The position numbers and the translations under genes were made by a program. The notes below the pieces were generated by a model. The model had not been told where the DNA came from. It did not search any database and was given only the letters and a program-made list of their open reading frames with translations. Positions 1 to 64,000 of a DNA stretch of 64,000 nucleotides are shown piece after piece; within the stretch, counting starts at the first letter, position 1, and each line of letters opens with the position of its first letter. The DNA is taken from NCBI GenBank assembly GCA_015064395.1, contig SVSH01000010.1, positions 4,890-68,889 on the forward strand, written 5' to 3'. Origin of the DNA: Oscillospiraceae bacterium (GTDB lineage Bacteria > Bacillota > Clostridia > Oscillospirales > CAG-272).

Positions 1-3000
1 AGCTGACTACTGACATTGCTGCTATCGCAGCTGATTATCTGAAGGCTGCTGACAAGACCGCTCTTGAGGCTCTGATCGCTGCTAACACCACCAAGGCTAC
101 CGCTCTGCAGGCTCAGGTTGACGCTCTGTCCACCAAGCTGGACACTGAGGTCACTAAGCTTGCTACCAAGGCTGCTGTTGAGGCTGCTGTTGCTGAGCTG
201 AAGGCTGCTGACGCTGAGATGGCTGCTGACATCGCTCAGCTGCAGGAGATCGTATACCAGATCCTGAGCGCAATCCTGCCCCAGGAAGAGGTTGAGACCC
301 TGACCGGCGAAGAGGCTGACTTTGGCGAACTGCTGAAGAACTGGGATGCTACCACCATCACTGCTGCTATCTCCAAGAAGTGGAGCCTGGAGGAGTGGAA
401 CACCACGACTCCTAAGGTAATCGCTGCTATCGAGGATATCCAGGACCTGCTGGAGAAGCTGTATGCCCAGGATGAGAACGGCAAGTGGATCTATGCATAC
501 ACCGAGGCTAACAAGATCGCTGTTGACAACGCTCTTGCTCCTCTGAACATTGAGATCTTCCTGGCTGGCAACGAGAAGGCTGAGTACGACTACGTTGCTA
601 AGATCATGGAGTACACCTTCCTGCGTGTTGCTAACGGCGACGACCTGGATGCCCTGTACGCTGCTGTTGATGCTGCAAACAAGGTTCCCACCTTCGCTGA
701 CGAGATGGATTGGTTGCTCAATGGTACCATCAAGGAAGACGGCACTCGCAACGAGGACGGCTTCGTTCACATCGGTCACACCCACGACTTCGATCCCAGC
801 GATAAGGTTGAACAGCTGGCACAGGTTGTCACCATTGCTGACATCGCTGACTACAACGCATTCACTTGGGCATTCGACGTTCTGGTTTCCAAGTACCTGA
901 CCGACGATGCTTTCGATACCACCATCTATGAGGATACTTACGGCAAGCAGGCTATCATGTACGTTTGGGAGCACCCCACCACTGGCAAGCAGATCGTTTC
1001 TGCTAACAACAAGACCACCGGCTATGCTACCAATGATGATGGCAAGAAGGAGACCGGTACGAACGGCAATGAAGTCGTTTGGAAGTACGTCGGCATCACC
1101 ATCCTGGTAGATGATGAGGCTGCTGTTTGGAAGAAGGTTAACCAGTACGGTATCGACATTCTTCCTTCCGATATCGCTGAGTTCAAGTGCGACCTGATCA
1201 TGAACATGGTCTTCTGGAACACTCTGACCGAGGGCTCTCTCGCTAACAACTACGGCGGCGAGCAGATCAAGATCGCTAAGGATCCCAAGAACTACGCTTC
1301 CGTTTACGCTGCTCTTACCTACCAGCTGCAGAACTGCGTTGAGCTGATCAACACCGCTAAGGCTACCTTCAAGGCATTCCTGAAGGATGTTGTTAAGGCT
1401 GACGGCGTTCTGGCTGATACCACCGCTCTGAACACCATGACCACCATCACCCGCGATCAGTACCTCGAGGCTCTGACCATCGAGATGTGCACCGCTATCG
1501 TAGGTGGCAAGGAATATGATCTCTACCTGACCGGTAAGGTTCAGGCAGATATGGAAAAGGCTGTCAACCGCAACACCTGCGAGGGCGCTGTTTCCGACAC
1601 CGTTAAGAATGCAATCAATGCAAACGGCACTACCGACAACGATTACCAGCTGTACCTCGACATGATCAACAAGGTTGCTGGCAAGATGTTCGAGATCTAT
1701 CAGCTCTACGCTATCGATCTGCTGGAGATCATCCTGAATGACTACCAGTCCGTCCGCGTTAACGTTGGTCTGTACACCACCCTTCCCCAGAACGGTGTTT
1801 GGGAGAAGGATCTGGGCGTTAAGGCTGAGGCTGTCGAGACCGAGGGCTTCCTCGCTGCATTCCTGAACGGCGCTAAGTTTGAGGGCTGGTCCGCTAACCC
1901 CACCGCTGACGCTAAGAATGCTCTGACCGTTGCCGCTCCTACCTTCGACGTTCTGAAGAACTACTACAAGGCTGGCCTCAACGGCGTTGCTGGTACTGCC
2001 TACATCGCAGATCCTATCGTTACCATTCGTAACAATGACCAGGCTCTGTTGCACCTGCTGAACTCCGCTGTTATCGGCGTACGTGACAGCATCGAGGGTG
2101 CTACCTTCGAGGCTAACGGCGCTAACGCTAACAGCTACAAGGTCTTCGCAACGCTGCTGACCAACGCTGTTGCAAACCTGGAAGAGGTTTACGCAAGATT
2201 CCTGTTCGAGGACTACAAGAAGATTCAGATCAACACCATTTACAACTACGCTACCGAGCGCGCTAACCTGTTCAGCGGCGAGGGCGACACCGCTCTGATC
2301 GCAGCTATGCAGGATTACCTGGTTGGCGCTAAGGCAGGCGACAACACCCTGTTCCCCGGTTGCGGCCTGGCTAACGGTTCTCTGGCTGCTGACCTGAAGG
2401 GTGCTAAGTACACTGTTGATCCCGAGACCGAGATCATCGAGTGGGTCAATGAGATCGACAAGCTCGTTCCCGTTGCTAAGGCTGAGGTTGAAAAGCTGAT
2501 TGATGCTTACGAGCTGATGCTGGATGAGATGGCTATCAAGCGCAACTTCCTGGCATACCTCGAGACCGCTACCATGAGCCTGCAGGAGATCTACTACAAC
2601 TACAGAACCATTTCCGGTCTGCGTTATGCTCTGAAGATCGAGCTGTCCGGCGCTTACAACGCTGCTAAGGCAGAGATCGATATGGTTAAGTACCAGGTTG
2701 AGAGCGGCAAGCTGAAGATCGGTGCTTACAGAGATGCCTACACCAAGGTTCTCGCTATCGTATTCGACAAGGTTGAGCAGAAGGCTCACGTTGATGCTCT
2801 GCTGGGCGCAGGTTACATCGAAGCTCAGGAGAAGCTGGTTAAGTCCAACGAGGCTCATGACTACCTGACCGGTGCAAACGAACTTAAGAAGCCTGCAGCT
2901 AACAACTACCTGGGTTCTGCTGTTAACGGCTACACTGCTGAGGACGGCACCAAGGTTAAGGGCTTCGATGAGATCGCTAACACCGATACCAAGTACTCGG

Positions 3001-3056
3001 TAACCACCGGTACCGGCGCAAGCGCTACCACCGTTATCTACAAGCTGTACGAATAA
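1..3056 (+). CDS. 3' part (>1000 codons) of a very large Ala/Lys/Glu/Thr-rich surface (S-layer-like) structural protein; the 5' end lies upstream of the window
   Basis: Frame 3 is open from nt 3 to the stop at 3054-3056; track ORF 219..3056 is only the part after an internal Met. The N-part is coiled-coil-like, with no TM segment and no enzymatic motif. Codon choice is strongly biased (GCT, CTG, ACC, GTT, AAG, GAG), unlike the neighbours. A strong terminator follows. The family is not recognised, so the S-layer idea is inference. Confidence 0.6.
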   Translation, partial: LTTDIAAIAADYLKAADKTALEALIAANTTKATALQAQVDALSTKLDTEVTKLATKAAVEAAVAELKAADAEMAADIAQLQEIVYQILSAILPQEEVETLTGEEADFGELLKNWDATTITAAISKKWSLEEWNTTTPKVIAAIEDIQDLLEKLYAQDENGKWIYAYTEANKIAVDNALAPLNIEIFLAGNEKAEYDYVAKIMEYTFLRVANGDDLDALYAAVDAANKVPTFADEMDWLLNGTIKEDGTRNEDGFVHIGHTHDFDPSDKVEQLAQVVTIADIADYNAFTWAFDVLVSKYLTDDAFDTTIYEDTYGKQAIMYVWEHPTTGKQIVSANNKTTGYATNDDGKKETGTNGNEVVWKYVGITILVDDEAAVWKKVNQYGIDILPSDIAEFKCDLIMNMVFWNTLTEGSLANNYGGEQIKIAKDPKNYASVYAALTYQLQNCVELINTAKATFKAFLKDVVKADGVLADTTALNTMTTITRDQYLEALTIEMCTAIVGGKEYDLYLTGKVQADMEKAVNRNTCEGAVSDTVKNAINANGTTDNDYQLYLDMINKVAGKMFEIYQLYAIDLLEIILNDYQSVRVNVGLYTTLPQNGVWEKDLGVKAEAVETEGFLAAFLNGAKFEGWSANPTADAKNALTVAAPTFDVLKNYYKAGLNGVAGTAYIADPIVTIRNNDQALLHLLNSAVIGVRDSIEGATFEANGANANSYKVFATLLTNAVANLEEVYARFLFEDYKKIQINTIYNYATERANLFSGEGDTALIAAMQDYLVGAKAGDNTLFPGCGLANGSLAADLKGAKYTVDPETEIIEWVNEIDKLVPVAKAEVEKLIDAYELMLDEMAIKRNFLAYLETATMSLQEIYYNYRTISGLRYALKIELSGAYNAAKAEIDMVKYQVESGKLKIGAYRDAYTKVLAIVFDKVEQKAHVDALLGAGYIEAQEKLVKSNEAHDYLTGANELKKPAANNYLGSAVNGYTAEDGTKVKGFDEIANTDTKYSVTTGTGASATTVIYKLYE

Positions 3057-3101
3057 TTAGTACAATTCACAGAATATCCAATATTCTGTAAAACCTAAAA
3101 G

Positions 3102-3135
3102 CACCCCGCGGGCTTTGGCTCGCGGGGTGTCTTTT
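3102..3135 (+). terminator. rho-independent terminator of the surface-protein gene
   Basis: GC hairpin CACCCCGCG-GGCTTTGGCT-CGCGGGGTG (3102-3129) followed by TCTTTT. A second small hairpin sits at 3069-3089. Confidence 0.8.
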
Positions 3136-3169
3136 CGTAGCTGCTTTTTGAGAACGGGAAGTGCAGATA

Positions 3170-5788
3170 TTAAGTTGGACTCTCCTGCTCGTCCACGATG
3201 CGGATGGAGATCACCGACATATCGTCACTTGCACCGTGGGCGCGCGCCTGTGCAAAGATGGCGTCAATCAGGGCGGAATCGTCAATCAGTGCTTTCCCTT
3301 CGCTTGACACAACGGAAGAAAGATAGTCGCTTAGCAAATCGCCGCCGGCGTCCCCGTTTTGCTCGGCCGAGTCGGTGACGCCATCGCTCATAAGAAGAAT
3401 GTGATCGCCCGCTTGTACCTCGAAAGGGATCACTTGAGCATCGATGGCCTGCAGGATGCCGATGGGAACGGTGTGCGAGGACAGGCGAAACAGCCGCCCG
3501 TCTCGCAAAATCAAGCTGGCCGCCGCTCCGCTTTTGATAAAGCGCGCCCGGCCTCGGTAGAGGTCTAATTCAAAAAGATCGACAGTAGACGTGCATTCCT
3601 CTCCTTCGCCGCCGTGACGAGAGAGCAAGTATTGATTAAGTAGCCGAAGGGCCGTTCTGACCCCGACGCCCGTCCGCAAGACGCGTTCCAAAAATACCGC
3701 GCATATGCCGGAGGTCAGTGCGGCACTCCTGCCACTGCCCATGCCGTCGCACAGAAGGGCAAAAAACATGCCGCCCTCGCCCTCAAACAGCCGCAGGGTA
3801 TCGCCGCAAACCGTCCGTTTGCTCTGGCGTGCGCCGCCGGTCTCTGCCGCAACGGATCGGTGCACATAATCCACTCGCAGCCGGGGCAGTGTCTTGAGCG
3901 AAATGGTGCCATCCTCACTGCCGTCATAGTGTAGCTTCGAAACGGGAGAAGCAAGGATACGAGCAAGGTCCGCCCGAAACTCCTCCTTTTGCAGTGTGAG
4001 CGCGGAGGGGGTCAGCCCTAATAATTTCAGTTCCTTCTGCCCGTTCCCGCGCAAGTAAACGTGACGAACCGGGATGTTTTTTTCTGCCAAATACCGTGCC
4101 ACCTTCTCCTCGGCATCGTCCTCTCTTGATGGGAGGGCGTTTTCTTTTTGCCGCCGCAAAATATCGCGCAACAAGTGAGAGATGGCATCGCAGGACATGG
4201 CAAATTGCTCGTTTTGCGCGCCGTGAGCAAGCTCAAACGATCGACGGGAAACGCGGTAATTGATCTCACCAAGGATGGTTTTGGTGTGAGGACACCGCCC
4301 GCGCAGGGCGGGGGAAAGACACTCCTCGATCGCCTTTTTATCGGCGGCCAGCGTTCGGCTCAAGGCATAGATGCCTCCCACGGTGTCGGCGTATTCCTCG
4401 TTCCAGCAGACGTCTTTGTTGGGGCACTCGGGGCAATAGTCATCGTAGACCTCGTCGCACAGGTAACGCAATTCGGTAGCCCCCGGGCGTTGCATGGTTT
4501 CGGCGCACTGGCGGAACACCTCTCCGAGTGAGCTGAAGCTACCTGCGACTGCACTCAAATGCGCTGTGAGATCGGCGGTGTTTTCCTGCTCGTCGAGTAA
4601 AAGCCGGAGCGTGCTGTTTTGTACCAGGAGGCGACTGTCCTGCACCGTGCCGGCCTGCGAGGCATCCATTTTGTCCAGTAAGCGGAAAAGCATTCGAATC
4701 AGGATAACGCCTACGGTCAGCGAGGGGGCAATGGCAAGAAACATTGGCATTCCCCCGACCAGCAGAAGATACAAATAGGCAAACAGGGCGGCGGGGAGCA
4801 AGGCCAGCCCACCCATGGCCGTATATAGCAGGGCATAGGGAAGGGCCAAGCAAAGATACATGGGGATGATCAGAGGATCATAGGCTATCCCGCACAATAG
4901 CGAGACGGCAATCCCTCCGGCCAGCCCCAGCCGCCGCACCCTGGGCACGATTAATAGAACGGAGAGCACGACAACGGGAGAAATGCCGATGAAAGACAAG
5001 GATCTGCCGCAAAAGCAGAGGCTCATCAACAGCGTCGCACCGCCGATTCCTCGCCAGATGGTCGCCCCCGCTTGCCACCGTGGCGCAAGCGAGGCGATCG
5101 TCTGAGGGGAAGCCATGGTTATAGCGAATAATGCGGTGGCCGCTGGGGCAAGCAATAAATAAAACACGGCGCCGAACAGATCGTAAACAGCAAATCCTCC
5201 GCTCGCGGGAATAGCCAGGGCTGGGAGGAGCGCGCTCAAAAGAGCGACCATAACGCGCAAACTGATCGGTTCGTCGAATAGAGGCGGCAAGGGAGGGAGA
5301 GCCGCTTGTTCCGGCAAAGATGCATGCTCTTTTGCGAATACCCCCCCACGGTGACAAAGCATCTTACATTGCCGGCGGGCATGCGCCAGGCACAGACGGC
5401 GCAGTTGACGGGAGGAGGGGCTATTTTCTTTTGCCTTTGCTGTTGTCAGAAACAGGCGGCAAAAAAGTCGCAACAAAAGGGCAATGATGGCGCTTCCCGC
5501 GTACCAAAGGATATGATGTCCGCCTTGCCAAAGCCCCAAAAGCGCCCCGACCAGCACCCAGCCGATATGCTCATCGACGGCGCACAACAAGGCCAGTCCC
5601 AGCGGATTGACGGAAAACAAAAGGGGCGCTTGACAAAGGACCCAAGCAGCCAATCCTTTGGCAAGACCGGGTATGAGCTCGCGTAATTTTTGGGGGAGAG
5701 GGAGTCCCTCATCAAGCAGAGGGGACGTCCGCTGACGGGGCGCCGAGCCTGTCGACGGATCGACACGCTGATTTTGGTGTGTTTGCAT
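3170..5788 (-). CDS. spoIIE: stage II sporulation protein E (SpoIIE), a membrane-anchored PP2C phosphatase
   Basis: 872 aa. The long N-terminal half is multi-pass hydrophobic. The C-terminal PP2C/SpoIIE block contains FFALLCDGMGSGRSAA and ILLMSDGVTD. Confidence 0.9.
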   Translation of the reverse strand: MQTHQNQRVDPSTGSAPRQRTSPLLDEGLPLPQKLRELIPGLAKGLAAWVLCQAPLLFSVNPLGLALLCAVDEHIGWVLVGALLGLWQGGHHILWYAGSAIIALLLRLFCRLFLTTAKAKENSPSSRQLRRLCLAHARRQCKMLCHRGGVFAKEHASLPEQAALPPLPPLFDEPISLRVMVALLSALLPALAIPASGGFAVYDLFGAVFYLLLAPAATALFAITMASPQTIASLAPRWQAGATIWRGIGGATLLMSLCFCGRSLSFIGISPVVVLSVLLIVPRVRRLGLAGGIAVSLLCGIAYDPLIIPMYLCLALPYALLYTAMGGLALLPAALFAYLYLLLVGGMPMFLAIAPSLTVGVILIRMLFRLLDKMDASQAGTVQDSRLLVQNSTLRLLLDEQENTADLTAHLSAVAGSFSSLGEVFRQCAETMQRPGATELRYLCDEVYDDYCPECPNKDVCWNEEYADTVGGIYALSRTLAADKKAIEECLSPALRGRCPHTKTILGEINYRVSRRSFELAHGAQNEQFAMSCDAISHLLRDILRRQKENALPSREDDAEEKVARYLAEKNIPVRHVYLRGNGQKELKLLGLTPSALTLQKEEFRADLARILASPVSKLHYDGSEDGTISLKTLPRLRVDYVHRSVAAETGGARQSKRTVCGDTLRLFEGEGGMFFALLCDGMGSGRSAALTSGICAVFLERVLRTGVGVRTALRLLNQYLLSRHGGEGEECTSTVDLFELDLYRGRARFIKSGAAASLILRDGRLFRLSSHTVPIGILQAIDAQVIPFEVQAGDHILLMSDGVTDSAEQNGDAGGDLLSDYLSSVVSSEGKALIDDSALIDAIFAQARAHGASDDMSVISIRIVDEQESPT

Positions 5789-5919
5789 ATGTACCTCCTT
5801 GATAGGTCCTATCGTGGTAGCTTGTCCATTTAGACACTTTATTGTACCGCATTTTGCTTAAGGAAGCTGTCGAAAGAGGGCGGACACATCAATTCTCTTG
5901 GCGATTGCGCCCTGTCTCA

Positions 5920-5948
5920 TTGACATGAAGGCGGTTTTGTGGTATACT
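5920..5948 (+). promoter_or_regulatory. sigma-A-type promoter for the YpsA-like gene
   Basis: TTGACA (5920-5925), 17-nt spacer, TGgTATACT extended -10 (5940-5948). Confidence 0.6.
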
Positions 5949-5976
5949 GGGATACACACCAAGCAAGGGAGGGCGA

Positions 5977-6483
5977 GTGATGTCACAGGATTTGTTTTTG
6001 GACCGGCCGCGGATCGTCTGTCTGACGGGTCACCGCCACATTCCACCCGCACACGCCCTGCGTTTGCCTGCCCTGTTGGATGCCAAAATGAGAGAGCTGA
6101 TCGCGCAGGGAACGGAGGAATTTCGCGCCGGTGGGGCAATGGGCTTTGATATGCTGGCCGCCCTCAAGGTGCTGGAGCTTCGAGAGAGCGTCCCGCATCT
6201 GCGCCTGCGCCTGTGTCTCCCCTGCCGCGACCAGACCCGAGGCTGGGACGAATACAGCCGCCGCGCGTACCAATACATTTTGGATCGGGCGGATGCCGTC
6301 AGCTACGTCGCGGACAGCTACACCTCCACCTGTATGCTGGAGCGTGACCGACGCCTCGTCGAGGGGAGTGATGTGTGCCTGGCCTATTGCACGCAAAACC
6401 GCGGTGGCACCTTCTACACTTGCACCTACGCACTCAAACGAGACGTCCCGTTGATCAATTTAGCGGACGAACTGCCAAAATAA
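5977..6483 (+). CDS. ypsA: YpsA / DUF1273 family SLOG-domain protein
   Basis: 168 aa. Motifs CLTGHR and GGAMGFDMLAA match the DUF1273 (YpsA) Rossmann-like SLOG pattern. RBS AAGGGAGGG at 5966-5974. The start is GTG at 5977 or ATG at 5980. Confidence 0.75.
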   Translation: MMSQDLFLDRPRIVCLTGHRHIPPAHALRLPALLDAKMRELIAQGTEEFRAGGAMGFDMLAALKVLELRESVPHLRLRLCLPCRDQTRGWDEYSRRAYQYILDRADAVSYVADSYTSTCMLERDRRLVEGSDVCLAYCTQNRGGTFYTCTYALKRDVPLINLADELPK

Positions 6484-6484
6484 A

Positions 6485-6534
6485 AAGACCGACCGTTCTC
6501 ACAGCGCCGTGCTGTGGCCGGTCGATCTTTTTTG
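6485..6534. terminator. bidirectional terminator between convergent genes
   Basis: Nested hairpin GACCGACCG...CACAGC-GCCGT-GCTGTG...CGGTCGATC, flanked by an A-run (6482-6485) and a T-run (6528-6533). Confidence 0.65.
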
Positions 6535-6543
6535 ATGCCGATC

Positions 6544-6771
6544 TTATTCTGCCATTTCGCCGTACCCCTCGCGCTCGCGGAACAAGAGCGAGATGCACCA
6601 AACGCCCGCCAGGGCAATGACGGTGTAAATAATACGGCTGATCAGAGCGCTCTGGCCGCCGCAGATCCAAGCGACGATATCAAACTGAAACAGCCCAATG
6701 CTACCCCAGTTGAGCGCGCCGACAATGGTAAGAATCAGCGCAATACGATCCAAAATCATGACTGTGACCAT
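6544..6771 (-). CDS. DUF378 family small membrane protein
   Basis: 75 aa with two hydrophobic helices. The LNWG motif (IVGALNWGSIGLF) is typical of DUF378. The start could instead be the second Met (MILD...). Confidence 0.75.
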   Translation of the reverse strand: MVTVMILDRIALILTIVGALNWGSIGLFQFDIVAWICGGQSALISRIIYTVIALAGVWCISLLFREREGYGEMAE

Positions 6772-6893
6772 ATTCCTTTCTTAGGCTACTGTGAGCGGCG
6801 CGCTCTGCTTGCGGCAAAACACTCCGTCAAGGACAGTATGCACCGAAAGTCTTATCATTATGCGGCATATATGTTTTGAAAACAAAATCTTTT

Positions 6894-7085
6894 TCACTCC
6901 GATTCGGGTTGCTGCGGAACGGAAATCTCTCCCTCTGTGCTCTCAAAGGACTTGATCTCTTGACGGATCAAATAAAGGATCTCACCATTGGCGGAGCGAC
7001 CGTAGTATTTAGAGATATAGTGCAGCTTGTAATGAAGAATAGGATCAATTTCAATGCCGAGATGCTTGTTCTTCTTGTTTCTCAT
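6894..7085 (-). CDS. Arc/MetJ-type ribbon-helix-helix DNA-binding protein
   Basis: 63 aa from the internal Met of track ORF 6894..7220. HLGIEIDPILHYKLHYISKYYGRSANGEILYLIRQEI fits beta-strand/helix/helix Arc-family architecture. It lies in an AT-rich islet, divergent from the DUF2493 gene. Confidence 0.6.
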   Translation of the reverse strand: MRNKKNKHLGIEIDPILHYKLHYISKYYGRSANGEILYLIRQEIKSFESTEGEISVPQQPESE

Positions 7086-7110
7086 AAAAAATCTCCAAAT
7101 CATCTTAATA

Positions 7111-7171
7111 TAAGTATATTTTAAGATAATTTTGTGGTATAATGTTGCGAGTATACTTATAATAAGTATAC
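7111..7171 (+). promoter_or_regulatory. promoter plus candidate operator of the DUF2493 gene
   Basis: Extended -10 TGgTATAAT (7135-7143). Three TAAGTATA half-sites: 7111-7118, an inverted copy at 7152-7159, and 7163-7170. The last two form the 21-nt palindrome GTATACTTAT-A-ATAAGTATAC (7151-7171). Confidence 0.55.
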
Positions 7172-7188
7172 TAATTTTGGAGGTTTTT

Positions 7189-7524
7189 ATGAAAATCGCA
7201 ATTGTTGGCTCGAGAAACATGATACCGGAGCATATAGAGGAGTATGTTACGGATGAGGATGAGATTGTATCCGGCGGTGCTGTCGGAGTCGATCAATATG
7301 CCGCAACATACGCAAAAGAGCATGCATTAAAGCTTACCGAATTTTTGCCGCAGTATACATTATATGGAAGGGCGGCTCCAATCGTCAGGAACAAAGCAAT
7401 CGTTGATTACTGTGACCAAGTCGTGGCTTTTTGGGATGGGCGTTCTAAGGGCACATTATTTGTGATCAAATATGCGAAGAAGATCGGCAAGCCATGTACA
7501 GTCGTATTAATCAATACCGATTAA
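7189..7524 (+). CDS. DUF2493-type SLOG-domain protein
   Basis: 111 aa from the internal Met with GGAGG RBS (7179-7183). Motifs IAIVGSR, SGGAVGVDQYA, YGRAAPIVRN and VAFWDGRSKGT match the DUF2493/DprA-like SLOG pattern. Confidence 0.72.
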   Translation: MKIAIVGSRNMIPEHIEEYVTDEDEIVSGGAVGVDQYAATYAKEHALKLTEFLPQYTLYGRAAPIVRNKAIVDYCDQVVAFWDGRSKGTLFVIKYAKKIGKPCTVVLINTD

Positions 7525-7533
7525 TTCGCGCAA

Positions 7534-7568
7534 ATAAAAAATCGCAGGCCAAAGCCTGCGATTTTTTA
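7534..7568. terminator. bidirectional rho-independent terminator
   Basis: AAAAAA-ATCGCAGGC-CAAA-GCCTGCGAT-TTTTT between convergent genes. Confidence 0.85.
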
Positions 7569-7575
7569 GAATGAA

Positions 7576-8217
7576 TTACGCCTGTCTCTTGGCCAGACAG
7601 AACGCCAGAGCCTCATCGGCGGCAGAGGCCGCGTCGTCGGTGTAGCAATCGGCACCAATGCTGTCGCAGAAGGCCTTGGAGACGGGAGCACCGCCGACCA
7701 TGACCTTAACGTTGAGCCCGCGCGCCTTGACGGCGTCAACCACGTTCTTCATCTCGCCCATGGTGGTGGTGAGCAGAGCAGAGCAGCAGATGACGTCGGC
7801 ATTGTGCTCGATGGCCTTTTCCACAAAGGTCTCGGTGGGCACGTCAACGCCCAGATCATAGACCGTCAGACCCTTGCTCTCCAGCATCATCTTAACGAGG
7901 TTCTTGCCAATGTCGTGCAGGTCGCCCTTGACGGTACCGACAACGGCAACACCGTTGGCCTCGACGCCGTCGCGAAGCAGAGCGTCCTTAAGCTCAGCCA
8001 TACCCTGGTTCATCGCGCGTGCGGCAATGAGAACCTCAGGCACGTAAACCTCGCCCGCCTTGAACTGCTCGCCAATGACAGCCATGCCGGCCAGCAGGCC
8101 CTCGTTCATGATGGTCTTGGGGTCCATACCCTCGTCGAGCGCCTGGCGTACCAAGGCTACGACCTGCTTGGCGCGACCCTGTTGCAACAGGCTGCTGATA
8201 TCTTCCAAAATAGACAT
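7576..8217 (-). CDS. cobalamin-binding corrinoid protein (methyltransferase-cognate type)
   Basis: 213 aa. N-terminal B12-binding cap helix bundle, then a Rossmann domain with DxHxxG (GDLHDIGKN), SALLTTT and VMVGGAP. Confidence 0.9.
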   Translation of the reverse strand: MSILEDISSLLQQGRAKQVVALVRQALDEGMDPKTIMNEGLLAGMAVIGEQFKAGEVYVPEVLIAARAMNQGMAELKDALLRDGVEANGVAVVGTVKGDLHDIGKNLVKMMLESKGLTVYDLGVDVPTETFVEKAIEHNADVICCSALLTTTMGEMKNVVDAVKARGLNVKVMVGGAPVSKAFCDSIGADCYTDDAASAADEALAFCLAKRQA

Positions 8218-8299
8218 AGGTAACTTCCTTTCCCGCCCGTAGGGGCGCGGCGCGAGCGCCGAGAAAAATGTTTTTTATGTTGAATTTTTTTATTTTCTC

Positions 8300-8328
8300 T
8301 TGCAATTTGTGGTGGGTTTTGCTATACT
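8300..8328 (+). promoter_or_regulatory. sigma-A-type promoter for the corrinoid activase gene
   Basis: TTGCAA (8300-8305), 17-nt spacer, TATACT (8323-8328). Confidence 0.5.
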
Positions 8329-8361
8329 TTTGATGACCGATGATAGAAAGCGAGGAGACGT

Positions 8362-9861
8362 ATGGCATTCACGGTTTGCGTACATCACAACACGGGTGAA
8401 TATCGTGGGCAGTACCCGGCAGGGACACGCCTGTCCGACATTCTATCGGATGCCGGTCTTGTCGCGCCTCACCCCTGCGGCGGACACGGCAAATGCGGCA
8501 AATGCGCTGTTCGCGTGGTGGGAGAGGTGTCTCCCATGACTGAAACGGAGCGGGACGCCCTGCGTGGCGCGGGATACCCTACCGACGGGTCCTACCGCCT
8601 GTCCTGTCTTGCCGAGGCTATCGGCAATCTTACCCTTTATTATAACACAATCGACGCTTCGTTGCAAGGGGTTGTGCAAGGTTTTTGCAAGGAATTTTCC
8701 ATCGACCCGCCTCGCCTTGGCAATGGCATTGGCATGGCGGTCGACATCGGAACGACCACCGTTGCGGCTTATCTGTATGATCTTACAAATGGAAAGCGAC
8801 TGGCCGAGACCTGCGTGGAAAACCCACAGAAGGTGCACGGCGCTGACGTCATCTCGCGCGTGGGCCACGCTCTGACGGGCGGCGGCGAGCAACTGAAACA
8901 GGAAATCGAGGAATGCCTTGGTGATCTGGAGCGCGAGCTGAGCCAACGTGCGGGCGTGCAAGCCCCGGGGACGGTCGTGGCCGTCGGCAATACTGCCATG
9001 CTGCATCTGCTGACCGGGACGGACGTCTCTCCTCTAGCCGCCGCACCGTTTATTCTCAAACGGTCGTTTGGCGAGTGGGAAAACGATCGCTATTATCCGC
9101 CTTGCATCTCGGCCTACGTCGGCGCGGACATGACGGCGGCTATTCTGTCTTCGGGTATGTGTGAGCATCCCAACAAGACGTCTCTGCTCATCGACGTGGG
9201 CACCAACGGGGAAATGGCTCTGTTCCATCGGGGCGAGCTCACCACTTGTTCTACGGCCGCAGGACCGGCCTTTGAGGGCGCGGGCATTTCGTGTGGCTCT
9301 ATGGCTGTGCCGGGGGCAGTGAGCGAGGTGTGGGCCGAGGATGGACATATTGCCTATCGCACGATCGAGGATCGCCCGCCTGTGGGCCTTTGCGGCACGG
9401 GACTCATTGACGCGGCGGCGGTGCTGCTTGAGCTGGGCCTGATGGAGGACAGCGGCTTTATGGAAACGGATGCTGTGCTGGGCGAGAGCGGACTTGTCCT
9501 GACGCGAGCCGATATTCGCCAATTACAACTGGCCAAGGCGGCTATTCGCGCCGGTATCGACACCCTTCTTGCGGACCGTGGTTTGACCTATACGGACGTG
9601 GACGTTTTATACTTGGCAGGCGGCTTTGGCTCGTACTTGCACCCTGGGAGCTGTGCGGCTATTGGTATGATCCGACGGGAGCTGATCGACAAGATCGAAG
9701 TGCTCGGCAATGCGGCAGGACAGGGAGCATCTATGATGTTGCTCTCTCGGGAGGAGATGTCCCGAGCGGAGGAGATTGCCCGTAGTGCTACGACGCTGGA
9801 GCTGTCAACGAGTGGGGTGTTTATGGAAAAATATGTGGATGGGATGTTGTTTGGCATTTAG
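8362..9861 (+). CDS. reductive activase of corrinoid proteins (RACo-like; 2Fe-2S ferredoxin + ASKHA/DUF4445 ATPase)
   Basis: 499 aa. N-terminal plant-type ferredoxin cysteines (HPCGGHGKCGKCAV ... SCLA), followed by actin-fold phosphate motifs (AVDIGTTT, LIDVGTNGE). The last ~19 nt, including the TAG stop, resemble a repeat-element terminus. Confidence 0.85.
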   Translation: MAFTVCVHHNTGEYRGQYPAGTRLSDILSDAGLVAPHPCGGHGKCGKCAVRVVGEVSPMTETERDALRGAGYPTDGSYRLSCLAEAIGNLTLYYNTIDASLQGVVQGFCKEFSIDPPRLGNGIGMAVDIGTTTVAAYLYDLTNGKRLAETCVENPQKVHGADVISRVGHALTGGGEQLKQEIEECLGDLERELSQRAGVQAPGTVVAVGNTAMLHLLTGTDVSPLAAAPFILKRSFGEWENDRYYPPCISAYVGADMTAAILSSGMCEHPNKTSLLIDVGTNGEMALFHRGELTTCSTAAGPAFEGAGISCGSMAVPGAVSEVWAEDGHIAYRTIEDRPPVGLCGTGLIDAAAVLLELGLMEDSGFMETDAVLGESGLVLTRADIRQLQLAKAAIRAGIDTLLADRGLTYTDVDVLYLAGGFGSYLHPGSCAAIGMIRRELIDKIEVLGNAAGQGASMMLLSREEMSRAEEIARSATTLELSTSGVFMEKYVDGMLFGI

Positions 9862-10324
9862 CTTTCTCTCTTTTGTCCGCCGCACAACGCGCGGCGGGAG
9901 GTTTATGCACCTTCTTGGCGTTCCCCAAGAAGGTGCCAAGAAGGGAACCAAGGGGCCTAATGCCCCTTGGGACCCCACTACCCGACGGCTTTTTGAGAGC
10001 CGTCGGGACTTTTGCCTTTGCAAGCCTCCTCCATCTTGGGCGCATGAGCGCACGCCCAAGATGAGTTTGTCTTGGCAAAAGTTTTTGCCTTCTTCGCCTG
10101 CCGCTCGTGTTGGTAAGATTTGAAGCACAGCACTAAAAGCGCTTATATGATCTCTCTTGTTCCTCTTTGCAGAGCGGCAAAGCCAGGGGGTTCCCAGGGG
10201 GAACGCCTGGGTTCCTTTTCTTTCGCCATTTCTTTGTGGAACGACAAAGAAATGGCATCCATGCCTGTACAGCGCACGCGCGTAGCAGTGTGCGCGTCAA
10301 AAGGAGAAGTTGTTTGGAATTTAG
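9862..10324 (+). repeat. hairpin-dense modular repeat element, locus R1 unit 1 (463 bp, short-middle 'alpha' form)
   Basis: By eye, identical to unit 2 except for one base (t at 9874 vs c at 10337). Ends in AAAAGGAGAAGTTGTTTGGAATTTAG. Confidence 0.95.
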
Positions 10325-10787
10325 CTTTCTCTCTTTCGTCCGCCGCACAACGCGCGGCGGGAGGTTTATGCACCTTCTTGGCGTTCCCCAAGAAGGTGCC
10401 AAGAAGGGAACCAAGGGGCCTAATGCCCCTTGGGACCCCACTACCCGACGGCTTTTTGAGAGCCGTCGGGACTTTTGCCTTTGCAAGCCTCCTCCATCTT
10501 GGGCGCATGAGCGCACGCCCAAGATGAGTTTGTCTTGGCAAAAGTTTTTGCCTTCTTCGCCTGCCGCTCGTGTTGGTAAGATTTGAAGCACAGCACTAAA
10601 AGCGCTTATATGATCTCTCTTGTTCCTCTTTGCAGAGCGGCAAAGCCAGGGGGTTCCCAGGGGGAACGCCTGGGTTCCTTTTCTTTCGCCATTTCTTTGT
10701 GGAACGACAAAGAAATGGCATCCATGCCTGTACAGCGCACGCGCGTAGCAGTGTGCGCGTCAAAAGGAGAAGTTGTTTGGAATTTAG
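10325..10787 (+). repeat. R1 unit 2 (463 bp tandem copy)
   Basis: The 463-nt period is confirmed by identical track ORFs starting at 10120 and 10583. Confidence 0.95.
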
Positions 10788-11325
10788 CTTTCTCTCTTTC
10801 GTCCGCCGCACAACGCGCGGCGGGAGGTTTATGCACCTTCTTGGCATTCCCCAAGAAGGTGCCAAGAAGGGAACCAAGGGGCCTAATGCCCCTTGGCACC
10901 CCGCAGTGCGCCACGGCAAAATGAATTTTGCCTGATTGTGGCGCAAAAGTACACATCTTCAACGCTTGCGTTTGCAAGTGAAAGAAACTTGCAAACACGG
11001 AAGTGGCACGCAAGATGCAAGAGCAAAAGCTTGTGCCGCCGTTCTACGCACCTTGCGATAGCATAAATCTTACGCAAAAACGGAAAGCAAAAGCCCTTGC
11101 TTTCTCCGCCTGCCGCTCGTGTTGGCAAAAATTGAGGCACAGCACAGGGAGTGTTCATGTGACCTCTTGTCTTTCTCTTTGTAGAGCGGCAAAGGAGGGA
11201 GGACCCGGAGGGAACGTCCGGGTTCACTTTCTTGGTTACTTCTTTGTTGAAAGACAAAGAAGTAACAGAACGCATACGCCGCCGCGTTGTGGCGGCGACA
11301 AACAAAAGGAGAAGCTGCTAAATCT
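10788..11325 (+). repeat. R1 unit 3 (long-middle 'beta' form)
   Basis: The first ~108 nt match units 1 and 2. It then switches to the longer middle shared with R3, R10, R2, R4 and R8. Ends in AAAAGGAGAAGCTGCTAAATCT. Confidence 0.85.
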
Positions 11326-11360
11326 CTTGCTTCCCCCACAAACCCAAAGCAAAAAACATA

Positions 11361-11400
11361 GCACCTATACCCCTTGCGAAGTATAGGTGCCTTTTTATTT
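11361..11400. terminator. bidirectional terminator downstream of ftsH
   Basis: GCACCTATAC-CCCTTGCGAA-GTATAGGTGC, flanked by an A-run and a T-run. Confidence 0.75.
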
Positions 11401-11406
11401 CAATCA

Positions 11407-13410
11407 TCAAAAGAAATTCGAACCATAACTGCCGATCGGTGTATCGTCAGCCGGGGGATCCGAAGGCCCCGAGTCGTCGGAACTACCTGTCGCATCGGGC
11501 TTGCTTTCGTCCTCGGCACGCTTTTCGTTTTCCTCGCGGCTCTTGCGCTTCTTCTCCTCAAGCATTGCCTCCAGCTCTTCGATGGTGGGATCACCATCCA
11601 TCGCGGCGGCAAACTGCTCGCCGTCCATGATCTCATTCTTCATGAGGAAGTCAGCGATGAACTTCATCTTGTTCATATGCTCGGACAGAATGGTGCGAGC
11701 CAGCTCGTGTGCCTCGGTGATCAGCTTGTGGATTTCCTCGTCAATCTTGGTTGCCGTCGTGCCGGCGTAGTCCTTGGTGCTGGACGAGAAGTCACGGCCC
11801 AGGAACACCTCGCCCTGGTTGCCGCCGAAGGCGCGAGGACCGAGCAAGTCGCTCATACCCAGACGGGTGACCATCTGACGGGCAATGTTGGTGGCACGCT
11901 CAATATCGTTGGAAGCACCGCCCGAAATATCGTCGAACATCAGCTCCTCCGCCGTGCGGCCACCCAACAGCATGGCGATCTCTTGCTTGAGCTCGTTGCG
12001 GTAAACGCTGTATTTATCCTCCACAGGGGGATTGAGGGTGTAGCCCAGTGCGTTGCCACTGGGAATGATGGAAATCTGCTGAACAGGGTCAAGCAGGGGC
12101 AGAACGTGGGCGATAATGGCGTGACCCGCCTCGTGGATGGCCGTCTTGTACAGCTCTTCCTTTTTGCGCACGCGGGACTTCTTCTGAGGACCGGCGATGA
12201 CTTTGATATAAGCATCTTCGATATCATCCATGCCGATCAGAGCCTTGTTGCGTCTGGCGGCCAGAAGGGCAGCTTCGTTGAGCAGGTTGGCCAGATCCGC
12301 ACCGGTAAAGCCGGCGGTTGTGCGAGCCACACGGGCCAGATCCACACTCTCTTCCAGGGGCTTGTTGCGGGAGTGAACCTTCAGGATCTCCTCGCGTCCC
12401 TTGATGTCGGGATAGTTGACCGTGATCTGACGGTCGAAACGACCGGGACGCAGCAGTGCGGGGTCAAGAATGTCGGGGCGGTTGGTCGCTGCGATGACGA
12501 TGATACCGTCGTGCGCACCAAAGCCGTCCATTTCAACCAGCAACTGGTTGAGCGTCTGCTCGCGCTCGTCGTGCCCGCCGCCCAGTCCCGCACCGCGGTG
12601 GCGACCGACAGCATCGATCTCATCGATAAAGATGATGGAAGCAGGCGCTTTGCGCGCGGTCTCAAACAGGTCGCGTACACGAGAGGCGCCGACACCGACG
12701 TACATTTCTACGAAATCCGAACCGGAAATAGAGAAGAAGGGAACACCGGCCTCACCGGCAACGGCCTTGGCCAGCAGCGTCTTACCCGTACCGGGAGGGC
12801 CCACGAGCAGAACGCCGTGGGGAATCTTGGCGCCGAGCTTGCTGTACTTGGCGGGATTCTTGAGGAATTCCACCACCTCCTGCAGCTCTTCCTTTTCCTC
12901 GTCTGCACCGGCAACGTCGCGGAACAGGACGCGGTTCTGATCGTTGGGATTGGGCGTTTTGACACGTGCCTTGCCAAAGCTGTTCATCTTACCGCCGCCC
13001 TTGCTGCCAACGCGGGCCATATAGACCCACAGCGCGATAAACAGGACGATGACGATAAGATAGGGCAACAGGCTCAGCCACCAAGGATAGGTGACAGGGG
13101 GCTCGTATTCGCCCTTGAGCGTACCCGCGGCCATTTGCTCGGTGATGATCTCACCCAGGTCGGCGTGGAACAAGGAGAGATTGGCCACCTCGTAGATGAC
13201 CTCCTTGCCGTCGATCAGCTTCATGGTCAGGATATAGTCCGGCGACAGATTGAACTCTGCTACCTGCCCGCTGGTGAAGTACTGCACCACCTTGTCGTAG
13301 GTGGGATTCTCCGCCGCATTGCTGTTTTGGAACATCTGGGCAAGGAAGAAGACGATCAATCCGATCAGCAGGACATAGAATAAGATAACTTTTATGTCTT
13401 TGCGTTTCAT
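11407..13410 (-). CDS. ftsH: ATP-dependent zinc metalloprotease FtsH
   Basis: 667 aa. Walker A GPPGTGKT, second region of homology, and the HEAGH zinc site. Confidence 0.97.
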
Positions 13411-13434
13411 TGGTTTCCTCCAGTCGTGGGAATC

Positions 13435-14007
13435 TTATTTGGTGTAGACCTCACTCTTGAGGACACCGATATAGGGGAGATCGCGGTATTTTTCATCAAA
13501 ATCCAGGCCGTAACCCACGACGAACTCGTCGGGGATCTCGGCGCCGGTATAGTCTGCTTTGTAGTTTACCTCACGGCGGCTGGGCTTATCCAACAGCGTG
13601 ACGGTTCTTACGCTGTGCGCACCGCGCCCGCGCAGATTTTCGGTCAAGGAGGCCAGGGTTCGACCGCTGTCGACGATATCCTCAACGAGGAGTATGTCGA
13701 TGTTTTCATAGTCGTCCCGCTTGAGATCCAGGTGGATCTTGAGCTGACCCGACGAGACCGTACCTGCGTAGTAGGACGAGACCTTGACAAAATCTAACTC
13801 AACAGGCATATTCAGCTTTTTGATCAGATCCGTATAGAAGAAGACAGAGCCCTTCATGACGGCAACGACGATCAGCTTGTAGGAACGAATGGCATTTGGC
13901 GAAGGAGCGTAGTCGCGGTTGATGCGGTCGGCAAGGCTTGTGACGATGCCGTCAAGCTGCTCCTCGGTGAATAAAATGTGGTCAATATCTTGTCTTGGAT
14001 CGATCAT
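13435..14007 (-). CDS. hpt: hypoxanthine phosphoribosyltransferase
   Basis: 190 aa from the internal Met (GGAGG RBS at 14015-14019). PRPP motif ILLVEDIVDSGRT. Overlaps the tilS stop by 4 nt. Confidence 0.93.
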   Translation of the reverse strand: MIDPRQDIDHILFTEEQLDGIVTSLADRINRDYAPSPNAIRSYKLIVVAVMKGSVFFYTDLIKKLNMPVELDFVKVSSYYAGTVSSGQLKIHLDLKRDDYENIDILLVEDIVDSGRTLASLTENLRGRGAHSVRTVTLLDKPSRREVNYKADYTGAEIPDEFVVGYGLDFDEKYRDLPYIGVLKSEVYTK

Positions 14008-15485
14008 GATATGTCCTCCTTTGGGCTGTCTGTCATGAAAGTGTGGTACTCGACGGTCAATCGATATGCGTTGGTGGAGTCTTGGGTGACAGGGGTAAAA
14101 GCGCCGTCGCGGGGCCCGATGAAGGGAACCCACAGCACAGTGTCGCCGTGGCATAAGAGGGGCAGTCGATCGCGTATGGTGGCGGGGATGCCCATCTCGT
14201 TTTGCAGCTTGCGTAATTTGCGATTGACGCCGCGGAACAAAATCGTGTCTCCCGAGCGCCTTGAGCGCCACGTAAGGGACTCGACTTGCGTACACCCTAC
14301 TATTGTATCAAATATCAGGGTATCGCGTATGAATGGATTGTAAACATTTTTATCGTTTTGCGTGACGGTTTGGTGTTGCCTCAGGGATACCGTATTCACG
14401 CAAAGGGAAAACCCGAGCTCGGGGCGCTCCATCGTTCCCTCCGAAAAGGGAACTTCAAACGGGGTGGGGACTCCTGACTCGTCCGTTACATCTTGCCAAC
14501 ACAGGCATTCTCGCTCGGCCACAACGACACCGCCCGGCACGCAAAGCCGCTTGGAGGTGGACGTTGGCGCGCAAAGCTGCAGCATCGCGTCCAGATGGCA
14601 GGTAGCGAGCGTTTGTCCGCTTATAGCAAATGCCCAGTCACGCAGGACGCGCTTGGCGATGGCGGGGTGGGCGTTTGCCAACGCGGCTCGCAACAGGCCG
14701 GTCTCCACACTCGCCTCTGCCAGCAGATGCTCTGCCAGCTGTCCCAGGCACTGCTCATCCTCGCGTAGCGTCTCGCTCCCTCGGACCACCTGCTGTTCGG
14801 GGTGAGGGATCACCTCGCCAAGAGCGGGCAACACGCGAGCACGCAAGAAATTGCGGGTGTAAGCCGTGTCCTCGTTGGTGCTGTCCGTTACAAACGCCAA
14901 GGACAGCTCCTGACAAGCGGCCACGATATCAGCCTTGCTGCAAAGGAGCAGGGGACGCACGACCGTCTGACCGGGAGCGTCCAAGCATCTGACTGGTGCA
15001 ATGCCGCCAAGGCCTGAAAGGCCACAGCCCCGCACCAGATGGAACAGCACTGTTTCCAGGTTGTCGTCGGCATTGTGCGCCGTCAAGAGCAGGGGAATGT
15101 CCTGCTCGCGCATCACGCGGGAGAAAAAGTCGTAGCGCACCTGTCTTGCTACCGTTTCCACCGACTCGCCGCGCTCCCGCGCCAGTGTCGGCACGTCGGC
15201 ACGCAGGACGTGCAGGGGAAGATGGTATTGCTCGGCCAGGTCGCGGCAAAATCTCTCGTCGCGGTCGGCCTCCTTGTCCCTTATGCCGTGATGGATATGC
15301 GCCAGGTGAAGCGGCGCACCCGTTTGTCGGCATTCGCTCGCGACCAGGTGTAGCAAAAGACGGGAATCCGCACCGCCCGAAAGACCCAGCAAAAGCGGTG
15401 TGTCGGTTGCAACACCGGCCAGTGCAAAGGGGGAGCGGTAAGCGGCAAGCAGACGCGCGTAGGCGTCAGAGCGGGATGTCGTCAT
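14004..15485 (-). CDS. tilS: tRNA(Ile)-lysidine synthetase
   Basis: 493 aa. PP-loop LLGLSGGADS. Sits in the conserved tilS-hpt-ftsH order. Confidence 0.9.
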   Translation of the reverse strand: MTTSRSDAYARLLAAYRSPFALAGVATDTPLLLGLSGGADSRLLLHLVASECRQTGAPLHLAHIHHGIRDKEADRDERFCRDLAEQYHLPLHVLRADVPTLARERGESVETVARQVRYDFFSRVMREQDIPLLLTAHNADDNLETVLFHLVRGCGLSGLGGIAPVRCLDAPGQTVVRPLLLCSKADIVAACQELSLAFVTDSTNEDTAYTRNFLRARVLPALGEVIPHPEQQVVRGSETLREDEQCLGQLAEHLLAEASVETGLLRAALANAHPAIAKRVLRDWAFAISGQTLATCHLDAMLQLCAPTSTSKRLCVPGGVVVAERECLCWQDVTDESGVPTPFEVPFSEGTMERPELGFSLCVNTVSLRQHQTVTQNDKNVYNPFIRDTLIFDTIVGCTQVESLTWRSRRSGDTILFRGVNRKLRKLQNEMGIPATIRDRLPLLCHGDTVLWVPFIGPRDGAFTPVTQDSTNAYRLTVEYHTFMTDSPKEDIS

Positions 15486-16834
15486 GCTTCGGGAATCGAG
15501 CCCGACTCGGCGATGGAGCGGAACTTGGTGTAACGGCCGATCCAGCCGACCTTGACCGTGCCGGTAGAGCCGTGACGGTTTTTGGCCACGATGACCTCGG
15601 CGATGTTGCCCTCGGTGTCGCTTGCGGCGTCCGTTTTATAGTATTCGTCGCGGAACAGGAACATGACGCAGTCGGCGTCCTGCTCGATCGAACCCGAGTC
15701 ACGCAGGTCGGACAGCATGGGTCTTTTGTCGTTTCGTCCCTCGGGACCACGGGAGAGCTGTGCACAGCAGAGAATAGGCACGTTCAGCTCTTTTGCCATG
15801 ATCTTGAGGTTACGGGTGATGTCGCTCACCTCGTTGACGCGGTTGTCGATGCGTCTGTCCGAGGACATAAGCCCCAGGTAGTCGATGACGACCAGACCCA
15901 GATTGTCCACACGGCGGAGCTTACCCTTCATACCCGACACGGTAATGCCGGGGGTGTCGTCAATGAGAATATCACAGCCGGACAGTCGGGCACTTGCATG
16001 GGCGATATGCTCCCACTCCTCGGGCTTGAGCTCGCCCGAGCGGAGCGCATAGCTGTCAACCATGGCCTCACTCGAGATCATGCGGTTGACCAGTTGCTCG
16101 GCAGACATTTCCAGCGAGAAGATGCAGACCTTCTTTTTGGTGGATTGTGCCACGTTGGCGGCGATATTGAGGGCGAAGCTGGTCTTACCCATACCGGGAC
16201 GGGCACCGACCAAGATGAAGTCGCTCTTACCCATGCCGACGAGCACCTTGTCCAGTCCCGAGAAGCCGGTTGGCGTACCCTGAGCGGCGGATTTGTCGGT
16301 GGAGAGCTCTTGCAGGTGGGCGTAAACGTCGACCAGCACGTCGCGGATGTGGCGGAAGCTCTTGGTGTCACGGCCCTGTGCCAGGTCGAAAATGCGAGCC
16401 TCGGCGTTTTCAATGATGTGCTCGATCTCCTCCTGCTCGGCATAGGTGACGTCCGAAATGTCACCGCAGATCTCGATCAGCTGGCGCGCACGGCTCTTGT
16501 TGCGTACGATCTTGGCGTAGTCCTTGGCATTCTGTGCGCCGGGAACCACCTCGGCGATGGTGCGGATATACTGCTCGCCCCCCGACTTATCGTACACGCC
16601 GGTACGCACAAGCGCGTCGATCAGCGTGACAACGTCGATGGCATGGTCAGTCAGATACAGCTCGCGCATGGCGAGAAAGATCTGCTTGTGCTCGGCAAGA
16701 TAAAAGTCCTCCGCGTTTACCAGCTCGGTCAGCTCGTTGAAGCATTCGGGGTCGATGAGGATACAACCGAGCAACGATTGCTCGGCGATCAGGGAAAAGG
16801 GTAGCTTGCGGTCTAAGATGTTCAGTTCATCCAT
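15482..16834 (-). CDS. dnaB: replicative DNA helicase (DnaB family; DnaC in B. subtilis nomenclature)
   Basis: 450 aa. Walker A GARPGMGKTSF and the downstream DnaB helicase motifs. Follows rplI as in Firmicutes. Confidence 0.97.
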   Translation of the reverse strand: MDELNILDRKLPFSLIAEQSLLGCILIDPECFNELTELVNAEDFYLAEHKQIFLAMRELYLTDHAIDVVTLIDALVRTGVYDKSGGEQYIRTIAEVVPGAQNAKDYAKIVRNKSRARQLIEICGDISDVTYAEQEEIEHIIENAEARIFDLAQGRDTKSFRHIRDVLVDVYAHLQELSTDKSAAQGTPTGFSGLDKVLVGMGKSDFILVGARPGMGKTSFALNIAANVAQSTKKKVCIFSLEMSAEQLVNRMISSEAMVDSYALRSGELKPEEWEHIAHASARLSGCDILIDDTPGITVSGMKGKLRRVDNLGLVVIDYLGLMSSDRRIDNRVNEVSDITRNLKIMAKELNVPILCCAQLSRGPEGRNDKRPMLSDLRDSGSIEQDADCVMFLFRDEYYKTDAASDTEGNIAEVIVAKNRHGSTGTVKVGWIGRYTKFRSIAESGSIPEA

Positions 16835-16858
16835 GGCTCAAATAAGCTCCTTGGTGGT

Positions 16859-17308
16859 TTATTTTTTCTCGCAAACGGTGATGTGGATCTTGCCGACGAT
16901 CTCCTGGAACAGCTTGACCTCACGGGTGTAAGCGCCGTAGGTGCGGATGGGCTCGTCCGAGAGGATCTTGCGCTTGTCGATGGTGATGCCTGCCTGCGCG
17001 GCCAGCGCCTCGACGATGTCCTTGGAGGTGATGGAGCCGTACAGGCGTCCGTCGCCGCCCGACGAAGCGGGGATCTTGACCATAATGCCTTCCAGCTTTT
17101 CGGCGGTGGCTTTGGCCTCGGCGCGCTCAACGGCGATCTTGTGCTCCTCGCTCGCCTTTTTGTTCTTGATCTCATTCAGGCTCTGCGCGTCGGCAGGCTT
17201 GGCAAGTCCCTTGGGGAAGAGGAAGTTTTTGGCATAGCCGTCGGATACGTTGATGATCTGATCCTTTTTGCCTTGGGATTTTACGTCTTGCAGTAAGATA
17301 ACTTTCAT
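16859..17308 (-). CDS. rplI: 50S ribosomal protein L9
   Basis: 149 aa from the internal Met MKVILLQDVKSQGKKD (AAGGAG RBS). The upstream extension in the track ORF runs into repeat R2. Confidence 0.95.
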   Translation of the reverse strand: MKVILLQDVKSQGKKDQIINVSDGYAKNFLFPKGLAKPADAQSLNEIKNKKASEEHKIAVERAEAKATAEKLEGIMVKIPASSGGDGRLYGSITSKDIVEALAAQAGITIDKRKILSDEPIRTYGAYTREVKLFQEIVGKIHITVCEKK

Positions 17309-17343
17309 GGTGGTACTCCTTGTATAGATAGAGATATTTTTTC

Positions 17344-17815
17344 GGTAGCCGGATGGGCGCGCCACAATGCGGCGCGCTGTGCGGTTGTGTTACTTCTTTG
17401 ACGCACGTCAAAGAAGTAACCAAGAAAACGTGCCAAGACGTTCCCTCTTGGATCTCCCTTGGCATTGCCGCTCTGCAAAGCGAAAGAGGAGAAAGATATA
17501 AAAATTTGTAATGCATCGCTTGCCATTTTGACAACACGAGCGGCAGATGTAGAAAGCAAGAGTTTTTGCTCTGCAATGTGTGCGAGTTTCTTTAACTCGC
17601 GCACACGAGCGTTGAAGTCGCATATCTTCGCGTCGTGTTGCGCGGAGCGAGAGCGCAGCGCCCACAAAGGCGCGCTGCGGGGTTCCAAGGGGCATTAGGC
17701 CCCTTGGTCCGTTTTCTTGGTTCGTTCTTTGTCGGATGACAAAGAATGAACAATTATGCTTTCACCGAGCGCGCGCAGCAGGGCGAGGCTGTAGGAGAAG
17801 ATGTGAAAAATTTAG
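17344..17815 (-). repeat. modular repeat element, locus R2
   Basis: Contains the GTAG-CCGGATGG + GCGCGCCACAATGCGGCGCGC hairpin and two TTCTTTG/CAAAGAA hairpins (17389-17420, 17720-17751). Also carries an inverted GGGAACG-loop hairpin (17433-17451) and an inverted long-range GCCGCTC/GAGCGGC module. Terminus ...GGAGAAGATGTGAAAAATTTAG. Confidence 0.9.
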
Positions 17816-17820
17816 AATAC

Positions 17821-17839
17821 CTAAATTTACTTCCTCTCC
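17821..17839 (-). repeat. solo element terminus overlapping the gdpP stop codon
   Basis: CTAAATTTACTTCCTCTCC is the reverse complement of GGAGAGGAAGTAAATTTAG. Together with the R2 terminus it forms AAATTTAG-AATAC-CTAAATTT. Confidence 0.6.
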
Positions 17840-19956
17840 ACAATATCATGATCCAAATAATCATCGATCGCACCCTTGAGCAGCTCACACGCATACGTCA
17901 GCGAGGTGTCCTTGATCTGGGCGCCTGCCATGTCAAAGTGACCGCCGCCGCCCAGCTTTTCCATGATGATCTGAACGTTGATGGCATCGCCCGAACGAGC
18001 GGAGATGCTCACGCTGTCTCCAATATTGACCAGCGCAAACGAGGCGTCGATGCCCCGGACGGTCAAGAGACGGTCAGCAGCCTTGGCGGCGGCGACACGC
18101 TCGTTGATGCGTTCCGCGCGGGTGGTGTCACTGTTGAGCCAGGTGATGGCAATGCGCCCACGATAAATGCGGGTGCGGGAACCGAAGTCACTGGCGGTGA
18201 TCAGCTCATCCAGCGTCTCGTAGAAGAAAAGCCGCGTGACGTTGGTGTGCGCGCCCTTCTCGTACAGATAATGGACGGCGGAGAAGGTCTGAGCACCTGT
18301 CGAGTGGGTGAAGTTTTTGGTGTCCAGCATGATGCCGGCCAAAAGCAGGGTGGCCTCCTCCTTGCGCAGGGCATCGGCGTAGGGGCTCTGCTCGATCATC
18401 TCGGCGATCAGCTCACTGGCAGAGGACGCCGTCGGGTGAATATAACTCAGGACGGGGGCAAAATCGAACACCTCGAACTGACGGTGGTGGTCAATGATGG
18501 CAATATTGGCGACGTTTTTGACGACGTCGGGCGCCTCGACAATGTTGACGTTGTTAGCGTCTACGATGATGAGCAGCGAATCCGAGCGAACCAGATCCAG
18601 CGCGTTGTGAGCGTCAACGAACAATTCGTCATATAAGGCGTGGTTGCCCAGCTGCTCCGAGCAAATGCGGAAGTCCTCGCTCTCGCGGTTCATGACGATG
18701 CGCACGTCCGTCTTGCGGTTGCCGATGGCACACAGCGCCAGGCGCGCCGCACCCACGCAAGCACCAATGGCGTCGAAGTCGGGGTTGCGGTGTCCCATGA
18801 TAATAACGTTGCCGGCCTGTGCGATCAGCGAGCAGAGCTGATTGGAGTTGACGCGCGAGATGATCGAGGTGTTGCTCTGCATGGTCTTGACACGGCCGCC
18901 AAAGAAGGTGACGCCGTCGGCGCGTCGGATGGCAACCTGGTCACCACCGCGCTGCAGGGCGATGTCCAAAGCCGCACTCGCCGCCGCCTCGCGGTCCTTG
19001 AAGGAGCCGCCCACAGCCGCGATACCCATGGAAATGGTAACAGGGAAGCTGTTGTCGCCCAGCTTGACCTGACGAACGCGGTTCAGAATGCTGAAGTTGT
19101 CCTCCTCACAGCGGTGAAGAGCCTCGGCGGAGCACAAAAGCAAGAATTTATCGCGGTCATATTCCCGCAACAATCCTCCAATGTCGGAAGCCCATTCCTT
19201 GAGGATGGTCTCGATCTCATTGGCGGCAGAGCGGTAGCTGACGCGGACGTACTGGGCCAGCTCCTGAAGGTTGTCCAGCACGATATAGGCAACGATGGGG
19301 TTCTCGCGCTCCATCTTCTCACGGAGCTCCAGATAGTCGGAGACGTCGTGGAAGGTGATCATGTAATAATCCTGGCCGCGCAGTCTCATGGCGTAAGCGA
19401 TCAGCTCATAGCGACGACCGCTGTTACCCAGGCGAATGTGGAAGCCGTGGGCGCCGGGAATGACCTCTCCGTTTTCATCCAACGCGCGGGCAAAGCGAAG
19501 CTCGCGCGGCTCCCCCGTGCTGCGAATGATGTCCTGGATGGAGATCGGGCAGAAGGTGGACAGGGGGACGTTGCAGATGGGGGACTTGAAGGCCAGAATA
19601 TCCTGAAGCGCGCGATTGACGACCTTGACGTTTCCCTTGCTGTCCGAGATGGCGTAGGGAATGTCGATGACGTATTTGAACACGTCACCGATCTCCGTGG
19701 TCATGTCGTCGGCGGCTGCCAGTACCTCGTGCAGACGGCGGACGCGGATCAGGTAGGCCAGCAGCATACAGCCGCCGATCACCACGAAAAAGGTGAGCAG
19801 CACAAGGCCGTACAGGACGACGTCACTGTCCGGATCCATCAGATAGCACAGCACCTCCAGGGCGGAGAGCAGGATCACGCCAATGCCATAGCAAAGGGCA
19901 AAGGGCAGTCTGGCGTCAACCGTCTGGGTGTGTGGCAGCTTGTTTTTGTTTTGCAT
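17827..19956 (-). CDS. gdpP: c-di-AMP phosphodiesterase GdpP (YybT): TM + PAS-like + degenerate GGDEF + DHH/DHHA1
   Basis: 709 aa. Two N-terminal TM helices, a DHH motif (IAIIDHHR) and a GGGH motif near the C-terminus. Conserved yybS-gdpP-rplI-dnaB order. Confidence 0.85.
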   Translation of the reverse strand: MQNKNKLPHTQTVDARLPFALCYGIGVILLSALEVLCYLMDPDSDVVLYGLVLLTFFVVIGGCMLLAYLIRVRRLHEVLAAADDMTTEIGDVFKYVIDIPYAISDSKGNVKVVNRALQDILAFKSPICNVPLSTFCPISIQDIIRSTGEPRELRFARALDENGEVIPGAHGFHIRLGNSGRRYELIAYAMRLRGQDYYMITFHDVSDYLELREKMERENPIVAYIVLDNLQELAQYVRVSYRSAANEIETILKEWASDIGGLLREYDRDKFLLLCSAEALHRCEEDNFSILNRVRQVKLGDNSFPVTISMGIAAVGGSFKDREAAASAALDIALQRGGDQVAIRRADGVTFFGGRVKTMQSNTSIISRVNSNQLCSLIAQAGNVIIMGHRNPDFDAIGACVGAARLALCAIGNRKTDVRIVMNRESEDFRICSEQLGNHALYDELFVDAHNALDLVRSDSLLIIVDANNVNIVEAPDVVKNVANIAIIDHHRQFEVFDFAPVLSYIHPTASSASELIAEMIEQSPYADALRKEEATLLLAGIMLDTKNFTHSTGAQTFSAVHYLYEKGAHTNVTRLFFYETLDELITASDFGSRTRIYRGRIAITWLNSDTTRAERINERVAAAKAADRLLTVRGIDASFALVNIGDSVSISARSGDAINVQIIMEKLGGGGHFDMAGAQIKDTSLTYACELLKGAIDDYLDHDIVERK

Positions 19957-20016
19957 AACATTTTCCTCCTTGCGGGGTAATCTGTTCGCGGCCGTGCCGC
20001 GGCGGGGGAGGTGAGA

Positions 20017-21249
20017 TCAACTCGGATCATCCGAATGATCGGAAGAGTCGTTTTTGGGTTGATTTAACAGAATATGAGCGACGATGGGGCGCATCAGCGT
20101 TGCAAGCGCGCCGGATATCGAAACGCACAGGATCAGCATGGTGGGGGCCAGCAGTGCCGCGCCAATGATAAGGACGATCCAAATCTTGGAGATGCCGCGC
20201 TGAAGATCTGCCGCCAGCTTGAAAACGCCCACCAGGCACATGCCCGGCAGAAGGATCAGCCGCAGGTTTTCAAAAACGGCGGATGTCAGCGTGAAATCCT
20301 TGGAAAAGATGGATGCGATACAGCATACAAGATAAATGATCGCGGCAGGAACGCTGAGAACGAAAAGCTGAGACATATGAGTGACCAGCTGCTTCATGCC
20401 AACGCCGCGGTAGGTGCGGATGCAGGTCAGCTGACAGGCGTATGCCAATATATTCAACGCAAAGATCAAAAGTCCCGGCAGCATATTGAATACGAGCTCG
20501 ACCGAGCTTTGAATGAGAGCGGCGGCCTCAATGCCGGTGCCGGTGGTGTCCAGCGTCATTTGCAACGCTTCCATCAGAGTCGCGTCACCGGTCATGATGG
20601 TGACGATCTGCTCGCGCAAGGCCTCTGCGGCGGCGATCACCTCGGAGAAGACGATGGTGCCGTTGGCGCGATACCAGACGAGCGCCCCGCCGAACACGGC
20701 GCAAAGGCCGAGCATGATCGAAACAAGGCAGATAGAAGACACGCGCGGACGGTTTTGCATGGTGTTGTAGGCGAGAATGCCGGCGGCAGGAAAGGCGATG
20801 AGCGAAAGCACGGCCAGCATAGGATCGCGGCAAAGCAAAAGAGACAGCAGGTAAGCGGCGATTGGAACAGCGGCCAGCGCATACGAGCGGCAGGTGCTGA
20901 TCAAAAAGGCGCCGATGCCGACCGTGGCCATCAGGGCGAGGGCGTATACACCGCCAACCAAGCCGCCGGACAGACAACCGCCAAAAAACAGGACGGCCGA
21001 GAGAATACCGACGGTGACCGAGCGCACGACAAAGATCAAGGCGGCGATCAGTGCAACGAGCAAGCAGACGGTATACATCTGTGGGGGCGTAACCACGAGG
21101 GGATAAGCCGCGCAGGCAACGAGCAGCAGGCAAAGCGCAAGATTGCCCGGCAGGGGAAGCGAGGGAATGGTGGAGCCGTCCGCCCAGGGATTTTTGTCCG
21201 TGATGAAGCGGAGCTGTACACCGGGCATCGGCGAGGGATTTTGATTCAT
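20017..21249 (-). CDS. yybS: YybS / DUF2232 family polytopic membrane protein
   Basis: 410 aa with many TM helices, immediately upstream of gdpP as in B. subtilis. The family call rests mainly on synteny. Confidence 0.65.
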   Translation of the reverse strand: MNQNPSPMPGVQLRFITDKNPWADGSTIPSLPLPGNLALCLLLVACAAYPLVVTPPQMYTVCLLVALIAALIFVVRSVTVGILSAVLFFGGCLSGGLVGGVYALALMATVGIGAFLISTCRSYALAAVPIAAYLLSLLLCRDPMLAVLSLIAFPAAGILAYNTMQNRPRVSSICLVSIMLGLCAVFGGALVWYRANGTIVFSEVIAAAEALREQIVTIMTGDATLMEALQMTLDTTGTGIEAAALIQSSVELVFNMLPGLLIFALNILAYACQLTCIRTYRGVGMKQLVTHMSQLFVLSVPAAIIYLVCCIASIFSKDFTLTSAVFENLRLILLPGMCLVGVFKLAADLQRGISKIWIVLIIGAALLAPTMLILCVSISGALATLMRPIVAHILLNQPKNDSSDHSDDPS

Positions 21250-21319
21250 ATAAAAACTCCTTGTTGCCGTGAGGAGTCATTCACGGCAGGGCATAGTATC
21301 CTATCATACTGATTATATC

Positions 21320-21348
21320 AGTATACCATATCTTTGGCCGTTTGTAAA
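21320..21348 (-). promoter_or_regulatory. sigma-A-type promoter for yybS-gdpP
   Basis: On the minus strand: TTTACA (complement of 21343-21348), 17-nt spacer, TGgTATACT (the -10 is the complement of 21320-21325). It overlaps the palindrome ATACTGAT-TAT-ATCAGTAT (21306-21324). Confidence 0.5.
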
Positions 21349-21420
21349 CAAGCAAATGTCATTTTTTTAATAAATAAGGAAGGAAAATGCAATTTGATTG
21401 CCGGTTTTCGCCTGTGAAAA

Positions 21421-21450
21421 CAAAAAAAGGAAGTCCCGGAGGACTTCCTT
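21421..21450 (-). terminator. rho-independent terminator of the LRR lipoprotein gene
   Basis: AGGAAGTCC-CGGA-GGACTTCCT preceded by AAAAAAA on the plus strand, which is a T-run on the minus strand. Confidence 0.8.
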
Positions 21451-21471
21451 TATCTCTTTGGGATCCATAGA

Positions 21472-22257
21472 TCAACGGAACTGAGCGATGTGCGTGGCTG
21501 CAACGGAGCCTTCCACGACGGTGATCGCCTCGTCGGGCAGGTCACGAACGATGGGGTTGAATGCATAGTCGCCGATCTCGGTCAGCGATGCGGGCAGGGA
21601 CAATGCCTCGACGGCAGTGCAATCGTAGAATGCTTGAGCACCGACCGAGGTAATACCCTCAGGCAACACGATGGAGGTCAGTGCCTTGCAATCCAAGAAG
21701 GCTGCATATCCAATGGTCTTCAGGGAAGCAGGGAAGGTAACACCGGTCAAAGAGGTACAGCCATAGAAGGCAGCTTCGTTGATGTTCTCCAGGCCCTCGG
21801 GCATAACAACGGTCGTCAGGTGAGCGCTGGCATAGAACGCACACTTGCCGATCGTCTTGACAGATGCGGGCAGAGTAACGGTGGTCAACGCCTCGCAGTA
21901 AGCAAAGGCATAGTCGCCGATCTTGACCAGAGCGGCATCGCTCTTGATCTCGGAAATGTTGGATTTTGCGCGGAAAGCGGCGCTTGCGATCTCGGTGACG
22001 TTTCTGCCGTCAATAGAGGCAGGAATGGTGACCACGTGGGGCTCATCGCTACCGACAAAGTCGGTGATGGCAACAGTGGTACTGCTCAGATATTCATATG
22101 TAAAGGTATCGCCCTGGCTGTCCGTGTAGGTGAGGGTCTCGGGGCCGATGTTGATGACAGGGTCATCGGTCGCGCCGTCGTTGCCCTTGTCGGAACATGC
22201 TACGCAAAGGCACAGCATCAAAACTGCCAGCAGCATGGCAAATACTCGTTTTGTCAT
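21472..22257 (-). CDS. leucine-rich-repeat (BspA-like) lipoprotein
   Basis: 261 aa from the internal Met. Signal peptide with lipobox LCVAC. Repeated units of the form ...IGxxAFxxCxxLTxVxLP.... Confidence 0.75.
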   Translation of the reverse strand: MTKRVFAMLLAVLMLCLCVACSDKGNDGATDDPVINIGPETLTYTDSQGDTFTYEYLSSTTVAITDFVGSDEPHVVTIPASIDGRNVTEIASAAFRAKSNISEIKSDAALVKIGDYAFAYCEALTTVTLPASVKTIGKCAFYASAHLTTVVMPEGLENINEAAFYGCTSLTGVTFPASLKTIGYAAFLDCKALTSIVLPEGITSVGAQAFYDCTAVEALSLPASLTEIGDYAFNPIVRDLPDEAITVVEGSVAATHIAQFR

Positions 22258-22377
22258 GGAAAAATCCTCCGTTTTATTCTTTTGACAGTTCATTATACAG
22301 CAATATAGAAGAAAAGTCAAGAGTTTTACGGAGTATGATTGTAAATATTTTGCGACGGGGGGAGCAGGAGGGGGGGT

Positions 22378-22977
22378 CTAAATTTCAAACAACTACTTCT
22401 TTTGACGCGCACACAGCTGCGCGCGTGCGCTGTGCTGGCATGGATGCCATTTCTTTGTCGTTCCACAAAGAAATGGCGAAAGAAAGGGAACCAAAGGCTG
22501 CCGCCTTTGGAAACTGCTCCCGTGCCGCTCTACAAACAGGAAGACAAGAGGTCATATAAACGCTTTTGATGCTGTGCCTCAAATTTAGATAACACGAGCG
22601 GCAGGCGGGGAAAGCAAGAACTTTTGCTTTCCGTTTTGCTGGAAATTTGCACTATCAAAGGGTGCGTAGAACGGTGGCGCAAAAGTTTTTGCTGTTGCAT
22701 TTTGCGTGCTACTCCCATGTTTGCAAGTTTCTTTAACTTGCAAACACAAGCGCTGAAACTGCTTACTTTTGCGTCGTGTTGCGCGGAGCGAAAGCGTAGC
22801 GCTCACAAAGACGCACTGCAGGGTTCCAAGGGACATTAGGTCCCTTGGCGCCCTTCTTCCGCCACTTCTTGGGGCGCGCCAAGAAGTGGCATCAAAAACC
22901 GGCACAGTTCAGCGCGCGCAGCTCGACGAAGTCGAGGTGGGCTGTGTGCGCTTGCCAAGAAAAAGTAGTTAAAAAAT
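22378..22977 (-). repeat. modular repeat element, locus R3 (full-length beta form, TIR-bounded)
   Basis: Starts CTAAATTTCAAACAACTACTTCTTTTGACGCGCACAC and ends ...GTGTGCGCTTGCCAAGAAAAAGTAGTTAAAAAAT. Module-for-module it is the reverse complement of R10. Confidence 0.9.
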
Positions 22978-23186
22978 CCAACTATCTCTTTTTCACCCTC
23001 AACAACCTCCTGAGCAACGGCGCCAAAAACGCAGGGGAACGCCAAACGACAATTTTCATACCCGTTTCCACCTTTCATAAGTCACATTCTCATTAACGAT
23101 TGTATGCATCGCCCCCGAAAACGGTTCCCCAAAGTCCCCATCCTCAAAAAAATATAAATAAATACGGAAAAAATCGCAAAAAGCCC

Positions 23187-23215
23187 TTGCAATACGGGAA
23201 AATGTGTGGTATACT
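23187..23215 (+). promoter_or_regulatory. sigma-A-type promoter of the rimP-nusA-infB operon
   Basis: TTGCAA (23187-23192), 17-nt spacer, TGgTATACT (-10 at 23210-23215). Confidence 0.65.
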
Positions 23216-23244
23216 ACATACCGTAAGTTAGTAAAATGCACGTT

Positions 23245-23275
23245 GGAGAGTGGGTTCGCAAGGATCCACTCTCCA
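23245..23275 (+). promoter_or_regulatory. leader hairpin of the rimP-nusA operon
   Basis: GGAGAGTGG-GTTCGCAAGGAT-CCACTCTCC in the ~95-nt 5' leader. No T-run follows it. Confidence 0.45.
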
Positions 23276-23310
23276 TTGCATGAGACCGAATATTAAAATT
23301 TCAAAGGAGT

Positions 23311-23793
23311 TTGCAACCTATGGCAAACAAAAAAAGCGGCAGCATCGCCGAGATCGTGACCGCCCTGGCAGCACCCTTTGCCGAGCAAATGGGCTATTCG
23401 CTCTGGGACGTCGAATACGTCCGCGAAGGCGCAGATTACTACCTGCGTATCACCATTGACAACGAGGCCGGTATCACCATCGACGACTGTGAGGCCTTCA
23501 GCCGCGCCATCGATCCCGTGCTGGACGAGGCCGATCCCATCGCTGACTCGTACCACCTGGAGATCTCCTCTCCCGGCGTCGAGCGTGACATCAAGACCCG
23601 GGCACACATCGAGTTTTGCACCGGAGAAACGGTCGAGGCAAGACTGTTCGCCCCCGTGGAAGGCAGTCGCGTCCATCGCGGCATCCTGCAGGGCCTGGAC
23701 GAGAACGGTTGCGTCCTGCTTGCCGTTGGCGAGCAAACGCTTGCCATCCCCCGCGCCTCCATCAGCCGAATGACCACCGTGTTTGAATTTTAA
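23311..23793 (+). CDS. rimP: ribosome maturation factor RimP
   Basis: 160 aa. The GYSLWDVEY...YLRITID N-domain and the position upstream of nusA support the call. Confidence 0.9.
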   Translation: MQPMANKKSGSIAEIVTALAAPFAEQMGYSLWDVEYVREGADYYLRITIDNEAGITIDDCEAFSRAIDPVLDEADPIADSYHLEISSPGVERDIKTRAHIEFCTGETVEARLFAPVEGSRVHRGILQGLDENGCVLLAVGEQTLAIPRASISRMTTVFEF

Positions 23794-23823
23794 GAGATAA
23801 ATTTAAGGAAAGGATTTTCAATC

Positions 23824-24849
23824 ATGAACTCCGAGTTTTTCACCGCGCTGGATCTGCTCCAGAAGGAAAAAGGCATCCCCCCCGAATATATGTATGAAAA
23901 GATCGAGGCCGCACTGACTGCCGCTTACAAGAAGGAATACGGCAATAATACCAACGTGCGCGTCGTCATCGACCCTGCCAAGAAGGACGTCCGTCTGTAT
24001 CAGCAGAAGGAGGTCGTCGAGGAGGTCACCGATCCCGAGACCCAGATCTCGCTGGCAGATGCCAAGGCCATCAGCAAGAGATATACCGTGGGAAAGGTGG
24101 TCGAGACCGAGGTCAAGACCAAGAACTTCCGCAGACTGTCCGCAGGTGCTGCCAAGTCTGTGATCATCCAGGGCATCCGTGAGGGCGAACGCCGCGTGAT
24201 GCAGGAGGCATACGAGAACAAGCGCGAGGAGATCATCACCGCGACCGTCTCCAAGGTCGATCCCGAGTCGGGCAACGTCGTGCTGGAAACGGGCACGAGC
24301 TACGCGACGCTTCTCAAGTCCGAGCAGATCCCCGGCGAGATCTTGCGCGTGGGCGATCGCATCCGAGTTTTTGTTATGGAGGTAAACCGCGAGTCCCGCG
24401 GCCCGCTGGTCACGCTGTCCCGCGTACATCCCGGCCTGGTTCGCCGTATGTTTGAATTGGAGATCCCCGAGATCGCCGATGGCGTTGTTATGGTCAAGGG
24501 CGTTGCCCGAGAGGCAGGCTCGCGCACCAAGATCGCCGTGATGTCCCGCGATGCCGACGTCGATCCCGTTGGCGCTTGTATCGGTAACCACGGTATGCGT
24601 ATCTCGGCCATTCTGGACGAGCTGCGCGGCGAGAAGATCGACATCGTGAAGTACAGCGAGGATCCCGCCGAGTACGTAGCCGCCGCTCTGGCTCCCGCCA
24701 CCGTCCTTGACGTAGAAATGACGGGCGAGCGCGCCTGCCGCGTGCTTGTCGACGCCGACCAGCTCTCTCTTGCTATCGGTAAGGAGGGTCAGAACGCCCG
24801 CCTTGCTGCCCGTCTGACCGGTCACAAGGTCGACATCAAGGCAGAGTAA
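23824..24849 (+). CDS. nusA: transcription termination/antitermination factor NusA
   Basis: 341 aa. N-terminal domain, S1 domain and two KH domains (GACIGNHGMRI, AIGKEGQNARLAA). Confidence 0.97.
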   Translation: MNSEFFTALDLLQKEKGIPPEYMYEKIEAALTAAYKKEYGNNTNVRVVIDPAKKDVRLYQQKEVVEEVTDPETQISLADAKAISKRYTVGKVVETEVKTKNFRRLSAGAAKSVIIQGIREGERRVMQEAYENKREEIITATVSKVDPESGNVVLETGTSYATLLKSEQIPGEILRVGDRIRVFVMEVNRESRGPLVTLSRVHPGLVRRMFELEIPEIADGVVMVKGVAREAGSRTKIAVMSRDADVDPVGACIGNHGMRISAILDELRGEKIDIVKYSEDPAEYVAAALAPATVLDVEMTGERACRVLVDADQLSLAIGKEGQNARLAARLTGHKVDIKAE

Positions 24850-24862
24850 GCGAGGGCGACAT

Positions 24863-25150
24863 ATGGGAGTTAAGGTACGCAAGATCCCCATGCGTCAGTG
24901 CATGGGCTGCAGTGAGCATAAGCCGAAGGGCGAGCTTTTGCGGGTCGTCCGCTCTCCCGAGGGTGAGGTCACGCTGGATATGACCGGACGCAAATCCGGC
25001 CGCGGCGCCTACCTTTGCCACGACGTCAAGTGCCTGCGCCGCGCGCGCAAGAGCCGCAGACTGGACCATACCCTGGAATGCACCATTCCCGACGAGGTCT
25101 ACGATCGCATGGAGCAGGAGCTGGAAAACGATGCCGACGAACAACAATGA
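24863..25150 (+). CDS. ylxR: YlxR/RnpM family (DUF448) RNA-binding protein
   Basis: 95 aa. MRQCMGC...GRGAYLC motif. Conserved position after nusA. Confidence 0.85.
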   Translation: MGVKVRKIPMRQCMGCSEHKPKGELLRVVRSPEGEVTLDMTGRKSGRGAYLCHDVKCLRRARKSRRLDHTLECTIPDEVYDRMEQELENDADEQQ

Positions 25151-25508
25151 CGCAACACTCGCTCGCTTGAAGTCCAATCTCGGACTGTGCGCCCGCGCTC
25201 GTGCCCTGATCTTCGGCACGCCCATGGTGTGCGAGGCCATGAGGAGCAATAAGCCCCCCTGCCTTGTGCTGGAGGCCGGCGACTCGTCCGATCATACGCA
25301 TAAGCGACTGACTGACAAATGTAGCTTTTATCACATACAGCATATCCGCCTGCCCATCACGGGGGGCGAGCTTGGCGCGGCCGTTGGCAAAACCTCGACC
25401 GTTGCCGCCATCGCCGTCACCAACGAGCAGCTGTGCAAGCCGGTGCTTGCGGCCTGGAATATGCTGATCGAATCATCCGATCCCTCTTCGCGTCATGCGA
25501 AGGACTAA
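25131..25508 (+). CDS. ylxQ: L7Ae-family ribosomal-protein-like protein (YlxQ)
   Basis: 125 aa between ylxR and infB. The L7Ae-like pattern is LGLCARARALIFG...LVLEAGDSS. Confidence 0.75.
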   Translation: MPTNNNDATLARLKSNLGLCARARALIFGTPMVCEAMRSNKPPCLVLEAGDSSDHTHKRLTDKCSFYHIQHIRLPITGGELGAAVGKTSTVAAIAVTNEQLCKPVLAAWNMLIESSDPSSRHAKD

Positions 25509-25597
25509 ACCAAAACTGAAATTGACGACACAAGAGACTGCCGACGCTGACCTGTCGGGCACCCGGCTTTTTGTGCCGGGATAATGTAGGAGGAAAC

Positions 25598-28585
25598 ATG
25601 GCAATCAACCCCCAATATAAAGTGAATAAGATGGCGAAGGACCTAGGCCTCAAGAGCAAGGATCTGTCGGACATTCTGGCCGATGCCGGCAAGGAAGTCA
25701 AGACACAGCGCACGCTGGAGCCGGTCGAATTCGATATCCTCTTTGAAACGCTGACCAGAAACAACCAGATCACCAATATCGAGGATTATCTGGACGGCGT
25801 GACCAAGATCCCCTCCAAGGTAACCAAAACGGCACAACCCGTCAAGGAGGAAGCTGCGCCCAAGGCTGAACCCAAGGTCGAGGCGAAGGCCGAACCCAAG
25901 GTGGAAACAAAGGCAGAGGTTAAGGCTGAGGATAAGCCGGCAGCTCCTGCCCCCAAGGCGGAAACAAAGACAGAGCCTAAGACGGAGGTCAAGGCAGCGC
26001 CTAAGGCTCATGCGACCCCTGCTGCGCCCAAGGCGGCACCTGCCGCACCCAAGGCCGAGGCCAAGCCGGCACCCAAGGCTCCCGCAGCCCCCGCCGCACC
26101 CAAGGCACCTGCAGCATCGACTGTTCCCAAGGCACCTGCGGCCCTCGCTGCCAAGCCGGCGCCCGCAACACGTCCTGCCGGACAGGGTCAGGGAGGCTAT
26201 GCACCCCGTCCCCAGGGTGGATACCAAAACAACAACGCTCCCCGCACACAGCAGGGCCAGGCTTCCGGTCAGGGAGGCTTCGGTCAGGCACGCAACCAGG
26301 GAGGCTTCAATAGCAACACCGGCAATCGCCCCGGACAGGGTTCTTTCGGCACGCAGAATCGCCCCGCGCAGGGCGGCTTTGGCTCCCAGAACCGTCCCGC
26401 ACAGGGAGGCTTTGGCGGCTTTGGCGGTGATCGCAACGATCGCGGCGGCAACCGTCCCCAGCAAAACCGTCCGGCACAGGGCGGCAAGGGCGGCAATCAT
26501 GCCGGCGGCGGATTTGATAAGGATAAGGAATACCAGCAAGTAGGCGGCCTCAAGGAGACCTTCCGTCCCCAGGCGACGATCCGTGTGACCAATACCAACA
26601 CCTCGCCCTCCCAGCGCGGTGGCACGAGAGTCGTCGATACCCGCGGCAGTGCGGCGTACGATCCCTCCAAGTACGATGAAAAGCTGGAGACCTTCGTATC
26701 CGAGCGTGACGAGGCTTTGCGCGGTGGCAATGGCGGCAAGATGAAGCGCCAGCAGCCCGGCGCGGCACGCGGTACGTCGAGCAAAAACAATTTCAAGGGC
26801 GGTAAGAACAAGAAGATGAACGAGCCGGCCCACATCCTGCCCACCAGCGTCACCCTGCCCGAGGAGATCATCGTAAGCGACCTGGCGTCGGCTCTTAAGG
26901 TCAAGACGGGTGAGGTCGTCAAGGCCCTGATGATGATGGGTATTATGGCGACGGTCAACCAGATCGTGGATTTTGATACGGCATATCTGGTTGCTGACTC
27001 GCTGGGCATCGCGGCCACCAAGCAGGTCGTCGTTTCTATCGAGGAAAAGCTGTTCGACGAGGCAGAGGATACCGAGGATGTACTCGAAACCCGCGCACCC
27101 GTTGTCTGTGTCATGGGTCACGTTGACCACGGTAAGACCTCGCTGCTGGATGCTATCCGTCACACCCACGTAACGGCGGGCGAGGCAGGCGGTATTACCC
27201 AGCACATCGGTGCCTACCGCGTTAAGGTCAAGGGTCAGGACATCACCTTCCTGGACACCCCCGGACACGAGGCGTTTACCGCTATGCGTGCCCGTGGTGC
27301 GCAGTCGACCGATATTGCTATTCTGGTCGTTGCGGCCGATGACGGTATCATGCCCCAGACCATTGAGGCTATTAACCACGCCAAGGCGGCAGGCATCGAT
27401 ATTATCGTTGCCATCAATAAAATGGATAAGCCCACGGCAAACCCCGAGCAGGTCAAGCAGGAATTGACCCAGTACGAGCTCGTCCCCGAGGAGTGGGGCG
27501 GCGACGTCATCTGTGTCCCCGTGTCTGCCATGACGGGTATGGGTATTGATGATCTGTTGGAGAACGTCCTGCTCGTGGCCGAGGTCAAGGATCTCAAGGC
27601 TAACCCCAATCGCCGTGCAAAGGGTCTTGTCATCGAGGCTAAGCTGGATAAGGGTCGCGGCCCTGTGGCGACGGTCCTGGTTCAGAACGGTACCCTGCAC
27701 GACGGCGATATCGTTATCGCCGGTACGGCAGTCGGCCGTGTCCGTGCCATGACGGACCACCGCGGTAAGGCCGTCAAGGCGGCCGGCCCCTCTGTTCCCG
27801 TTGAGATCATCGGTCTTGCCGAGGTTCCCACCGCAGGCGACGAATTCCAGGCGGTCGAGGACGAGCGTATGGCTCGTACCCTGGCCGACAATCGTAAGAA
27901 TAAGGCCAAGGAAGAGGGCTTCCGTGCCAATGCGCGCGCAAATCTGAACGATCTGTTCGCTCAGATCTCGGACGGCGTCAAGACGCTCAACGTCATCGTC
28001 AAGGCCGACGTGGTCGGCTCGGCCGAGGCCGTCAAGGCATCGCTGCTTAAGATCTCCAACGAAGAGGTCAAGGTCAGCGTTATCCACTCGGCGGCAGGCG
28101 GTATCAACGAGGGCGACGTCATGCTCGCGGCCGCTTCCAACGCCATCGTGGTCGGCTTTAACGTCCGTCCCGATAAGACGGCACTGGATAGTGCCGAGCG
28201 CCAGGGCGTCGACATTCGCACCTACCGCGTCATTTACGACTGTATCGAGGAGATCACGGCCGCTATGAAGGGTATGCTGGCTCCCAAGTTCGTCGAGGCT
28301 CTGCAGGGTCACGCCGAGGTCCGTCAGACCATCCACGTGCCCGGTGTCGGAACCATTGCCGGCTCGTACGTCACCGACGGTAAGATCACCCGCGCTTGCA
28401 AGATCCGCGTTCTGCGCGACAGCGTCGTGATCTTCGAGGACGAGGTGTCCTCGCTCAAGAGATTCAAGGACGATGCCCGCGAGGTAGCCCAGGGCTACGA
28501 GTGCGGTATCGGTCTTGAAAAGTTCAACGATATCAAGGTAGGCGACGTACTCGAGGCCTACATCATGGAAGAAGTCAAGGCGTAA
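25598..28585 (+). CDS. infB: translation initiation factor IF-2
   Basis: 995 aa from MAINPQYK (AGGAGG RBS). G-domain [17 protein letters not shown] and NKMD. Long low-complexity N-terminal region. Confidence 0.97.
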
Positions 28586-28614
28586 GACCTTGACAGAAAG
28601 GAGGAACGGTATCC

Positions 28615-29058
28615 GTGATCTGCGATCGATTTGAAAAATCCTGCGGTGCGCTTGTCATCCGACACGACGCGGGACAAAACGAAGATTATATTCTGATGAT
28701 CCGACACCGCCCGGGCGGCTACCGTTCCTTTCCCAAGGGACACGTAGAGGCCGGAGAGACCGAGAGGGAAACGGCTGTGCGTGAGGTGCTCGAGGAGACC
28801 TCGGTGCACATCACCATTCTGCCCGATTTCCGCCACGTCGTGTGCTATACGCCGGCGCCGGGCGTGGAAAAGGAGGTCGTCTACTTTTTGGCGGCCACCG
28901 AGCAGATCGACATCCGTCCCCGCCATGGCGAGATCGCCCAGGTGGAATGGGTGCCGCTGGAGAGAGCCGAGCGGTGTCTGACGCACGACAACGATAAGCG
29001 GGTGCTCAAGGCGGCGCTCCATAAGCTGCAAAGCATCGCACAAAACACAGGAAAGTAA
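28615..29058 (+). CDS. NUDIX hydrolase
   Basis: 147 aa with a GTG start after AAAGGAGG. Nudix box GHVEAGETERETAVREVLEETSV. Confidence 0.8.
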   Translation: MICDRFEKSCGALVIRHDAGQNEDYILMIRHRPGGYRSFPKGHVEAGETERETAVREVLEETSVHITILPDFRHVVCYTPAPGVEKEVVYFLAATEQIDIRPRHGEIAQVEWVPLERAERCLTHDNDKRVLKAALHKLQSIAQNTGK

Positions 29059-29068
29059 GGATCTTGTT

Positions 29069-30313
29069 ATGAATAAAACCGTACTCAAAAATTATGCCAA
29101 GCTGTTGGCTGTCAAGGGACTGAACGTTCGCCGCGGCGATGAAGTTATCATCACGGCCGAGCTGGATCAGCCCGAATTCGTGGAGCTGGTGGTGCGCGAG
29201 TGCTATCGCGCCGGCGCCGAACGGGTCAACGTGGAGTGGTCGCATCAGCCGCTTCAGAAAATGCACGTCAATTACCGCCCCCTCAAGGTGCTCTCGCGCG
29301 TAGAGGAGTGGGAAAAGGCCAAGCTGCAGCACCGTGTGGACAAGCTGCCCGCCATGCTGTATCTGATATCGGCCGACCCCGACGGCCTTGCCGGCATGAA
29401 CCAGGCAAAGAATTCCAAGGCGATGCAGGCGCGCTACGGCATCATCAAGCCCTATCGCGAGGCCATGGACAACAAATATAAGTGGTGCATCGCGGCAGTC
29501 CCCGGCAAGGCCTGGGCCAAAAAGATGTTCCCCGGTGTGAGAGCCGGCGTTGCGATGGAAAAGCAGTGGGAGGCGATCCTCTACACCGTCCGTATGACCA
29601 AAACTTTGGGCGGCGAGCCCCAGGATGGCATCGCGGCCTGGGAGGAGCACAACGCGCAGTTCCACAAGAGATGCGAGTATATGAACTCTCTTGGCATCGA
29701 GTCACTGGAATATCACGCGGCTAACGGAACGAATCTCACCGTCGGCATGATGCCCGAGGGTCAGTTCTGCGGCGGCTCCGAGTGGACGCTGGGCGGCGAG
29801 GAGTTCAATCCCAATATGCCCACCGAGGAGCTGTTCGTTACCCCCAAGAGAGGCGTAGCCGAGGGTATCGTGTATTCCTCCAAGCCCCTGTCCTATCGCG
29901 GACAGATCATCGATAACTTCTGGATCCGCTTCCACGAGGGCAAGGCTGTTGAGGCGCACGCCGAGCAGAACAACGATCTGCTTCAGCAGATGATCACCAT
30001 GGACGAGGGCGCGGCCTATCTTGGCGAGTGCGCGCTGGTGCCGTACCATTCGCCCATTTCCCAGAGCGGACTGACCTTCTTTGAGACGCTGTTTGACGAG
30101 AACGCCGCCTGCCACCTGGCCATGGGCGCGGGCTTTACCAACACGGTCAAGGATTACGACAAGTATTCGCTGGAGCAGCTGCGCGAGATGGGCGTCAACG
30201 ACTCGATGATCCACGTCGATTTCATGATCGGTACGGAGGATCTGTCGGTCGTGGCACATACCCGCGACGGACGCAGCATCCCGCTGTTTGAAAACGGCGA
30301 TTGGGCGTTTTAA
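29069..30313 (+). CDS. M29 family aminopeptidase (AmpS/PepS-like)
   Basis: 414 aa. The N-terminus ...NYAKLLAVKGLNVRRGDEV and overall layout are typical of thermophilic-type aminopeptidase II. Confidence 0.85.
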   Translation: MNKTVLKNYAKLLAVKGLNVRRGDEVIITAELDQPEFVELVVRECYRAGAERVNVEWSHQPLQKMHVNYRPLKVLSRVEEWEKAKLQHRVDKLPAMLYLISADPDGLAGMNQAKNSKAMQARYGIIKPYREAMDNKYKWCIAAVPGKAWAKKMFPGVRAGVAMEKQWEAILYTVRMTKTLGGEPQDGIAAWEEHNAQFHKRCEYMNSLGIESLEYHAANGTNLTVGMMPEGQFCGGSEWTLGGEEFNPNMPTEELFVTPKRGVAEGIVYSSKPLSYRGQIIDNFWIRFHEGKAVEAHAEQNNDLLQQMITMDEGAAYLGECALVPYHSPISQSGLTFFETLFDENAACHLAMGAGFTNTVKDYDKYSLEQLREMGVNDSMIHVDFMIGTEDLSVVAHTRDGRSIPLFENGDWAF

Positions 30314-30320
30314 CTGCATA

Positions 30321-30358
30321 CAAAACGAGGGAGACCCGTGAGTCTCCCTCGTTTTTTG
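30321..30358. terminator. bidirectional rho-independent terminator
   Basis: ACGAGGGAGAC-CCGTG-AGTCTCCCTCGT followed by TTTTTT. Confidence 0.85.
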
Positions 30359-30373
30359 TATATGAATTACCGA

Positions 30374-31258
30374 CTATCCCTCAAACGTCGGCGTATAGGC
30401 CGCACTTGCCGAGGTTCTTTGCTGGACAAAGCCGCGAAAGCCGTATTTTTCGACCTCGCGGACGACGCTTTCGTATTCCAAGGAGGTGATGCGACGGCGC
30501 AGATTTTCGTGCGGGCAGTCCTCGGGGAGGAAATCGGGGGTGTACTGACTCATCAGGCTGAGCAGAAAATCATCGGGGGTGAACATGGTGGACAGCTGTT
30601 CCATCACGGCAATGGAATCCTTGCGGCAGCCGGGCAGCACCAGATGTCGCACGAGCAGGCCGCGGGTCATCATGCCGCTCTCCCCGTCAACCACAGGACG
30701 ACCGACCTGCTGTTGCATGCGCAAAATGGCGGCCTTGGCGACCTTGAAATAGTCGCGCGCGCCCGAATACTCGGCCGACAGCTTGGGGGAGTAGTATTTC
30801 AGATCGGGCATATAGATGTCGACAAGGCCCTCCAGCGCGTCAATCGTCTCGACCGACTCATAGCCGCCGCAGTTGTACACGACGGGCACGTAAAGCTGTC
30901 GTCTCACGCGACCCAAGGCCTCGACGACCTGGGGCGCATAATGACTGGGTGTGACCAAATTGATGTTGTGGGCGCCCTGGCGTTGCAGTTCGAGCATGCG
31001 CTCGCCTAAATCCTTGACGGTCATCTCACGCCCCTTGGCGTTGTGGCTGACCTCGTAATTCTGACAGTAAACGCAACGGAGGTTACAGCCCGCAAAAAAG
31101 ATGGTTCCCGAGCCGCGACTCCCGCTGATGATGGGCTCCTCCCAAAGATGGAGCGCACAGCGTGCGATACGCACCGTGGCGTCGACACCGCAATATCCTC
31201 TCTGGCCTGCCGCGCGGTCGACCGAGCAGTGGCGCGGACATGCTTGACACAGACTCAT
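30374..31258 (-). CDS. radical SAM protein (PflX-like pyruvate formate-lyase-activase homolog)
   Basis: 294 aa from MSLCQAC (AAGGAGGG RBS). CNLRCVYC is the CxxxCxxC cluster. Confidence 0.8.
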   Translation of the reverse strand: MSLCQACPRHCSVDRAAGQRGYCGVDATVRIARCALHLWEEPIISGSRGSGTIFFAGCNLRCVYCQNYEVSHNAKGREMTVKDLGERMLELQRQGAHNINLVTPSHYAPQVVEALGRVRRQLYVPVVYNCGGYESVETIDALEGLVDIYMPDLKYYSPKLSAEYSGARDYFKVAKAAILRMQQQVGRPVVDGESGMMTRGLLVRHLVLPGCRKDSIAVMEQLSTMFTPDDFLLSLMSQYTPDFLPEDCPHENLRRRITSLEYESVVREVEKYGFRGFVQQRTSASAAYTPTFEG

Positions 31259-31394
31259 AAACGTCCCTCCTTGAACCGATACTTGATAAAAAAAGTATAG
31301 CACAGCTCGCGAGAAAAATCAACTCCCTCTTTACTTTTTTGCCACTTTGTGCTATACTGTGATGAATTATTTTACAAAAAGGAGCGTGGGGACG

Positions 31395-32669
31395 ATGAAC
31401 GAGACCATCCGAACAGCGGAAATTTTGTGCGTGGGGACGGAGCTCTTGCTGGGAGATATCACCAATACCAACGCGGCGTTTTTGTCCCGCCGACTGGCCG
31501 AGCTCGGCATCGGTGTGTATCATCAAAGTGTGGTGGGGGATCACCCCGGACGCCTTCGCGACGCCCTCCATTTGGCACTCTCCCGCGCCGATCTGGTCAT
31601 CACCTCGGGCGGCCTTGGGCCCACGTACGACGACATCACCCGCGAGGTCGTGGCCGATGCGCTTGGACTTGACCTTTTGCTCGATGAGAGCATTCTGACC
31701 GGCATCCGGGACTATTTTGCCCGCACGGGACGGGTGATGACAGACAACAACCGCCGCCAGGCCATGGTGCCGCGTGGCGCGACGGTTCTTCCCAATGAGC
31801 AGGGAACTGCCCCCGGGCTGATGGTTAGAGACGCGGCACGTGGCAAAACGGTCATTCTCTTGCCCGGCCCTCCCCGCGAGCTGAAGCCCATGTTTGATCA
31901 CTACGCGATGCCCTATCTGCGCGAGCGCACCGATTGCGTTCTGATCAGTAAAAACGTCCATATTTTTGGTATGGGTGAGAGCGCAGTGGAGGATATTTTG
32001 CGCGATATGATGGAAAAGGGGCAAAATCCTACCGTCGCCCCTTATTGTCAGGCGGGCGAGGTGAGATTGCGGGTCACCGCCAAGGCGAGCAACGAGCAGA
32101 GTGCCAAAGTCATGTGCGACGAGACGATCGAGCGCATTCGAAATAGCGCGGTCGGCCCCTGCATTTACGCTGTGACCGACGCCCGCGACGGGGACTATTC
32201 CCTGGAGACCGCCGTGATCGGAGCGCTTTTGGAGGCAGGAAAAACAGTTGCCACCGCCGAATCCTGCACGGGCGGCCTGATTGCCAAGCGGCTGACGGAC
32301 ATTCCCGGCTCGTCGGCCGTCGTCAAGGGTGGCTTTGTCACCTACACCAACGAAATGAAGATCGCACTTTTGGGTGTCTGCCCAGAGACGATCGCGCAGT
32401 ATACCGAATTGAGTGAGCAGACGGCGCGCGAGATGGCACGCGGCGCGAGAGTCAGAACAGGAGCGGACATCGCCGTCTCGACCACGGGACTGGCAGGACC
32501 GGGCGGCGGCACGGATGCGTGCCCCGTTGGTACCGTGTTTGTCGGCGTGAGTAGAGAAGATGGGGAAGAGGTCGTGCGCCTGACGCTATCGCCCGACCGC
32601 TCGCGCGAGTATATCCGCACCCTGGCGGCGTCGCACGCCCTGTCCCGCATTTTGAAGTGTTTGGTCTGA
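31395..32669 (+). CDS. cinA: competence/damage-inducible protein CinA (MoCF-binding domain + nicotinamide-nucleotide amidohydrolase PncC domain)
   Basis: 424 aa from MNETIRTAEIL. Motifs GTELLLGDITNTN and C-terminal ESCTGG. Confidence 0.9.
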   Translation: MNETIRTAEILCVGTELLLGDITNTNAAFLSRRLAELGIGVYHQSVVGDHPGRLRDALHLALSRADLVITSGGLGPTYDDITREVVADALGLDLLLDESILTGIRDYFARTGRVMTDNNRRQAMVPRGATVLPNEQGTAPGLMVRDAARGKTVILLPGPPRELKPMFDHYAMPYLRERTDCVLISKNVHIFGMGESAVEDILRDMMEKGQNPTVAPYCQAGEVRLRVTAKASNEQSAKVMCDETIERIRNSAVGPCIYAVTDARDGDYSLETAVIGALLEAGKTVATAESCTGGLIAKRLTDIPGSSAVVKGGFVTYTNEMKIALLGVCPETIAQYTELSEQTAREMARGARVRTGADIAVSTTGLAGPGGGTDACPVGTVFVGVSREDGEEVVRLTLSPDRSREYIRTLAASHALSRILKCLV

Positions 32670-32717
32670 AACTTTGGTAAAAAAATGTCAAATCGTGAAA
32701 AAAAGACGGTAAAATCT

Positions 32718-32746
32718 CTTGATTTTTCACGCAAGATAGGGTACAA
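32718..32746 (+). promoter_or_regulatory. sigma-A-type promoter for pfkA
   Basis: TTGATT (32718-32723), 17-nt spacer, TACAAT (32741-32746). Confidence 0.5.
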
Positions 32747-32814
32747 TAATAAAAGCGTTTTTTGGTGCCTGTGGCACCGCACAGTTTTGTAAAAAAAGAG
32801 AGGTCACATATAAA

Positions 32815-33891
32815 ATGGCAAAATTCAGAAAAATCGGTATATTAACCTCGGGTGGCGATGCTCCCGGTATGAACGCGGCGGTTCGTGCCGTGGCACGTGA
32901 GGCCATGCACGAGGGCGTGCAGGTCGTTGGCATCCGCGAGGGCTATCAGGGCCTGATCGAGGGCAACGTGTTTGATATGACGACGCACGACGTCTCCGGT
33001 ATCATCACCCACGGCGGCACCGTGCTGTACTCCAGCCGCAGCCCCATGTTTATGACGGACGAGGGCATGAAAATGGCCCTGGATACCTGCGAGAAGAACA
33101 ACATTGATGCCATCGTAGCGCTGGGCGGCGACGGTACCTTCCGCGGTGCCACCAAGCTGACCCACAACGGCATTCCCTCCATCGGCATTCCCTGTACCAT
33201 CGACAACGACATTACCGCCACCGAGCACACCATCGGCTTTGATACGGCCATGAATACGGTGCTGGGCATGGTAGACGCACTGCGTGAGACCTGCGAGTCG
33301 CACAAGAGATGTAACGTCATCGAAGTTATGGGCCGCGACTGCGGTCTGATCGCACTGCACACGGGTTTGACCACGGGCGCTTTGGCCATTGCCATTCCCG
33401 AGATGCCCTTTGACGAGGACTTTGCCATTGGCAAGCTGGCCTCTGCCCGCGCACAGGGCAAGAGAGGTCTGATCGCGCTGGCGAGCGAGGGCATGAAGCC
33501 GGTCGGTGATCACAAGTACAGCGAGTATTTTGCCGAGCAGATCGAAAAGCGTACCGGCATTGAGACTAAATTTGCCCGTTGCGGACACATTATCCGCGGC
33601 GGTGCGCCCACACTGCGCGACCGTTTGATCGCGACGGCTATGGGCTATGCGGCGGTTCAGGAGCTGCTGGCAGGCAAGAGCAATGAGGTCATGTGTATTG
33701 TGGACGGTAAGATCGCGCCGGTTGAGATCAACTATGCGCTGATCCTTGATCGTATGTACAAGGGCAGACTGCAGGATGGTGACCTGGATCAGTTCACGCA
33801 GGAGCAGCTGGCGTCCATGAAGGAGACCTGCCGCGTACGCCGGCGTGAGATTGAATATTTGTATCAGATGGCGAATAGTATCAGCTTCTGA
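32815..33891 (+). CDS. pfkA: ATP-dependent 6-phosphofructokinase
   Basis: 358 aa. Motifs GILTSGGDAPGMNAA, GGDGT and PCTIDND. Confidence 0.95.
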   Translation: MAKFRKIGILTSGGDAPGMNAAVRAVAREAMHEGVQVVGIREGYQGLIEGNVFDMTTHDVSGIITHGGTVLYSSRSPMFMTDEGMKMALDTCEKNNIDAIVALGGDGTFRGATKLTHNGIPSIGIPCTIDNDITATEHTIGFDTAMNTVLGMVDALRETCESHKRCNVIEVMGRDCGLIALHTGLTTGALAIAIPEMPFDEDFAIGKLASARAQGKRGLIALASEGMKPVGDHKYSEYFAEQIEKRTGIETKFARCGHIIRGGAPTLRDRLIATAMGYAAVQELLAGKSNEVMCIVDGKIAPVEINYALILDRMYKGRLQDGDLDQFTQEQLASMKETCRVRRREIEYLYQMANSISF

Positions 33892-33901
33892 TGGAGAAAG
33901 C

Positions 33902-33940
33902 AAAAGGAGAATTTCGATGAGAAATTCTCCTTTTGTTATT
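33902..33940 (+). terminator. rho-independent terminator of pfkA
   Basis: AAAAGGAGAATTTC-GATG-AGAAATTCTCCTTTT followed by GTTATT. Confidence 0.8.
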
Positions 33941-33946
33941 GGAGAT

Positions 33947-34631
33947 TTTTGAATTTTTAACAACTGCTCCTACGGATGGGCGCGACACAACGCGTCGCGC
34001 TGTGCGTGGATGCCTATTCTTTGCCTTGTCGCAAAGAATAGGCGAAGAAAAGACACTTAAGGGCCTAATGCCCTTAAGAAACCCGCAAAAATTTTCTCTT
34101 TCGCTATCTTTTGGTGGTTACCAAAAGGCAATATTGCATCTGCAACTCTTGCGAAACAAAATCCAAAGATTTTGTTTCTATTGCAAGCAGGCGAGTACCC
34201 TCCGCTTCATCCCGTGCTGCGCTTCAAAACGAAAGAAGAGAAGAACAGCTATGTTGTTTATGCGCTATTCAAGGGTAGCTATCACGCGCGGCAGGCGTAA
34301 TAAGCGAAAATTTTTGGTGAAATGGGGCGCGGAAAGCAGGAGCAAAATTTTTTCAAAAGCGTCTTGCGTGCTACTTCCGTGAGGGCAAGTTTTTTTAACT
34401 TGCCCTCGCGAACGCTGAAGTTGCTCACTTTTGCGCCACGATCAGGCAAAATTCATTTTGCCGTGGCGCACGGCGGGGTTCTAAGGGGCTTGCCCCTTAG
34501 TCCGTTTTCTTGGTTCGTTCTTTGTCGGAGGGCAAAGAATGAACATCAAAAACTGCACAGCGAGCGCGCACAACTCGACGAAGTCGAGGTGGGCAGTGTG
34601 AGCGTCAAAAGAAGAAGTTGTTGGAATTTTA
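33947..34631 (-). repeat. modular repeat element, locus R4 (degenerate long form)
   Basis: Left end TTTTGAATTTTTAACAACTGCTCC. Contains TTCTTTG/CAAAGAA hairpins at 34012-34043 and 34513-34544, and CTTAAGGG/CCCTTAAG and CTAAGGGG/CCCCTTAG hairpins. Right end ...AAAAGAAGAAGTTGTTGGAATTTTAA overlaps the XRE stop codon. Confidence 0.85.
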
Positions 34632-34847
34632 ATTCAACTTCCTCGGCTCATTTGTAAATCCAGCAAGATAGTCCAATGATACGTTATAAAATTTAGCCAA
34701 AGCAATAGCAATGCAAAAAGGAACCTCCTGCTCGCCGCGTTCATAGCGAGCATAGGTCGTTGTATATAGGCCGAGGGCTTCGGCAATTTGACGTTGGCTG
34801 ATATCGTGATCTTCTCTTAAATCGTGTAATCTTAAATAATCAAACAT
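34629..34847 (-). CDS. XRE-family helix-turn-helix transcriptional regulator
   Basis: 72 aa from the internal Met MFDYLRLHDLREDHDISQRQIAEALG. The upstream extension in the track ORF is repeat-derived. Confidence 0.8.
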   Translation of the reverse strand: MFDYLRLHDLREDHDISQRQIAEALGLYTTTYARYERGEQEVPFCIAIALAKFYNVSLDYLAGFTNEPRKLN

Positions 34848-34940
34848 ATATTTACTCCGAAAACAAAGATTGTGCTGACTCCATTCTACCATAAAGAAAG
34901 AAAAAGTGTTGAAAATACATACAAAAATATGTATAAAAAA

Positions 34941-35055
34941 TTCTCCTACGGCCTCGCCCAGCTTCGCGCGCTCGGTAAATGTGTTTTTTGTCACTTCTTG
35001 GCGCGCCCCAAGAAGTGACCAAGAAGCGCGCCCAGGCGTTCCCCCTGGGAACCCC
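34941..35055. repeat. repeat-element fragment, locus R5 (a left-end portion)
   Basis: TTCTCCTACGGCCTCGCCCAGCTTCGCGCGCTCGG, then CACTTCTTGG/CCAAGAAGTG, then CCCAGG-CGTTCCC-CCTGGG. It matches the R10 left end minus its first ~10 nt. Confidence 0.8.
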
Positions 35056-35174
35056 CTGCTGCTGCTTTGTTCAAAGTTTGTTTACAAACACAAAATTGTG
35101 TTATTTTCAAGCAGAAAAATCTATTTTATGATATCATTGGAATACCGCAATAAAAACAAAAAAGGAGAACAATA

Positions 35175-35447
35175 ATGTCCCCCACCATCAACGACCTTTG
35201 GAACGGTAATATCTGCGAACTCGAAGCCTGTGGCTCCTTACCTCATATCCTCCAAAATGAAAATCGTCTTGGCGCGAAAATCGAAAAGCTCAGAGAAACC
35301 CTTCCCGACAGTCACAAAAAACTCTTTGAACAATTCCTTGAAGCCATGTATGAAAATAACTCTGACTATGCCGAGGAAGCTTTCGCTCGCGGCCTCTCCC
35401 TCGGCATCCGTCTGTGCTCGGAGGCGTGGACACAAAAAGCAACCTAA
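35175..35447 (+). CDS. small helical protein resembling the DUF6809 family (often paired with XRE regulators on Clostridia mobile elements)
   Basis: 90 aa. The pattern LWNGNI...KL...LF..F......N....E.AF..G..LG.RL is recalled from that family. The assignment is from memory and not verified. Confidence 0.45.
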   Translation: MSPTINDLWNGNICELEACGSLPHILQNENRLGAKIEKLRETLPDSHKKLFEQFLEAMYENNSDYAEEAFARGLSLGIRLCSEAWTQKAT

Positions 35448-35474
35448 CTTTACTCCATTTGTCGCCATACAAAT

Positions 35475-35516
35475 CAAAAAAGGCAGAAGACTTGCATCTT
35501 CTGCCTTACCTTTTTA
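35475..35516. terminator. bidirectional terminator
   Basis: AAAAA-AGGCAGAAGA-CTTGCA-TCTTCTGCCT-TACCTTTTT between convergent genes. Confidence 0.75.
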
Positions 35517-37484
35517 CCTGTGCCGATTTTTCCGCCCCTGCGAGCGGCTCGCCTTGGCAGAGTGCTCTGCCTTGGTGGAACGCTTTCCGCCCGCCGCGTG
35601 AGATGCGGGCTTTTTCTTCTGAGAGTCAAAGCTCTTTTTATTACCATTGCCCTGAGTTGCCGGACGTGCCACGCCACCCTCGGGACGAACCAAGCATTCC
35701 GGGCGGTTGCCGATCAGATCGGTGCGGCCGCACAGGCGCAAGGCCTCACGTACCAGCGGCGCGTTGGCCGGTCGATTGTACTGAAGAAGCGCTCGCTGAA
35801 GCTGTTTTTCATGATAGTCGGTCGTGACGTGCACCGCCTTGCCCGTTAAGGGATTGAGCCCGGTGTAGTACATAACGGTCGAGGCTGTGCCCGGCGTGGG
35901 ATAGAAATCCTGCACCTGCTCTGGGGCGTAGCCGTCTCGCTTGAGGCACACGGCCAGCTCTACCGCGTCAGACAGCGTCGAGCCGGGGTGGCTGGACATC
36001 AGGTAGGGCACGAGATACTGCTCCTTACCCATCTGATGCGTCAGATCAAAGAATTTGCCGCGGAACTTCTCATATACATCAAAGTGAGGCTTGCCCATGG
36101 CGTCAAGCACGCCGGCGGCACAGTGCTCGGGTGCGACCTTGAGCTGACCGCTGACGTGGTCGCGCACCAGCTTGCGGAAAAAGGCGTCGTTTTTGTCCTG
36201 CAGGAGATAGTCAAAGCGAATACCCGAGCGAATGAACACCTTTTTGACGCCCTTCACGGCCTGAACCCTTTCGAGCAGCTTGATATATTCGCTGTGATCG
36301 GCCACGAGATTTTTGCAGGGCTTGGGGGCGAGGCACTTGCGAGTGGTGCATACGCCGTTTTTGAGCTGCTGCTCGCAGGCGGGAGAGCGGAAGTTGGCCG
36401 TCGGACCGCCTACGTCGTGAATGTAACCCTTGAAGGTGGGTAGCTTGACGATCTCCTCCGCCTCGGCTACACAGCTTTCAATACTGCGCGAGCGCACGGT
36501 GCGTCCTTGATGGAAGGCCAGGGCACAGAAGTTGCAGGCACCAAAGCAGCCGCGGTTGTGGGTGATGGAGAATTGGACCTCCTCAATGCCGGGTACGCCG
36601 CCCATTGTTTGATACGAGGGGTGGTAGGTGCGGGCATAGGAGAGGGCATACACGCGGTCCAGCTCCTCCCGCTCCAGGGGGGGCATGGGGGGATTTTGGA
36701 CTAAGATCTTGTTGTCGTAGTGCTCCACGATGGCACGGCCCGTGATGGCGTCCTGGTTTTTGTATTGTACGCCGAAGGCCTCGGCCAAGCGGCGCTTGTC
36801 CGTTTTGAGATCATCATAATCGAACTCTGCCGCGACGGGATAGTGGATCTTATCCTCGGGCTTGCAAAGGTAGACGGTGCCTCTCACGTCGCGGATCTTT
36901 TTGACGGGCACGCCCCGCGCGAGCAGCTCGGCGATGCGGAGCAGAATGTTCTCGCCCATGCCGTAGGTCAGAATGTCGGCGCGGGAGTCTACCAAAATAG
37001 AGCGACGCACACGGTCGTCCCAGTAGTCGTAGTGGGCAAAGCGGCGGAGAGACGCCTCCAGCCCTCCAATGATGATGGGCACGTCACCGTAGGCTTGGCG
37101 GATGCGGTTGCAGTAGACGATGGTGGCGCGGTCAGGGCGCTTACCCATGACGCCGCCCGGGCTGTAATAGTCGTAGGTGCGGCGCTTTTTGGCGACGGTG
37201 TAGTGAGCGACCATCGAGTCGATGTTGCCTGCGGTGACGAGAAAGCCCAGCCGCGGACGGCCAAATTCACAGAACGCCTCGGCACTTTTATAATCGGGCT
37301 GGGAGAGGATGGCCACACGGTAGCCGGCCGCCTCCAGCACCCGGGAGATGATGGACACGCCAAAGGAGGGGTGATCGACGTAAGCGTCACCCGTCACGTA
37401 GACAAAGTCGGGGGCGTCCCAGCCTCGCGCGTCCATATCGGCGCGGTCGATGGGCAGAAATTGCGGATGAAGGGAAGATTGCAT
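35514..37484 (-). CDS. ygiQ: YgiQ family (UPF0313) radical SAM protein
   Basis: 656 aa from MQSSLHPQFLPI. N-terminal DAYVDHPSFG, the radical SAM cluster CFGACNFC, and a basic C-terminal tail. Confidence 0.88.
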   Translation of the reverse strand: MQSSLHPQFLPIDRADMDARGWDAPDFVYVTGDAYVDHPSFGVSIISRVLEAAGYRVAILSQPDYKSAEAFCEFGRPRLGFLVTAGNIDSMVAHYTVAKKRRTYDYYSPGGVMGKRPDRATIVYCNRIRQAYGDVPIIIGGLEASLRRFAHYDYWDDRVRRSILVDSRADILTYGMGENILLRIAELLARGVPVKKIRDVRGTVYLCKPEDKIHYPVAAEFDYDDLKTDKRRLAEAFGVQYKNQDAITGRAIVEHYDNKILVQNPPMPPLEREELDRVYALSYARTYHPSYQTMGGVPGIEEVQFSITHNRGCFGACNFCALAFHQGRTVRSRSIESCVAEAEEIVKLPTFKGYIHDVGGPTANFRSPACEQQLKNGVCTTRKCLAPKPCKNLVADHSEYIKLLERVQAVKGVKKVFIRSGIRFDYLLQDKNDAFFRKLVRDHVSGQLKVAPEHCAAGVLDAMGKPHFDVYEKFRGKFFDLTHQMGKEQYLVPYLMSSHPGSTLSDAVELAVCLKRDGYAPEQVQDFYPTPGTASTVMYYTGLNPLTGKAVHVTTDYHEKQLQRALLQYNRPANAPLVREALRLCGRTDLIGNRPECLVRPEGGVARPATQGNGNKKSFDSQKKKPASHAAGGKRSTKAEHSAKASRSQGRKNRHR

Positions 37485-37551
37485 GAGAGATCCTTTCACG
37501 ATACAGATAGAAAGGGCGACGGTGCGTCGCCCTTTTTTGATTGGCAAAAAA

Positions 37552-38175
37552 TCAGATGAACTCGGTCGAGTCGGTCGATTCCTCTGCGGTGGGAGCGACC
37601 TGTGCCAGTCCTGCCTCGAGCTTGAGGTTTTCATAGAACTCGGCTTCGGCGGCCTGCATATAAGGCGCGACGAAGATGGTCAAAATACCAAATGTCAGGA
37701 TGGAGAGCAGAATCCAGCCGATGAAGCTGAAGTGCAGGCAGAACAGCTGCCACTTGTGACCGTTCATCATCTCGCGGGAGCGGGTGATGGCCTCGTTGGC
37801 GCCCATCTCGGGGTTGTCGTTCATAATGTAGAAGGCCATGGAATAGGAATATCCCTTAACGATACCGGGAATGATGAACAGGAGCGCCCAGAGGAAGGTA
37901 TAAACCTGTACAAGAATATAGGTGAGCATTTTGTTGACAAAGCCTTTGGTAAGGTTTTCAAACATGCCTTCGATCTTGGTGCTGCCCGTGCGAGCCAGCT
38001 GTACAAATACAGCGATCAGACCGGCATACAAGGGGCCGGCAAGAATCAGGGAGCCGATACCGGTGGTGGACAGTGCACCGATGATCAGGCTGTAGAGCAA
38101 ATAAGCCAAAATAGCGACGCCCCAGTTACCACTCAGGCGGCCCCAGGCCTGTCTTCTGTAGTCTTTTGCAAACAT
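37552..38175 (-). CDS. DUF975 family integral membrane protein
   Basis: 207 aa. MFAKDYRRQAWGRLSGNWG with multiple TM helices is the typical DUF975 layout. Confidence 0.7.
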   Translation of the reverse strand: MFAKDYRRQAWGRLSGNWGVAILAYLLYSLIIGALSTTGIGSLILAGPLYAGLIAVFVQLARTGSTKIEGMFENLTKGFVNKMLTYILVQVYTFLWALLFIIPGIVKGYSYSMAFYIMNDNPEMGANEAITRSREMMNGHKWQLFCLHFSFIGWILLSILTFGILTIFVAPYMQAAEAEFYENLKLEAGLAQVAPTAEESTDSTEFI

Positions 38176-38269
38176 ATGTATTACCTCCAGGTCTTATTTG
38201 ATTTTATTGTATGCGATTTTTGATGATTTGTCAATAAGAAGCGCGAGATTTCCGACAAAAAAGGGGGGA

Positions 38270-38911
38270 TCAAGCCTTGGCAGGCATGTCGCGGGATTCG
38301 ACGATCCAAATTGCTCCCCGCCGCACGGCAATAAAACAGCAGTTGCCGGTGATCTCATTGGATACGGCGTACCCGAGGGAGCGGGTCAGCTTTGCGCCCT
38401 TGAGGGGATACTTGACGCCGTCGATCTCCACGCCGCGAACGAGTGGATCCAGGGCAAGCAGGGACACGTAGGTGTAACCGCTACGGGGAAGAATGGTGCT
38501 GTCGTTGCGCAACAGGCGCACGCGGTTTTGGCCGTCCTCGATCATGGCTCGGACCTTTTGATTGGCCAGCTCTTCCAGGATGGACAGATTGGACAGCGTG
38601 TGGTCGAGCCGACTGCTAAGGCCTCCTAAGATGTGGATCTCGTCAGCGCCGCGTGCCAGTGCGACCCGGACGGCCAGTTGGGTGTCGGTCTCGTCCTTTT
38701 CCGCCGGGACGGTGATGACCTCAACGCCGGCATCCACCTCGGGCGCGTGGCCAAGGGAATCGTAGTCGCCGACGACGATGGCAGGGGACAGCCCCAGTGC
38801 CGCGGCGTGGAGAAGCCCCGAATCGGCGGCGATGATGAGGTCGTCCTTGGCAGGGGAGATATGGATATTTTCGGGGTGAATGACACCGCCGGTGAGGATG
38901 TAGGATTTCAT
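38270..38911 (-). CDS. thiN: thiamine diphosphokinase
   Basis: 213 aa. Motifs IAADSG and GDYDS. Terminal gene of the conserved rsgA-(rpe)-thiN cluster. Confidence 0.85.
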   Translation of the reverse strand: MKSYILTGGVIHPENIHISPAKDDLIIAADSGLLHAAALGLSPAIVVGDYDSLGHAPEVDAGVEVITVPAEKDETDTQLAVRVALARGADEIHILGGLSSRLDHTLSNLSILEELANQKVRAMIEDGQNRVRLLRNDSTILPRSGYTYVSLLALDPLVRGVEIDGVKYPLKGAKLTRSLGYAVSNEITGNCCFIAVRRGAIWIVESRDMPAKA

Positions 38912-38930
38912 AACGCATTCCTTTCGGAGG

Positions 38931-39232
38931 CTAAATTTGTTAGAGCTTGTGTAGCCTAAGCGGACTCGAACCGATCAGCCTCTCGCGCGAAAAATTTTCG
39001 CGTCTTTACGCGTGACTCGGCTTGAAAAGTCCGCACTTTCCGGCGCCTCGTCCCGCAAAAATCCATCAAAAATTTTTCAGGCGAGAGGTGCCTTGCAGTT
39101 TTAGGCGAGCAAATATTTGTCATAGGCAAGGAAAAAAGGCGAAGCAATATGCGGATATTGCAAGACTTTTTGACACAGCATATGCGGATATTTGCCGCCT
39201 AAAACCTCATTGGTTCGAGCCCACTTAGGCTA
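38931..39232. repeat. palindromic element with tRNA T-arm/acceptor-like inverted termini (locus R6a)
   Basis: TAGCCTAAGCGGACTCGAACCGAT (38952-38975) pairs with ATTGGTTCGAGCCCACTTAGGCTA (39209-39232), an imperfect 24-nt inverted repeat. Internal long-range complements are 38976-38986 with 39081-39090, and 39099-39116 with 39188-39204. It is preceded by CTAAATTTGTTAGAGC (38931-38946). Confidence 0.8.
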
Positions 39233-39619
39233 GCCGGACGCTCACACTGTGCTTTGCACGCGCTCGCGAACAGTTCTTTTGTTCATTCTTTCTTGTCCGA
39301 GAAAGAACGAACCAAGAAAGCGGACTAAGGGGTCTAATACCCCTTAGAACCCCGCAAAACCTTTTGCTTTCTTCGTCTGCCGCTCGTGTTGGGCTATATG
39401 GCGAGAGATGCGCAAGGAGTATATATGTCTTTCTCCTCCGTCCACTTTGCAGAGCGGCACGGGAAGGGAGTTCCAAGAGGGAACGTCTTGGCGCGCTTTC
39501 TTGGTTCGTTCTTTGCCGCGTGGCAAAGAATGAACATTCCTGCTGTCCGCGAGCGCGTGCAGCTCGACGAAGTCGAGGTGGGCTGTGCGAGCCTGTAGAA
39601 AAAGGTGCAGAAAATTTAG
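39233..39619 (+). repeat. modular repeat element, locus R6b
   Basis: Hairpins at 39281-39312 and 39504-39535 (TTCTTT/AAAGAA type), CTAAGGGG/CCCCTTAG, the long-range GCCGCTC...GAGCGGC module, and CCAAGA-GGGAACG-TCTTGG (39473-39491). The terminus ...GAAAATTTAG lies 2 nt before the rsgA stop. Confidence 0.9.
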
Positions 39620-39621
39620 TC

Positions 39622-40644
39622 TTAATGATGAGAAGGAACTTTCGTCCACGGGTGCTTGTCCTTGAGATCGTTGTAAATGCTGACAAAGCTTTCGTGGCGG
39701 GAGGGGGCGATATCGCCGCGGCGGACGGCCTCGAGCACGGCACAGCCTTCCTCCTTGAGGTGCGTACAGTCGGAATAGCGGCACTGCCCGAGATAAGGGG
39801 CAAAATCGCGCATGGTCAAGGGCAGATCGTCCTTTTCAAAGAAATCAAAGCGGGTAAAATCGAGAAGCGAGAAGCCGGGCGTGTCGGCAATATAGCCGGT
39901 CGCCTCCCCACAGCCCGGCAACAGCTCGGACAGGGGGAAAAGTGTGACCTCGCGGGTCGTGTGGCGGCCGCGGGCGTTCTTTTGGCTGATATCGCCCGTC
40001 ATGCGGGCAAGCGAGGGGAACAGCCGATTCATCAGGGTGGATTTCCCCACGCCCGATGCGCCGGCAAAGGCGGCGAGCTTGTCGCGCGCATTCTCACGGA
40101 TATAGCTTGCGACCTCGGCGATGCCCTCGCCCCTCTCACAGCTGACGACAAAGCTGGCAAAGCCGGCCTTGGAATACAATGCCTGCAATTCACGCGCACG
40201 GGCAGCGTCCAGATCGGATTTGCCCACGATGATGACGGGCTCGATGTGATTATGCTCGGCGATAGAGATGAGCTTGTCCACGGTTGGCAAGAGCGGCGCG
40301 GGCTTGGCGGCCGCCATGGAGACGAACAGCACCTCCAGATTGGCCATGGGCGGACGAATGAGAGCGCAACGGCGGGGGAGAATGTCCTCGATGCGGATGC
40401 CGCTACCATCCTCGGCGGGGGTCGGATTGCCTGCTTCGTCCGTTTTCAGCACGGCCGAGTCGTAGCCAACGACGACGCGGTCACCGGGCAGAGGCGTGGT
40501 GCCCTCATGCCGAAAAACACCGCGGGCGCGGCAGGTAATGGTCATGCCGTCGAGCGGTGTGGGGGCGTTGGGTGTGACGTCCAGGCGGATGGTATAGAGG
40601 CCGCCGACGCCTTGTGTGATTCGTCCGTGGGTTTGGTAGTTCAT
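39622..40644 (-). CDS. rsgA: ribosome small-subunit-dependent GTPase A (RsgA/CpgA)
   Basis: 340 aa. Circularly permuted GTPase with GKSD then GASGVGKSTLMN, and a C-terminal zinc knuckle CRYSDCTHLKEEGC. Confidence 0.92.
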   Translation of the reverse strand: MNYQTHGRITQGVGGLYTIRLDVTPNAPTPLDGMTITCRARGVFRHEGTTPLPGDRVVVGYDSAVLKTDEAGNPTPAEDGSGIRIEDILPRRCALIRPPMANLEVLFVSMAAAKPAPLLPTVDKLISIAEHNHIEPVIIVGKSDLDAARARELQALYSKAGFASFVVSCERGEGIAEVASYIRENARDKLAAFAGASGVGKSTLMNRLFPSLARMTGDISQKNARGRHTTREVTLFPLSELLPGCGEATGYIADTPGFSLLDFTRFDFFEKDDLPLTMRDFAPYLGQCRYSDCTHLKEEGCAVLEAVRRGDIAPSRHESFVSIYNDLKDKHPWTKVPSHH

Positions 40645-40678
40645 ATGTATCCTTTCGGGGGGATTTAGGGGGGAGGTT

Positions 40679-41093
40679 AAAGTTTTTAGAGCTTATGTAG
40701 CCGGAAGGGCGCGCCACAACGCGGCGCGCTTTGTGGGTGTGTTACTTCTTTCTCATTCAAGAAAGAAGTAACCAAGAAAGTGAACCCGGACGTTCCCTCC
40801 GGGGCCTCCCTTTTCGTGCCACGCTACAAAGCGGTACAAGAGAGATCAAATATGCTTTCCTTATGCAGATCTCCAAGGGAGACAACACGCGTGGCAGGCG
40901 GAAAAAGCAAGAAATTTTTGCAATCTCCACAGGGGCGTTCTTCGAACGCCCGCGGGCGAACGCAGTTCGCCCCTACAGGTAAATCTAACATCGTGGAGCG
41001 AGTGGGAAGGGGCCCACGAGCTTGCGATAGTACCTATGGAACAGCGCACTCACTTTCCCATACAGGGCAAGGAGAAGTTGTCCCGGCTACACT
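40679..41093 (-). repeat. modular repeat element, locus R7
   Basis: Contains GTAGCCGGAAGG + GCGCGCCACAACGCGGCGCGC, GTTACTTCTTTC/GAAAGAAGTAAC (40741-40772) and CCCGGA-CGTTCCC-TCCGGG (40785-40803). The inverted long-range stem has the compensated arms GCCACGC (40818-40824) and GCGTGGC (40889-40895). Right end AAGGAGAAGTTGTCCCGGCTACAC. Confidence 0.85.
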
Positions 41094-41177
41094 CCTGTTT
41101 CCTCCTTGAAGATTTTTGAAGGGTCGTAGGGAAACTTTTTTCAAAAAGTTTCCCTACACCGTCCCCTCTCGCGTCCC

Positions 41178-41978
41178 CTACTCCTCATTCTCTAATATCA
41201 TCTCTTCCTCCTCAAGCCCGCCGCGGCTGATCACTAAATGGGCGGCCGAGCCGGCGGGGACGAGGGTACCTGAGAGCGGGCGCTGGGAAATGACACAGCC
41301 CATGGGGACGGAGGAGGAATATTCGTATTCGGGGGCATCGGGTTTGAGTCCGCGCAGAACCAGCGCGTTGTTAGCGAGTGCCTGCTCGCTGCCCACAACG
41401 TCGGGGACGCGGACGGTCTTGCGCGTCAGCGCACGGCTGATCGTCAGCGTTACGACCTCGCCCTCGCGCACGATTGTCCCTTCCGCGGGCTCGACGGCGA
41501 TGATCTGCCCGGGCGAGAGATCCGATCTCGTTTGTTCCTCGGTGTGAACGATCAAGCCCTGCGCCTGTAGCTGCAAGGTCGCTTCCTTGCCGCTTTTTCC
41601 AATCATAGGCGGTAGCGTGTATTGCGCCGCTCCTGTGCTGACGGTCAGACGAAGCGTACACGGGGCTCGTCCCGGTACGACGCGGCGTCGGCTGGCAGGG
41701 GGTGGGTCCTGCGAGAGCACCGTGCCGGGGGCAGTCGCCTTGTCGGCACGGTAGTCGTATACCACCTCGTATAGATCGGGCGGCAGTCGCTCGTCGTTGT
41801 CGGTCAAAACCTCGCCCACGAGCGCTGGGAAGGTGATCTCGATGCTATCCTGATCCCTTCGGGGAAGGTAGGTGGCAAACAGATAGGTGGACACCAGTGC
41901 ACCGATCGAAAAAAGAAAGAAGATGCAGACAAGAAGCGCGCGGCAAAGGCGGCGGCCATAGGGCTTTGGGGATCGCAT
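41178..41978 (-). CDS. membrane-anchored protein with three PASTA domains and no kinase domain
   Basis: 266 aa. Short basic N-terminus, one TM (LLVCIFFLFSIGALVSTYLF), then three PASTA-like repeats starting near FPALVGE, LPPMIGKSG and VPDVVGSE. It occupies the prkC slot between rlmN and rsgA. Confidence 0.8.
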   Translation of the reverse strand: MRSPKPYGRRLCRALLVCIFFLFSIGALVSTYLFATYLPRRDQDSIEITFPALVGEVLTDNDERLPPDLYEVVYDYRADKATAPGTVLSQDPPPASRRRVVPGRAPCTLRLTVSTGAAQYTLPPMIGKSGKEATLQLQAQGLIVHTEEQTRSDLSPGQIIAVEPAEGTIVREGEVVTLTISRALTRKTVRVPDVVGSEQALANNALVLRGLKPDAPEYEYSSSVPMGCVISQRPLSGTLVPAGSAAHLVISRGGLEEEEMILENEE

Positions 41979-42022
41979 GAAAACCTCCGTACAGGCGTAT
42001 TTTATGTACGGAGAGCAAGTTA

Positions 42023-43111
42023 CTACTCCTTGTTCTCGGATTCCTTGGCGGCCGCACGGCGGAGCTGACCGCAGGCGGCGTTGATGTCGGGGCCCAGCTT
42101 TCTTCTCACCGTCGCGCGGATGCCCCGCTTTTCCAGCGTAGCGGCAAAGGCGCGGACAGCCCGCTCGCCCGAGCGGACAAAGCCGGTCTCGGTGACCTCG
42201 TTGACGGGAATGAGATTGACGTGAATGGGCATGGTGTCGCTCCTCGAGCGCAGGCGGCTGTTGAGCAGTCGCGCCAGCTTCTCGGCCTGCTCGACCGAGT
42301 CGTTCTTGCCCGAAATGAGGGTATATTCAAACGAAATGCGGCGTGTCGTGACCGCATAGTAGCGGCGGCAGGCGGCGAGCAGCTCGTCCACGCCCCAGCG
42401 GTTGTTGATGGGCATGATGGCACTGCGCGTCTCATCGTCGGGCGCGTGAAGGGAGATGGATAGCGTAATCGGGAAATTCAACTGCGCCAGCGCATCGATC
42501 TTGTCGACAAGGCCACAGGTGGACAGCGAAATATGTCGATAGCCGATGCAAATACCGCTCGGCTCGTTGACAAGGCGCAGGAACTTGACGACAGCGTCAA
42601 AATTGTCCAGCGGCTCGCCAATGCCCATCATGACGATATTGTCAATGCGCTCACCCAGCTCCTTTTGGGCGGCGATGACCTGTCCGAGCAGCTCGCCTGC
42701 CGTCAGATCGCGCACGCGACCGCCAATGGTGGAGGCGCAAAAGCGACAACCCATGCGGCAGCCCACCTGCGAGGAGATGCAGATGGTGTTGCCGTGCTCG
42801 TATTTCATAATGACGCTCTCGACGCAGTTGCCGTCGGACAGCGAGAACAACAGCTTGACCGTGCCGTCAATGGCCGATACCAGCTTGCGCTCCACTTGCG
42901 GCAGGTGATAGTACGCCACCTCGGCCAGCTTTGCGCGGGTCACCTTGCCGACGTTGGTCATGTCGTCGGGTGAAAGCCCCCGGTGCAGCTGGGGGAATAT
43001 CTGTCCTGCGCGGTATTTGGGCTCGCCCAACGACACGAGCAGCTCTGCCAGCTCGTCGGGCAGGAGCGAGAGCAATTCTACTTTAGTATTCGTATCTTGC
43101 ATGAGTTTCAT
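42023..43111 (-). CDS. rlmN: 23S rRNA/tRNA adenine-C2 methyltransferase RlmN (radical SAM)
   Basis: 362 aa. Cluster CRMGCRFC and the MGIGEP motif. Confidence 0.95.
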   Translation of the reverse strand: MKLMQDTNTKVELLSLLPDELAELLVSLGEPKYRAGQIFPQLHRGLSPDDMTNVGKVTRAKLAEVAYYHLPQVERKLVSAIDGTVKLLFSLSDGNCVESVIMKYEHGNTICISSQVGCRMGCRFCASTIGGRVRDLTAGELLGQVIAAQKELGERIDNIVMMGIGEPLDNFDAVVKFLRLVNEPSGICIGYRHISLSTCGLVDKIDALAQLNFPITLSISLHAPDDETRSAIMPINNRWGVDELLAACRRYYAVTTRRISFEYTLISGKNDSVEQAEKLARLLNSRLRSRSDTMPIHVNLIPVNEVTETGFVRSGERAVRAFAATLEKRGIRATVRRKLGPDINAACGQLRRAAAKESENKE

Positions 43112-44421
43112 TCCTTTATCAGCTTTGCCACAAAAAATCCGTCGGTGCCGTGCTCGTCGGGCGTCAGTGTCAGCATACCGCCCTCGCTTGTCAGATCCCC
43201 CACGGCGAAGTCCACAAGAGAGAACTCGGGGTGGCGTGCAAGGAAGCGGGCGACGTTGCCTTCGTTTTCTTCCGGCAAGAGCGTGCAGGTCGAGTAGACC
43301 AGCACACCGCCCGATTTGACGTATCGGCAGGCGCTCTCCAAAATGTCCAACTGAATGTCAGGGAGCCTTGCGATATCGGACAGATCCTTGTAGCGGATTT
43401 CGGGCTTTTTGGCGAGCACCCCAAAGCCGGAGCAGGGGACGTCGCAAAGCACGCGGTCAGCCACGCCCTCCAAGGCGGGGTCGAAATCTCGACCGTCACG
43501 GGCGGCGACTGTTATGTTGGTAAGACCCAGCCGTAAGGCACCCTTTTCGATCAGAGACAGCTTGTTCTCATGCAGATCGAAGGCGGCGAGTGAGCCTGTG
43601 TTTTTCATATGGATGGCCATGCCGAAGCTCTTGGAGCCGGGGCAGGCGCAGATGTCCAAAACCCGCATACCCTCGCGTGCATCGACGGCCTCGACGCACA
43701 CCTGGCTTGCCTCGTCCTGGACGAAAAAGTCTCCCGTGTCAAAGCCGGGAAGTGCGGTCGGGTTGCCTCCCTCCAAGCGCAACGCAAAGGGGGCGTGCAG
43801 GGCGGGGGATACCGCCGCTCCTGCGGACGTCAGGCGCGCGGATAGCTCGTCCATGCTTGTGCGATAAGTGTTGACACGGATGGTCAAGGGTGGCGTGCGG
43901 TCAATGGCGCAGAGCTCGCGCTCGGCACGCGCAAAGCCAAAGATGCCGACGAAACGCTCACAAAGCGCCATCGGAAAGGAGTAGGCCACAGACAAATAAG
44001 CAAGCGGCTCACGCTCGCGGTCGGGCAGGGCAATCTGTTCTCCCTCGCGCGTATAGCGGCGCAACAGGGCGTTGACATAACCGCGCGAGCGCTTGGGAGC
44101 GAGAGACACCGTCTCGTTGAGAGCGGCGTGGGCAGGGATGCGATCCATAAAGCGGAGCTGATACAGTCCCATGCGAAGAAGAATGCGCACCTCGGCGTCC
44201 AGCCCGTCCACCGGGCGGTCGGACAGCGCGGCGATCAGATAGTCCAGCGTCAGCTTTTTCTCCAACACACCGTAGACAAGCGCCGTTAAAAGACCTCGAT
44301 CTGCGTCGCCGAGGGTGTTGCGACGAATGGCGGTGTCCAGTATTAAATTGGAATACAGATTGTCGTGCTCACAGCGAAGGAGCAGTGACAGCGCCAGGGC
44401 GCGCGGAGTCTGATTGTTCAT
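43108..44421 (-). CDS. rsmB: 16S rRNA m5C967 methyltransferase RsmB (Sun)
   Basis: 437 aa. NusB-like N-domain, SAM motif DICACPGSKS, and catalytic DVPCSG and TCT residues. Confidence 0.9.
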   Translation of the reverse strand: MNNQTPRALALSLLLRCEHDNLYSNLILDTAIRRNTLGDADRGLLTALVYGVLEKKLTLDYLIAALSDRPVDGLDAEVRILLRMGLYQLRFMDRIPAHAALNETVSLAPKRSRGYVNALLRRYTREGEQIALPDREREPLAYLSVAYSFPMALCERFVGIFGFARAERELCAIDRTPPLTIRVNTYRTSMDELSARLTSAGAAVSPALHAPFALRLEGGNPTALPGFDTGDFFVQDEASQVCVEAVDAREGMRVLDICACPGSKSFGMAIHMKNTGSLAAFDLHENKLSLIEKGALRLGLTNITVAARDGRDFDPALEGVADRVLCDVPCSGFGVLAKKPEIRYKDLSDIARLPDIQLDILESACRYVKSGGVLVYSTCTLLPEENEGNVARFLARHPEFSLVDFAVGDLTSEGGMLTLTPDEHGTDGFFVAKLIKE

Positions 44422-44444
44422 GGTGGATGATCTCCAAGGAAAGA

Positions 44445-45146
44445 TTATCTGCGTCTTCTGCCGCCCGATGCGAGCAGAACGAGACGGAGCAGGGTCAGAA
44501 GCGAGGTTGCAAGGGCTGCGACGTAGGTCATGGCGGCGGCGCGAAGGACTTTGCGCGAGCCGGCTGCCTCCTCCTGGGACATATAGCCCCAGCCCTCGAT
44601 GGCCTGCATGGCGCGACGGCTGGCGTTGAATTCTACGGGCAGTGTGATCAGCTGGAACAGCGTTACGGCCGCATAGGCGAGAATGCCGACGGTCATGAGC
44701 ATATCACTGGCAAAAAACAGGCCGATGATAAACAGGGGCATGGCGGCCATGGAGCCAAAGCGGCAGACGGGAATGATGGCGTTGCGCAGCTTGAGCGCGC
44801 CGTAATCGGTGGCGTGCTGAACGGCATGGCCCGCCTCGTGGGCGGCAATGCCGACGGCGGCAACGCTGGCGTTGTTATATACGCCCTCGGACAGGCGGAT
44901 GACGCCCGCGCGGGGGTCGTAATGGTCGGTCATTTGTCCCGGGATACATTCGATGGCAATATGGCGCAGGCCGTTGGCATCCAGAATGCGACGAGCGGCG
45001 TCAGCACCCGTCATGCCGTGGGCGTTGCGGACTTGAGAATATTGGCGATAGGCGGACTGGACGGCCGACTGTGCCCAGATGGTAAAGATGAGGGCAGGGA
45101 GCACGACGAGAAGGGACCAATCGCCCCAGAAATAGCCGAAGAACAT
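44445..45146 (-). CDS. membrane zinc metallopeptidase (YugP / Zn_peptidase_2 family)
   Basis: 233 aa from MFFGYFWGD (AAAGGAG RBS). HEAGHAVQH zinc motif and TM helices. The upstream extension in the track ORF is repeat R8. Confidence 0.85.
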   Translation of the reverse strand: MFFGYFWGDWSLLVVLPALIFTIWAQSAVQSAYRQYSQVRNAHGMTGADAARRILDANGLRHIAIECIPGQMTDHYDPRAGVIRLSEGVYNNASVAAVGIAAHEAGHAVQHATDYGALKLRNAIIPVCRFGSMAAMPLFIIGLFFASDMLMTVGILAYAAVTLFQLITLPVEFNASRRAMQAIEGWGYMSQEEAAGSRKVLRAAAMTYVAALATSLLTLLRLVLLASGGRRRR

Positions 45147-45166
45147 AGGAGGCTCCTTTCGGAAGA

Positions 45167-45661
45167 TTAAAGTTGTTAGAGCAAGCGTCGCCGGACGCTC
45201 ATACTGCGCGACAAGTCGCGCGCTGAGCGGATAGCTTGTGTGCCATTTCTTTGTCGCTGAACAAAGAAATGGCGAAAGAAAGGGAACCAAGACGTTCCCT
45301 CTTGGAACTCCCTTTTCGTGCCGCTCTGCAAAGAGGGCTGGGGAGAAAAACATAAAAGGTTTAAGTGCCATCTCTCGCCATTATGCCAACACGAGCGGCA
45401 GGCACACAAAGCAAAAGGTTTTGCCTTGAAGTGAGCGTGGCTTTCTTTAAGCCGCGCTCGCAAAATTTGAATTCGCTTACCTCCGCGCCACGATCAGAAA
45501 AGCTTTCGCTTTTCGTGGCGCGCTACGGGTTTCCAAAGGGTATTAGACCCTTTGGTGCCTTTTCTTCGCCTATTCTTTGCGGCAAGGCAAAGAATAGGCA
45601 CTTGCCAACCGCGAGCGCGCGCAGCTGGGCGAGCCTGTAGAAGAAGTTGTTAAACCCTTAG
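45167..45661 (-). repeat. modular repeat element, locus R8
   Basis: Contains hairpins 45242-45273 and 45568-45599, CCAAGA-CGTTCCC-TCTTGG (45287-45305), the inverted long-range GCCGCTC/GAGCGGC module and CCAAAGGG/CCCTTTGG. The terminus GAAGAAGTTGTTAAACCCTTAG overlaps the fmt stop codon with its last bases. Confidence 0.9.
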
Positions 45662-46605
45662 CTCAACAAATCCCCCACATTGATCTTTCTTCCTCGAATA
45701 AAATCCCCCGCATCCATACGCCCTTTGCCCTCAGGCAAAACACGCAAAATATCAAGAGTTGTACCATCACCGCACGCAACAGTGATGACACCGCCCTCAA
45801 GCGAGATCACCCTGCCGACGGTAGCATCAACAGGACAAGAAACCTCCGATACACGCGAAGCGAGAACCTTCAACAGCTTGCCGTCAGGCGTGTGAGTAAA
45901 AGCCAGGGGAATGGGAGAGAGCCCGCGGATCTGATCGTGCAAGCATTTAGCAGAACGGGCAAAATCCAGCACACAGTCCTCTTTTTCTATTTTGGCCGCG
46001 TAGGTGGCAAGTGATGCATCCTGTTTTTGGGCGATGAGCGTGCCCTCCTTCAAAGCGGCGATGGTGCGAAGCAGCGTCTGTGCTCCCACCGCACCCAGAC
46101 GGTCGTGCATATCCTCAAAATTATCGTTTTCGCCGATCTCGACTTCATCACGGAGCAGCATATCGCCCGTGTCAAGTCCGACGTCCATGTACATGGTCGT
46201 AATGCCCGTGGTCTTGCAACCGTCAATGATGGCGCGCTGCATGGGCGCCGCGCCGCGATAGGCGGGCAGGAGAGATCCGTGGACGTTGATGCAGCCGTAT
46301 TTCGGATAGTCCAATACGTTCTTGGGCAGGATCTTGCCAAAGGCAACAACGACGACCAACTCGGGATCAAGCTCACTCAAAAGCGCGGCAAATTCCTCGC
46401 CCTTGAGCGTCGCGGGCTGATAGACGGGGATGCTTTGCTCGAGCGCATACACCTTGACAGGCGGCGGCGCGAGGGTGTAGCCTCGGCCGCGCGGCTTGTC
46501 GGGCTGGGTCACGACGCCAATGACGTCCTCCCCCGACTCGACCAGCGCCTTGAGGGAAAACAGGGCAAAATCAGGCGTGCCCATGAACAGAATTCTCATA
46601 TTCAA
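45658..46605 (-). CDS. fmt: methionyl-tRNA formyltransferase
   Basis: 315 aa. Motifs MGTPDFA and HGSLLPAYRGAAP. Confidence 0.95.
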   Translation of the reverse strand: MNMRILFMGTPDFALFSLKALVESGEDVIGVVTQPDKPRGRGYTLAPPPVKVYALEQSIPVYQPATLKGEEFAALLSELDPELVVVVAFGKILPKNVLDYPKYGCINVHGSLLPAYRGAAPMQRAIIDGCKTTGITTMYMDVGLDTGDMLLRDEVEIGENDNFEDMHDRLGAVGAQTLLRTIAALKEGTLIAQKQDASLATYAAKIEKEDCVLDFARSAKCLHDQIRGLSPIPLAFTHTPDGKLLKVLASRVSEVSCPVDATVGRVISLEGGVITVACGDGTTLDILRVLPEGKGRMDAGDFIRGRKINVGDLLS

Positions 46606-47063
46606 TCGTCATCCTCCAGCATATATTCGGCGCTGTCAATGAACAATTTGCCGTCCAGATGCTCGATCTCGTGGCAGAAGGCGCGGGCGAGAAGGTCCGT
46701 GCCGTTCATTTCAAACTCCTTGCCGTGACGGTCGGTTGCGCGGACGGTCACGTACTTGGGACGCTTGACCATACCAAACTGACCCGGCAGGGAAAGACAC
46801 CCTTCCGAGCCCTCCTGCTCGCCCGCCATGGCGACGATCTTGGGGTTGATCAGCTCGATCAGCTCACCCGGCTCGACCTCGATGACGGCGATGCGGCGCA
46901 GAATGCCCACCTGCGGGGCGGCAAGACCGACGCCGTCGTTGGCACGCATGGTCTCTGCCATGTCGTCCAGCAGCGTCAGTACATTTTTATTGATGGTATC
47001 TACGGGGCGGCAAACACGGCGCAGCGTGTCGTCGCCATATTGAACGATCTTTCTTTTTGCCAT
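46602..47063 (-). CDS. def: peptide deformylase
   Basis: 153 aa. Motifs GVGLAAPQ, EGCLS and HEIEH. Confidence 0.96.
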   Translation of the reverse strand: MAKRKIVQYGDDTLRRVCRPVDTINKNVLTLLDDMAETMRANDGVGLAAPQVGILRRIAVIEVEPGELIELINPKIVAMAGEQEGSEGCLSLPGQFGMVKRPKYVTVRATDRHGKEFEMNGTDLLARAFCHEIEHLDGKLFIDSAEYMLEDDD

Positions 47064-47100
47064 GGTATATGGACTCCTTTCGGGGTGTTATGATCATGTA

Positions 47101-49584
47101 TTAAAGGGTAGAGGGATTGAAATCCATGGAAAGCTGGGCGCCCTCCTTGGCGGCCGAGAACAGGGTCAGGAGCGTAGCGAACAGCTCGCGCGAGCGCTTG
47201 TTCAGGCGGCACTTGACCACCATGCGCATGCGGAACTTGTTGTCCAGACGGTAAACGGGGGCTTCAAACGGCCCGAAGATGACCGTCTTAACGTCCGAAA
47301 AGTCGCCACCGATGAGTCGGCTCGTTTCCTCGTACAAGCGTCTCGCGGCCAGCATGAGCGCCTTTTCGTCCTCGCAGGACAGCGACAGGAGCGCCAGGTC
47401 GCAAAACGGCGGAAAGACCAAGAGCCGACGCAGCTTGATCTCGCGGGCGTAAAAGCTCTCGTAGTCCTGGGCGCAGGCCAGACGGATGACGTCGTTGTCA
47501 GGATTGGATGTCTGGATAATGGCCCTGCCGGGGGTGTCTCCCCGTCCTGCACGACCGATGACCTGGGTCAGTTGAGCGAAGGTGCGCTCGCTGGCGCGGT
47601 AGTCATCCAGATACAGCGAGGCATCGGCCGACAGCACACCGACCAGCGTGACGTCGGGGAAATCGTGCCCCTTGGTAACCATTTGGGTGCCAAGGAGTAT
47701 GTCCGCCTCGTGGGCGCGGAACTGTCCGAGCATTCGGTCGTAGGAAAACTTGGACGTCGTCGTATCGGTATCCATGCGCAAAATGCCTGCCGAGGGGAAC
47801 AGCTCGCCCAGCTCCTGCTCGACGCGCTGGGTGCCAAAGCCACCTCGCGTCAGATGCTCCGACTGACAGGAGGGACACTCGCGGGGGACCGGCTTGCGGC
47901 TGCCGCAGAAATGGCAGACCAGGTCGCCCTCGGTGAAGCTGCCGCGGCGGGTGTGGTAGGTCATGGCGACACTGCAACGCTCACACAGGACGGCCTCGCC
48001 GCAGGAGCGGCAGGAGATGAAGCGGTGGTAGCCGCGACGGTTCAAAAACAGAATGGACTGCTTGTCTACCTCGAGATTTTTGGCGATCTCGCCGCACAAC
48101 AGCGTGCCCAAAGGCGAGGTGTTGCCCGAGGCACTCTCGCGGCGCATATCCGAGATGATGACCTCGGGGAGCAGTGCGCGACCGTAGCGGCGGGTCAGCT
48201 TGATCAGCGTGTATTTGCCTTCCACCGCCTTGTGATAGCTCTCCAACGAGGGCGTTGCCGATGCCAACAGCATCAAAGCACCCGTCTGGGCACAGCGGTA
48301 GCGGGCGATGTCGTGCGCCCGGTATTTGGGGCTCATATCGGACTTGTAGGTGTGCTCCTGCTCCTCGTCAATGATGATAGCGCCCAGGTTTTTCACGGGG
48401 GCGAACACGGCCGAGCGGGTGCCGACCACCACGGTCGCCTGTCCCTTGCGAATGCGCTCGTAAGCGTCATAGCGCTCGCCGGCCGACAGACCCGAGTGAA
48501 TGACCGCCACGCATTCTCCGAAGTGAGAGCAGAAAATGGCGATGGATTGCGGGGTCAGAGCGATCTCGGGCAAGAGCACGATGGCGCCCTTGCCACTGCC
48601 CAGCAGATGCTTGATCAGGGCAAGCATGACCGAGGTTTTGCCGCTTCCCGTCACGCCGTGCAAAAGAGCCGCGTGCGCGTCTCCCGAATCGACGAAATCA
48701 CACAGCGTAAGATAAGCGTGGCGTTGTTCCTCGTTCAGTTCAATAGGACGGGGCGGGGGCAGCTTTTCTATTTCATAGGGACGGCGCTCGTTGAGCTGCT
48801 TTTGCAGGGCAAGATAGCCGCGACTTGTCATGGTCGTGAGCACCGACGGGGTACATCCCGCGGCGGCGCACAGCTCCTTGTCGCTCATGGGCGCGTTGTT
48901 TTCCACCAAAAGGCGCAGCACCGTGCGGTGCTTTTCAGAGCGCACAGGGGTGTCAGCCGTTCCGTTGAGAAGGGCGTAGGCGTCTGCTTCGGAAATGGCC
49001 AGGGCACGGCAGGTGGTGTAGCTGGCGGCGTCTACGTCCTTGTACAGCGCGTCGCGGATGACGATGCGTCGCTCGCGCAGACGGCGCAGTGCCTCGTCCG
49101 TTGTCGTGCCGAACCGGCGGCGCAGCTGGGCTGTGGATACCTGTCCCGCTGTGCGGATATAGGCGGCCACCGTCTCATCCTCGGGGTGCGAGGGGTCGGT
49201 GGGCAGTGCTTCTCCGCCCGGCGCGGGCAGATAGATCTCGGTCATGCGGGTCAGGGCAGACGCGGGGATCATGGCCCGCACGGCATCTCCTATGGTGCAT
49301 AGTGTCTGCTCCTTCATAAAAAGAGCCAGACCCATCATGTGTTCGGACAGCGCGATGCGATCGGTCGAGACGGACAGAAGGGGCTTGTGCTTGGGAAAGG
49401 GGGAGTGATCGCGCACCTCGGCAACCAGCGCCAGATGCTTGCGGTTGCCGTTGCCAAAGGGAACGGTGACAAAAGAACCGCGATGCACCACGTCGCACAG
49501 GGACCGGGGGATGAGGTAGTCGTATACGCGGTCGATGGCAAAGGGTGCATCCAACAGATACACACCGGCGTACGATGGCGTCAT
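47101..49584 (-). CDS. priA: primosomal replication-restart helicase PriA
   Basis: 827 aa from MTPSYAGVYLLD (GGGAGG RBS). Walker A GVTGSGKT, a DEEH box, and Cys-rich zinc-binding insertions. Confidence 0.95.
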   Translation of the reverse strand: MTPSYAGVYLLDAPFAIDRVYDYLIPRSLCDVVHRGSFVTVPFGNGNRKHLALVAEVRDHSPFPKHKPLLSVSTDRIALSEHMMGLALFMKEQTLCTIGDAVRAMIPASALTRMTEIYLPAPGGEALPTDPSHPEDETVAAYIRTAGQVSTAQLRRRFGTTTDEALRRLRERRIVIRDALYKDVDAASYTTCRALAISEADAYALLNGTADTPVRSEKHRTVLRLLVENNAPMSDKELCAAAGCTPSVLTTMTSRGYLALQKQLNERRPYEIEKLPPPRPIELNEEQRHAYLTLCDFVDSGDAHAALLHGVTGSGKTSVMLALIKHLLGSGKGAIVLLPEIALTPQSIAIFCSHFGECVAVIHSGLSAGERYDAYERIRKGQATVVVGTRSAVFAPVKNLGAIIIDEEQEHTYKSDMSPKYRAHDIARYRCAQTGALMLLASATPSLESYHKAVEGKYTLIKLTRRYGRALLPEVIISDMRRESASGNTSPLGTLLCGEIAKNLEVDKQSILFLNRRGYHRFISCRSCGEAVLCERCSVAMTYHTRRGSFTEGDLVCHFCGSRKPVPRECPSCQSEHLTRGGFGTQRVEQELGELFPSAGILRMDTDTTTSKFSYDRMLGQFRAHEADILLGTQMVTKGHDFPDVTLVGVLSADASLYLDDYRASERTFAQLTQVIGRAGRGDTPGRAIIQTSNPDNDVIRLACAQDYESFYAREIKLRRLLVFPPFCDLALLSLSCEDEKALMLAARRLYEETSRLIGGDFSDVKTVIFGPFEAPVYRLDNKFRMRMVVKCRLNKRSRELFATLLTLFSAAKEGAQLSMDFNPSTL

Positions 49585-49671
49585 GCTCCAACCTCCCTTC
49601 GGTACAGTGGACGGGACACGCGGCTCTTTGAGCACAGCTTCCCCAAAAGCATGCAAGGGGACGATATCATA

Positions 49672-49971
49672 TCAGGCCTGCTCTGCGACGGGCTCGTCGT
49701 CCTCGTCATCCTCGCAGTGATACAGCGTAAAATCTCCCGTGCGGATATGGTTGATGGCGACCTTGACCGCCTTCTCGTCTCTGTATTCCTTGTCGATCAT
49801 ATTGCACAGATTCTTGTCGCCGTCCTTAATGCCGGCAACTGCCTTCTCGGCCGCCTCTCTCTGGCGGACGTACTCATCGGTGACCATGCGGGCACACTTA
49901 GCGGTTGCAATGACAAGCTCATAGCGGTTGAAGTTACCGCCGGTCAGTTGATGGATGGTAGGGTAAAGCAT
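49672..49971 (-). CDS. rpoZ: DNA-directed RNA polymerase subunit omega
   Basis: 99 aa. MLYPTIHQL...NRYELVIATAKCARMV matches the omega N-terminal pattern. Follows gmk. Confidence 0.85.
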   Translation of the reverse strand: MLYPTIHQLTGGNFNRYELVIATAKCARMVTDEYVRQREAAEKAVAGIKDGDKNLCNMIDKEYRDEKAVKVAINHIRTGDFTLYHCEDDEDDEPVAEQA

Positions 49972-50016
49972 GATAAATCCTCTCTTTTATAGTTATGTAA
50001 ATGCAAAGTGTCGATG

Positions 50017-50631
50017 TTAATTTTGCCGACGGAAGTAATCCGAGGCGGCATTTGGACGGCGCTTGGCGGCCAGGCATTCGGCGTGAACGATGGTCTGGAT
50101 CTCCTTGGCACACTCTACGGCGCATCCGTCGCAGTTGTAGACGATATAATCGTATTCATTCACCCGGCGCACCTCGAATTTGGTCTGCTCCAGTCTTGCT
50201 AAGATCTTTTCTTCTGTCTCGGTGGCGCGGCCACGCAGACGCTGCTCCTGTACCTCGTAGGAGGGGGGGAGAAGCATGATGAGCACGGCCTCGGGGTAGC
50301 GGCTCTTGACCTGCATCGCACCGTCGACCTCGATCTCAAGAATGAGATGCTTGCCGCTGTCCAGCACCTCCTCGGCTTCCTTTTTGGGCGTGCCGTAGAA
50401 GTTGCCGCAATATTGGGTGTATTCGAGCATGCCGCCCTCGGCGATTCGAGCGCGGAACTCCTCCTCGGTGATGAAGTGGTAGTTGACACCGTCCACCTCG
50501 CCCGGACGGGGCGCACGCGTGGTGGCCGAGACCGAATAGACGAACTCGCCGGTTTTGAGCAGCTCGGCGTTGACCGTGCCCTTACCCGATCCGGCAGGAC
50601 CGGATACGACGACCATAAGACCTCTTTCCAT
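50017..50631 (-). CDS. gmk: guanylate kinase
   Basis: 204 aa. P-loop SGPAGSGKGT and the SATTRAPRPGE motif. Confidence 0.95.
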   Translation of the reverse strand: MERGLMVVVSGPAGSGKGTVNAELLKTGEFVYSVSATTRAPRPGEVDGVNYHFITEEEFRARIAEGGMLEYTQYCGNFYGTPKKEAEEVLDSGKHLILEIEVDGAMQVKSRYPEAVLIMLLPPSYEVQEQRLRGRATETEEKILARLEQTKFEVRRVNEYDYIVYNCDGCAVECAKEIQTIVHAECLAAKRRPNAASDYFRRQN

Positions 50632-50916
50632 TTACGAATCCTCCTCGGCAAGCTCGCCGTCCTCCGTGCCGTAGGCATTGCTGTCGCCTTCCAGACGGTT
50701 TGCGATGGTCTCGGTCTGAATAGCCGAGAGAATGACGTGCTCGGAGTCGGTGATGACGACCGAGCGGGCGCGGCGACCGCAGGTCACATCGATGGCGCGA
50801 CCGTCGTCCTTGGCACTCTGAATCAGGCGCTTGATGGGCGCAGAATCGGGGCTGGCCAGCGCGACGACACGGTCGACGGCGACCATATTACCAAAACCAA
50901 TATTGATAAACTTCAT
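50632..50916 (-). CDS. remA: RemA / DUF370 family regulator
   Basis: 94 aa from [19 protein letters not shown]. The order yicC-remA-gmk-rpoZ is conserved. Confidence 0.85.
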
Positions 50917-50935
50917 GCGGCACCTCGCTTGTATG

Positions 50936-51823
50936 TTACTCCAGATTCTGGATCTGCTCGCGGATCTTCTCCAGCTCGTTTTTGGCATCCACAATGCGGT
51001 GGGCGATCTCGGCGTCGGCGCACTTGGAGCCGATGGTGTTGACCTCGCGGTTCATCTCCTGAATGAGGAAGTCCAGCTTGCGGCCGACGGCATCGTTTGC
51101 GTTCATCAGATCCTCAAACAGAGCGAAGTGGGAGCGAAGGCGAACCAGCTCCTCATCCACCGCGATCTTGTCGGCGTGCAGGGCACATTCGGTCAGAATG
51201 CGGTTTTCATCTGCCGTGACGCGGTTGTCTGCCAGAATGGTGCGCAATCTCTCCTCCAGCTTTTTGCGATAGCCGCTGACGTCCTCTGCACTTCGTTCCT
51301 CAACACCGTCGGTCAGGCGGCGCAGATTTTGCAGCTTGGTCAGCAGATCGTCGCGCAGTCTCGCCCCTTCGCGCTCGCGGGCGGCGATAAAGGCGTCTGT
51401 GGCCTCGCAAAGGACCGGCAACAGGCGCTCCCAGCTCTCATCAAGGTCGACCTCAACCTGCTCCTGGGCAAAAATGGCCGGATTGGCGGCGATGCGCATG
51501 ACGCTGATGTCATCGGTCAAGCCGTACTCGTCACGCAGATGGTACAGCGCATCGAGATAGGCGCGCACGGCAGTGTCGTTGACCGTCATGCCGCGGGGGG
51601 TCTGATCCTTGCTTTCCAGAGACACGGTGATGTCTACCTTGCCGCGGCTGATGCCTCGACTCTGCAGATACGGGCGGATGCGCTCCTCCAGCCCCGAGAA
51701 TACGCGGGGCAATCTCGGCGAACAATCCAGGTAACGGTTGTTGACCGAGCGCATTTCCACAACGATGGTATTCAGTTCATCCGTGCGGGTGGCACGAGAA
51801 AAAGCGGTCATGCTGCGAATCAT
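50936..51823 (-). CDS. yicC: YicC family (YloC-like) stress-induced protein
   Basis: 295 aa from [12 protein letters not shown]-terminal DUF1732 motif [12 protein letters not shown]. Confidence 0.85.
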
Positions 51824-52003
51824 GTAAGACACTCCGTCCTCTCCTTGCTCCTTTAGGAGCAATACATAATTTATTTTACCCCATTTTTGCGAAAATGTCA
51901 ACGGTTCGGTTGCATTTTTTCATATTTATAGCGGCCTTTTTGGGATGGCGATCCAAATCAATAAAAAAATTGTAAATTTTTTCGGGAAAATGTGCTCGGG
52001 GTA

Positions 52004-52032
52004 TTGAAAAATCAAAAAAAATGTTATATAAT
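52004..52032 (+). promoter_or_regulatory. sigma-A-type promoter for efp
   Basis: TTGAAA (52004-52009), 17-nt spacer, TATAAT (52027-52032), in an AT-rich intergenic region. Confidence 0.6.
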
Positions 52033-52080
52033 GATTTGCAAATACTATTCACAAAGAGTTTAACTAACTGGAGGTTTCAA

Positions 52081-52641
52081 ATGGTAGTAGCTGGTGATTT
52101 TAAGAATGGCGTTACGTTTGACATGGGCGACGGTGTCGTTTGGCAGGTCGTTGAGTTTCAGCACGTAAAGCCCGGTAAGGGTGCCGCATTCGTCCGTACC
52201 AAGATGAAGAACGTCATGACGGGCGGTATCGTTGAGCGTACCTTCTCGCCGACTGACAAGTTTGAGAACGCTTATATCGAGCGTCGCGAGATGCAGTACT
52301 CCTACGACGACGGTGACCTGTACCACTTCATGGACACCGAGACTTGGGAGGAGACTCTCATTGCACACGACAAGGTTGACGACAACTTCAAGTTCGTCAA
52401 GGAAGAAATGATGGTTAAGATCATTTCCTACAAGGGCAACGTCTTTGGCGTTGAGCCCCCCACATTCGTTGAGCTGGCTGTTGCTAAGACCGATCCCGGC
52501 TTCGCAGGCAACACCGCAACCAACACCCTCAAGCCCGCAACGCTGGAGACGGGCGCTGAGATCAAGGTTCCCCTGTTCATCAACGAGGGCGACGTGCTCA
52601 AGATTGATACCAGAACGGGCGAATATCTGTCCAGAGCATAA
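52081..52641 (+). CDS. efp: elongation factor P
   Basis: 186 aa from [10 protein letters not shown]. The [15 protein letters not shown] loop is present. Confidence 0.97.
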
Positions 52642-52732
52642 AACAAATCAACAAAAACACAGGAGGGAGAAGGAATACCGCCGCGCGGTGCGCCATTCTC
52701 CCTTTTTGTTCAAACGAAAGGAGAACATAACA

Positions 52733-53215
52733 ATGGAACTGAAGGAAAAAGCTGCATATCTGAAGGGCCTGGCTGACGGTCTGGACTATGACAAGGAGAC
52801 CAAGGAGGGCAAGCTGATTGCCGCTCTGATCGATCTGACGCAGGAGCTGTGCTCGGCGGTCGAGATGTTGGATACCGATATGGACGAGGTCGCCTGTGAA
52901 CTCGAGGAGCTGCGTGAGTATATCGAGGAGATCGACGACGATCTGAACGACGTTGAGGAGTTTTTGGACGAAGAGGTAGAGCTTGACGACTGGGACGACG
53001 AAGAGGACGACGAGGATGAGGACTGGTGCGACGGCGAATGCGAGGGTTGCAGCGGTTGCGACGATTATTTTGAGATCGTGTGTCCTTCTTGCGGCGAGAC
53101 CATCTGCTTTGATGAGTCGGTCGATCCGGAGGATCTGACCTGTCCTGCATGCCAGGAGAAGTTTGCGTGCATCGTAGAAGAGGATGACATGCAGGCGCTG
53201 GCAGAGGAAGAATAA
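52733..53215 (+). CDS. highly acidic protein with a C-terminal CxxC...CxxC zinc ribbon (resembles the CD1247 N-terminal-domain family)
   Basis: 160 aa from MELKEKAAYLKGLADG (AAAGGAGAA RBS). Long D/E tract, then CPSCGETICF...CPACQEKF. The family name is from memory. Confidence 0.55.
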   Translation: MELKEKAAYLKGLADGLDYDKETKEGKLIAALIDLTQELCSAVEMLDTDMDEVACELEELREYIEEIDDDLNDVEEFLDEEVELDDWDDEEDDEDEDWCDGECEGCSGCDDYFEIVCPSCGETICFDESVDPEDLTCPACQEKFACIVEEDDMQALAEEE

Positions 53216-53224
53216 GTTTGGACT

Positions 53225-53262
53225 AAAAAAGCGGACTTTCTTTGGAAAGTCCGCTTTTTTGT
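53225..53262 (+). terminator. rho-independent terminator
   Basis: AAAAAAGCGGACTTTC-TTTG-GAAAGTCCGCTTTTTT. Confidence 0.85.
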
Positions 53263-53296
53263 TGGGCGGGATTTGAAGCAATTGCTTGAAATTTAG

Positions 53297-53757
53297 TTTT
53301 CTCTCCTTTGTCCGCCGCACAACGCGCGGCGGGAGGTTTATGCTACTTCTTGGCGTTCCCCAAGAAGTAGCCAAGAAGGGAACCAAGGGGACACCCCTTG
53401 GGACCCCGCTGCCCGACGGCTTTCGAGAGCCGCCGGGGCTTTTGCTTTCGCAAGCCTCCTCCATCTTGGGCGCATGAGCGCACGCCCAAGATGGGTGCGG
53501 TTTGGCAAAAACCCTTGCTTTCTTTGCCTGTCGCTCGTGCTGGCAAAATTTGAGGCACAGCACAGGGAGCGTTTATGTGATCTCTCGTCTTCCTCTTTGA
53601 AGAGCGGCACGGGAGCAGTTTCCAAAGGCGGCAGCCTTTGGCGCGTTTTCTTGGTTCGTTCTTTGCCGCGTGGCAAAGAATGAACAACAAAGACAGTACA
53701 GCGAACGCGTGCGAAGCACAGTGTGAGCGTCAAAAGGAGAAGTTGCTTGAAATTCAG
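53297..53757 (+). repeat. modular repeat element, locus R9 (alpha form, 461 bp) flanked by direct repeats
   Basis: Collinear with the R1 units. The left flank ATTGCTTGAAATTTAG (53281-53296) matches the element terminus GTTGCTTGAAATTCAG (53742-53757). Confidence 0.92.
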
Positions 53758-53819
53758 CTAAACAAAACAAACCTCCCATCCCACACATGCCGCGTGGGAT
53801 GGGAGGTTGTCTATCTTTT

Positions 53820-56495
53820 TTACTGCGCCAGGAGCCGGTGAGTTCCTGCGCCGAGCTCGATCGTAAAGCAACCGTCCTCCAAGGGGAAGTTGGACTTTTG
53901 ACTGTTGATAAACAGCGTGTCCGTGCCGCCGGCTACCGCAGGCAGATATACCGTCGCCTTGGTGTTGGCGGGAACGGTGATCTCTGCTTCGTATGCCTCT
54001 CGGTTCTGCCCCAGCGAAACTACGATCGCTCCCTTGACCGTCGGTACGCGAATGGAGGCGTAGGGCAGGTCGCCGATCTGGGGGCGAACCTCAAACTTGT
54101 GGAAGCCGGGTCGCGTCGGACGAATACCGAACATACCCCGCACGATCATGGAGGCGGGTGCCGATCCCCAAGGATGCGAGAAGGTCATATTTGCCTTTTC
54201 GTTTACGTTCCAGGCCTCGGGTGCGATGGTCACGCCACCGTTGTACAGCGAGGAGGCAAAGGAATGTATGCCGGGCGTCAGATCGCCGTCGGCAAGCAGA
54301 GCGGTCGCATACGCGCCAAAGCCGGCGTGGTACAAAGCATCCAGATGGAAAAATGCACCGTAAATGCTGGTGCGGATCGTCTCCTGACCAACCAGGTGGC
54401 GGCCCAGGGTGTCCTTCATCTCGGCGTCACGGTATACGCCGGTGCAAAGAGCAAAAATAGTTGCGTGCTGCGCGAAATGCTCGACCGGAGCACCCTCGCG
54501 GGTCAAACCGTCGCGGAAGGCCCCCTGCGTGCTGTCGTACAAGCGCTCGATCATATTGTGCCGCAGAGCATCGGCGTCCGCGCGGAAGGCGGTCGCGTCA
54601 TCCTCCTTGCCGAGCACGTGCGCCATGATGGCCATGTCGCGCAAGGAAATATGCATCATAGCGTTGTAAACGGTGTTGTAATAAGCAGCCTGCATCTCGT
54701 AGCCATCCCGTGAATTGACCGGCCAGTCGACCAGAATGGAATTCCAGCCGTTGTGTGGCGCGGCCTTGCTGGGGAACAGCCCCACCTCGGGATCGGGACG
54801 CTCCGAGAGCATCATGTTGCGAAGCCAAGGGTAGGCGCGCTCCAGGAGCGAGCGATTGCCTGAATACAGATAATCCAGGCGCACCATATGTATAGGCATC
54901 AAGGTGTATTCGGCCGGCCAGGTGCGGTGCGTCATCAGATACTCGATGGAAAAGCGGGGGAGCGCCATGCTGGCCTCGTACGTGTAGGCGGACAGCATAT
55001 TGATCAGGGCATCGCCCTCGTAGGCGCAACGCTCGCGCGATTGCGAGTCGACGTAAAGATCCTGATTGGTCGCACAAATGGCGTATTTGAAGGTGTCGTA
55101 CAAGTGGCACAGCACCTCGTTGGAGCAGGCAAATGAGGAAGCGTCGGCATCAAAGGCCTTGCGGATGGCGATGGCCTTGACATCCTCTTCCTTCAATTCC
55201 GCCCGGCAATCGAAAATGTCGACGTAGCGGAAGGTTTTCAGGCTATAATTTTCCAGCGTCTGCACGCCCTCCTTGAGCGTCCAGTTCTCAAGGTACACGT
55301 TACTGGTGCGCATACGGTAGCGGACCGAGCCGTCCTCGTTCAGCTCCTCACCAAAGCAAAGGCGAATGGTGTGGGGTGCGTCAGCCGTCAGCGTCAGGCG
55401 CAGACCGCCGATGACCTCGCGGCCCAAGTCGATGAAATAGTGGCCGTCACCACGGTTCTCTACCAGAGCGACCTCTTGCTCGTAGCGGCCCACCGGATCG
55501 GACGGGTAGGGAGCGAGCAGGCGCTCACCCGAGATTTCAAGGTCCTCCCGCAGGACGGCGGGGTGCCATGCCGATGCGTCAAAACCGACGTTCTCAAAGC
55601 CGAAGGGATACTGCTCGGCGTTGATGTTCTCGGCCTCTGCCTTGAAATAACCGGTGCCGATGGACTGATCGGGACAGAAGGCCGCCTTGCCGTCCAGGGC
55701 GCGGAAGGCTTCCGCGTCACGCGCGCTGTTGAGCAGGATCTTCTTGTCTCCGTCGTCATAAAAGACGGTCAGCTGGCAGAGAAATCCTTTTTCTGCCATG
55801 GTATAGTTCAAGGCACTGATGACGTTGACGTCCTCGCGCAACAGCGAGGTGACGTCGTAGGTGTTGTAGTATAGGATCTCCTCGCCGTCGAAGCTCTTGC
55901 CCATACGGGTCGGGCCAAGGCCGACGAAGTGTCCATTGATAAACAGATGGTATACGTACTGACGGGAGGGCTCGGGAGAGGTGGCGGTGACGCTGATCAG
56001 CGCCCGCTCGATGTCTTCCACATCCGTGATGCGAACCTCGGAGCGGAGGAAAGAAAAGTTTCCGCCGCCCTCGGCATCCTCGCTCCAGATGCCACGGGTG
56101 CTTTCCCAATCCTCGCCTACAGCCGTAGAGAAGGGAACGGGATCGGACACGGCACTCTCCATGCCATTTTTATTGCGCAGCTGAACGGCCCAGTAATACA
56201 GCTCGTTGTCCCGGAGCAGGGTGTCGAGTCCCGCGATGCGGACGTTGCTGCACTCGTCGGTGGCGATCCAGCCGGTGTCCAAGAGATAGTCTCCCTCTTT
56301 CATATCCGACAGACGGTGCGCGATGAAAATGCGATAACTCGTTTGAATGTCCCCGACCTCACCCGAGCGCATGGCCCAGCTGAAGGTGGGCGACTGACGG
56401 GGGATGCCAAAGGGGGCGGCGAGCAGGTTGACCTGCAATTCCTCGGGTGCGGCAAAGCTGAACGAGGAGCCGGTCATTTTCAATTCGGCGTTCAA
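53820..56495 (-). CDS. alpha-L-rhamnosidase (glycoside hydrolase family 78)
   Basis: 891 aa with no signal peptide. The N-terminal rhamnosidase pattern (...PTFSWAM...YRIFIA...) and a six-hairpin catalytic region fit GH78 as I recall it. Confidence 0.8.
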   Translation of the reverse strand: MNAELKMTGSSFSFAAPEELQVNLLAAPFGIPRQSPTFSWAMRSGEVGDIQTSYRIFIAHRLSDMKEGDYLLDTGWIATDECSNVRIAGLDTLLRDNELYYWAVQLRNKNGMESAVSDPVPFSTAVGEDWESTRGIWSEDAEGGGNFSFLRSEVRITDVEDIERALISVTATSPEPSRQYVYHLFINGHFVGLGPTRMGKSFDGEEILYYNTYDVTSLLREDVNVISALNYTMAEKGFLCQLTVFYDDGDKKILLNSARDAEAFRALDGKAAFCPDQSIGTGYFKAEAENINAEQYPFGFENVGFDASAWHPAVLREDLEISGERLLAPYPSDPVGRYEQEVALVENRGDGHYFIDLGREVIGGLRLTLTADAPHTIRLCFGEELNEDGSVRYRMRTSNVYLENWTLKEGVQTLENYSLKTFRYVDIFDCRAELKEEDVKAIAIRKAFDADASSFACSNEVLCHLYDTFKYAICATNQDLYVDSQSRERCAYEGDALINMLSAYTYEASMALPRFSIEYLMTHRTWPAEYTLMPIHMVRLDYLYSGNRSLLERAYPWLRNMMLSERPDPEVGLFPSKAAPHNGWNSILVDWPVNSRDGYEMQAAYYNTVYNAMMHISLRDMAIMAHVLGKEDDATAFRADADALRHNMIERLYDSTQGAFRDGLTREGAPVEHFAQHATIFALCTGVYRDAEMKDTLGRHLVGQETIRTSIYGAFFHLDALYHAGFGAYATALLADGDLTPGIHSFASSLYNGGVTIAPEAWNVNEKANMTFSHPWGSAPASMIVRGMFGIRPTRPGFHKFEVRPQIGDLPYASIRVPTVKGAIVVSLGQNREAYEAEITVPANTKATVYLPAVAGGTDTLFINSQKSNFPLEDGCFTIELGAGTHRLLAQ

Positions 56496-56677
56496 AAGGA
56501 ACTCCTCCTTAAAATAGTTTTGCTATGTGCGCCTTGAGCGCCAAGCGATGGGAAGCACGAGATCTGGTACTACGTGCTACACGTACCATTATATCCCCTT
56601 TCTCCCCGTTTGTCAAGGGTCAGTTAGACGGAGACTGTTGTCGAGGCGAGTCAGCCCCTTATCATGGAGAAATGCGA

Positions 56678-56710
56678 CAAAAAACGAGCCGGGACATCTT
56701 GTCCCGGCCC
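56678..56710 (-). terminator. rho-independent terminator of the SPFH gene
   Basis: GAGCCGGGAC-ATCTT-GTCCCGGCCC preceded by AAAAAA on the plus strand, which is a T-run on the minus strand. Confidence 0.75.
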
Positions 56711-56728
56711 ATCCTTTGAGCGATCAGG

Positions 56729-57751
56729 TTATTCGCCGGCTTGCTCGTCGGTCTCCTCGGTGGTTTCCTCGGGAGCTTGCTCGGTGGCATCTTCTTGGTT
56801 CTTCAGACCATAGATCAAAGCCAGAATGCCCTGCTCATCCATGCCTGCGATAAACTCGGGCATCTTGCCGTCCCACTGCTTGATGGCGTAGTATTCCAGC
56901 AGTACCTCGGTCAGCGACTCGGACAGTGCCTTGTTGACGGCGGCATCCTTCTGACCGGCGTACTCGGCGGCGTCAGCCTGGATCTGCAGAACCTCCTTTT
57001 CCGCCTCTGCCTGGATCTTGACGACCTCGGCATTCGCCTGGGCCGTGATGACCTGACGGTCAGCGGCGGCCTGCTCCTCCATGGTCTTTTGCTCCTGCTC
57101 GGTCTCGGCCTTCAGCTTTTCCTGCTGGGCGACCTGCTTCGCCTCGACCGCCTGGGTGAAGACGTCCGAGAAATCCATATCCTCGATCGCCGTGTTGACG
57201 ACGTCGATATTGTAGACGCTCAACTCCTTCAAAAGGATGTCGGTGATCTGGGAGGAGAGCCTGTCGCGGTTCTCGATCAGCGTTTCGGCCGTGTACTTGG
57301 CGATCACGCTGCGAACAGCCACCTCAATGCGGGGCTGCATCACGACGTCGTAATACTCCTCGCCGATGGTCTTGTAGATGTTCTGTGCGTCGCTCTTCTG
57401 GATCTGATAGTTGATGGAATAGCGAACGGAGACCTCCTGGATGTCGCTGGAGAAGCAGCTCAGGTCAACGACGGACTTCTGGGTGCGGTTGTCCATCACG
57501 ACGACCTTTTGAACGGGGAACTTGAAATGCAGACCGGCCTCCAGCGTGGTGTCCTCCACGCGGCCAAAGGTGGTCAGAATGCCCGTGTGTCCGGTGGGAA
57601 CGACGGCAAACATGCCGCCGATCAACCACAGGCAGCCAAGCAGCGAGAGGAGCTGACGGGGACGCAGCTTCCACTTTTTCTCCGCAACCGAAATGCCGAG
57701 AACGATGAAAAGAACCAGCGCGGTGACCAGGGATAAAATGATAAATGCCAT
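56729..57751 (-). CDS. SPFH/band-7 (prohibitin-like) membrane protein
   Basis: 340 aa. N-terminal TM, then the SPFH domain, then a coiled-coil AQQEKLKAETEQEQ region and an acidic tail. Confidence 0.85.
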   Translation of the reverse strand: MAFIILSLVTALVLFIVLGISVAEKKWKLRPRQLLSLLGCLWLIGGMFAVVPTGHTGILTTFGRVEDTTLEAGLHFKFPVQKVVVMDNRTQKSVVDLSCFSSDIQEVSVRYSINYQIQKSDAQNIYKTIGEEYYDVVMQPRIEVAVRSVIAKYTAETLIENRDRLSSQITDILLKELSVYNIDVVNTAIEDMDFSDVFTQAVEAKQVAQQEKLKAETEQEQKTMEEQAAADRQVITAQANAEVVKIQAEAEKEVLQIQADAAEYAGQKDAAVNKALSESLTEVLLEYYAIKQWDGKMPEFIAGMDEQGILALIYGLKNQEDATEQAPEETTEETDEQAGE

Positions 57752-57780
57752 AGGTAACTCCTTCTGCCCGTGGGGCGTAT

Positions 57781-57828
57781 AAAAATATCACGCGACCGTG
57801 TATCATAATTATAACACGCGGTCACGTG
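57781..57828 (-). terminator. candidate terminator of trkH, which may overlap the SPFH promoter
   Basis: Imperfect inverted repeat TCACGCGACCGTGT (57788-57801) with ACACGCGGTCACGTGA (57813-57828). An A/T-rich run on the minus-strand 3' side. The loop contains TATAAT-like sequence. Confidence 0.5.
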
Positions 57829-57860
57829 ATTGTCAATAGGTTGTCAAAAGATTTTGAAAA

Positions 57861-59339
57861 TTATTTTTTAGACCAAGCGGAGGGCAGGAACAGAATGAGG
57901 ATGGGGAACAGCTCCAGACGCCCCAGCAGCATATTGAAGGAAAGTAACAGCTTGGATGCAACGGTAAAGCCGCCAAAGCTGCCACCGCCCAGAATACCAA
58001 GCTCACCCAGGCCCGGGCCGACGTTGTTCAGACAGGAGGCCACGGCGGTGAAGGAAGTGAGCAGATCGGAACGGTTCAATATCATCAAAAGCACCGTCGA
58101 AAGGGTAAAGATGAGCATGAAGAGAGAAAAATAGGCGTTGACACCGCGGATGGTATCGTCGTCTGCCGGCTTGCCCTCGACGCGCACGGCGCGTACCTCG
58201 CGAGGGCGCAGGATAAAGCGGAGCTCGCGGAAGGCGCTTTTGATCAAAATGATGAGACGGCTGATCTTCAGTCCGCCGCAGGTCGAGCCGGCGCAGCCAC
58301 CGATGAACATGAGCAATACCAGGATAGCCTGTGAGAGCTGTGGCCAGGCGTCGTAGGTGGCGGTGGTAAAGCCCGTGGTCGAAATGAATGAGGAGACGGT
58401 GAAGGCTGCATCACGCAGGGCGATGGCAAAGCTATCGTATCCCGGCAGGATATTGAGTGTGACGATGGTGACCGAGGAGGCGACCACAATCAAAAACCAG
58501 CGAAGCTCCTCGCTCTTCAGCGCTTGGGACACGTGACCGATCAGTATCAGATAGTACAGGTTAAAATTGATCGAAAAGATCAACATAAAGGCGGTGATGA
58601 CCCAGTGGATATAGGAGCTGTCAAACGCCCCGATGGAGGTGTTCATGTTAGAAAAGCCACCGGTTCCCGCCGTGGAAAAGGTGTGGAGCACCGCGTCAAA
58701 CAACGACATACCGCCGAACAGCAAGCATACGATCTCGATCAGGGTCAGGGCTACATAGATGGCATACATAATGATCGCCGAGCGACGGATGGTTGCCACC
58801 ACCTTGGTGGCGGTCGGACCGGGCACCTCGGCGCGCATGGCGTGCATCAGGCGTGCGGACTTGAACTGCTGCTGGGGCATAACGGCCAGAACGAAAACGA
58901 GGACGCCCATGCCGCCGATCCAGTGGGTCAGCGAGCGCCACAGCGCAATGCCGTGATCCAGATCCCCGGGCAGTGTGCCGACGGCGTCGCCCAGCACGGT
59001 CGCACCCGTGGTGGTAAAGCCGGAGACGGTTTCAAAGAAGGCGTCAACGGGATGGGGAATCGCACCGCTGATGATGAAGGGTAGCATACCAAACAGCGAC
59101 AGCACCACCCAGGAAACCCCCACGACGAACAAGCCGTCGCGCACGCCCATGCGGTCGCGCTCTGCCGGACGGCGCAGCGTGAGCAGCGTGCCTGCGATGA
59201 GCAGCAGAAGGATGGGGATGAGCAGGGCGTGCCACGAGTCCTCCCGGTAGATCAGCGAGCAGGCAAAGGGAAGCAACATCAGTAGCCCCTCGACGCGCAT
59301 GATCTGGCCGATGATATAAAGAATCAAACGTAAATTCAT
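57861..59339 (-). CDS. trkH: TrkH-family potassium uptake membrane subunit
   Basis: 492 aa, polytopic, with repeated selectivity-filter-like TTTG/TAGTGG/STTGFT/CAGSTCGG segments. Confidence 0.9.
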   Translation of the reverse strand: MNLRLILYIIGQIMRVEGLLMLLPFACSLIYREDSWHALLIPILLLLIAGTLLTLRRPAERDRMGVRDGLFVVGVSWVVLSLFGMLPFIISGAIPHPVDAFFETVSGFTTTGATVLGDAVGTLPGDLDHGIALWRSLTHWIGGMGVLVFVLAVMPQQQFKSARLMHAMRAEVPGPTATKVVATIRRSAIIMYAIYVALTLIEIVCLLFGGMSLFDAVLHTFSTAGTGGFSNMNTSIGAFDSSYIHWVITAFMLIFSINFNLYYLILIGHVSQALKSEELRWFLIVVASSVTIVTLNILPGYDSFAIALRDAAFTVSSFISTTGFTTATYDAWPQLSQAILVLLMFIGGCAGSTCGGLKISRLIILIKSAFRELRFILRPREVRAVRVEGKPADDDTIRGVNAYFSLFMLIFTLSTVLLMILNRSDLLTSFTAVASCLNNVGPGLGELGILGGGSFGGFTVASKLLLSFNMLLGRLELFPILILFLPSAWSKK

Positions 59340-59349
59340 GAAGTAAACC

Positions 59350-60762
59350 TCAATCCAGAATGTCGTTCAGCTCGGACAGCTGGGGATTGGTGGTGACGAC
59401 GATAACGCTGTCTCCAGCCTCCAGCGTACTGCCGCCGTGGGGGTAAATGACCTTGCCCGCGCGGACGATAGAAGCGATCAGGGTGTTGGGCTTGAGCTTG
59501 AATTCGGGGGACATCAGGGGGATGCCCGGCTTGCGGAAGTGGCGATCAACGTCGAACTCCAGCGCCTCGGCGCGGTCATCGCACAGCTTGTACAGCGACT
59601 TGATGCCGACGGAATGCTCCCGGCCTGGGTCTCCTTCCTCCCCGCCTCGTTTTTGTACCATTTTTTTGCCGTTCTCCAGGCCGCGCAGGTAACGAAGCAC
59701 GGTGGTCGAGGAGATCTGGCGGGGGGAAACGGTGCAGTCAATGCCCAATTCGGGTAGCATTTTGATAAAGGACAGACGGTCGATCTTGGTGATGATGCGC
59801 TCGACGCCCTGCGTGCGGGCAAACATCGAAACGATGACGTTTTCCTCGTCGTTGCCGGTCAGCGCGATGCAGGCATCCATCTCGGCAAGTCCCTCCTCCT
59901 CCAAAATTTCTCCATTGGTGCAATCCGCCGCGATGATGGTGGAGTTGGGCAGCAGGGTGGAGAGATCTTGGGCGCGGGACTCGTCGATCTCGACGATGCG
60001 GGTGCGGATGTTCAGCCGGGTCAGGTGCTGTGCCAGGTAATAAGCGATGCGACCGCCGCCCAGCAGCATGACGTCGCGGACGGGCTTGCCCATCAGACCC
60101 AGCTTGCCGAAGAAGGAGGACAGATCGGTGTGCGAGGCGGTGATACTGATATTATCTCCCGCCATAATGGTGAAATCACCGGAAGGGATGAACACCTGTT
60201 CGCCGCGGCGAATGGCGCACACCAGCACGCGAACGCCAAACAGGGAGGATAGCGTGTACAGCTGCTTGCCGGCCAGGGGATGCCCTTCCGAGACGTAGAT
60301 CTCGGCCATATCGACCTGCCCCTTGGCAAAGGCGTCTATTTTAAGGGCGGCAGGGAAGCGGATCAGGCGAGCGATCTCGCGGGCGGTATCGTATTCGGGA
60401 TTGACGACCAGGTCAATGCCCAGGTGGTTACGGAGAAAATTATTCTCGCGGGAATATTCAGGGTCACGGACGCGGGCAATGGTGTGGGCGGCACCCAGGC
60501 TTTTGGCCATCATACAGCAGACCATATTCAATTCGTCGGTATTGGTGACGGCGATAAACAGATCGGCATCCGGGACGCCGGCCTCCAGTTGAACGGCCTG
60601 GCTGGCGCCGTTTCCTGCGACGCCCAGCACGTCGTATTGGTTTACAACGCGGTTGATCAGGGCAGGGTTTTTATCGATCACGGTCACGCTGTGGCCTTCG
60701 CCGGAGATATAGCGGACGAGGGTGTCGCCGACCTTACCGTCGCCTACGATTACGATGTTCAT
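59350..60762 (-). CDS. trkA: Trk system NAD-binding peripheral subunit TrkA (tandem RCK)
   Basis: 470 aa from MNIVIVGDGKVG (AAAGGAG RBS). A second Rossmann domain starts at VMLLGGGRIA. The upstream extension in the track ORF is repeat R10. Confidence 0.9.
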   Translation of the reverse strand: MNIVIVGDGKVGDTLVRYISGEGHSVTVIDKNPALINRVVNQYDVLGVAGNGASQAVQLEAGVPDADLFIAVTNTDELNMVCCMMAKSLGAAHTIARVRDPEYSRENNFLRNHLGIDLVVNPEYDTAREIARLIRFPAALKIDAFAKGQVDMAEIYVSEGHPLAGKQLYTLSSLFGVRVLVCAIRRGEQVFIPSGDFTIMAGDNISITASHTDLSSFFGKLGLMGKPVRDVMLLGGGRIAYYLAQHLTRLNIRTRIVEIDESRAQDLSTLLPNSTIIAADCTNGEILEEEGLAEMDACIALTGNDEENVIVSMFARTQGVERIITKIDRLSFIKMLPELGIDCTVSPRQISSTTVLRYLRGLENGKKMVQKRGGEEGDPGREHSVGIKSLYKLCDDRAEALEFDVDRHFRKPGIPLMSPEFKLKPNTLIASIVRAGKVIYPHGGSTLEAGDSVIVVTTNPQLSELNDILD

Positions 60763-60866
60763 ATGGGCTCCTTTGTTTGAAATGATGGGTGATGTGGGTA
60801 TATGATAATACTTTTTTGGAAAAATTGCAATAGGTTTTGGGATATTTTGTTTTAGGGAGAATGAGG

Positions 60867-61432
60867 TTTTAACAACTTCTCCTCCCCACGCGCACCCAGC
60901 TTCGCGCGTGCGCTGTGCGAATGATGCCACTTCTTGGCACGCCCCAAGAAGTGGCGGAAGAAGGGCGCCAAAGGGCCTGGAGCCCTTTGAAAACCCGCAG
61001 TGCGTCTTTGTGGGCGCTACGCTCTCGCTCCGCGCAACACGACGCAAAAATCTACAGTTTCAGCGCTTGCGTTTGCAAGTTAAAAAAACTTGCAAACACG
61101 GAAGGTGCACGCAAGATGCGATAGTAAAAAGCTCTTGCTGTCGTTCAACGCGGCTTATGACAGCATAGCTTTTTCGCAAAACGGAAAGCAAAGCCTCTTG
61201 CTTCCTCCACATGCCGCTCGTGGTGACAAGAGTTGAGGCACAGCATCAAAAGGGTTTATGTAATCTCTCGTCTTCCTCTTTGTAGAGCGGCAATGCCGGG
61301 GGTCCCCAGGGGGAACGCCTGGGCGCGTTTCTTGGCTACTTCTTGCCGCGCGGCAAGAAGTAGCATCAAAAAACCGGTACACCGAGCGCGCGGAGCTGGG
61401 CGAGGCAAAAGAAGAAGTTGTTTGAAATTTAG
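60867..61432 (+). repeat. modular repeat element, locus R10 (full-length beta form, TIR-bounded, 566 bp)
   Basis: Left end TTTTAACAACTTCTCCTCCCCACGCGCACCCAGCTTCGCGCG. The right end reverse-complemented reads ATTTCAAACAACTTCTTCTTTTGCCTCGCCCAGCTCCGCGCG. All modules are present. Confidence 0.92.
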
Positions 61433-61449
61433 CCATATCCAAATACTCA

Positions 61450-61488
61450 ATAAAAAAACAAGGAAGACCCCTGCAAAGAAGTCTTCCT
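61450..61488 (-). terminator. rho-independent terminator of the URO-D family gene
   Basis: AGGAAGAC-CCCTGCAAAGAA-GTCTTCCT preceded by AAAAAAA on the plus strand, which is a T-run on the minus strand. Confidence 0.75.
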
Positions 61489-61498
61489 CCAATCATAT

Positions 61499-62500
61499 TC
61501 AACGATAAAAATCTCCCACCGCGCGGAAAAATGCATCAATATTCTCCCACTTCGCCCGGGGCGGTACGTCACATCCCGACGAAATAACGAAGTTGCTGTG
61601 TGCCGAGCACTGCTCAAGCAACGCGGTCGTCGCCGCATATACCCCCTCAGGCGTTCCCTCGGTCAGCTGTCCCACAGGATCAATATTGCCCATCACCACA
61701 ACGTCCGCGGGCATCTTCTCCAGTGCCGCCTTCATGTCAATGGCATTGCCAAAGTGATACGCCGCCGCACCGCATTCGACGATGGGATCGATCAGACGCA
61801 GCACCGCACCGCCGCAGTTGTGATAGATGACGATAAACTCGTCGTCCTGCACCGCGTCCACGATGCGCTTCATGTAAGGCGCGGCAAATTCCTCCATCAG
61901 GGCAGGAGAAAGCAAGCCCGCCAAGGGCTCGGCCACCATCACGCCGCCCGCTCCCGTCTTTCGATAGGCGCGGATGTAGCGAATGAGAAATTCAGTTGCC
62001 TTTTCCAGCACGACGTGCACCATGTCGGGCTCGTCGTAGCATAGCATCATGATCTCGGTCACGTCAAGAAGACGGCCGGCCAGAGAGAAGGGACCGATCA
62101 CACCCGCAAAGACGGGACGGTCGGTGATCAGCTCGCAAGCCTTGCGAATGGCCTCTACGTAAAGCCCTGCCCGGGTATCCTCAATGTTGGGGAGTACCAG
62201 TGCACGCGCCTCGTCCTCGGTTTCGATGACGCGGCCGGTCAAGGCAGGGACCTCGTCCTCACAGACCTTAACGGGCGCACCCAGCGCCTCGGCCTCGACC
62301 GACAGGTCCATCATGCTCACCGCCGCGGCGCTGTTTGTGCGCTCGGCGATCAGCTTCATACCGTGCGCCTGCATCTCGGACGAGGAGATCAGATCGCGAA
62401 CGGTCGTATTCATCAGTTGGATGGAAGGGAACGACAAAATGGGAAGCGCACGCTTAACGGAAGATGTGCGCAGGTCGTTGATCCATTGCTTCATATTCAT
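61499..62500 (-). CDS. uroporphyrinogen decarboxylase (URO-D) family protein, probably a methylcobamide-type methyltransferase (MtaA/MtbA-like)
   Basis: 333 aa. Size and pattern (...MMDLSVEAEALGA...IYHNCG...) resemble the URO-D-fold corrinoid methyltransferases of anaerobes. The specific function is inferred. Confidence 0.7.
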   Translation of the reverse strand: MNMKQWINDLRTSSVKRALPILSFPSIQLMNTTVRDLISSSEMQAHGMKLIAERTNSAAAVSMMDLSVEAEALGAPVKVCEDEVPALTGRVIETEDEARALVLPNIEDTRAGLYVEAIRKACELITDRPVFAGVIGPFSLAGRLLDVTEIMMLCYDEPDMVHVVLEKATEFLIRYIRAYRKTGAGGVMVAEPLAGLLSPALMEEFAAPYMKRIVDAVQDDEFIVIYHNCGGAVLRLIDPIVECGAAAYHFGNAIDMKAALEKMPADVVVMGNIDPVGQLTEGTPEGVYAATTALLEQCSAHSNFVISSGCDVPPRAKWENIDAFFRAVGDFYR

Positions 62501-62593
62501 GGGGAGATTACCATTCCTTTGGAATAATTGAGTCGCTTAGGCTACCACGGGTAGTATACAATATATTTTTGTGTTTGTCCAGTAGTTTATGGT

Positions 62594-62642
62594 AAAAAAT
62601 CAAAAATAAAGGAGAGCCGCCCGCATATGCGGATGGCCCTCC
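62594..62642 (-). terminator. rho-independent terminator of the 172-aa secreted-protein gene
   Basis: GGAGAGCCGCCCGC-ATAT-GCGGATGGCCCTCC preceded by an A-rich run on the plus strand, which is a T-run on the minus strand. Confidence 0.65.
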
Positions 62643-62655
62643 GAAAAGAGCAAAT

Positions 62656-63174
62656 TTATCGGGACTTGTTTCTTTTGGGAAGCAGGGCCAGAATGACCAG
62701 CGCCACTGCGAGCACAACGAGGATGGCGACGATCCAGCCGATCGGGCCGGATGTTTCGGCGTTTTCTGCCGATCCGTTCATCGTACCCGGATCCAGTATC
62801 TCGTTTGCTCCGTCGCGTGCCGGTGTCGCACCATCTTGGACGACGATGCCGCCTTCGCTTCCGTTACTTCCGTCTGCGTCCTCCGGCATTGTGGGTGTGC
62901 CGGGCTCATCCGGAAGAATCCCGTGCGCAAAATCGTCTTGCGCCGGTGCGCGGTCAGCGCCGCGCGAGCTGTTTCCGATCCGCCCGTCCTCGTCCGTCAC
63001 CCGTCCGTCCTCACTCTGCATCATGACCGATTCGGTCGGATGTCCGTTGCTGTTGCCACGGGCCGCTTCAAGAGCAGACGCCGTGGGTGTCAGCAGTAAA
63101 ACAAGCATACAAAGCGAGAGCAAAAGGGCAAACGGGAAGGACAGGTGTCCCATCGGTCGAGGGGATTGTCTCAT
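62656..63174 (-). CDS. secreted low-complexity protein with a C-terminal TM anchor and basic tail
   Basis: 172 aa. Signal-peptide-like N-terminus (FALLLSLCMLVLLLTPTASA), a D/E/G/P-rich middle, and the C-terminus IGWIVAILVVLAVALVILALL-PKRNKSR. It has its own terminator. The opposite-strand ORF 62627..63604 looks non-coding. Confidence 0.5.
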   Translation of the reverse strand: MRQSPRPMGHLSFPFALLLSLCMLVLLLTPTASALEAARGNSNGHPTESVMMQSEDGRVTDEDGRIGNSSRGADRAPAQDDFAHGILPDEPGTPTMPEDADGSNGSEGGIVVQDGATPARDGANEILDPGTMNGSAENAETSGPIGWIVAILVVLAVALVILALLPKRNKSR

Positions 63175-63410
63175 GCCGTCTCGATTTCCTTTCCTTGTGA
63201 GAACCGCACGGCCGTCATCCGTGCGTCCTGATGCGGCCGATGCGAGATCTCACTGTCCGACGTGTTGCCGACCACGTCGGATCGACTCTCACGTCACTCA
63301 TAGTATCGGAGCGGGGACGCCGATTTATGCGCGTTTATATATATGGAATAAAATTCCTCGAAAAAAGCGCAAAAAGTGCAAAAAAAGTTTGAAATCTTAT
63401 GAAAAAACGC

Positions 63411-63439
63411 TTGACAAGACAAAAAGACTATGGTATAAT
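63411..63439 (+). promoter_or_regulatory. consensus sigma-A promoter of rpmG-secE
   Basis: TTGACA (63411-63416), 17-nt spacer, TGgTATAAT (-10 at 63434-63439). Confidence 0.75.
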
Positions 63440-63593
63440 CGTTCTACCTCTGCGCAGCAGGCTTTTTTGTTGTGCCCGGCGCCATCCGCCGGACGCGTCC
63501 TGCGGACGGGCATGCATACTCTGCCGGAGGGAGGTACACATATTCCGCCGCAAGGCCGGAATAAATCAAAGATTACAGGAGGTGCCGATAACT

Positions 63594-63755
63594 ATGGCGA
63601 ATGACGTAAGAGTCAAGGTCACTCTGGTATGCACTGAGTGCAAGCAGAGAAATTATGACACAAAGAAAAACAAAAAGAACGACCCGGATAGAATCGAGCT
63701 GAAGAAGTTCTGCCGCTTCTGTCGCAAGCACACGACTCACAAAGAGTCTAAGTAA
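63594..63755 (+). CDS. rpmG: 50S ribosomal protein L33
   Basis: 53 aa. CxxC...CxxC zinc ribbon (CTECKQRNY...CRFCRKHT). AGGAGG RBS. Confidence 0.95.
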
Positions 63756-63772
63756 TCAGGGGAGGTAAATTC

Positions 63773-64000
63773 ATGGAAGAAATGAACAAGAAGGCTCCCG
63801 AAGCCGCTGAAAAGCAGACCAAAGCAGCAAAGCCCGCAAAGAAGGACAAGAAGCCTCTGGGCGAGCGCATGGGTCACTTTTTCCGCAGCTATAAGAGCGA
63901 GATCAAAAAGATCGTTTGGTGTCCCTGGAAGCAGGTACGCAAGAACTCCCTTGTCGTTCTCGCCCTGGTGGTTGCCTGCGCAATCGCAATTTGCGCGCTG
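63773..64000 (+). CDS. secE: preprotein translocase subunit SecE (3' end beyond the window)
   Basis: Lys-rich N-terminus, then FFRSYKSEIKKIVWCPWKQV and a TM segment. Conserved rpmG-secE order. GGGGAGG RBS. Confidence 0.85.
   Translation, partial: MEEMNKKAPEAAEKQTKAAKPAKKDKKPLGERMGHFFRSYKSEIKKIVWCPWKQVRKNSLVVLALVVACAIAICAL

Follow-up and report, generated by a model that had tools for sequence, protein, structure and literature searches.

The 40 ORFs in the 64-kb stretch of DNA analysed here (the window) matched housekeeping families in Pfam or had no match, and ten intergenic loci were found to be built from one common set of modules. All ten, listed in a first-pass annotation of this DNA, were recovered at the same coordinates by blastn with a 463-bp unit and by repeat search. 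They total about 5.99 kb, or 9.4% of the window, with about 11 copies per 64 kb. A re-scan of the window returned the same ten intervals, its library, built from the ten loci, being blind to anything outside them. The 28-base core pattern CTGCCGCTCGTGTT-N45-70-TTTGNAGAGCGGCA matched seven times in the window and never in 100 dinucleotide-preserving shuffles. All ten loci belong to a single real, non-random family that had not been described before. Its members are non-coding elements, 0.4-0.7 kb long, packed with hairpins and bounded by inverted repeats, and they occupy the intervals that separate housekeeping genes in a small clade of uncultured Clostridia from gut and rumen.

A canonical copy measures 375-720 bp, as seen in 36 copies bounded by inverted T-ends, and has a pair of inverted arms, each about 130 nt long, around an asymmetric centre, a layout shared by nearly all copies. 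From the outside in, each arm comprises a C-rich tail, the terminal motif or T-end (finishing ..GAAGTTGTAAAAAATTTAG, also given as ..GAGAAGTTGTAAAAAATTTAG), a GC hairpin, a hairpin with a YTTCTTKG/CMAAGAAR stem and a CCAAG..CTTGG hairpin; the left half of the unit is the reverse complement of its right half. The centre combines optional, variable hairpin modules with one core, present without exception in every complete element. This core starts with a small hairpin, P1, followed by an inner hairpin enclosed in an 8-bp long-range stem (GCCGCTC/GAGCGGC). Modules (a) to (g) of the first-pass annotation were all present, some with corrections. Terminus (a) is real, but its inverted copies at the ends of most loci had been overlooked, as had the reverse complementarity of the two unit halves, and module (c) exists with a spacer of 6 nt, not 8. 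The GGGAACG loop of module (f) is common but not invariant: a CCAAAGGC-GGCA-GCCTTTGG hairpin takes its place in two window copies (22.5 kb and 53.5 kb) and in several from MAGs. For module (e), TTGAGGCACAGCA and the pyrimidine tract were confirmed, but the inner hairpin has two main versions, and they belong to just one of these. The elements are non-coding, since their stems carry indels and compensatory changes and the 463-bp unit is not a multiple of 3. Neither a conserved sigma-70 promoter nor a conserved canonical terminator was found inside them. Their true ends are fuzzy and lie beyond TTTAG in the C-rich tail, and no target-site duplication could be defined.

The first locus is a tandem array of the 463-bp unit (9846-10902, plus strand), with 2.3 copies that are 99% identical (TRF, period 463), T-ends closing the units at 10324 and 10787, and cores at 10074-10180 and 10537-10643. 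Its first T-like repeat (9843-9861) coincides with the final 19 nt of the RACo gene, TAG stop included. A diverged third copy (10903-11331, plus strand; core 11086-11192) differs in its middle modules and finishes on the right with a b-type GC hairpin and a degenerate T-end, followed by a bidirectional terminator (11360-11391). Between gdpP and rplI lies an inverted-repeat-bounded copy in sense with the operon (17344-17839, minus strand; core 17465-17570); its outward T-end finishes at 17815, and at the opposite end a degenerate T (..CCGGCTACCGAAAAAATATCT) precedes the rplI start codon by about 25 nt. Upstream of a BspA-LRR gene we found a complete inverted-repeat-bounded element of 603 bp (22378-22980, minus strand; core 22522-22628) with a C-rich tail beyond its 22378 end. 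The inverted-repeat-bounded copy downstream of pfk (33949-34632, minus strand; 684 bp) has a diverged core (34214-34317, 48.7 bits). The coreless fragment at 34929-35077, with no strand assigned, retains part of an inverted T-end together with two hairpins, one of type c (34990-35019) and one resembling f.

Two copies flank rsgA. The one between rsgA and the thiamin pyrophosphokinase gene (38931-39619, plus strand; core 39352-39460) is antisense to both genes. Its T-end finishes just 2 nt away from the stop codon of rsgA, at 39619, and about 300 bp of unique sequence (38950-39250) is nested within the copy, with inverted ends that resemble a tRNA T-arm. The other, between the PASTA-kinase gene and rsgA, is half-canonical and in sense (minus strand; core 40816-40919, with a compensated stem GCCACGC/GCGTGGC); its limits, 40660-41152, come from an empty-site comparison and replace the earlier span of 40679-41093. 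In its right arm, modules f and g are followed by a b-type hairpin, the T-end and a C-rich tail extending to the ribosome-binding site of rsgA; its left part is a non-canonical module. Between fmt and a Zn-peptidase gene, an inverted-repeat-bounded copy in sense (45167-45661, minus strand; 495 bp; core 45318-45425) holds the fmt stop codon within its T-end (45658-45660) and ends 21 nt upstream of the Zn-peptidase ATG. The copy at 53278-53757 (plus strand; core 53504-53610) is a direct-type unit with the direct repeat TTGCTTGAAATTYAG on both sides (53282-53296 and 53743-57); its orthologous copy in L025 has swapped modules. The last, between a uroD-like gene and trkA, is inverted-repeat-bounded and antisense to both (60861-61432, plus strand; 572 bp; core 61187-61293), and a promoter-like site, TTGCAA-N17-TATCAT, faces trkA just outside its 60861 end.

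In agreement with the first reading, no copy in the window interrupts a gene, and none of the 40 ORFs matched transposase, integrase or RAYT families. Several T-ends overlap the stop codon of a flanking gene, and many are followed, 15-35 nt downstream, by a ribosome-binding site and a start codon, which places those copies in a 5' UTR or operon spacer. Others lie upstream of a host promoter or between convergent genes. In co-directional gene pairs 18 copies were sense and 11 antisense, a moderate sense bias. A screen for genes that recur next to other copies covered about 0.33 Mb; there, as in the window, we found no transposase, recombinase or HUH gene and no parent IS sharing the element ends. 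No ORF enclosed by a pair of elements was found either.

An exact-pattern scan located the family in 7 of 185,579 species-representative genomes, all of them MAGs of uncultured Clostridia. These assemblies contain 34 loci, and one metagenome assembly adds 10, which makes 44 other loci; viral contigs, plasmids and phages gave no match. Rfam gave none even at permissive thresholds, consistent with the initial failure to assign the elements to a named family. Contigs with the flanking genes, from this species and close relatives, were mostly under 2-3 kb and mostly broke at the elements; their shortness hints indirectly that the density across the genome may be as high as in the window. The elements are not local duplications but a dispersed family shared by several species.

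Copies were observed at orthologous sites in different species, and inheritance at fixed sites is now mostly vertical, as shown for several site pairs. Sites were occupied in L058, reduced to internally deleted remnants in L055 and empty at all three sites compared in L056, a relative at 76% identity. L057, at 89%, had one clean empty site, PASTA/rsgA; a single empty site of this kind in a close relative may just as well result from precise deletion as from a missing insertion. The orientation of the core differed among relatives at two of nine orthologous sites, rsgA/TPK and fmt/Zn-peptidase, the latter being opposite in L043 and L057. Same-species contigs from several samples had one orientation at 100% identity. 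One orthologous pair was 97-99% identical, compared with about 93% in its flanks, whereas other pairs reached just 52-80%. Copies within one genome were at most 85% identical, and in JAZQUX, the best-sampled MAG, they were more similar among themselves than to positional orthologues. Near-identical copies at different loci were not found, and there is therefore no sign of recent transposition.

The first-pass annotation had hedged between a non-autonomous mobile family and a family of structured RNA or ssDNA elements, and both sides gained support, the former from the terminal inverted repeats and the differences in presence and orientation at orthologous sites, the latter from covarying hairpins. 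Its att-cassette variant fared worst, since there is no integrase and most ends are inverted, not direct. We lean towards lineage-specific, non-coding, non-autonomous foldback elements, whose nearest counterparts are bacterial MITEs and mosaic repeats of the BIME and NIME type. Some observations run against this choice: the RNA-like covariation of the core, which a purely selfish DNA repeat would not predict, the sense bias, and the failure to find a mobilising enzyme in the window or the roughly 0.33 Mb screened, an ORF between elements, a definable target-site duplication or signs of recent transposition.

That the elements are primarily functional structured RNAs, with the inverted arms a mere spreading vehicle, seems to us rather unlikely. 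The centre (P1, long-range stem, inner hairpin and f hairpin) would then be a cis-acting domain in leaders and spacers, or an sRNA, and could control processing, stability, termination or translation of the neighbours. The core, best-conserved part of the element, argues for this: its helices are 86% paired, compared with 44-51% after a shift of the 3' partners by 1-3 columns, and its covariation score of 0.225 exceeds that of shifted partners (at most 0.127) and was reached in none of 500 shuffles. The inner helix keeps its pairing in at least four sequence versions, with mismatches on the sense strand that are mostly G-T (132, against 16 A-C), as for G-U intermediates. The universal presence of the core, the T-ends just before ribosome-binding sites, the sense bias and the one orthologous copy conserved beyond its flanking genes point in the same direction. 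P1, however, shows the reverse on that strand (A-C 39, G-T 20), and the whole 463-nt unit (-211 kcal/mol) folds equally well on either strand (z = -8.9 on plus, -10.6 on minus). An RNA function is also difficult to reconcile with the missing promoter and terminator, with copies antisense to the operon (about one third of the informative ones), upstream of host promoters or between convergent genes, with an orientation that varies at the same site among close relatives, with the absence of an Rfam match, and with a 76%-identity relative that manages without elements at the three sites compared.

Less probable still is a REP/BIME- or REPIN-like system, in which the hairpins would be recognised as ssDNA by a single-copy HUH (Y1) transposase of RAYT/IS200 type elsewhere in the genome, which would spread and sustain the population. 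A GC-rich hairpin does lie beside GTAG/CTAC in a large share of the T-ends (GTAGCCGGA plus hairpin, or hairpin plus CCGTAG), but the commonest variant, GTCAAAAGGAG, lacks GTAG. The tail ..CCTATCCGGCTAC resembles the E. coli REP tail, ..CTTATCCGGCCTAC. The hairpins alternate in orientation and combine as mosaics, as in BIMEs, and the stems covary, so base-pairing matters. Read on the outward strand, mismatches in the c/g hairpins are nearly all G-T (19 against 1), although most of the 19 stem from one hairpin variant identical by descent. REPIN populations typically persist vertically over the long term with no transposase gene nearby, which fits; a Y1/RAYT gene was seen in none of the sampled loci, though a single-copy gene is easily missed. 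REPs and REPINs are, moreover, 10-20 times shorter than these units, whose centre is conserved and not palindromic. Substrates of site-specific recombination, with palindromes or T-ends as recombinase sites and the centre as an inverton or att-flanked cassette, are a very improbable explanation. The orientation differences at two of nine sites would agree with it, as would the near-perfect c and g palindromes with the 12-6/8-12 geometry of tyrosine-recombinase core sites and reverse-complementary spacers in the 463-bp unit (CGTTCC and GGAACG), and the 15-20 nt direct repeat that flanks direct-type copies and the tandem array like attL/attR. Yet there is no recombinase gene nearby, the centre has no promoter, the neighbours are housekeeping rather than phase-variable surface genes, orientation is uniform among the same-species contigs from several samples, and the covariation of stem positions outside the conserved TTCTTKG/CMAAGAA motif speaks for pairing there rather than sequence-specific protein binding. 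The 463-bp array is indeed a local tandem duplication, but segmental duplication or an assembly artefact of the window is refuted as a general explanation by core and arms at the 44 other loci (7 MAG assemblies and one metagenome assembly); same-species contigs independently assembled from other samples carry the elements, and copies at separate loci in the window are just 70-83% identical (blastn).

Like bacterial MITEs (Correia of Neisseria, ERIC, Nezha, those of Coxiella), the foldback elements are non-coding, intergenic and numerous, have terminal inverted repeats and no transposase of their own, would form long hairpins when transcribed, lie beside promoters, ribosome-binding sites and stop codons, and vary in presence at orthologous sites. 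MITEs, however, have a simple inverted repeat of 15-40 nt, whereas the arms here hold three hairpins and a terminal motif in about 130 nt; no target-site duplication is definable, and no parent IS with matching ends turned up; and every copy has a conserved, covarying, non-palindromic centre, the copies being old (at most 85% identical) and mosaic. With REP, BIME and REPIN sequences and their RAYTs they share extragenic GC-rich palindromes in alternating orientation, mosaics with other motifs, covarying stems, long vertical persistence and, in part, GTAG/CTAC next to a GC hairpin. Those units are shorter (REP 20-40 nt, REPIN about 100 nt, against 375-720 bp), and here GTAG is not universal, no RAYT was seen and the host lineage is Firmicute rather than proteobacterial. 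NIMEs, flanked by dRS3 inverted repeats, and pneumococcal BOX (boxA-boxB-boxC) are likewise intergenic mosaics of a limited module set reshuffled between loci, with stable RNA structure predicted and no known mobilising enzyme; there is no sequence relationship, and the present family differs by a large foldback around an obligatory core and by modules that are perfect hairpins. Invertons, the invertible promoter switches of gut bacteria, also have an asymmetric segment between inverted repeats upstream of genes, in both orientations at the same site in related genomes, but here the centre lacks a promoter, no invertase is adjacent, neighbours are housekeeping genes, same-species samples show one orientation and the density is far higher. 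Large structured ncRNAs (OLE, GOLLD, ROOL, HEARO and other IS-associated guide RNAs) similarly have a conserved, covarying multi-helix domain that comparative analysis revealed in anaerobic or uncultured Firmicutes, and the domain described here travels, as do HEARO and other omega RNAs, on a vehicle that resembles a mobile element. In our elements, which have no known transcript or associated protein and no Rfam match, the well-supported asymmetric structure spans just about 110-150 nt, and the predicted folding is mostly that of DNA palindromes, equal on either strand.

Our best reading is that the elements behave like old non-autonomous mobile DNA remodelled by recombination. They would have colonised intergenic sites in the ancestor of a small gut and rumen Clostridia clade, abutting stop codons, ribosome-binding-site leaders and promoters. 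This original spread presumably needed a trans-acting enzyme recognising the arms, and the CTTCTTKG motif, reiterated about six times per arm, looks like multiple binding sites for this putative enzyme. Since then, the copies appear to have been continually remodelled by recombination with one another; the patterns observed would reflect module swapping, within-genome homogenisation, internal deletions, tandem duplication and changes of core orientation at a site. Many copies, being located inside operons or 5' leaders, are probably co-transcribed into very stable folded RNA, and effects on mRNA processing and stability would thus likely be by-products or secondary functions of these elements.

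The ten hairpin-packed intervals reported in the first-pass annotation were all recovered, by blastn with one 463-bp unit, by repeat finding and by re-scanning with a library which, being built from the ten loci, is blind to copies outside them. Together they make up 9.4% of the window (about 5.99 kb). A tandem array at 9846-10902, described by TRF, has a period of 463 bp, 2.3 copies and 99% identity, and next to it lies a diverged third copy. A 28-base core pattern occurred seven times in the window and not once in 100 shuffles, and on either strand the fold of one unit was much more stable than those of its shuffled versions (z = -8.9 and -10.6). The modules described earlier needed some revision: the spacer of module (c) is six and not eight nucleotides long, the supposedly invariant GGGAACG loop varies, and TTGAGGCACAGCA with its pyrimidine tract is indeed present, alongside a second main version of the inner hairpin.

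The window itself covers a housekeeping region in a genome of sporulating, Clostridia type (G+C about 56%) and encodes SpoIIE, GdpP-RplI-DnaB, IF-2 and PriA-Def-Fmt-RsmB-RlmN-PASTA kinase-RsgA. In Firmicutes, genes mostly follow the leading strand, and the pattern seen here, with positive GC skew of the + strand throughout the window and yet nearly all genes between 35.5 and 62.5 kb on the - strand, is unusual for them. A strong bidirectional intrinsic terminator (11349-11391; 14-bp stem, T-runs on both sides) separates the repeat array from the convergent ftsH. At 219-3056 the window holds a very large ORF without a Pfam domain, which measures 1240 aa on the longer contig L001 and there adjoins a LytTR response-regulator gene.

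A common anatomy emerged from alignments of 37, then 57 copies, with terminus and core modelled by profile HMMs. Nearly all copies are bounded by inverted termini (T-ends), CTAAATTT.. on the left and ..GAGAAGTTGTAAAAAATTTAG on the right. We found 36 such pairs of the form CTAAATTT.. / ..AAATTTAG in the window and related loci, that is, terminal inverted repeats of the MITE type, enclosing 375-720 bp with length classes near 385, 480 and 550 bp. Inward of the T-end the inverted similarity extends over about 130 nt, the arm, which comprises a GC hairpin, a hairpin with the conserved inner stem YTTCTTKG-N6-8-CMAAGAAR and a CCAAG..CTTGG hairpin. Given this inverted layout, f, g and the terminal GC hairpin mirror modules b, c and d of the first-pass annotation, and each locus contains c/g, d/f and b hairpins pointing both ways. 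The CTTCTTKG motifs repeated in each arm look, from their sequence, like multiple putative protein-binding sites. Outward, the similarity runs on into G-rich and C-rich tails: a C-rich tail such as CCTCCCCCCTAAATCCCCCC or TTATCCCCCC follows most T-ends, with a mirror-image G-rich run at the opposite end, and the G runs on the strand opposite the C-rich tails could form G-quadruplexes. Examples of C-rich tails lie at window 40645-40680 and in the flanks of the related loci L003, L009, L014, L015, L028 and L029. Some MAG copies carry additional partial terminus repeats outside the main T-end, and in some a unit of about 45 nt (C-run plus CATCCGGCTACGAAGTTGTAAAAAATTTAG) is reiterated there.

Between the arms lies an asymmetric centre with optional modules, among them a hairpin whose stems covary around the conserved loop TAAAGAAA. 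Exactly one core is present in every centre: a small P1 hairpin followed by a GCCGCTC/GAGCGGC long-range stem around the inner hairpin. The 463-bp unit of the direct-type array and the copy at 53.3 kb are the same element minus the tip of the left arm, and both are flanked by a direct repeat of 15-20 nt of terminus. By inspection, and as a lead only, the 5' half of the core looks like a T-end. Such 5' halves are fused straight to a T-end in several related loci (L026 1-81; L008 1038-1116 and 3628-3700; L015 680-740; L035 4596-4679; L055 15212-15301), which suggests recombination of the T-like segment of the core with real termini; the same process may be the source of the left end (CTTTCTCTCTTTCGTCCGCC) of the 463-bp unit in the window. 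A stretch of about 300 bp at 38950-39250 is nested within the 38.9-kb element, with inverted ends resembling a tRNA 3' half (T-arm GGTTCGAGYCC and acceptor strand TAGGCTA). Among the sequences fetched, this insert was found only on contigs of the same species. A link to tRNA was rejected: ARAGORN called none in the window and, across 34 loci, just a single unrelated one, and the insert is unique.

RNAalifold applied to 37 copies gave 32 pairs, and compensatory double changes were seen in 19 of these. In a four-helix core model, hand-drawn on a MAFFT alignment made independently from 57 copies, pairing involved 86% of cells, versus 44-51% when the 3' partners were shifted by one to three columns; the covariation score was 0.225, versus at most 0.127 in controls, and none of 500 shuffles matched the observed values. 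The sequence of the inner helix varies, with at least four versions: GAGGCACA/TGTG-CCTC, GGCGAGAGAT/GTCTTTCTCC, GAGATC/GATCTC and GAATAGC/GCTGTTC. Its mismatches are G-T in 132 cases and A-C in 16, and because so many G-U pairs result, this helix can form on one strand only. P1 points the other way, A-C mismatches outnumbering G-T (39 versus 20). The arm hairpins are true palindromes with few mismatches (G-T 19 versus 1 on the outward-reading strand), counts dominated by one variant identical by descent, so that the strand test is informative for the inner helix only. Pairing is under selection all through the element, and strand-specific, RNA-like behaviour is seen in the centre only.

Coding capacity is excluded by indels and compensatory stem changes, and ORFs are absent from between the paired T-ends. 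Small reading frames (ATG-TTT-TTC-TCC.. in the core, TTG-TAA in the T-end) were rejected, their frame and length being variable. The earlier statement that the window lacks a transposase, integrase or RAYT held up, with none of 40 scanned ORFs matching such families. No autonomous IS with the same ends was found in the 64-kb window or in about 0.33 Mb of element-containing loci screened, nor was a gene flanked by the same termini, which the first-pass annotation had proposed to look for; the absence applies to this sample of loci. No T-end pair more than 0.9 kb apart had an internal ORF, and an autonomous copy was accordingly rejected. A recurrent neighbour was rejected as candidate transposase as well, since clustering of 402 ORFs from all loci yielded ABC ATPases, FTHFS and a sigma factor only. 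No RAYT (Y1 HUH) gene flanked by repeats was seen in the sampled loci, outside of which a single-copy gene could lie.

Compared with known systems, the elements resemble MITEs in their terminal inverted repeats, small size, lack of coding capacity and insertion polymorphism, but differ in that no related autonomous IS with the same ends was found in the screened sample. Like REP/BIME sequences, they are clusters of extragenic palindromes in alternating orientation mixed with other motifs. GC hairpins lie beside GTAG/CTAC in the CCGTAG and CCGGCTAC variants of the T-end, whereas the commonest variant, GTCAAAAGGAG, is without GTAG. T-ends with ..CCTATCCGGCTAC (e.g. 590-621 of L026 and window 17344-17375 and 40690-40720) combine a b-type GC hairpin with TATCCGGCTAC, which we take to resemble the tail of the E. 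coli REP consensus, CTTATCCGGCCTAC. The IS200/IS605-derived PATEs have no terminal inverted repeats, different subterminal hairpins at their two ends and insert in one orientation 3' of a fixed tetra- or pentanucleotide. In contrast, the arms of the present elements are long and inverted, and one site may be occupied in either orientation; the PATE layout is matched solely by the direct-type tandem array, whose unit comes after TTTAG. Integron cassettes form one-directional arrays beside intI with RYYYAAC ... GTTRRRY core sites in attC. The copies described here are dispersed between housekeeping genes, with inverted ends and no integrase in the window, and only their GTTGT/ACAAC loops resemble attC. 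Invertons, finally, show both orientations in one population, an internal promoter and an invertase nearby, whereas here orientation differs between species and there is no conserved promoter and no recombinase. Strain-level polymorphism of arrangement was not found among contigs of the window species from other samples, all of which, where they span an element, show one and the same arrangement at 100% identity.

The history of individual sites could be followed among relatives. Copies occupy orthologous sites across species in four pairs of loci (L013/L026, L017/L023, L022/L032 and L025/window 53.3 kb) and, in L020, L028 and L031, upstream of the FTHFS gene. One orthologous pair is 97-99% identical, versus about 93% in its flanks, and the other two pairs measured are 52-80% identical, versus 85-95% in their flanks; L025 and the window copy show module swapping. 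Dispersed copies within one genome reach at most about 85% identity. In JAZQUX, the most deeply sampled MAG, copies are nearer to each other than to their positional orthologues, which points to homogenisation by gene conversion or replacement and not to recent transposition; in other genomes the pattern is mixed.

Four syntenic relatives, found through Zn-peptidase homologues and characterised here by the identity of that protein to the window's, allowed three gaps to be compared. In L056 (76%) the fmt/Zn-peptidase, PASTA-kinase/rsgA and rsgA/TPK (thiamin pyrophosphokinase) gaps are all empty (93, 81 and 47 bp). In L055 (82%) they hold, respectively, a truncated remnant, 96 bp with a possible T-end remnant (by eye) and an internally deleted remnant. 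In L057 (89%) the outer two are occupied and the PASTA/rsgA gap is empty, its 55 bp consisting of a terminator-like hairpin, CAAA and a ribosome-binding site. All three are occupied in L058 (86%) as in the window. Taken together, the sites show insertion polymorphism among relatives. Orientation varies too: the core at fmt/Zn-peptidase is sense in the window, L058, L016 and L037 and antisense in L057 and L043, and at rsgA/TPK it is antisense in the window and sense in L057, L058 and L055. As the arms are mutual inverted repeats, a turn of the centre only and a turn of the whole element fit these differences alike.

Copies lie between convergent, divergent and co-directional genes, the last with 18 sense and 11 antisense cases in a count that orthologous loci enter repeatedly. 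In many cases a ribosome-binding site and start codon follow 15-35 nt downstream of an element's end, often with CCGAAAGGA as the context; other ends run into the stop codon of a converging gene, or are placed immediately before a good sigma-70 promoter that serves the next gene. Inside the element, no fixed position carries a recurrent sigma-70-like site, and for this reason the copies within operons (gdpP-rplI, fmt-Zn-peptidase, PASTA kinase-rsgA, rsgA-TPK) are probably co-transcribed. A sigma-54 promoter at TGGCAC of the H-module was rejected on inspection, the TTGC of such promoters being absent. Comparison with the empty site of L057 revealed that the inserted DNA runs beyond the T-end, through the C-rich tail, to the ribosome-binding site, and that the left junction is non-canonical. 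Since the inserted DNA takes in the C-rich tail, the functional ends lie outside TTTAG. No target-site duplication emerged: a direct repeat outside CTA../..TAG was absent from 36 end pairs, and a clean one from the empty site; a TA duplication inside a CTAG target is possible. The left PASTA/rsgA junction carries a leader-like sequence (C-run, AAAAA, AAGGAGG-like) similar to the real rsgA leader at the right (window 41100-41152 versus 40645-40680; L058 11995-12035 versus 12415-12450), and the two look like a diverged direct repeat of about 35 nt. The last 19 nt or so of RACo (9843-9861) and of gdpP (17816-17839, - strand) are T-end-like and include the stop codon; in fmt, the stop codon falls within a T-end (45658-45661), and the fmt end of the element-free L056 (GATGTATTGAAATAA) is still faintly T-like. 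Such gene ends could reflect a target preference, or chance.

A scan of 185,579 species-representative genomes located the exact core pattern at 34 loci in seven MAG assemblies labelled Eubacteriales, Clostridia or Oscillospiraceae, some of them named sheep colon; one core-bearing contig of 1 kb was binned as Spyradenecus, probably wrongly. Ten further metagenome loci all came from one assembly. Viral contigs scanned for the pattern gave no match, nor did blastn of the unit against plasmid and phage collections. As an exact-match pattern undercounts diverged copies, the range may be wider. Contigs with the flanking genes, from the window species and close relatives, are mostly shorter than 2-3 kb, which is the expected effect of a high-copy repeat on short-read assembly. 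Rfam gave no match at gathering score anywhere in the window, and only weak microRNA-type noise for three copies at permissive E-values (up to 10 for the array, up to 1 for the other two). Full-text searches of the literature turned up no description of the family. It is new to Rfam, to the plasmid and phage collections and to the literature so searched, though of a known kind, bacterial interspersed mosaic or MITE-like repeats; what is unusual is its size, the compound hairpin arms, the obligatory covarying centre and a local density of about 9%.

On balance, and with moderate confidence, we regard the elements as an old family of MITE/BIME/NIME-like foldback mosaic repeats, non-autonomous and specific to this lineage, whose copies would now be maintained and reshaped mainly by recombination among themselves. 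The main rival explanation sees in the centre, composed of long-range stem, large internal loop, inner helix and apical loop, a structured RNA with a function. In its favour are the inner helix, with its covariation and G-U pattern, a core found in every copy and the sense bias, but the centre is without promoter and terminator, antisense copies are frequent, orientation differs among relatives and one relative is element-free. The strong form of this explanation, which we consider improbable, would make the centre a structured RNA of a new class, or else an ssDNA domain specific to one strand, carried by a foldback vehicle that is present hundreds of times per genome. The centre could act as an orientation-dependent cis-regulator of the adjoining housekeeping operons or, by analogy with bridge and omega RNAs, could provide an unlinked recombinase or nuclease with a guide-type RNA. 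The likeness of its 5' side to the T-end, together with the co-occurrence of type-A and type-B centre variants with different T-end variants, hints at the guide idea, and shared descent would explain both equally well. Below the structured RNA we rank an ssDNA mechanism of the REP/RAYT type, models of site-specific inversion or of cassettes, and local duplication.

Provided that the window is representative of these uncultured gut and rumen Clostridia, a single repeat family makes up about 9% of their DNA and most of their longer intergenic gaps, which is very high for a bacterium. The family would explain the break-up of their assemblies into contigs of 1-3 kb at housekeeping genes and thereby bears on MAG quality and on gene-context analyses. 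In its centre, which is conserved and covaries, it also provides a concrete candidate for a structured RNA not described before. All in all, the family offers a tractable natural case of bacterial interspersed repeats that persist without a visible transposase, with relatives at 76-89% protein identity displaying fixed sites, within-genome homogenisation, change of orientation and clean loss.

Follow-up and report, generated by a model that had tools for sequence, protein, structure and literature searches.

The hairpins in this stretch of DNA are modules of an undescribed family of mosaic intergenic repeats of 0.3–0.7 kb from uncultured Oscillospiraceae-like Clostridia, and the folds of these repeats are kept while their sequence changes. 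What is constrained is the folding of a single strand. The observations are best explained jointly by an old mosaic repeat of mobile origin, the fold of which is selected in single-stranded form, most likely as RNA within operon transcripts; this reading is tentative, with a probability of roughly 0.45. The family is undescribed, and its kind as such is already known from BIME, BOX and bcr1-like repeats.

Organization of the repeat family

Approximately 12 copies or fragments of the intergenic modular repeat, accounting for about 8.7% of the bases, were found in the 64,000-nucleotide stretch analyzed (the window), which belongs to an uncultured Oscillospiraceae-like firmicute (Clostridia). About 90 further copies from at least seven species-level metagenome-assembled genomes (MAGs) served for comparison; these sequences originate mostly from short-read MAGs and were retrieved via a pattern in the central module. 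Each complete element consists of two inverted arms of approximately 130 nt flanking a variable interior, with the central module placed on one interior side. From the terminus inward, an arm comprises a terminal motif, a GC hairpin, a TTCTT/AAGAA hairpin of 30–32 nt (H1), an AAGAA spacer of 7–9 nt, a loop-pairing segment of 4–5 nt and, directly abutting this segment, a second hairpin with a conserved loop. The features identified are compiled in Table 1. The third unit of the array is a mosaic, since it agrees with units 1 and 2 in the left arm and with the 60864–61433 type in the interior and right arm.

Table 1. Coordinates of repeat elements and of the modules of unit 1 within the window.
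Feature	Position	Strand	Remarks
Terminus-like motif GATGTTGTTTGGCATTTAG	9843–9861	+	Directly before unit 1; TAG is the stop codon of a RACo-like gene (8362–9861)
Repeat unit 1	9862–10325		First of a three-unit head-to-tail array (9862–11325), 463-bp period; holds the studied hairpins; from repeat-family search and sequence reading
Distal-arm GC hairpin CCGCCGC-ACAACGC-GCGGCGG	9877–9897		Loop ACAACGC conserved
Distal-arm H1 GCACCTTCTTGG-CGTTCC-CCAAGAAGGTGC	9907–9936		From hairpin scan
Distal-arm spacer, partner and module-(d) hairpin	9937–9970		Purine spacer CAAGAAG, then partner GGAAC (9944–9948, pairs with H1 loop), then hairpin
Module-(d) hairpin, distal arm, CCAAGGGGC-CTAAT-GCCCCTTGG	9948–9970		
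Interior hairpin modules CCCGACGGC...GCCGTCGGG, CATCTTGGGCG...CGCCCAAGATG, GGCAAAAGTTTTTGCC	9981–10090		
Central module	10099–10179	+	Closed by 8-bp long-range stem TGCCGCTC (10099–10106)/GAGCGGCA (10172–10179)
Proximal-arm GGGAACG-loop hairpin (H2) CCCAGG-GGGAACG-CCTGGG	10193–10211	+	
Proximal-arm partner and spacer	10211–10224	+	Partner GTTCC (10211–10215) pairs with H1 loop GGAAC (10238–10242)
Pyrimidine spacer TTTTCTTTC	10216–10224	+	After partner GTTCC
Proximal-arm H1 GCCATTTCTTTGT-GGAACG-ACAAAGAAATGGC	10225–10256		
GC hairpin and terminal motif TCAAAAGGAGAAGTTGTTTGGAATTTAG	10272–10325		GC hairpin at 10272–10295
Repeat unit 2	10326–10788		98–100% identical to unit 1 over aligned repeat families
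Repeat unit 3	10789–11325		
Element between gdpP and rplI	17341–17816		Central module on minus strand
Element	22378–22975		Left terminus intact, CTAAATTTCAAACAAC; right end degenerate
Element	33946–34633		Downstream of gene 32815–33891; central module degenerate
Solitary arm	34931–35077		GC hairpin, H1, H2
Element between rsgA and thiN	38931–39619		Left terminus broken by an unrelated 277-bp MITE (38954–39230)
Half element	40680–40921		One arm and central module with doubly compensated stem
Element between fmt and Zn-peptidase gene	45160–45662		Orthologous to the L041 element
Element between convergent genes	53278–53758		Orthologous to the L055 element; terminus-like motif at left edge
Element upstream of trkA	60864–61433		

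No Rfam match at the gathering score was obtained across the window, and at an E-value threshold the region 9800–11400 yielded chance-level microRNA matches only. Likewise, BLAST against plasmids and phages and a pattern scan of IMG/VR returned no match to the repeat elements, which are absent from these plasmids, phages and viral contigs. A coding role of the central module was rejected, as ATG is frequent but not conserved and is not accompanied by a ribosome-binding site. A promoter-like TTGAGG-N17-TTATGT in this module is confined to one subtype, and a consensus scan reported nothing there.

Compensated stems and a loop-partner pseudoknot

All hairpins listed in the earlier note were recovered at their coordinates on reading the sequence, and every one of them co-varies; among the at least 15 copies of the TTCTTTG hairpin, merely the end of the last one had to be corrected, from 61363 to 61364. 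The hairpin scan returned 21 TTCTT...AAGAA hairpins, and seven extra H1 copies in the window, being TTCTTGG versions, were located at 9907, 10370, 10833, 22861, 34990, 53342 and 60926. The exact pattern TTCTTTG-N8-CAAAGAA occurred 12 times in the window, compared to 0.00 expected. The stem versions previously described as perfectly complementary are so in all cases. The outer 5 bp of H1 exist in 14 Watson-Crick versions, of which 11 form one network of single base-pair steps with mismatched intermediates on its edges; the TTCTT core and the AAGAA spacer are invariant. The arms were aligned in a length-normalised manner, since plain MAFFT puts the 30-nt and 32-nt hairpin classes out of register. 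In these arms, the proportion of paired cells was 92.7% (71.4 ± 0.7% in shuffled data), and the covariation value reached 0.528, compared to 0.148 after shuffling (0/500) and at most 0.117 in slid controls.

The same pattern was observed for the remaining modules. Below the invariant CGTTCCC/GGGAACG loop of H2, at least six different stems occur, including those already reported (CCCAGG, CCCGGA and CCAAGA) and further ones (CTCGGA, CCAAGG, CTTGGA, CCAAGGGAC and others), with a covariation of 0.578 versus 0.237 (0/500) and double changes at 6/6 pairs. The ACAACGC loop of the GC hairpin is invariant as well, and the GC-hairpin stem co-varies in other copies (GCGCGCC, GCGCGAC, GCGCGGC and CGCCGCC). 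Four stems had been quoted for the module-(d) hairpin; these were found as given, and at least eight versions exist overall. For the long-range stem, both the pairing of GCCGCTC with GAGCGGC (10100–10106 and 10172–10178) and its doubly compensated counterpart GCCACGC/GCGTGGC (40818–40824 and 40889–40895) proved correct; the stem in fact extends to 8 bp through an additional outermost pair (TGCCGCTC/GAGCGGCA in eight window copies). This 65-nt-range stem is paired to 99.5% and contains two co-varying pairs, pair 25-96 being UA in 63 copies, GC in 13 and broken in one; its intermediates comprise one G.U and one A.C. Like the arms, H2 and the long-range stem surpassed shuffled as well as slid controls. 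Inside the central module, motifs are conserved, and no conserved pairing was found.

Beyond these stems, the H1 loop pairs with the 4–5 nt located just before the next hairpin, a pseudoknot that the earlier note had missed. At least 14 complementary versions of the loop and partner 4-mers were detected, and the longest complementary run averaged 4.50, compared to 3.22 ± 0.07 in permutations. Eighteen new arms from independent metagenome contigs confirmed the pairing, 17 of them with 4/4 pairs (mean paired 3.94 versus 1.89 ± 0.26), and it holds in approximately 95% of arms. Double changes occur at 6/12 pairs of helix 1 and 4/5 pairs of helix 2, as in an H-type pseudoknot, and an H1 stem longer by 1 bp goes along with a spacer longer by 1.2 nt. 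Because the H1 loop pairs with the segment before the next hairpin, each arm as a single strand represents a hairpin, H-type pseudoknot and hairpin unit. On both strands, the folding energy of the arms is far better than that of shuffles (z between −2.7 and −5.6). A pairing between the spacer and the terminal purine motif, seen in minimum-free-energy folds, was rejected as not conserved, because GTAGCC-type termini lack the tract.

Persistence at genomic sites and exchange of modules

Approximately 20 orthologous sites could be compared between species with flank identities of 72–94%. All of them were occupied, including about eight that had not been picked through the search pattern; thus, no presence/absence polymorphism was found among these syntenic sites. 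Unswapped blocks exceeded the third codon positions of their flanks in conservation, with 97.4% over 346 nt versus 76.5% for L052/L077, 96.2% versus 80.9% for L034/L073, and 77.3% versus 65.8% for the window and L055. The assumption that elements invariably surpass their flanks in conservation was rejected, the mean identity of aligned blocks being 81.6% and that of flanks 84.5%; only unswapped blocks exceed the flanks.

The order of modules is mosaic. The same hairpin version appears beside different modules, orthologous elements differ by whole modules, and the module versions are discrete, old, common to several species and exchanged as blocks. Copy counts therefore overstate the number of independent events, and many of the 'compensations' arrived by recombination rather than in place. 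In the earlier note, descent of the variants from a few clonal subfamilies with jointly copied arms had been named as a possible refutation. The discreteness, age and block exchange of the versions agree with this; however, they are too many and too closely connected to derive from 'a few ancestral palindromes'. The proposal that structure rather than sequence is kept, and that neutral decay of a transposon is not what is seen, is supported by the many compensated versions, the persistence at orthologous sites and the conservation of unswapped blocks above third codon positions.

The arms are inverted copies of one module series with the termini CTAAATTT...ACAACTTCT, corresponding to the terminal inverted repeats of MITEs, and the termini form a 10-bp palindrome, TTTAGCTAAA, joining head-to-head and head-to-tail with base precision. 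Among 12 copies with both termini, no consistent direct repeat representing a target-site duplication was found; the terminal palindrome could hide one. Pairs of inverted termini 0.9–4 kb apart enclose housekeeping or regulator genes and no transposase in approximately 1 Mb of sequence, the genes between distant inverted termini being those for SHMT, HflX, a sigma factor, LexA and MarR. We infer that the family descends from a mobile element bounded by terminal inverted repeats, that it is by now old and fixed in position, and that recombination between copies reshuffles the module versions.

Possible roles of the fold and comparison with known repeats

The fold appears to be kept by selection on the single-stranded form, and RNA in operon transcripts is favoured over single-stranded DNA as that form. 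Within strings of housekeeping genes (gdpP-rplI-dnaB, rsgA-thiN and fmt-peptidase), the elements occupy the entire space from a stop codon to the ribosome-binding site that follows, and 38 of the 48 scored sites lie between co-directional genes. Owing to this position inside operons, transcriptional read-through of the elements is likely. Operon transcripts would read through the elements, with the RNA of the arms as the single-stranded form; stable pseudoknotted hairpins between cistrons could then act as barriers or processing signals and determine how stable the mRNA segments upstream and downstream are. Symmetry of the arms would render this effect independent of element orientation. No strand-specific RNA signal was found: the central module is sense in 22 and antisense in 11 cases and is not oriented with the flanking genes, and A.C-type mismatches show only a weak excess over those of G.T type (9:2 in H1, 6:4 in H2). 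Intrinsic termination, flagged for H2 plus the pyrimidine spacer on the outward strand, was rejected as the main role, because the variable partner segment of 4–5 nt parts the stem from the U-rich tract.

The invariant homopurine/homopyrimidine stem core and the matching spacer would, speculatively, allow base triples and thus a triple-helix pseudoknot. H-type pseudoknots with base triples such as those of telomerase RNA and the SAM-II and preQ1-II riboswitches share with the arms two interleaved, co-varying helices, on one strand a pyrimidine-rich linker in parallel orientation to the long helix's purine strand and, on the other strand, an A-rich linker, as in minor-groove triplexes. The likeness is architectural only, with no sequence or family relationship; the base triples of the arms are putative, and their long helix (12–13 bp) is unusually long. 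In a quite unlikely extension, the arm would be a new class of triple-helix pseudoknot, in which the 12–13-bp homopurine/homopyrimidine helix has its own pyrimidine (or purine) linker as a clamp and, as a lock, a loop-partner helix stacked on the next hairpin. Domesticated from a mobile element, it would serve as an orientation-independent signal for RNA stability or processing across housekeeping operons of gut Oscillospiraceae, with the loop and partner 4-mer as an 'address' exchanged by recombination.

A rival explanation, which we consider somewhat unlikely, is that the element itself benefits from the folds, at the level of DNA. A trans-acting transposase or recombinase would recognize the arms in single-stranded or cruciform form, as for REP with RAYT, the ends of IS200/IS605 or attC with IntI, the loop-partner pairing would be guide-like and TTTAGCTAAA would be the exchange site. 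DNA-level activity is indeed indicated by the polarity relative to the termini, the palindrome and the base-precise junctions, and the long terminal inverted repeats, the tandem array and the cassette-like exchange of modules agree with it. So does the H1 version with a G-T pair (GTTCG.../...TGAAC). This pair falls on the strand reading toward the nearer terminus, i.e., with its 3' end there, in 5/5 window copies, as described before, and in 35/35 copies from seven genomes. The caution that this consistency may simply reflect common descent was justified, since G-T arms are directed equally often at the end of a gene (14) and at the start of one (9). Strand polarity is thus a property of the element and not of the host mRNA, and host transcription does not set element orientation. 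However, the window and the loci revealed neither a partner enzyme nor a hairpin-reading Y1 or IntI gene, and enzymes known to read hairpins act on one and the same strand at either end, whereas the arms here are symmetric inverted copies. Furthermore, the lack of insertion polymorphism, of a clear target duplication and of matches in plasmids, phages and viral contigs speaks against this rival, and a selfish burst does not predict fixed-site conservation across species.

Very unlikely is the absence of any function, with template switching in quasi-palindromes and gene conversion between arms or copies keeping palindromes perfect, and the variants being clonal subfamilies of a decaying mobile element. 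The discrete, block-wise moving versions common to species would fit, as would the equally good folding of both strands and the lack of a gene-related strand signal. However, the mismatched H1 version (A.C / G.T) has persisted uncorrected in its 35 copies, both corrected forms being rare, and the loop-partner pairing, interleaved with a stable hairpin and about 22 nt away, is an unlikely template-switch substrate; for these two reasons, a palindrome-correcting mutation bias instead of selection seems unlikely. The invariance of the CGTTCCC and ACAACGC loops and the TTCTT core, the weaker conservation of third codon positions compared to unswapped blocks and the absence of decay to empty sites also contradict this explanation. 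Arrays of double-stranded binding sites for a host protein (a nucleoid-associated protein, regulator or site-specific recombinase), with three AAGAA half-sites per arm as an FRT/lox-like inverted pair plus direct copy, would account for the invariant TTCTT/AAGAA core and spacer and the 13-bp inverted arms around a 6-nt centre, but are highly improbable, since co-variation instead of constancy of outer and inner stem positions, with duplex sequence largely not conserved beyond the 5-bp core, and the complementarity of the palindrome centre to a segment 22 nt away remain unexplained.

Regarding known repeats, BIMEs and REP clusters of enterobacteria and pseudomonads resemble the family in being extragenic, high-copy palindromic units (20–40 nt) that, in alternating orientation and joined to conserved linker motifs, form mosaics between operon genes and at 3' ends; in Escherichia coli, they affect mRNA stability (PMC3184786). 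They show no sequence similarity to the family, which resides in a firmicute, is larger (0.3–0.7 kb) and combines inverted arms of ~130 nt with a pseudoknot and a polar central module; instead of a GTAG-like tetranucleotide at the palindrome foot, a variable ...GAT, ...TAT or ...TGT precedes the hairpin. In the Bacillus cereus group, bcr1 is a transcribed repeat with a multi-hairpin RNA fold kept by compensatory base changes (PMC3184786). Like the present family, bcr1 (and bcr2–18) are firmicute intergenic repeats with compensated folds. However, bcr1 measures ~155 bp, is flanked by 5-bp direct repeats and was recently mobile, as its genomic distribution is not conserved between strains, whereas the family described here is three to four times larger, mosaic, without clear duplication and located at the same sites across species. 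MITEs (Correia/nemis, ERIC) are also small, non-coding elements with terminal inverted repeats, many intergenic copies and RNA folds; they differ in target-site duplication, insertion polymorphism and partner IS, none of which was detected in the present family. Such a signature is exemplified by a genuine MITE (38954–39230) that carries a TA duplication and lies inside one of the elements.

The BOX repeat of Streptococcus pneumoniae (boxA-boxB(n)-boxC) is likewise a modular firmicute repeat with complementary ends and strong predicted folds adjoining genes. Its modules differ, without sequence similarity, and to our knowledge no pseudoknot has been reported for BOX, which is restricted to streptococci.

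Structured intergenic repeats are known in a few cultured bacteria, and their role is a long-standing open question. The present family is very abundant in uncultured gut Clostridia, with ~9% of the window, and its covariation signal is unusually rich. The elements also interrupt metagenome assemblies and are wrongly annotated as genes, with consequences for the quality of MAGs. With its replicated pseudoknot, site persistence across species and rich covariation, the family lends itself well to examining whether repeats of this type function as RNA, since individual pairings can be disrupted by mutation and then restored.

Modular repeat elements in the window

The hairpins listed in the earlier note do not stand alone, but represent modules of repeated elements of 0.3–0.7 kb each, which together make up approximately 8.7% of the window. 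The coordinates and stem versions quoted in that note were all correct when read against the sequence, and the hairpin observation is stronger than originally put: 21 TTCTT...AAGAA hairpins were found, including seven TTCTTGG versions absent from the previous list, and the exact pattern TTCTTTG-N8-CAAAGAA occurs 12 times in the window (0 expected). Copies inside the window share 77% identity across 57% of their length.

Repeat elements in the window
Feature	Window position	Remarks
Array	9862-11325	three head-to-tail units, period 463 bp
E17	17341-17816	
E22	22378-22975	
E34	33946-34633	
Solitary arm	34931-35077	
E39	38931-39619	
Half element	40680-40921	
E45	45160-45662	
E53	53278-53758	
E61	60864-61433	

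Each element carries a pair of inverted arms, both roughly 130 nt long. Going inward from its end, an arm comprises a terminal motif (CTAAATTTnnnACAACTTCTyCT... or, as a second type, CTAAAnTTGTTAGAGCTTGTGTAGCCGGAC), a GC-rich hairpin, the TTCTT/AAGAA hairpin of 30 nt or 32 nt (H1), a purine spacer of 7–9 nt including AAGAA, a segment of 4–5 nt (S), and a second, inner hairpin (H2) abutting S without a gap. H2 occurs as the CGTTCCC/GGGAACG-loop hairpin, as CCAAAGGCTGCCGCCTTTGG, as the module (d) hairpin of the earlier note with a CTAAT loop, or as rarer modules. Further hairpin modules are located between the arms, and one arm is adjoined by a central module some 80 nt in length, which the long-range stem TGCCGCTC/GAGCGGCA closes. 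One and the same H1 version is joined to differing H2 modules, indicating that the elements are mosaics. The element ends form a 10-bp palindrome, TTTAGCTAAA (variants TTCAGCTAAA and TTTAGCTGAA), which is present at window position 53752 and at the comparison loci L006, L007, L034, L043, L048, L070, L073, and L074. Where a gene start is near an element end, a C-rich stretch is followed by CCGAAAGGA immediately before the ATG, a context seen repeatedly at unrelated loci.

Several further features were observed beside the elements. The left terminus of E39 carries an unrelated 277-bp MITE (38954-39230) with inverted ends of 19 bp (GCCTAAGCGGACTCGAACC / GGTTCGAGCCCACTTAGGC) and a TA duplication; its excision in silico exactly regained the terminus CTTGTGTAGCCGGAC, and no further copies were found elsewhere in the window or in the loci fetched for comparison. 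A second kind of repeat, including GGGCGAAC...GTTCGCCCCTAC and the hairpin GGTCGTAGGGAAACTTTTTTCAAAAAGTTTCCCTAC, adjoins the half element (window 40921-41165; ~760-1280 in locus L034), and in the SIG644 MAG a related stretch comes after an element. Some flanking genes have stop codons that lie within or overlap the terminal TTTAG/CTAAA motif (9843-9861, 45658-45662, and 34629-34633), and the final codons (...MLFGI*) of the RACo-like gene at 8362-9861 derive from terminus-like sequence. The gdpP/rplI repeat in locus L085 (1744-2106, corresponding approximately to E17) bears a public call of a 120-aa ORF without a Pfam match, and the metagenome contigs L001 and L085, both carrying window genes, each end inside the tandem array (9843-11325), indicating that the repeats generate spurious genes and break assemblies. 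The window is also rich in long antisense ORFs by which length-based gene calling is misled, such as an open frame of 669 codons, nearly the length of the gene, opposite ftsH (11374-13383, +, against 11407-13410, -).

Covariation and a pseudoknot within each arm

Further copies were gathered by scanning for a pattern in one genome of each species, which yielded 158 arms and 90 central modules; the comparison sequences are mostly short-read MAG contigs retrieved via one pattern. Copies were detected in at least seven species-level MAGs (SVRN01, JAZQUX, JAZLCA, JAZLDE, JAZSBJ, JAFVZV, and CAJGDZ), while chance matches in unrelated high-G+C genomes had no other element part. Searches of Rfam, plasmids, phages, and viral contigs with the elements gave no match. 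The central-module pattern also matched a conserved, 76-nt-spaced site in several genomes of Muribaculaceae/Bacteroidales (L005, L018, L019, L022, L033, L049, and L056); these loci are mutually syntenic (~65-85% identity), have nothing else in common with the repeat, and the site is probably part of a conserved gene.

In addition to the hairpins described previously, the H1 loop was found to be complementary to S, whose final base is the first base of H2. Since the loop pairs downstream, each arm forms an H-type pseudoknot. At least 14 loop/S versions were distinguished (TTCC/GGAA, CTGA/TCAG, TGCC/GGCA, TGTC/GACA, CGCG/CGCG, CGCC/GGCG, CGTC/GACG, CGTG/CACG, CACG/CGTG, TCCG/CGGA, TTCA/TGAA, TTCG/CGAA, TTTC/GAAA, and CTCG/CGAG), with double changes at 4/5 pairs and a mean longest complementary run of 4.50 nt compared to 3.22 ± 0.07 in 1000 permutations. 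The few exceptions look like recombinants, for example window 45242, where the loop cgctga is placed beside GGAAC. This hypothesis was drawn from the first data set and then tested on metagenome contigs, where 17 of the 18 distinct new arms showed 4/4 core pairs (mean 3.94 vs. 1.89 ± 0.26).

H1 and the pseudoknot were evaluated on 84 distinct arms, all made equally long by dropping the additional T.A pair found in 32-nt hairpins and cutting the spacer to its last 6 nt. Paired cells amounted to 92.7% (71.4 ± 0.7 in shuffles) and the covariation score to 0.528 (0.148 shuffled, 0/500), the shuffles ignoring relatedness; slid partners, which do not ignore it, gave only 0.04-0.12. The five core pairs TTCTT/AAGAA and the terminal G-C are invariant, while two-sided changes affect 4/4 variable outer pairs and two inner pairs. 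For H2 with the CGTTCCC loop, double changes were recorded at 6/6 pairs (covariation 0.578 vs. 0.237, 0/500). The long-range stem pattern, likewise confirmed, occurs 8 times (0 expected), the doubly compensated stem being the copy at 40817-40897. Across copies, 99.5% of its cells are paired; as some sequences were retrieved by a pattern fixing the other six pairs, only pairs 25-96 (U-A 63, G-C 13, broken 1) and 23-98 (G-C 74, A-U 1, G-U 1, A-C 1) are informative. RNAalifold gave no further conserved pairing in the 68-nt interior of the central module.

The outer 5 bp of H1 exist in 14 Watson-Crick versions, most of them common to several species, and 11 of these form a single network in which adjacent versions differ by one base pair. 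Mismatched versions sit on its edges: GCCAC/ATGGC is intermediate between GCCAC and GCCAT, GTCAC/GTAAC between GTCAC and GTTAC, and GTTCA/CGAAC, the G-T version of the earlier note, found in 35 copies across 7 genomes, between two Watson-Crick forms that are both rare. This network of single-pair steps, together with its intermediates, demonstrates that compensatory change gave rise to the versions themselves.

The H1 core and the AAGAA of the spacer do not vary in sequence, whereas their surroundings merely co-vary. The strand reading toward the terminus is ordered H2 - S' - CTTTCTTTC - H1, with the pyrimidine linker parallel to the H1 purine strand, the same geometry that U.A-U / C+.G-C triples adopt in triple-helix pseudoknots; the other strand offers an A-rich linker, as in minor-groove triplexes. 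Predicted base triples between linker and stem would account for a core that stays invariant; a steric concern is the tight turn at the stem foot. The loop/S helix is contiguous with H2, and the mean spacer is 7.15 nt for 30-nt and 8.32 nt for 32-nt hairpins, which fits a linker having to span the stem, with shared ancestry as an alternative.

Occupancy and exchange across species

The window represents firmicute chromosomal DNA (G+C 51-62% in 2-kb windows) with housekeeping genes such as spoIIE, ftsH, infB, ygiQ, gdpP-rplI-dnaB, rsgA, and fmt. Within the genome collection it is most closely related to uncultured Oscillospiraceae/Eubacteriales MAGs, the SVRN01 isolate SIG644 MAG being syntenic with window 50936-58253 (76-86% identity). 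In syntenic pairs of species whose flanks are 72-94% identical, all intergenic sites that could be compared (approximately 20, about 8 of them chosen independently of the search pattern) were occupied in both genomes, and no empty site was found among them. Orthologous elements are patchworks of near-identical blocks and blocks swapped for another version of the same module, each internally compensated; at the E45 site, for example, GCCTA.../cttgcc/GGCA in the window is replaced by GCCCC.../tgcgcc/GGCG in L041. Accordingly, many 'compensatory' differences between copies came in as blocks. Aligned-block identity averaged 81.6%, compared to 84.5% in the mostly coding flanks (20 orthologous pairs), where third codon positions reached 66-83%. 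Unswapped blocks clearly exceeded third positions (97.4% over 346 nt vs. 76.5%; 96.2% vs. 80.9%; 77.3% vs. 65.8%), which suggests that they are under sequence constraint. Judged from these alignments, the family appears to be old, fixed in place, and reshuffled via exchange of module versions.

Folded RNA or single-stranded DNA

The earlier inference that constraint on a single-stranded form keeps the structure, rather than the repeats being decaying transposons, was upheld. Since G-U is tolerated on one strand only, a surplus of one type of mismatch would hint at the strand that folds. The surplus seen is weak: in H1, A.C read inward (G.T outward) outnumbers the opposite type by 9 to 2 events, and in H2 the ratio is 6 to 4. 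In the long-range stem, a single intermediate of either kind occurs, and shuffles fold far worse than either strand. Arms with the A.C/G.T version point about equally toward gene ends (14 cases) and gene starts (9 cases); its polarity thus tracks the element, as suspected previously, and not the mRNA. The central module is sense to genes in 22 and antisense in 11 cases, which is not significant, the sites not being independent.

The main rival, in which a candidate recombinase would read the fold as single-stranded DNA, is considered less likely. Several features point to DNA-level events: the inverted arms, the termini forming part of the palindrome, head-to-head and head-to-tail junctions exactly at it, and modules swapped whole. 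Against current mobility, twelve copies with both termini showed no consistent target duplication, although the palindromic ends could hide one, about 1 Mb of sequence gave no partner transposase, and no insertion polymorphism was seen at the ~20 syntenic sites. It is unlikely that mutation alone made the palindromes perfect, given the mismatched version staying uncorrected in 35 copies, the sequence-invariant conserved loops, and the loop/partner pairing interleaving with the hairpin.

The 48 elements with called neighbours (38 co-directional, 6 convergent, and 4 divergent; background 209/25/30) are unbiased in site type. They usually occupy the entire gap from a stop codon to the ribosome-binding site of the following gene, within runs of genes that form operons in other firmicutes (gdpP-E17-rplI-dnaB, rsgA-E39-thiN, and fmt-E45-peptidase), so that read-through transcription is likely from the gene order. 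The closest known kinds of repeats are BIMEs/REPs and bcr1 (PMC3184786), and BOX, from which this family differs in being larger and more modular, in having a pseudoknot, and in keeping its positions. Our preferred, though tentative, reading, with a probability of roughly 45%, is that the family was once mobile and has become resident, and that its arms would fold within operon transcripts into hairpin-pseudoknot-hairpin units and would serve as stability or processing signals, whatever their orientation.
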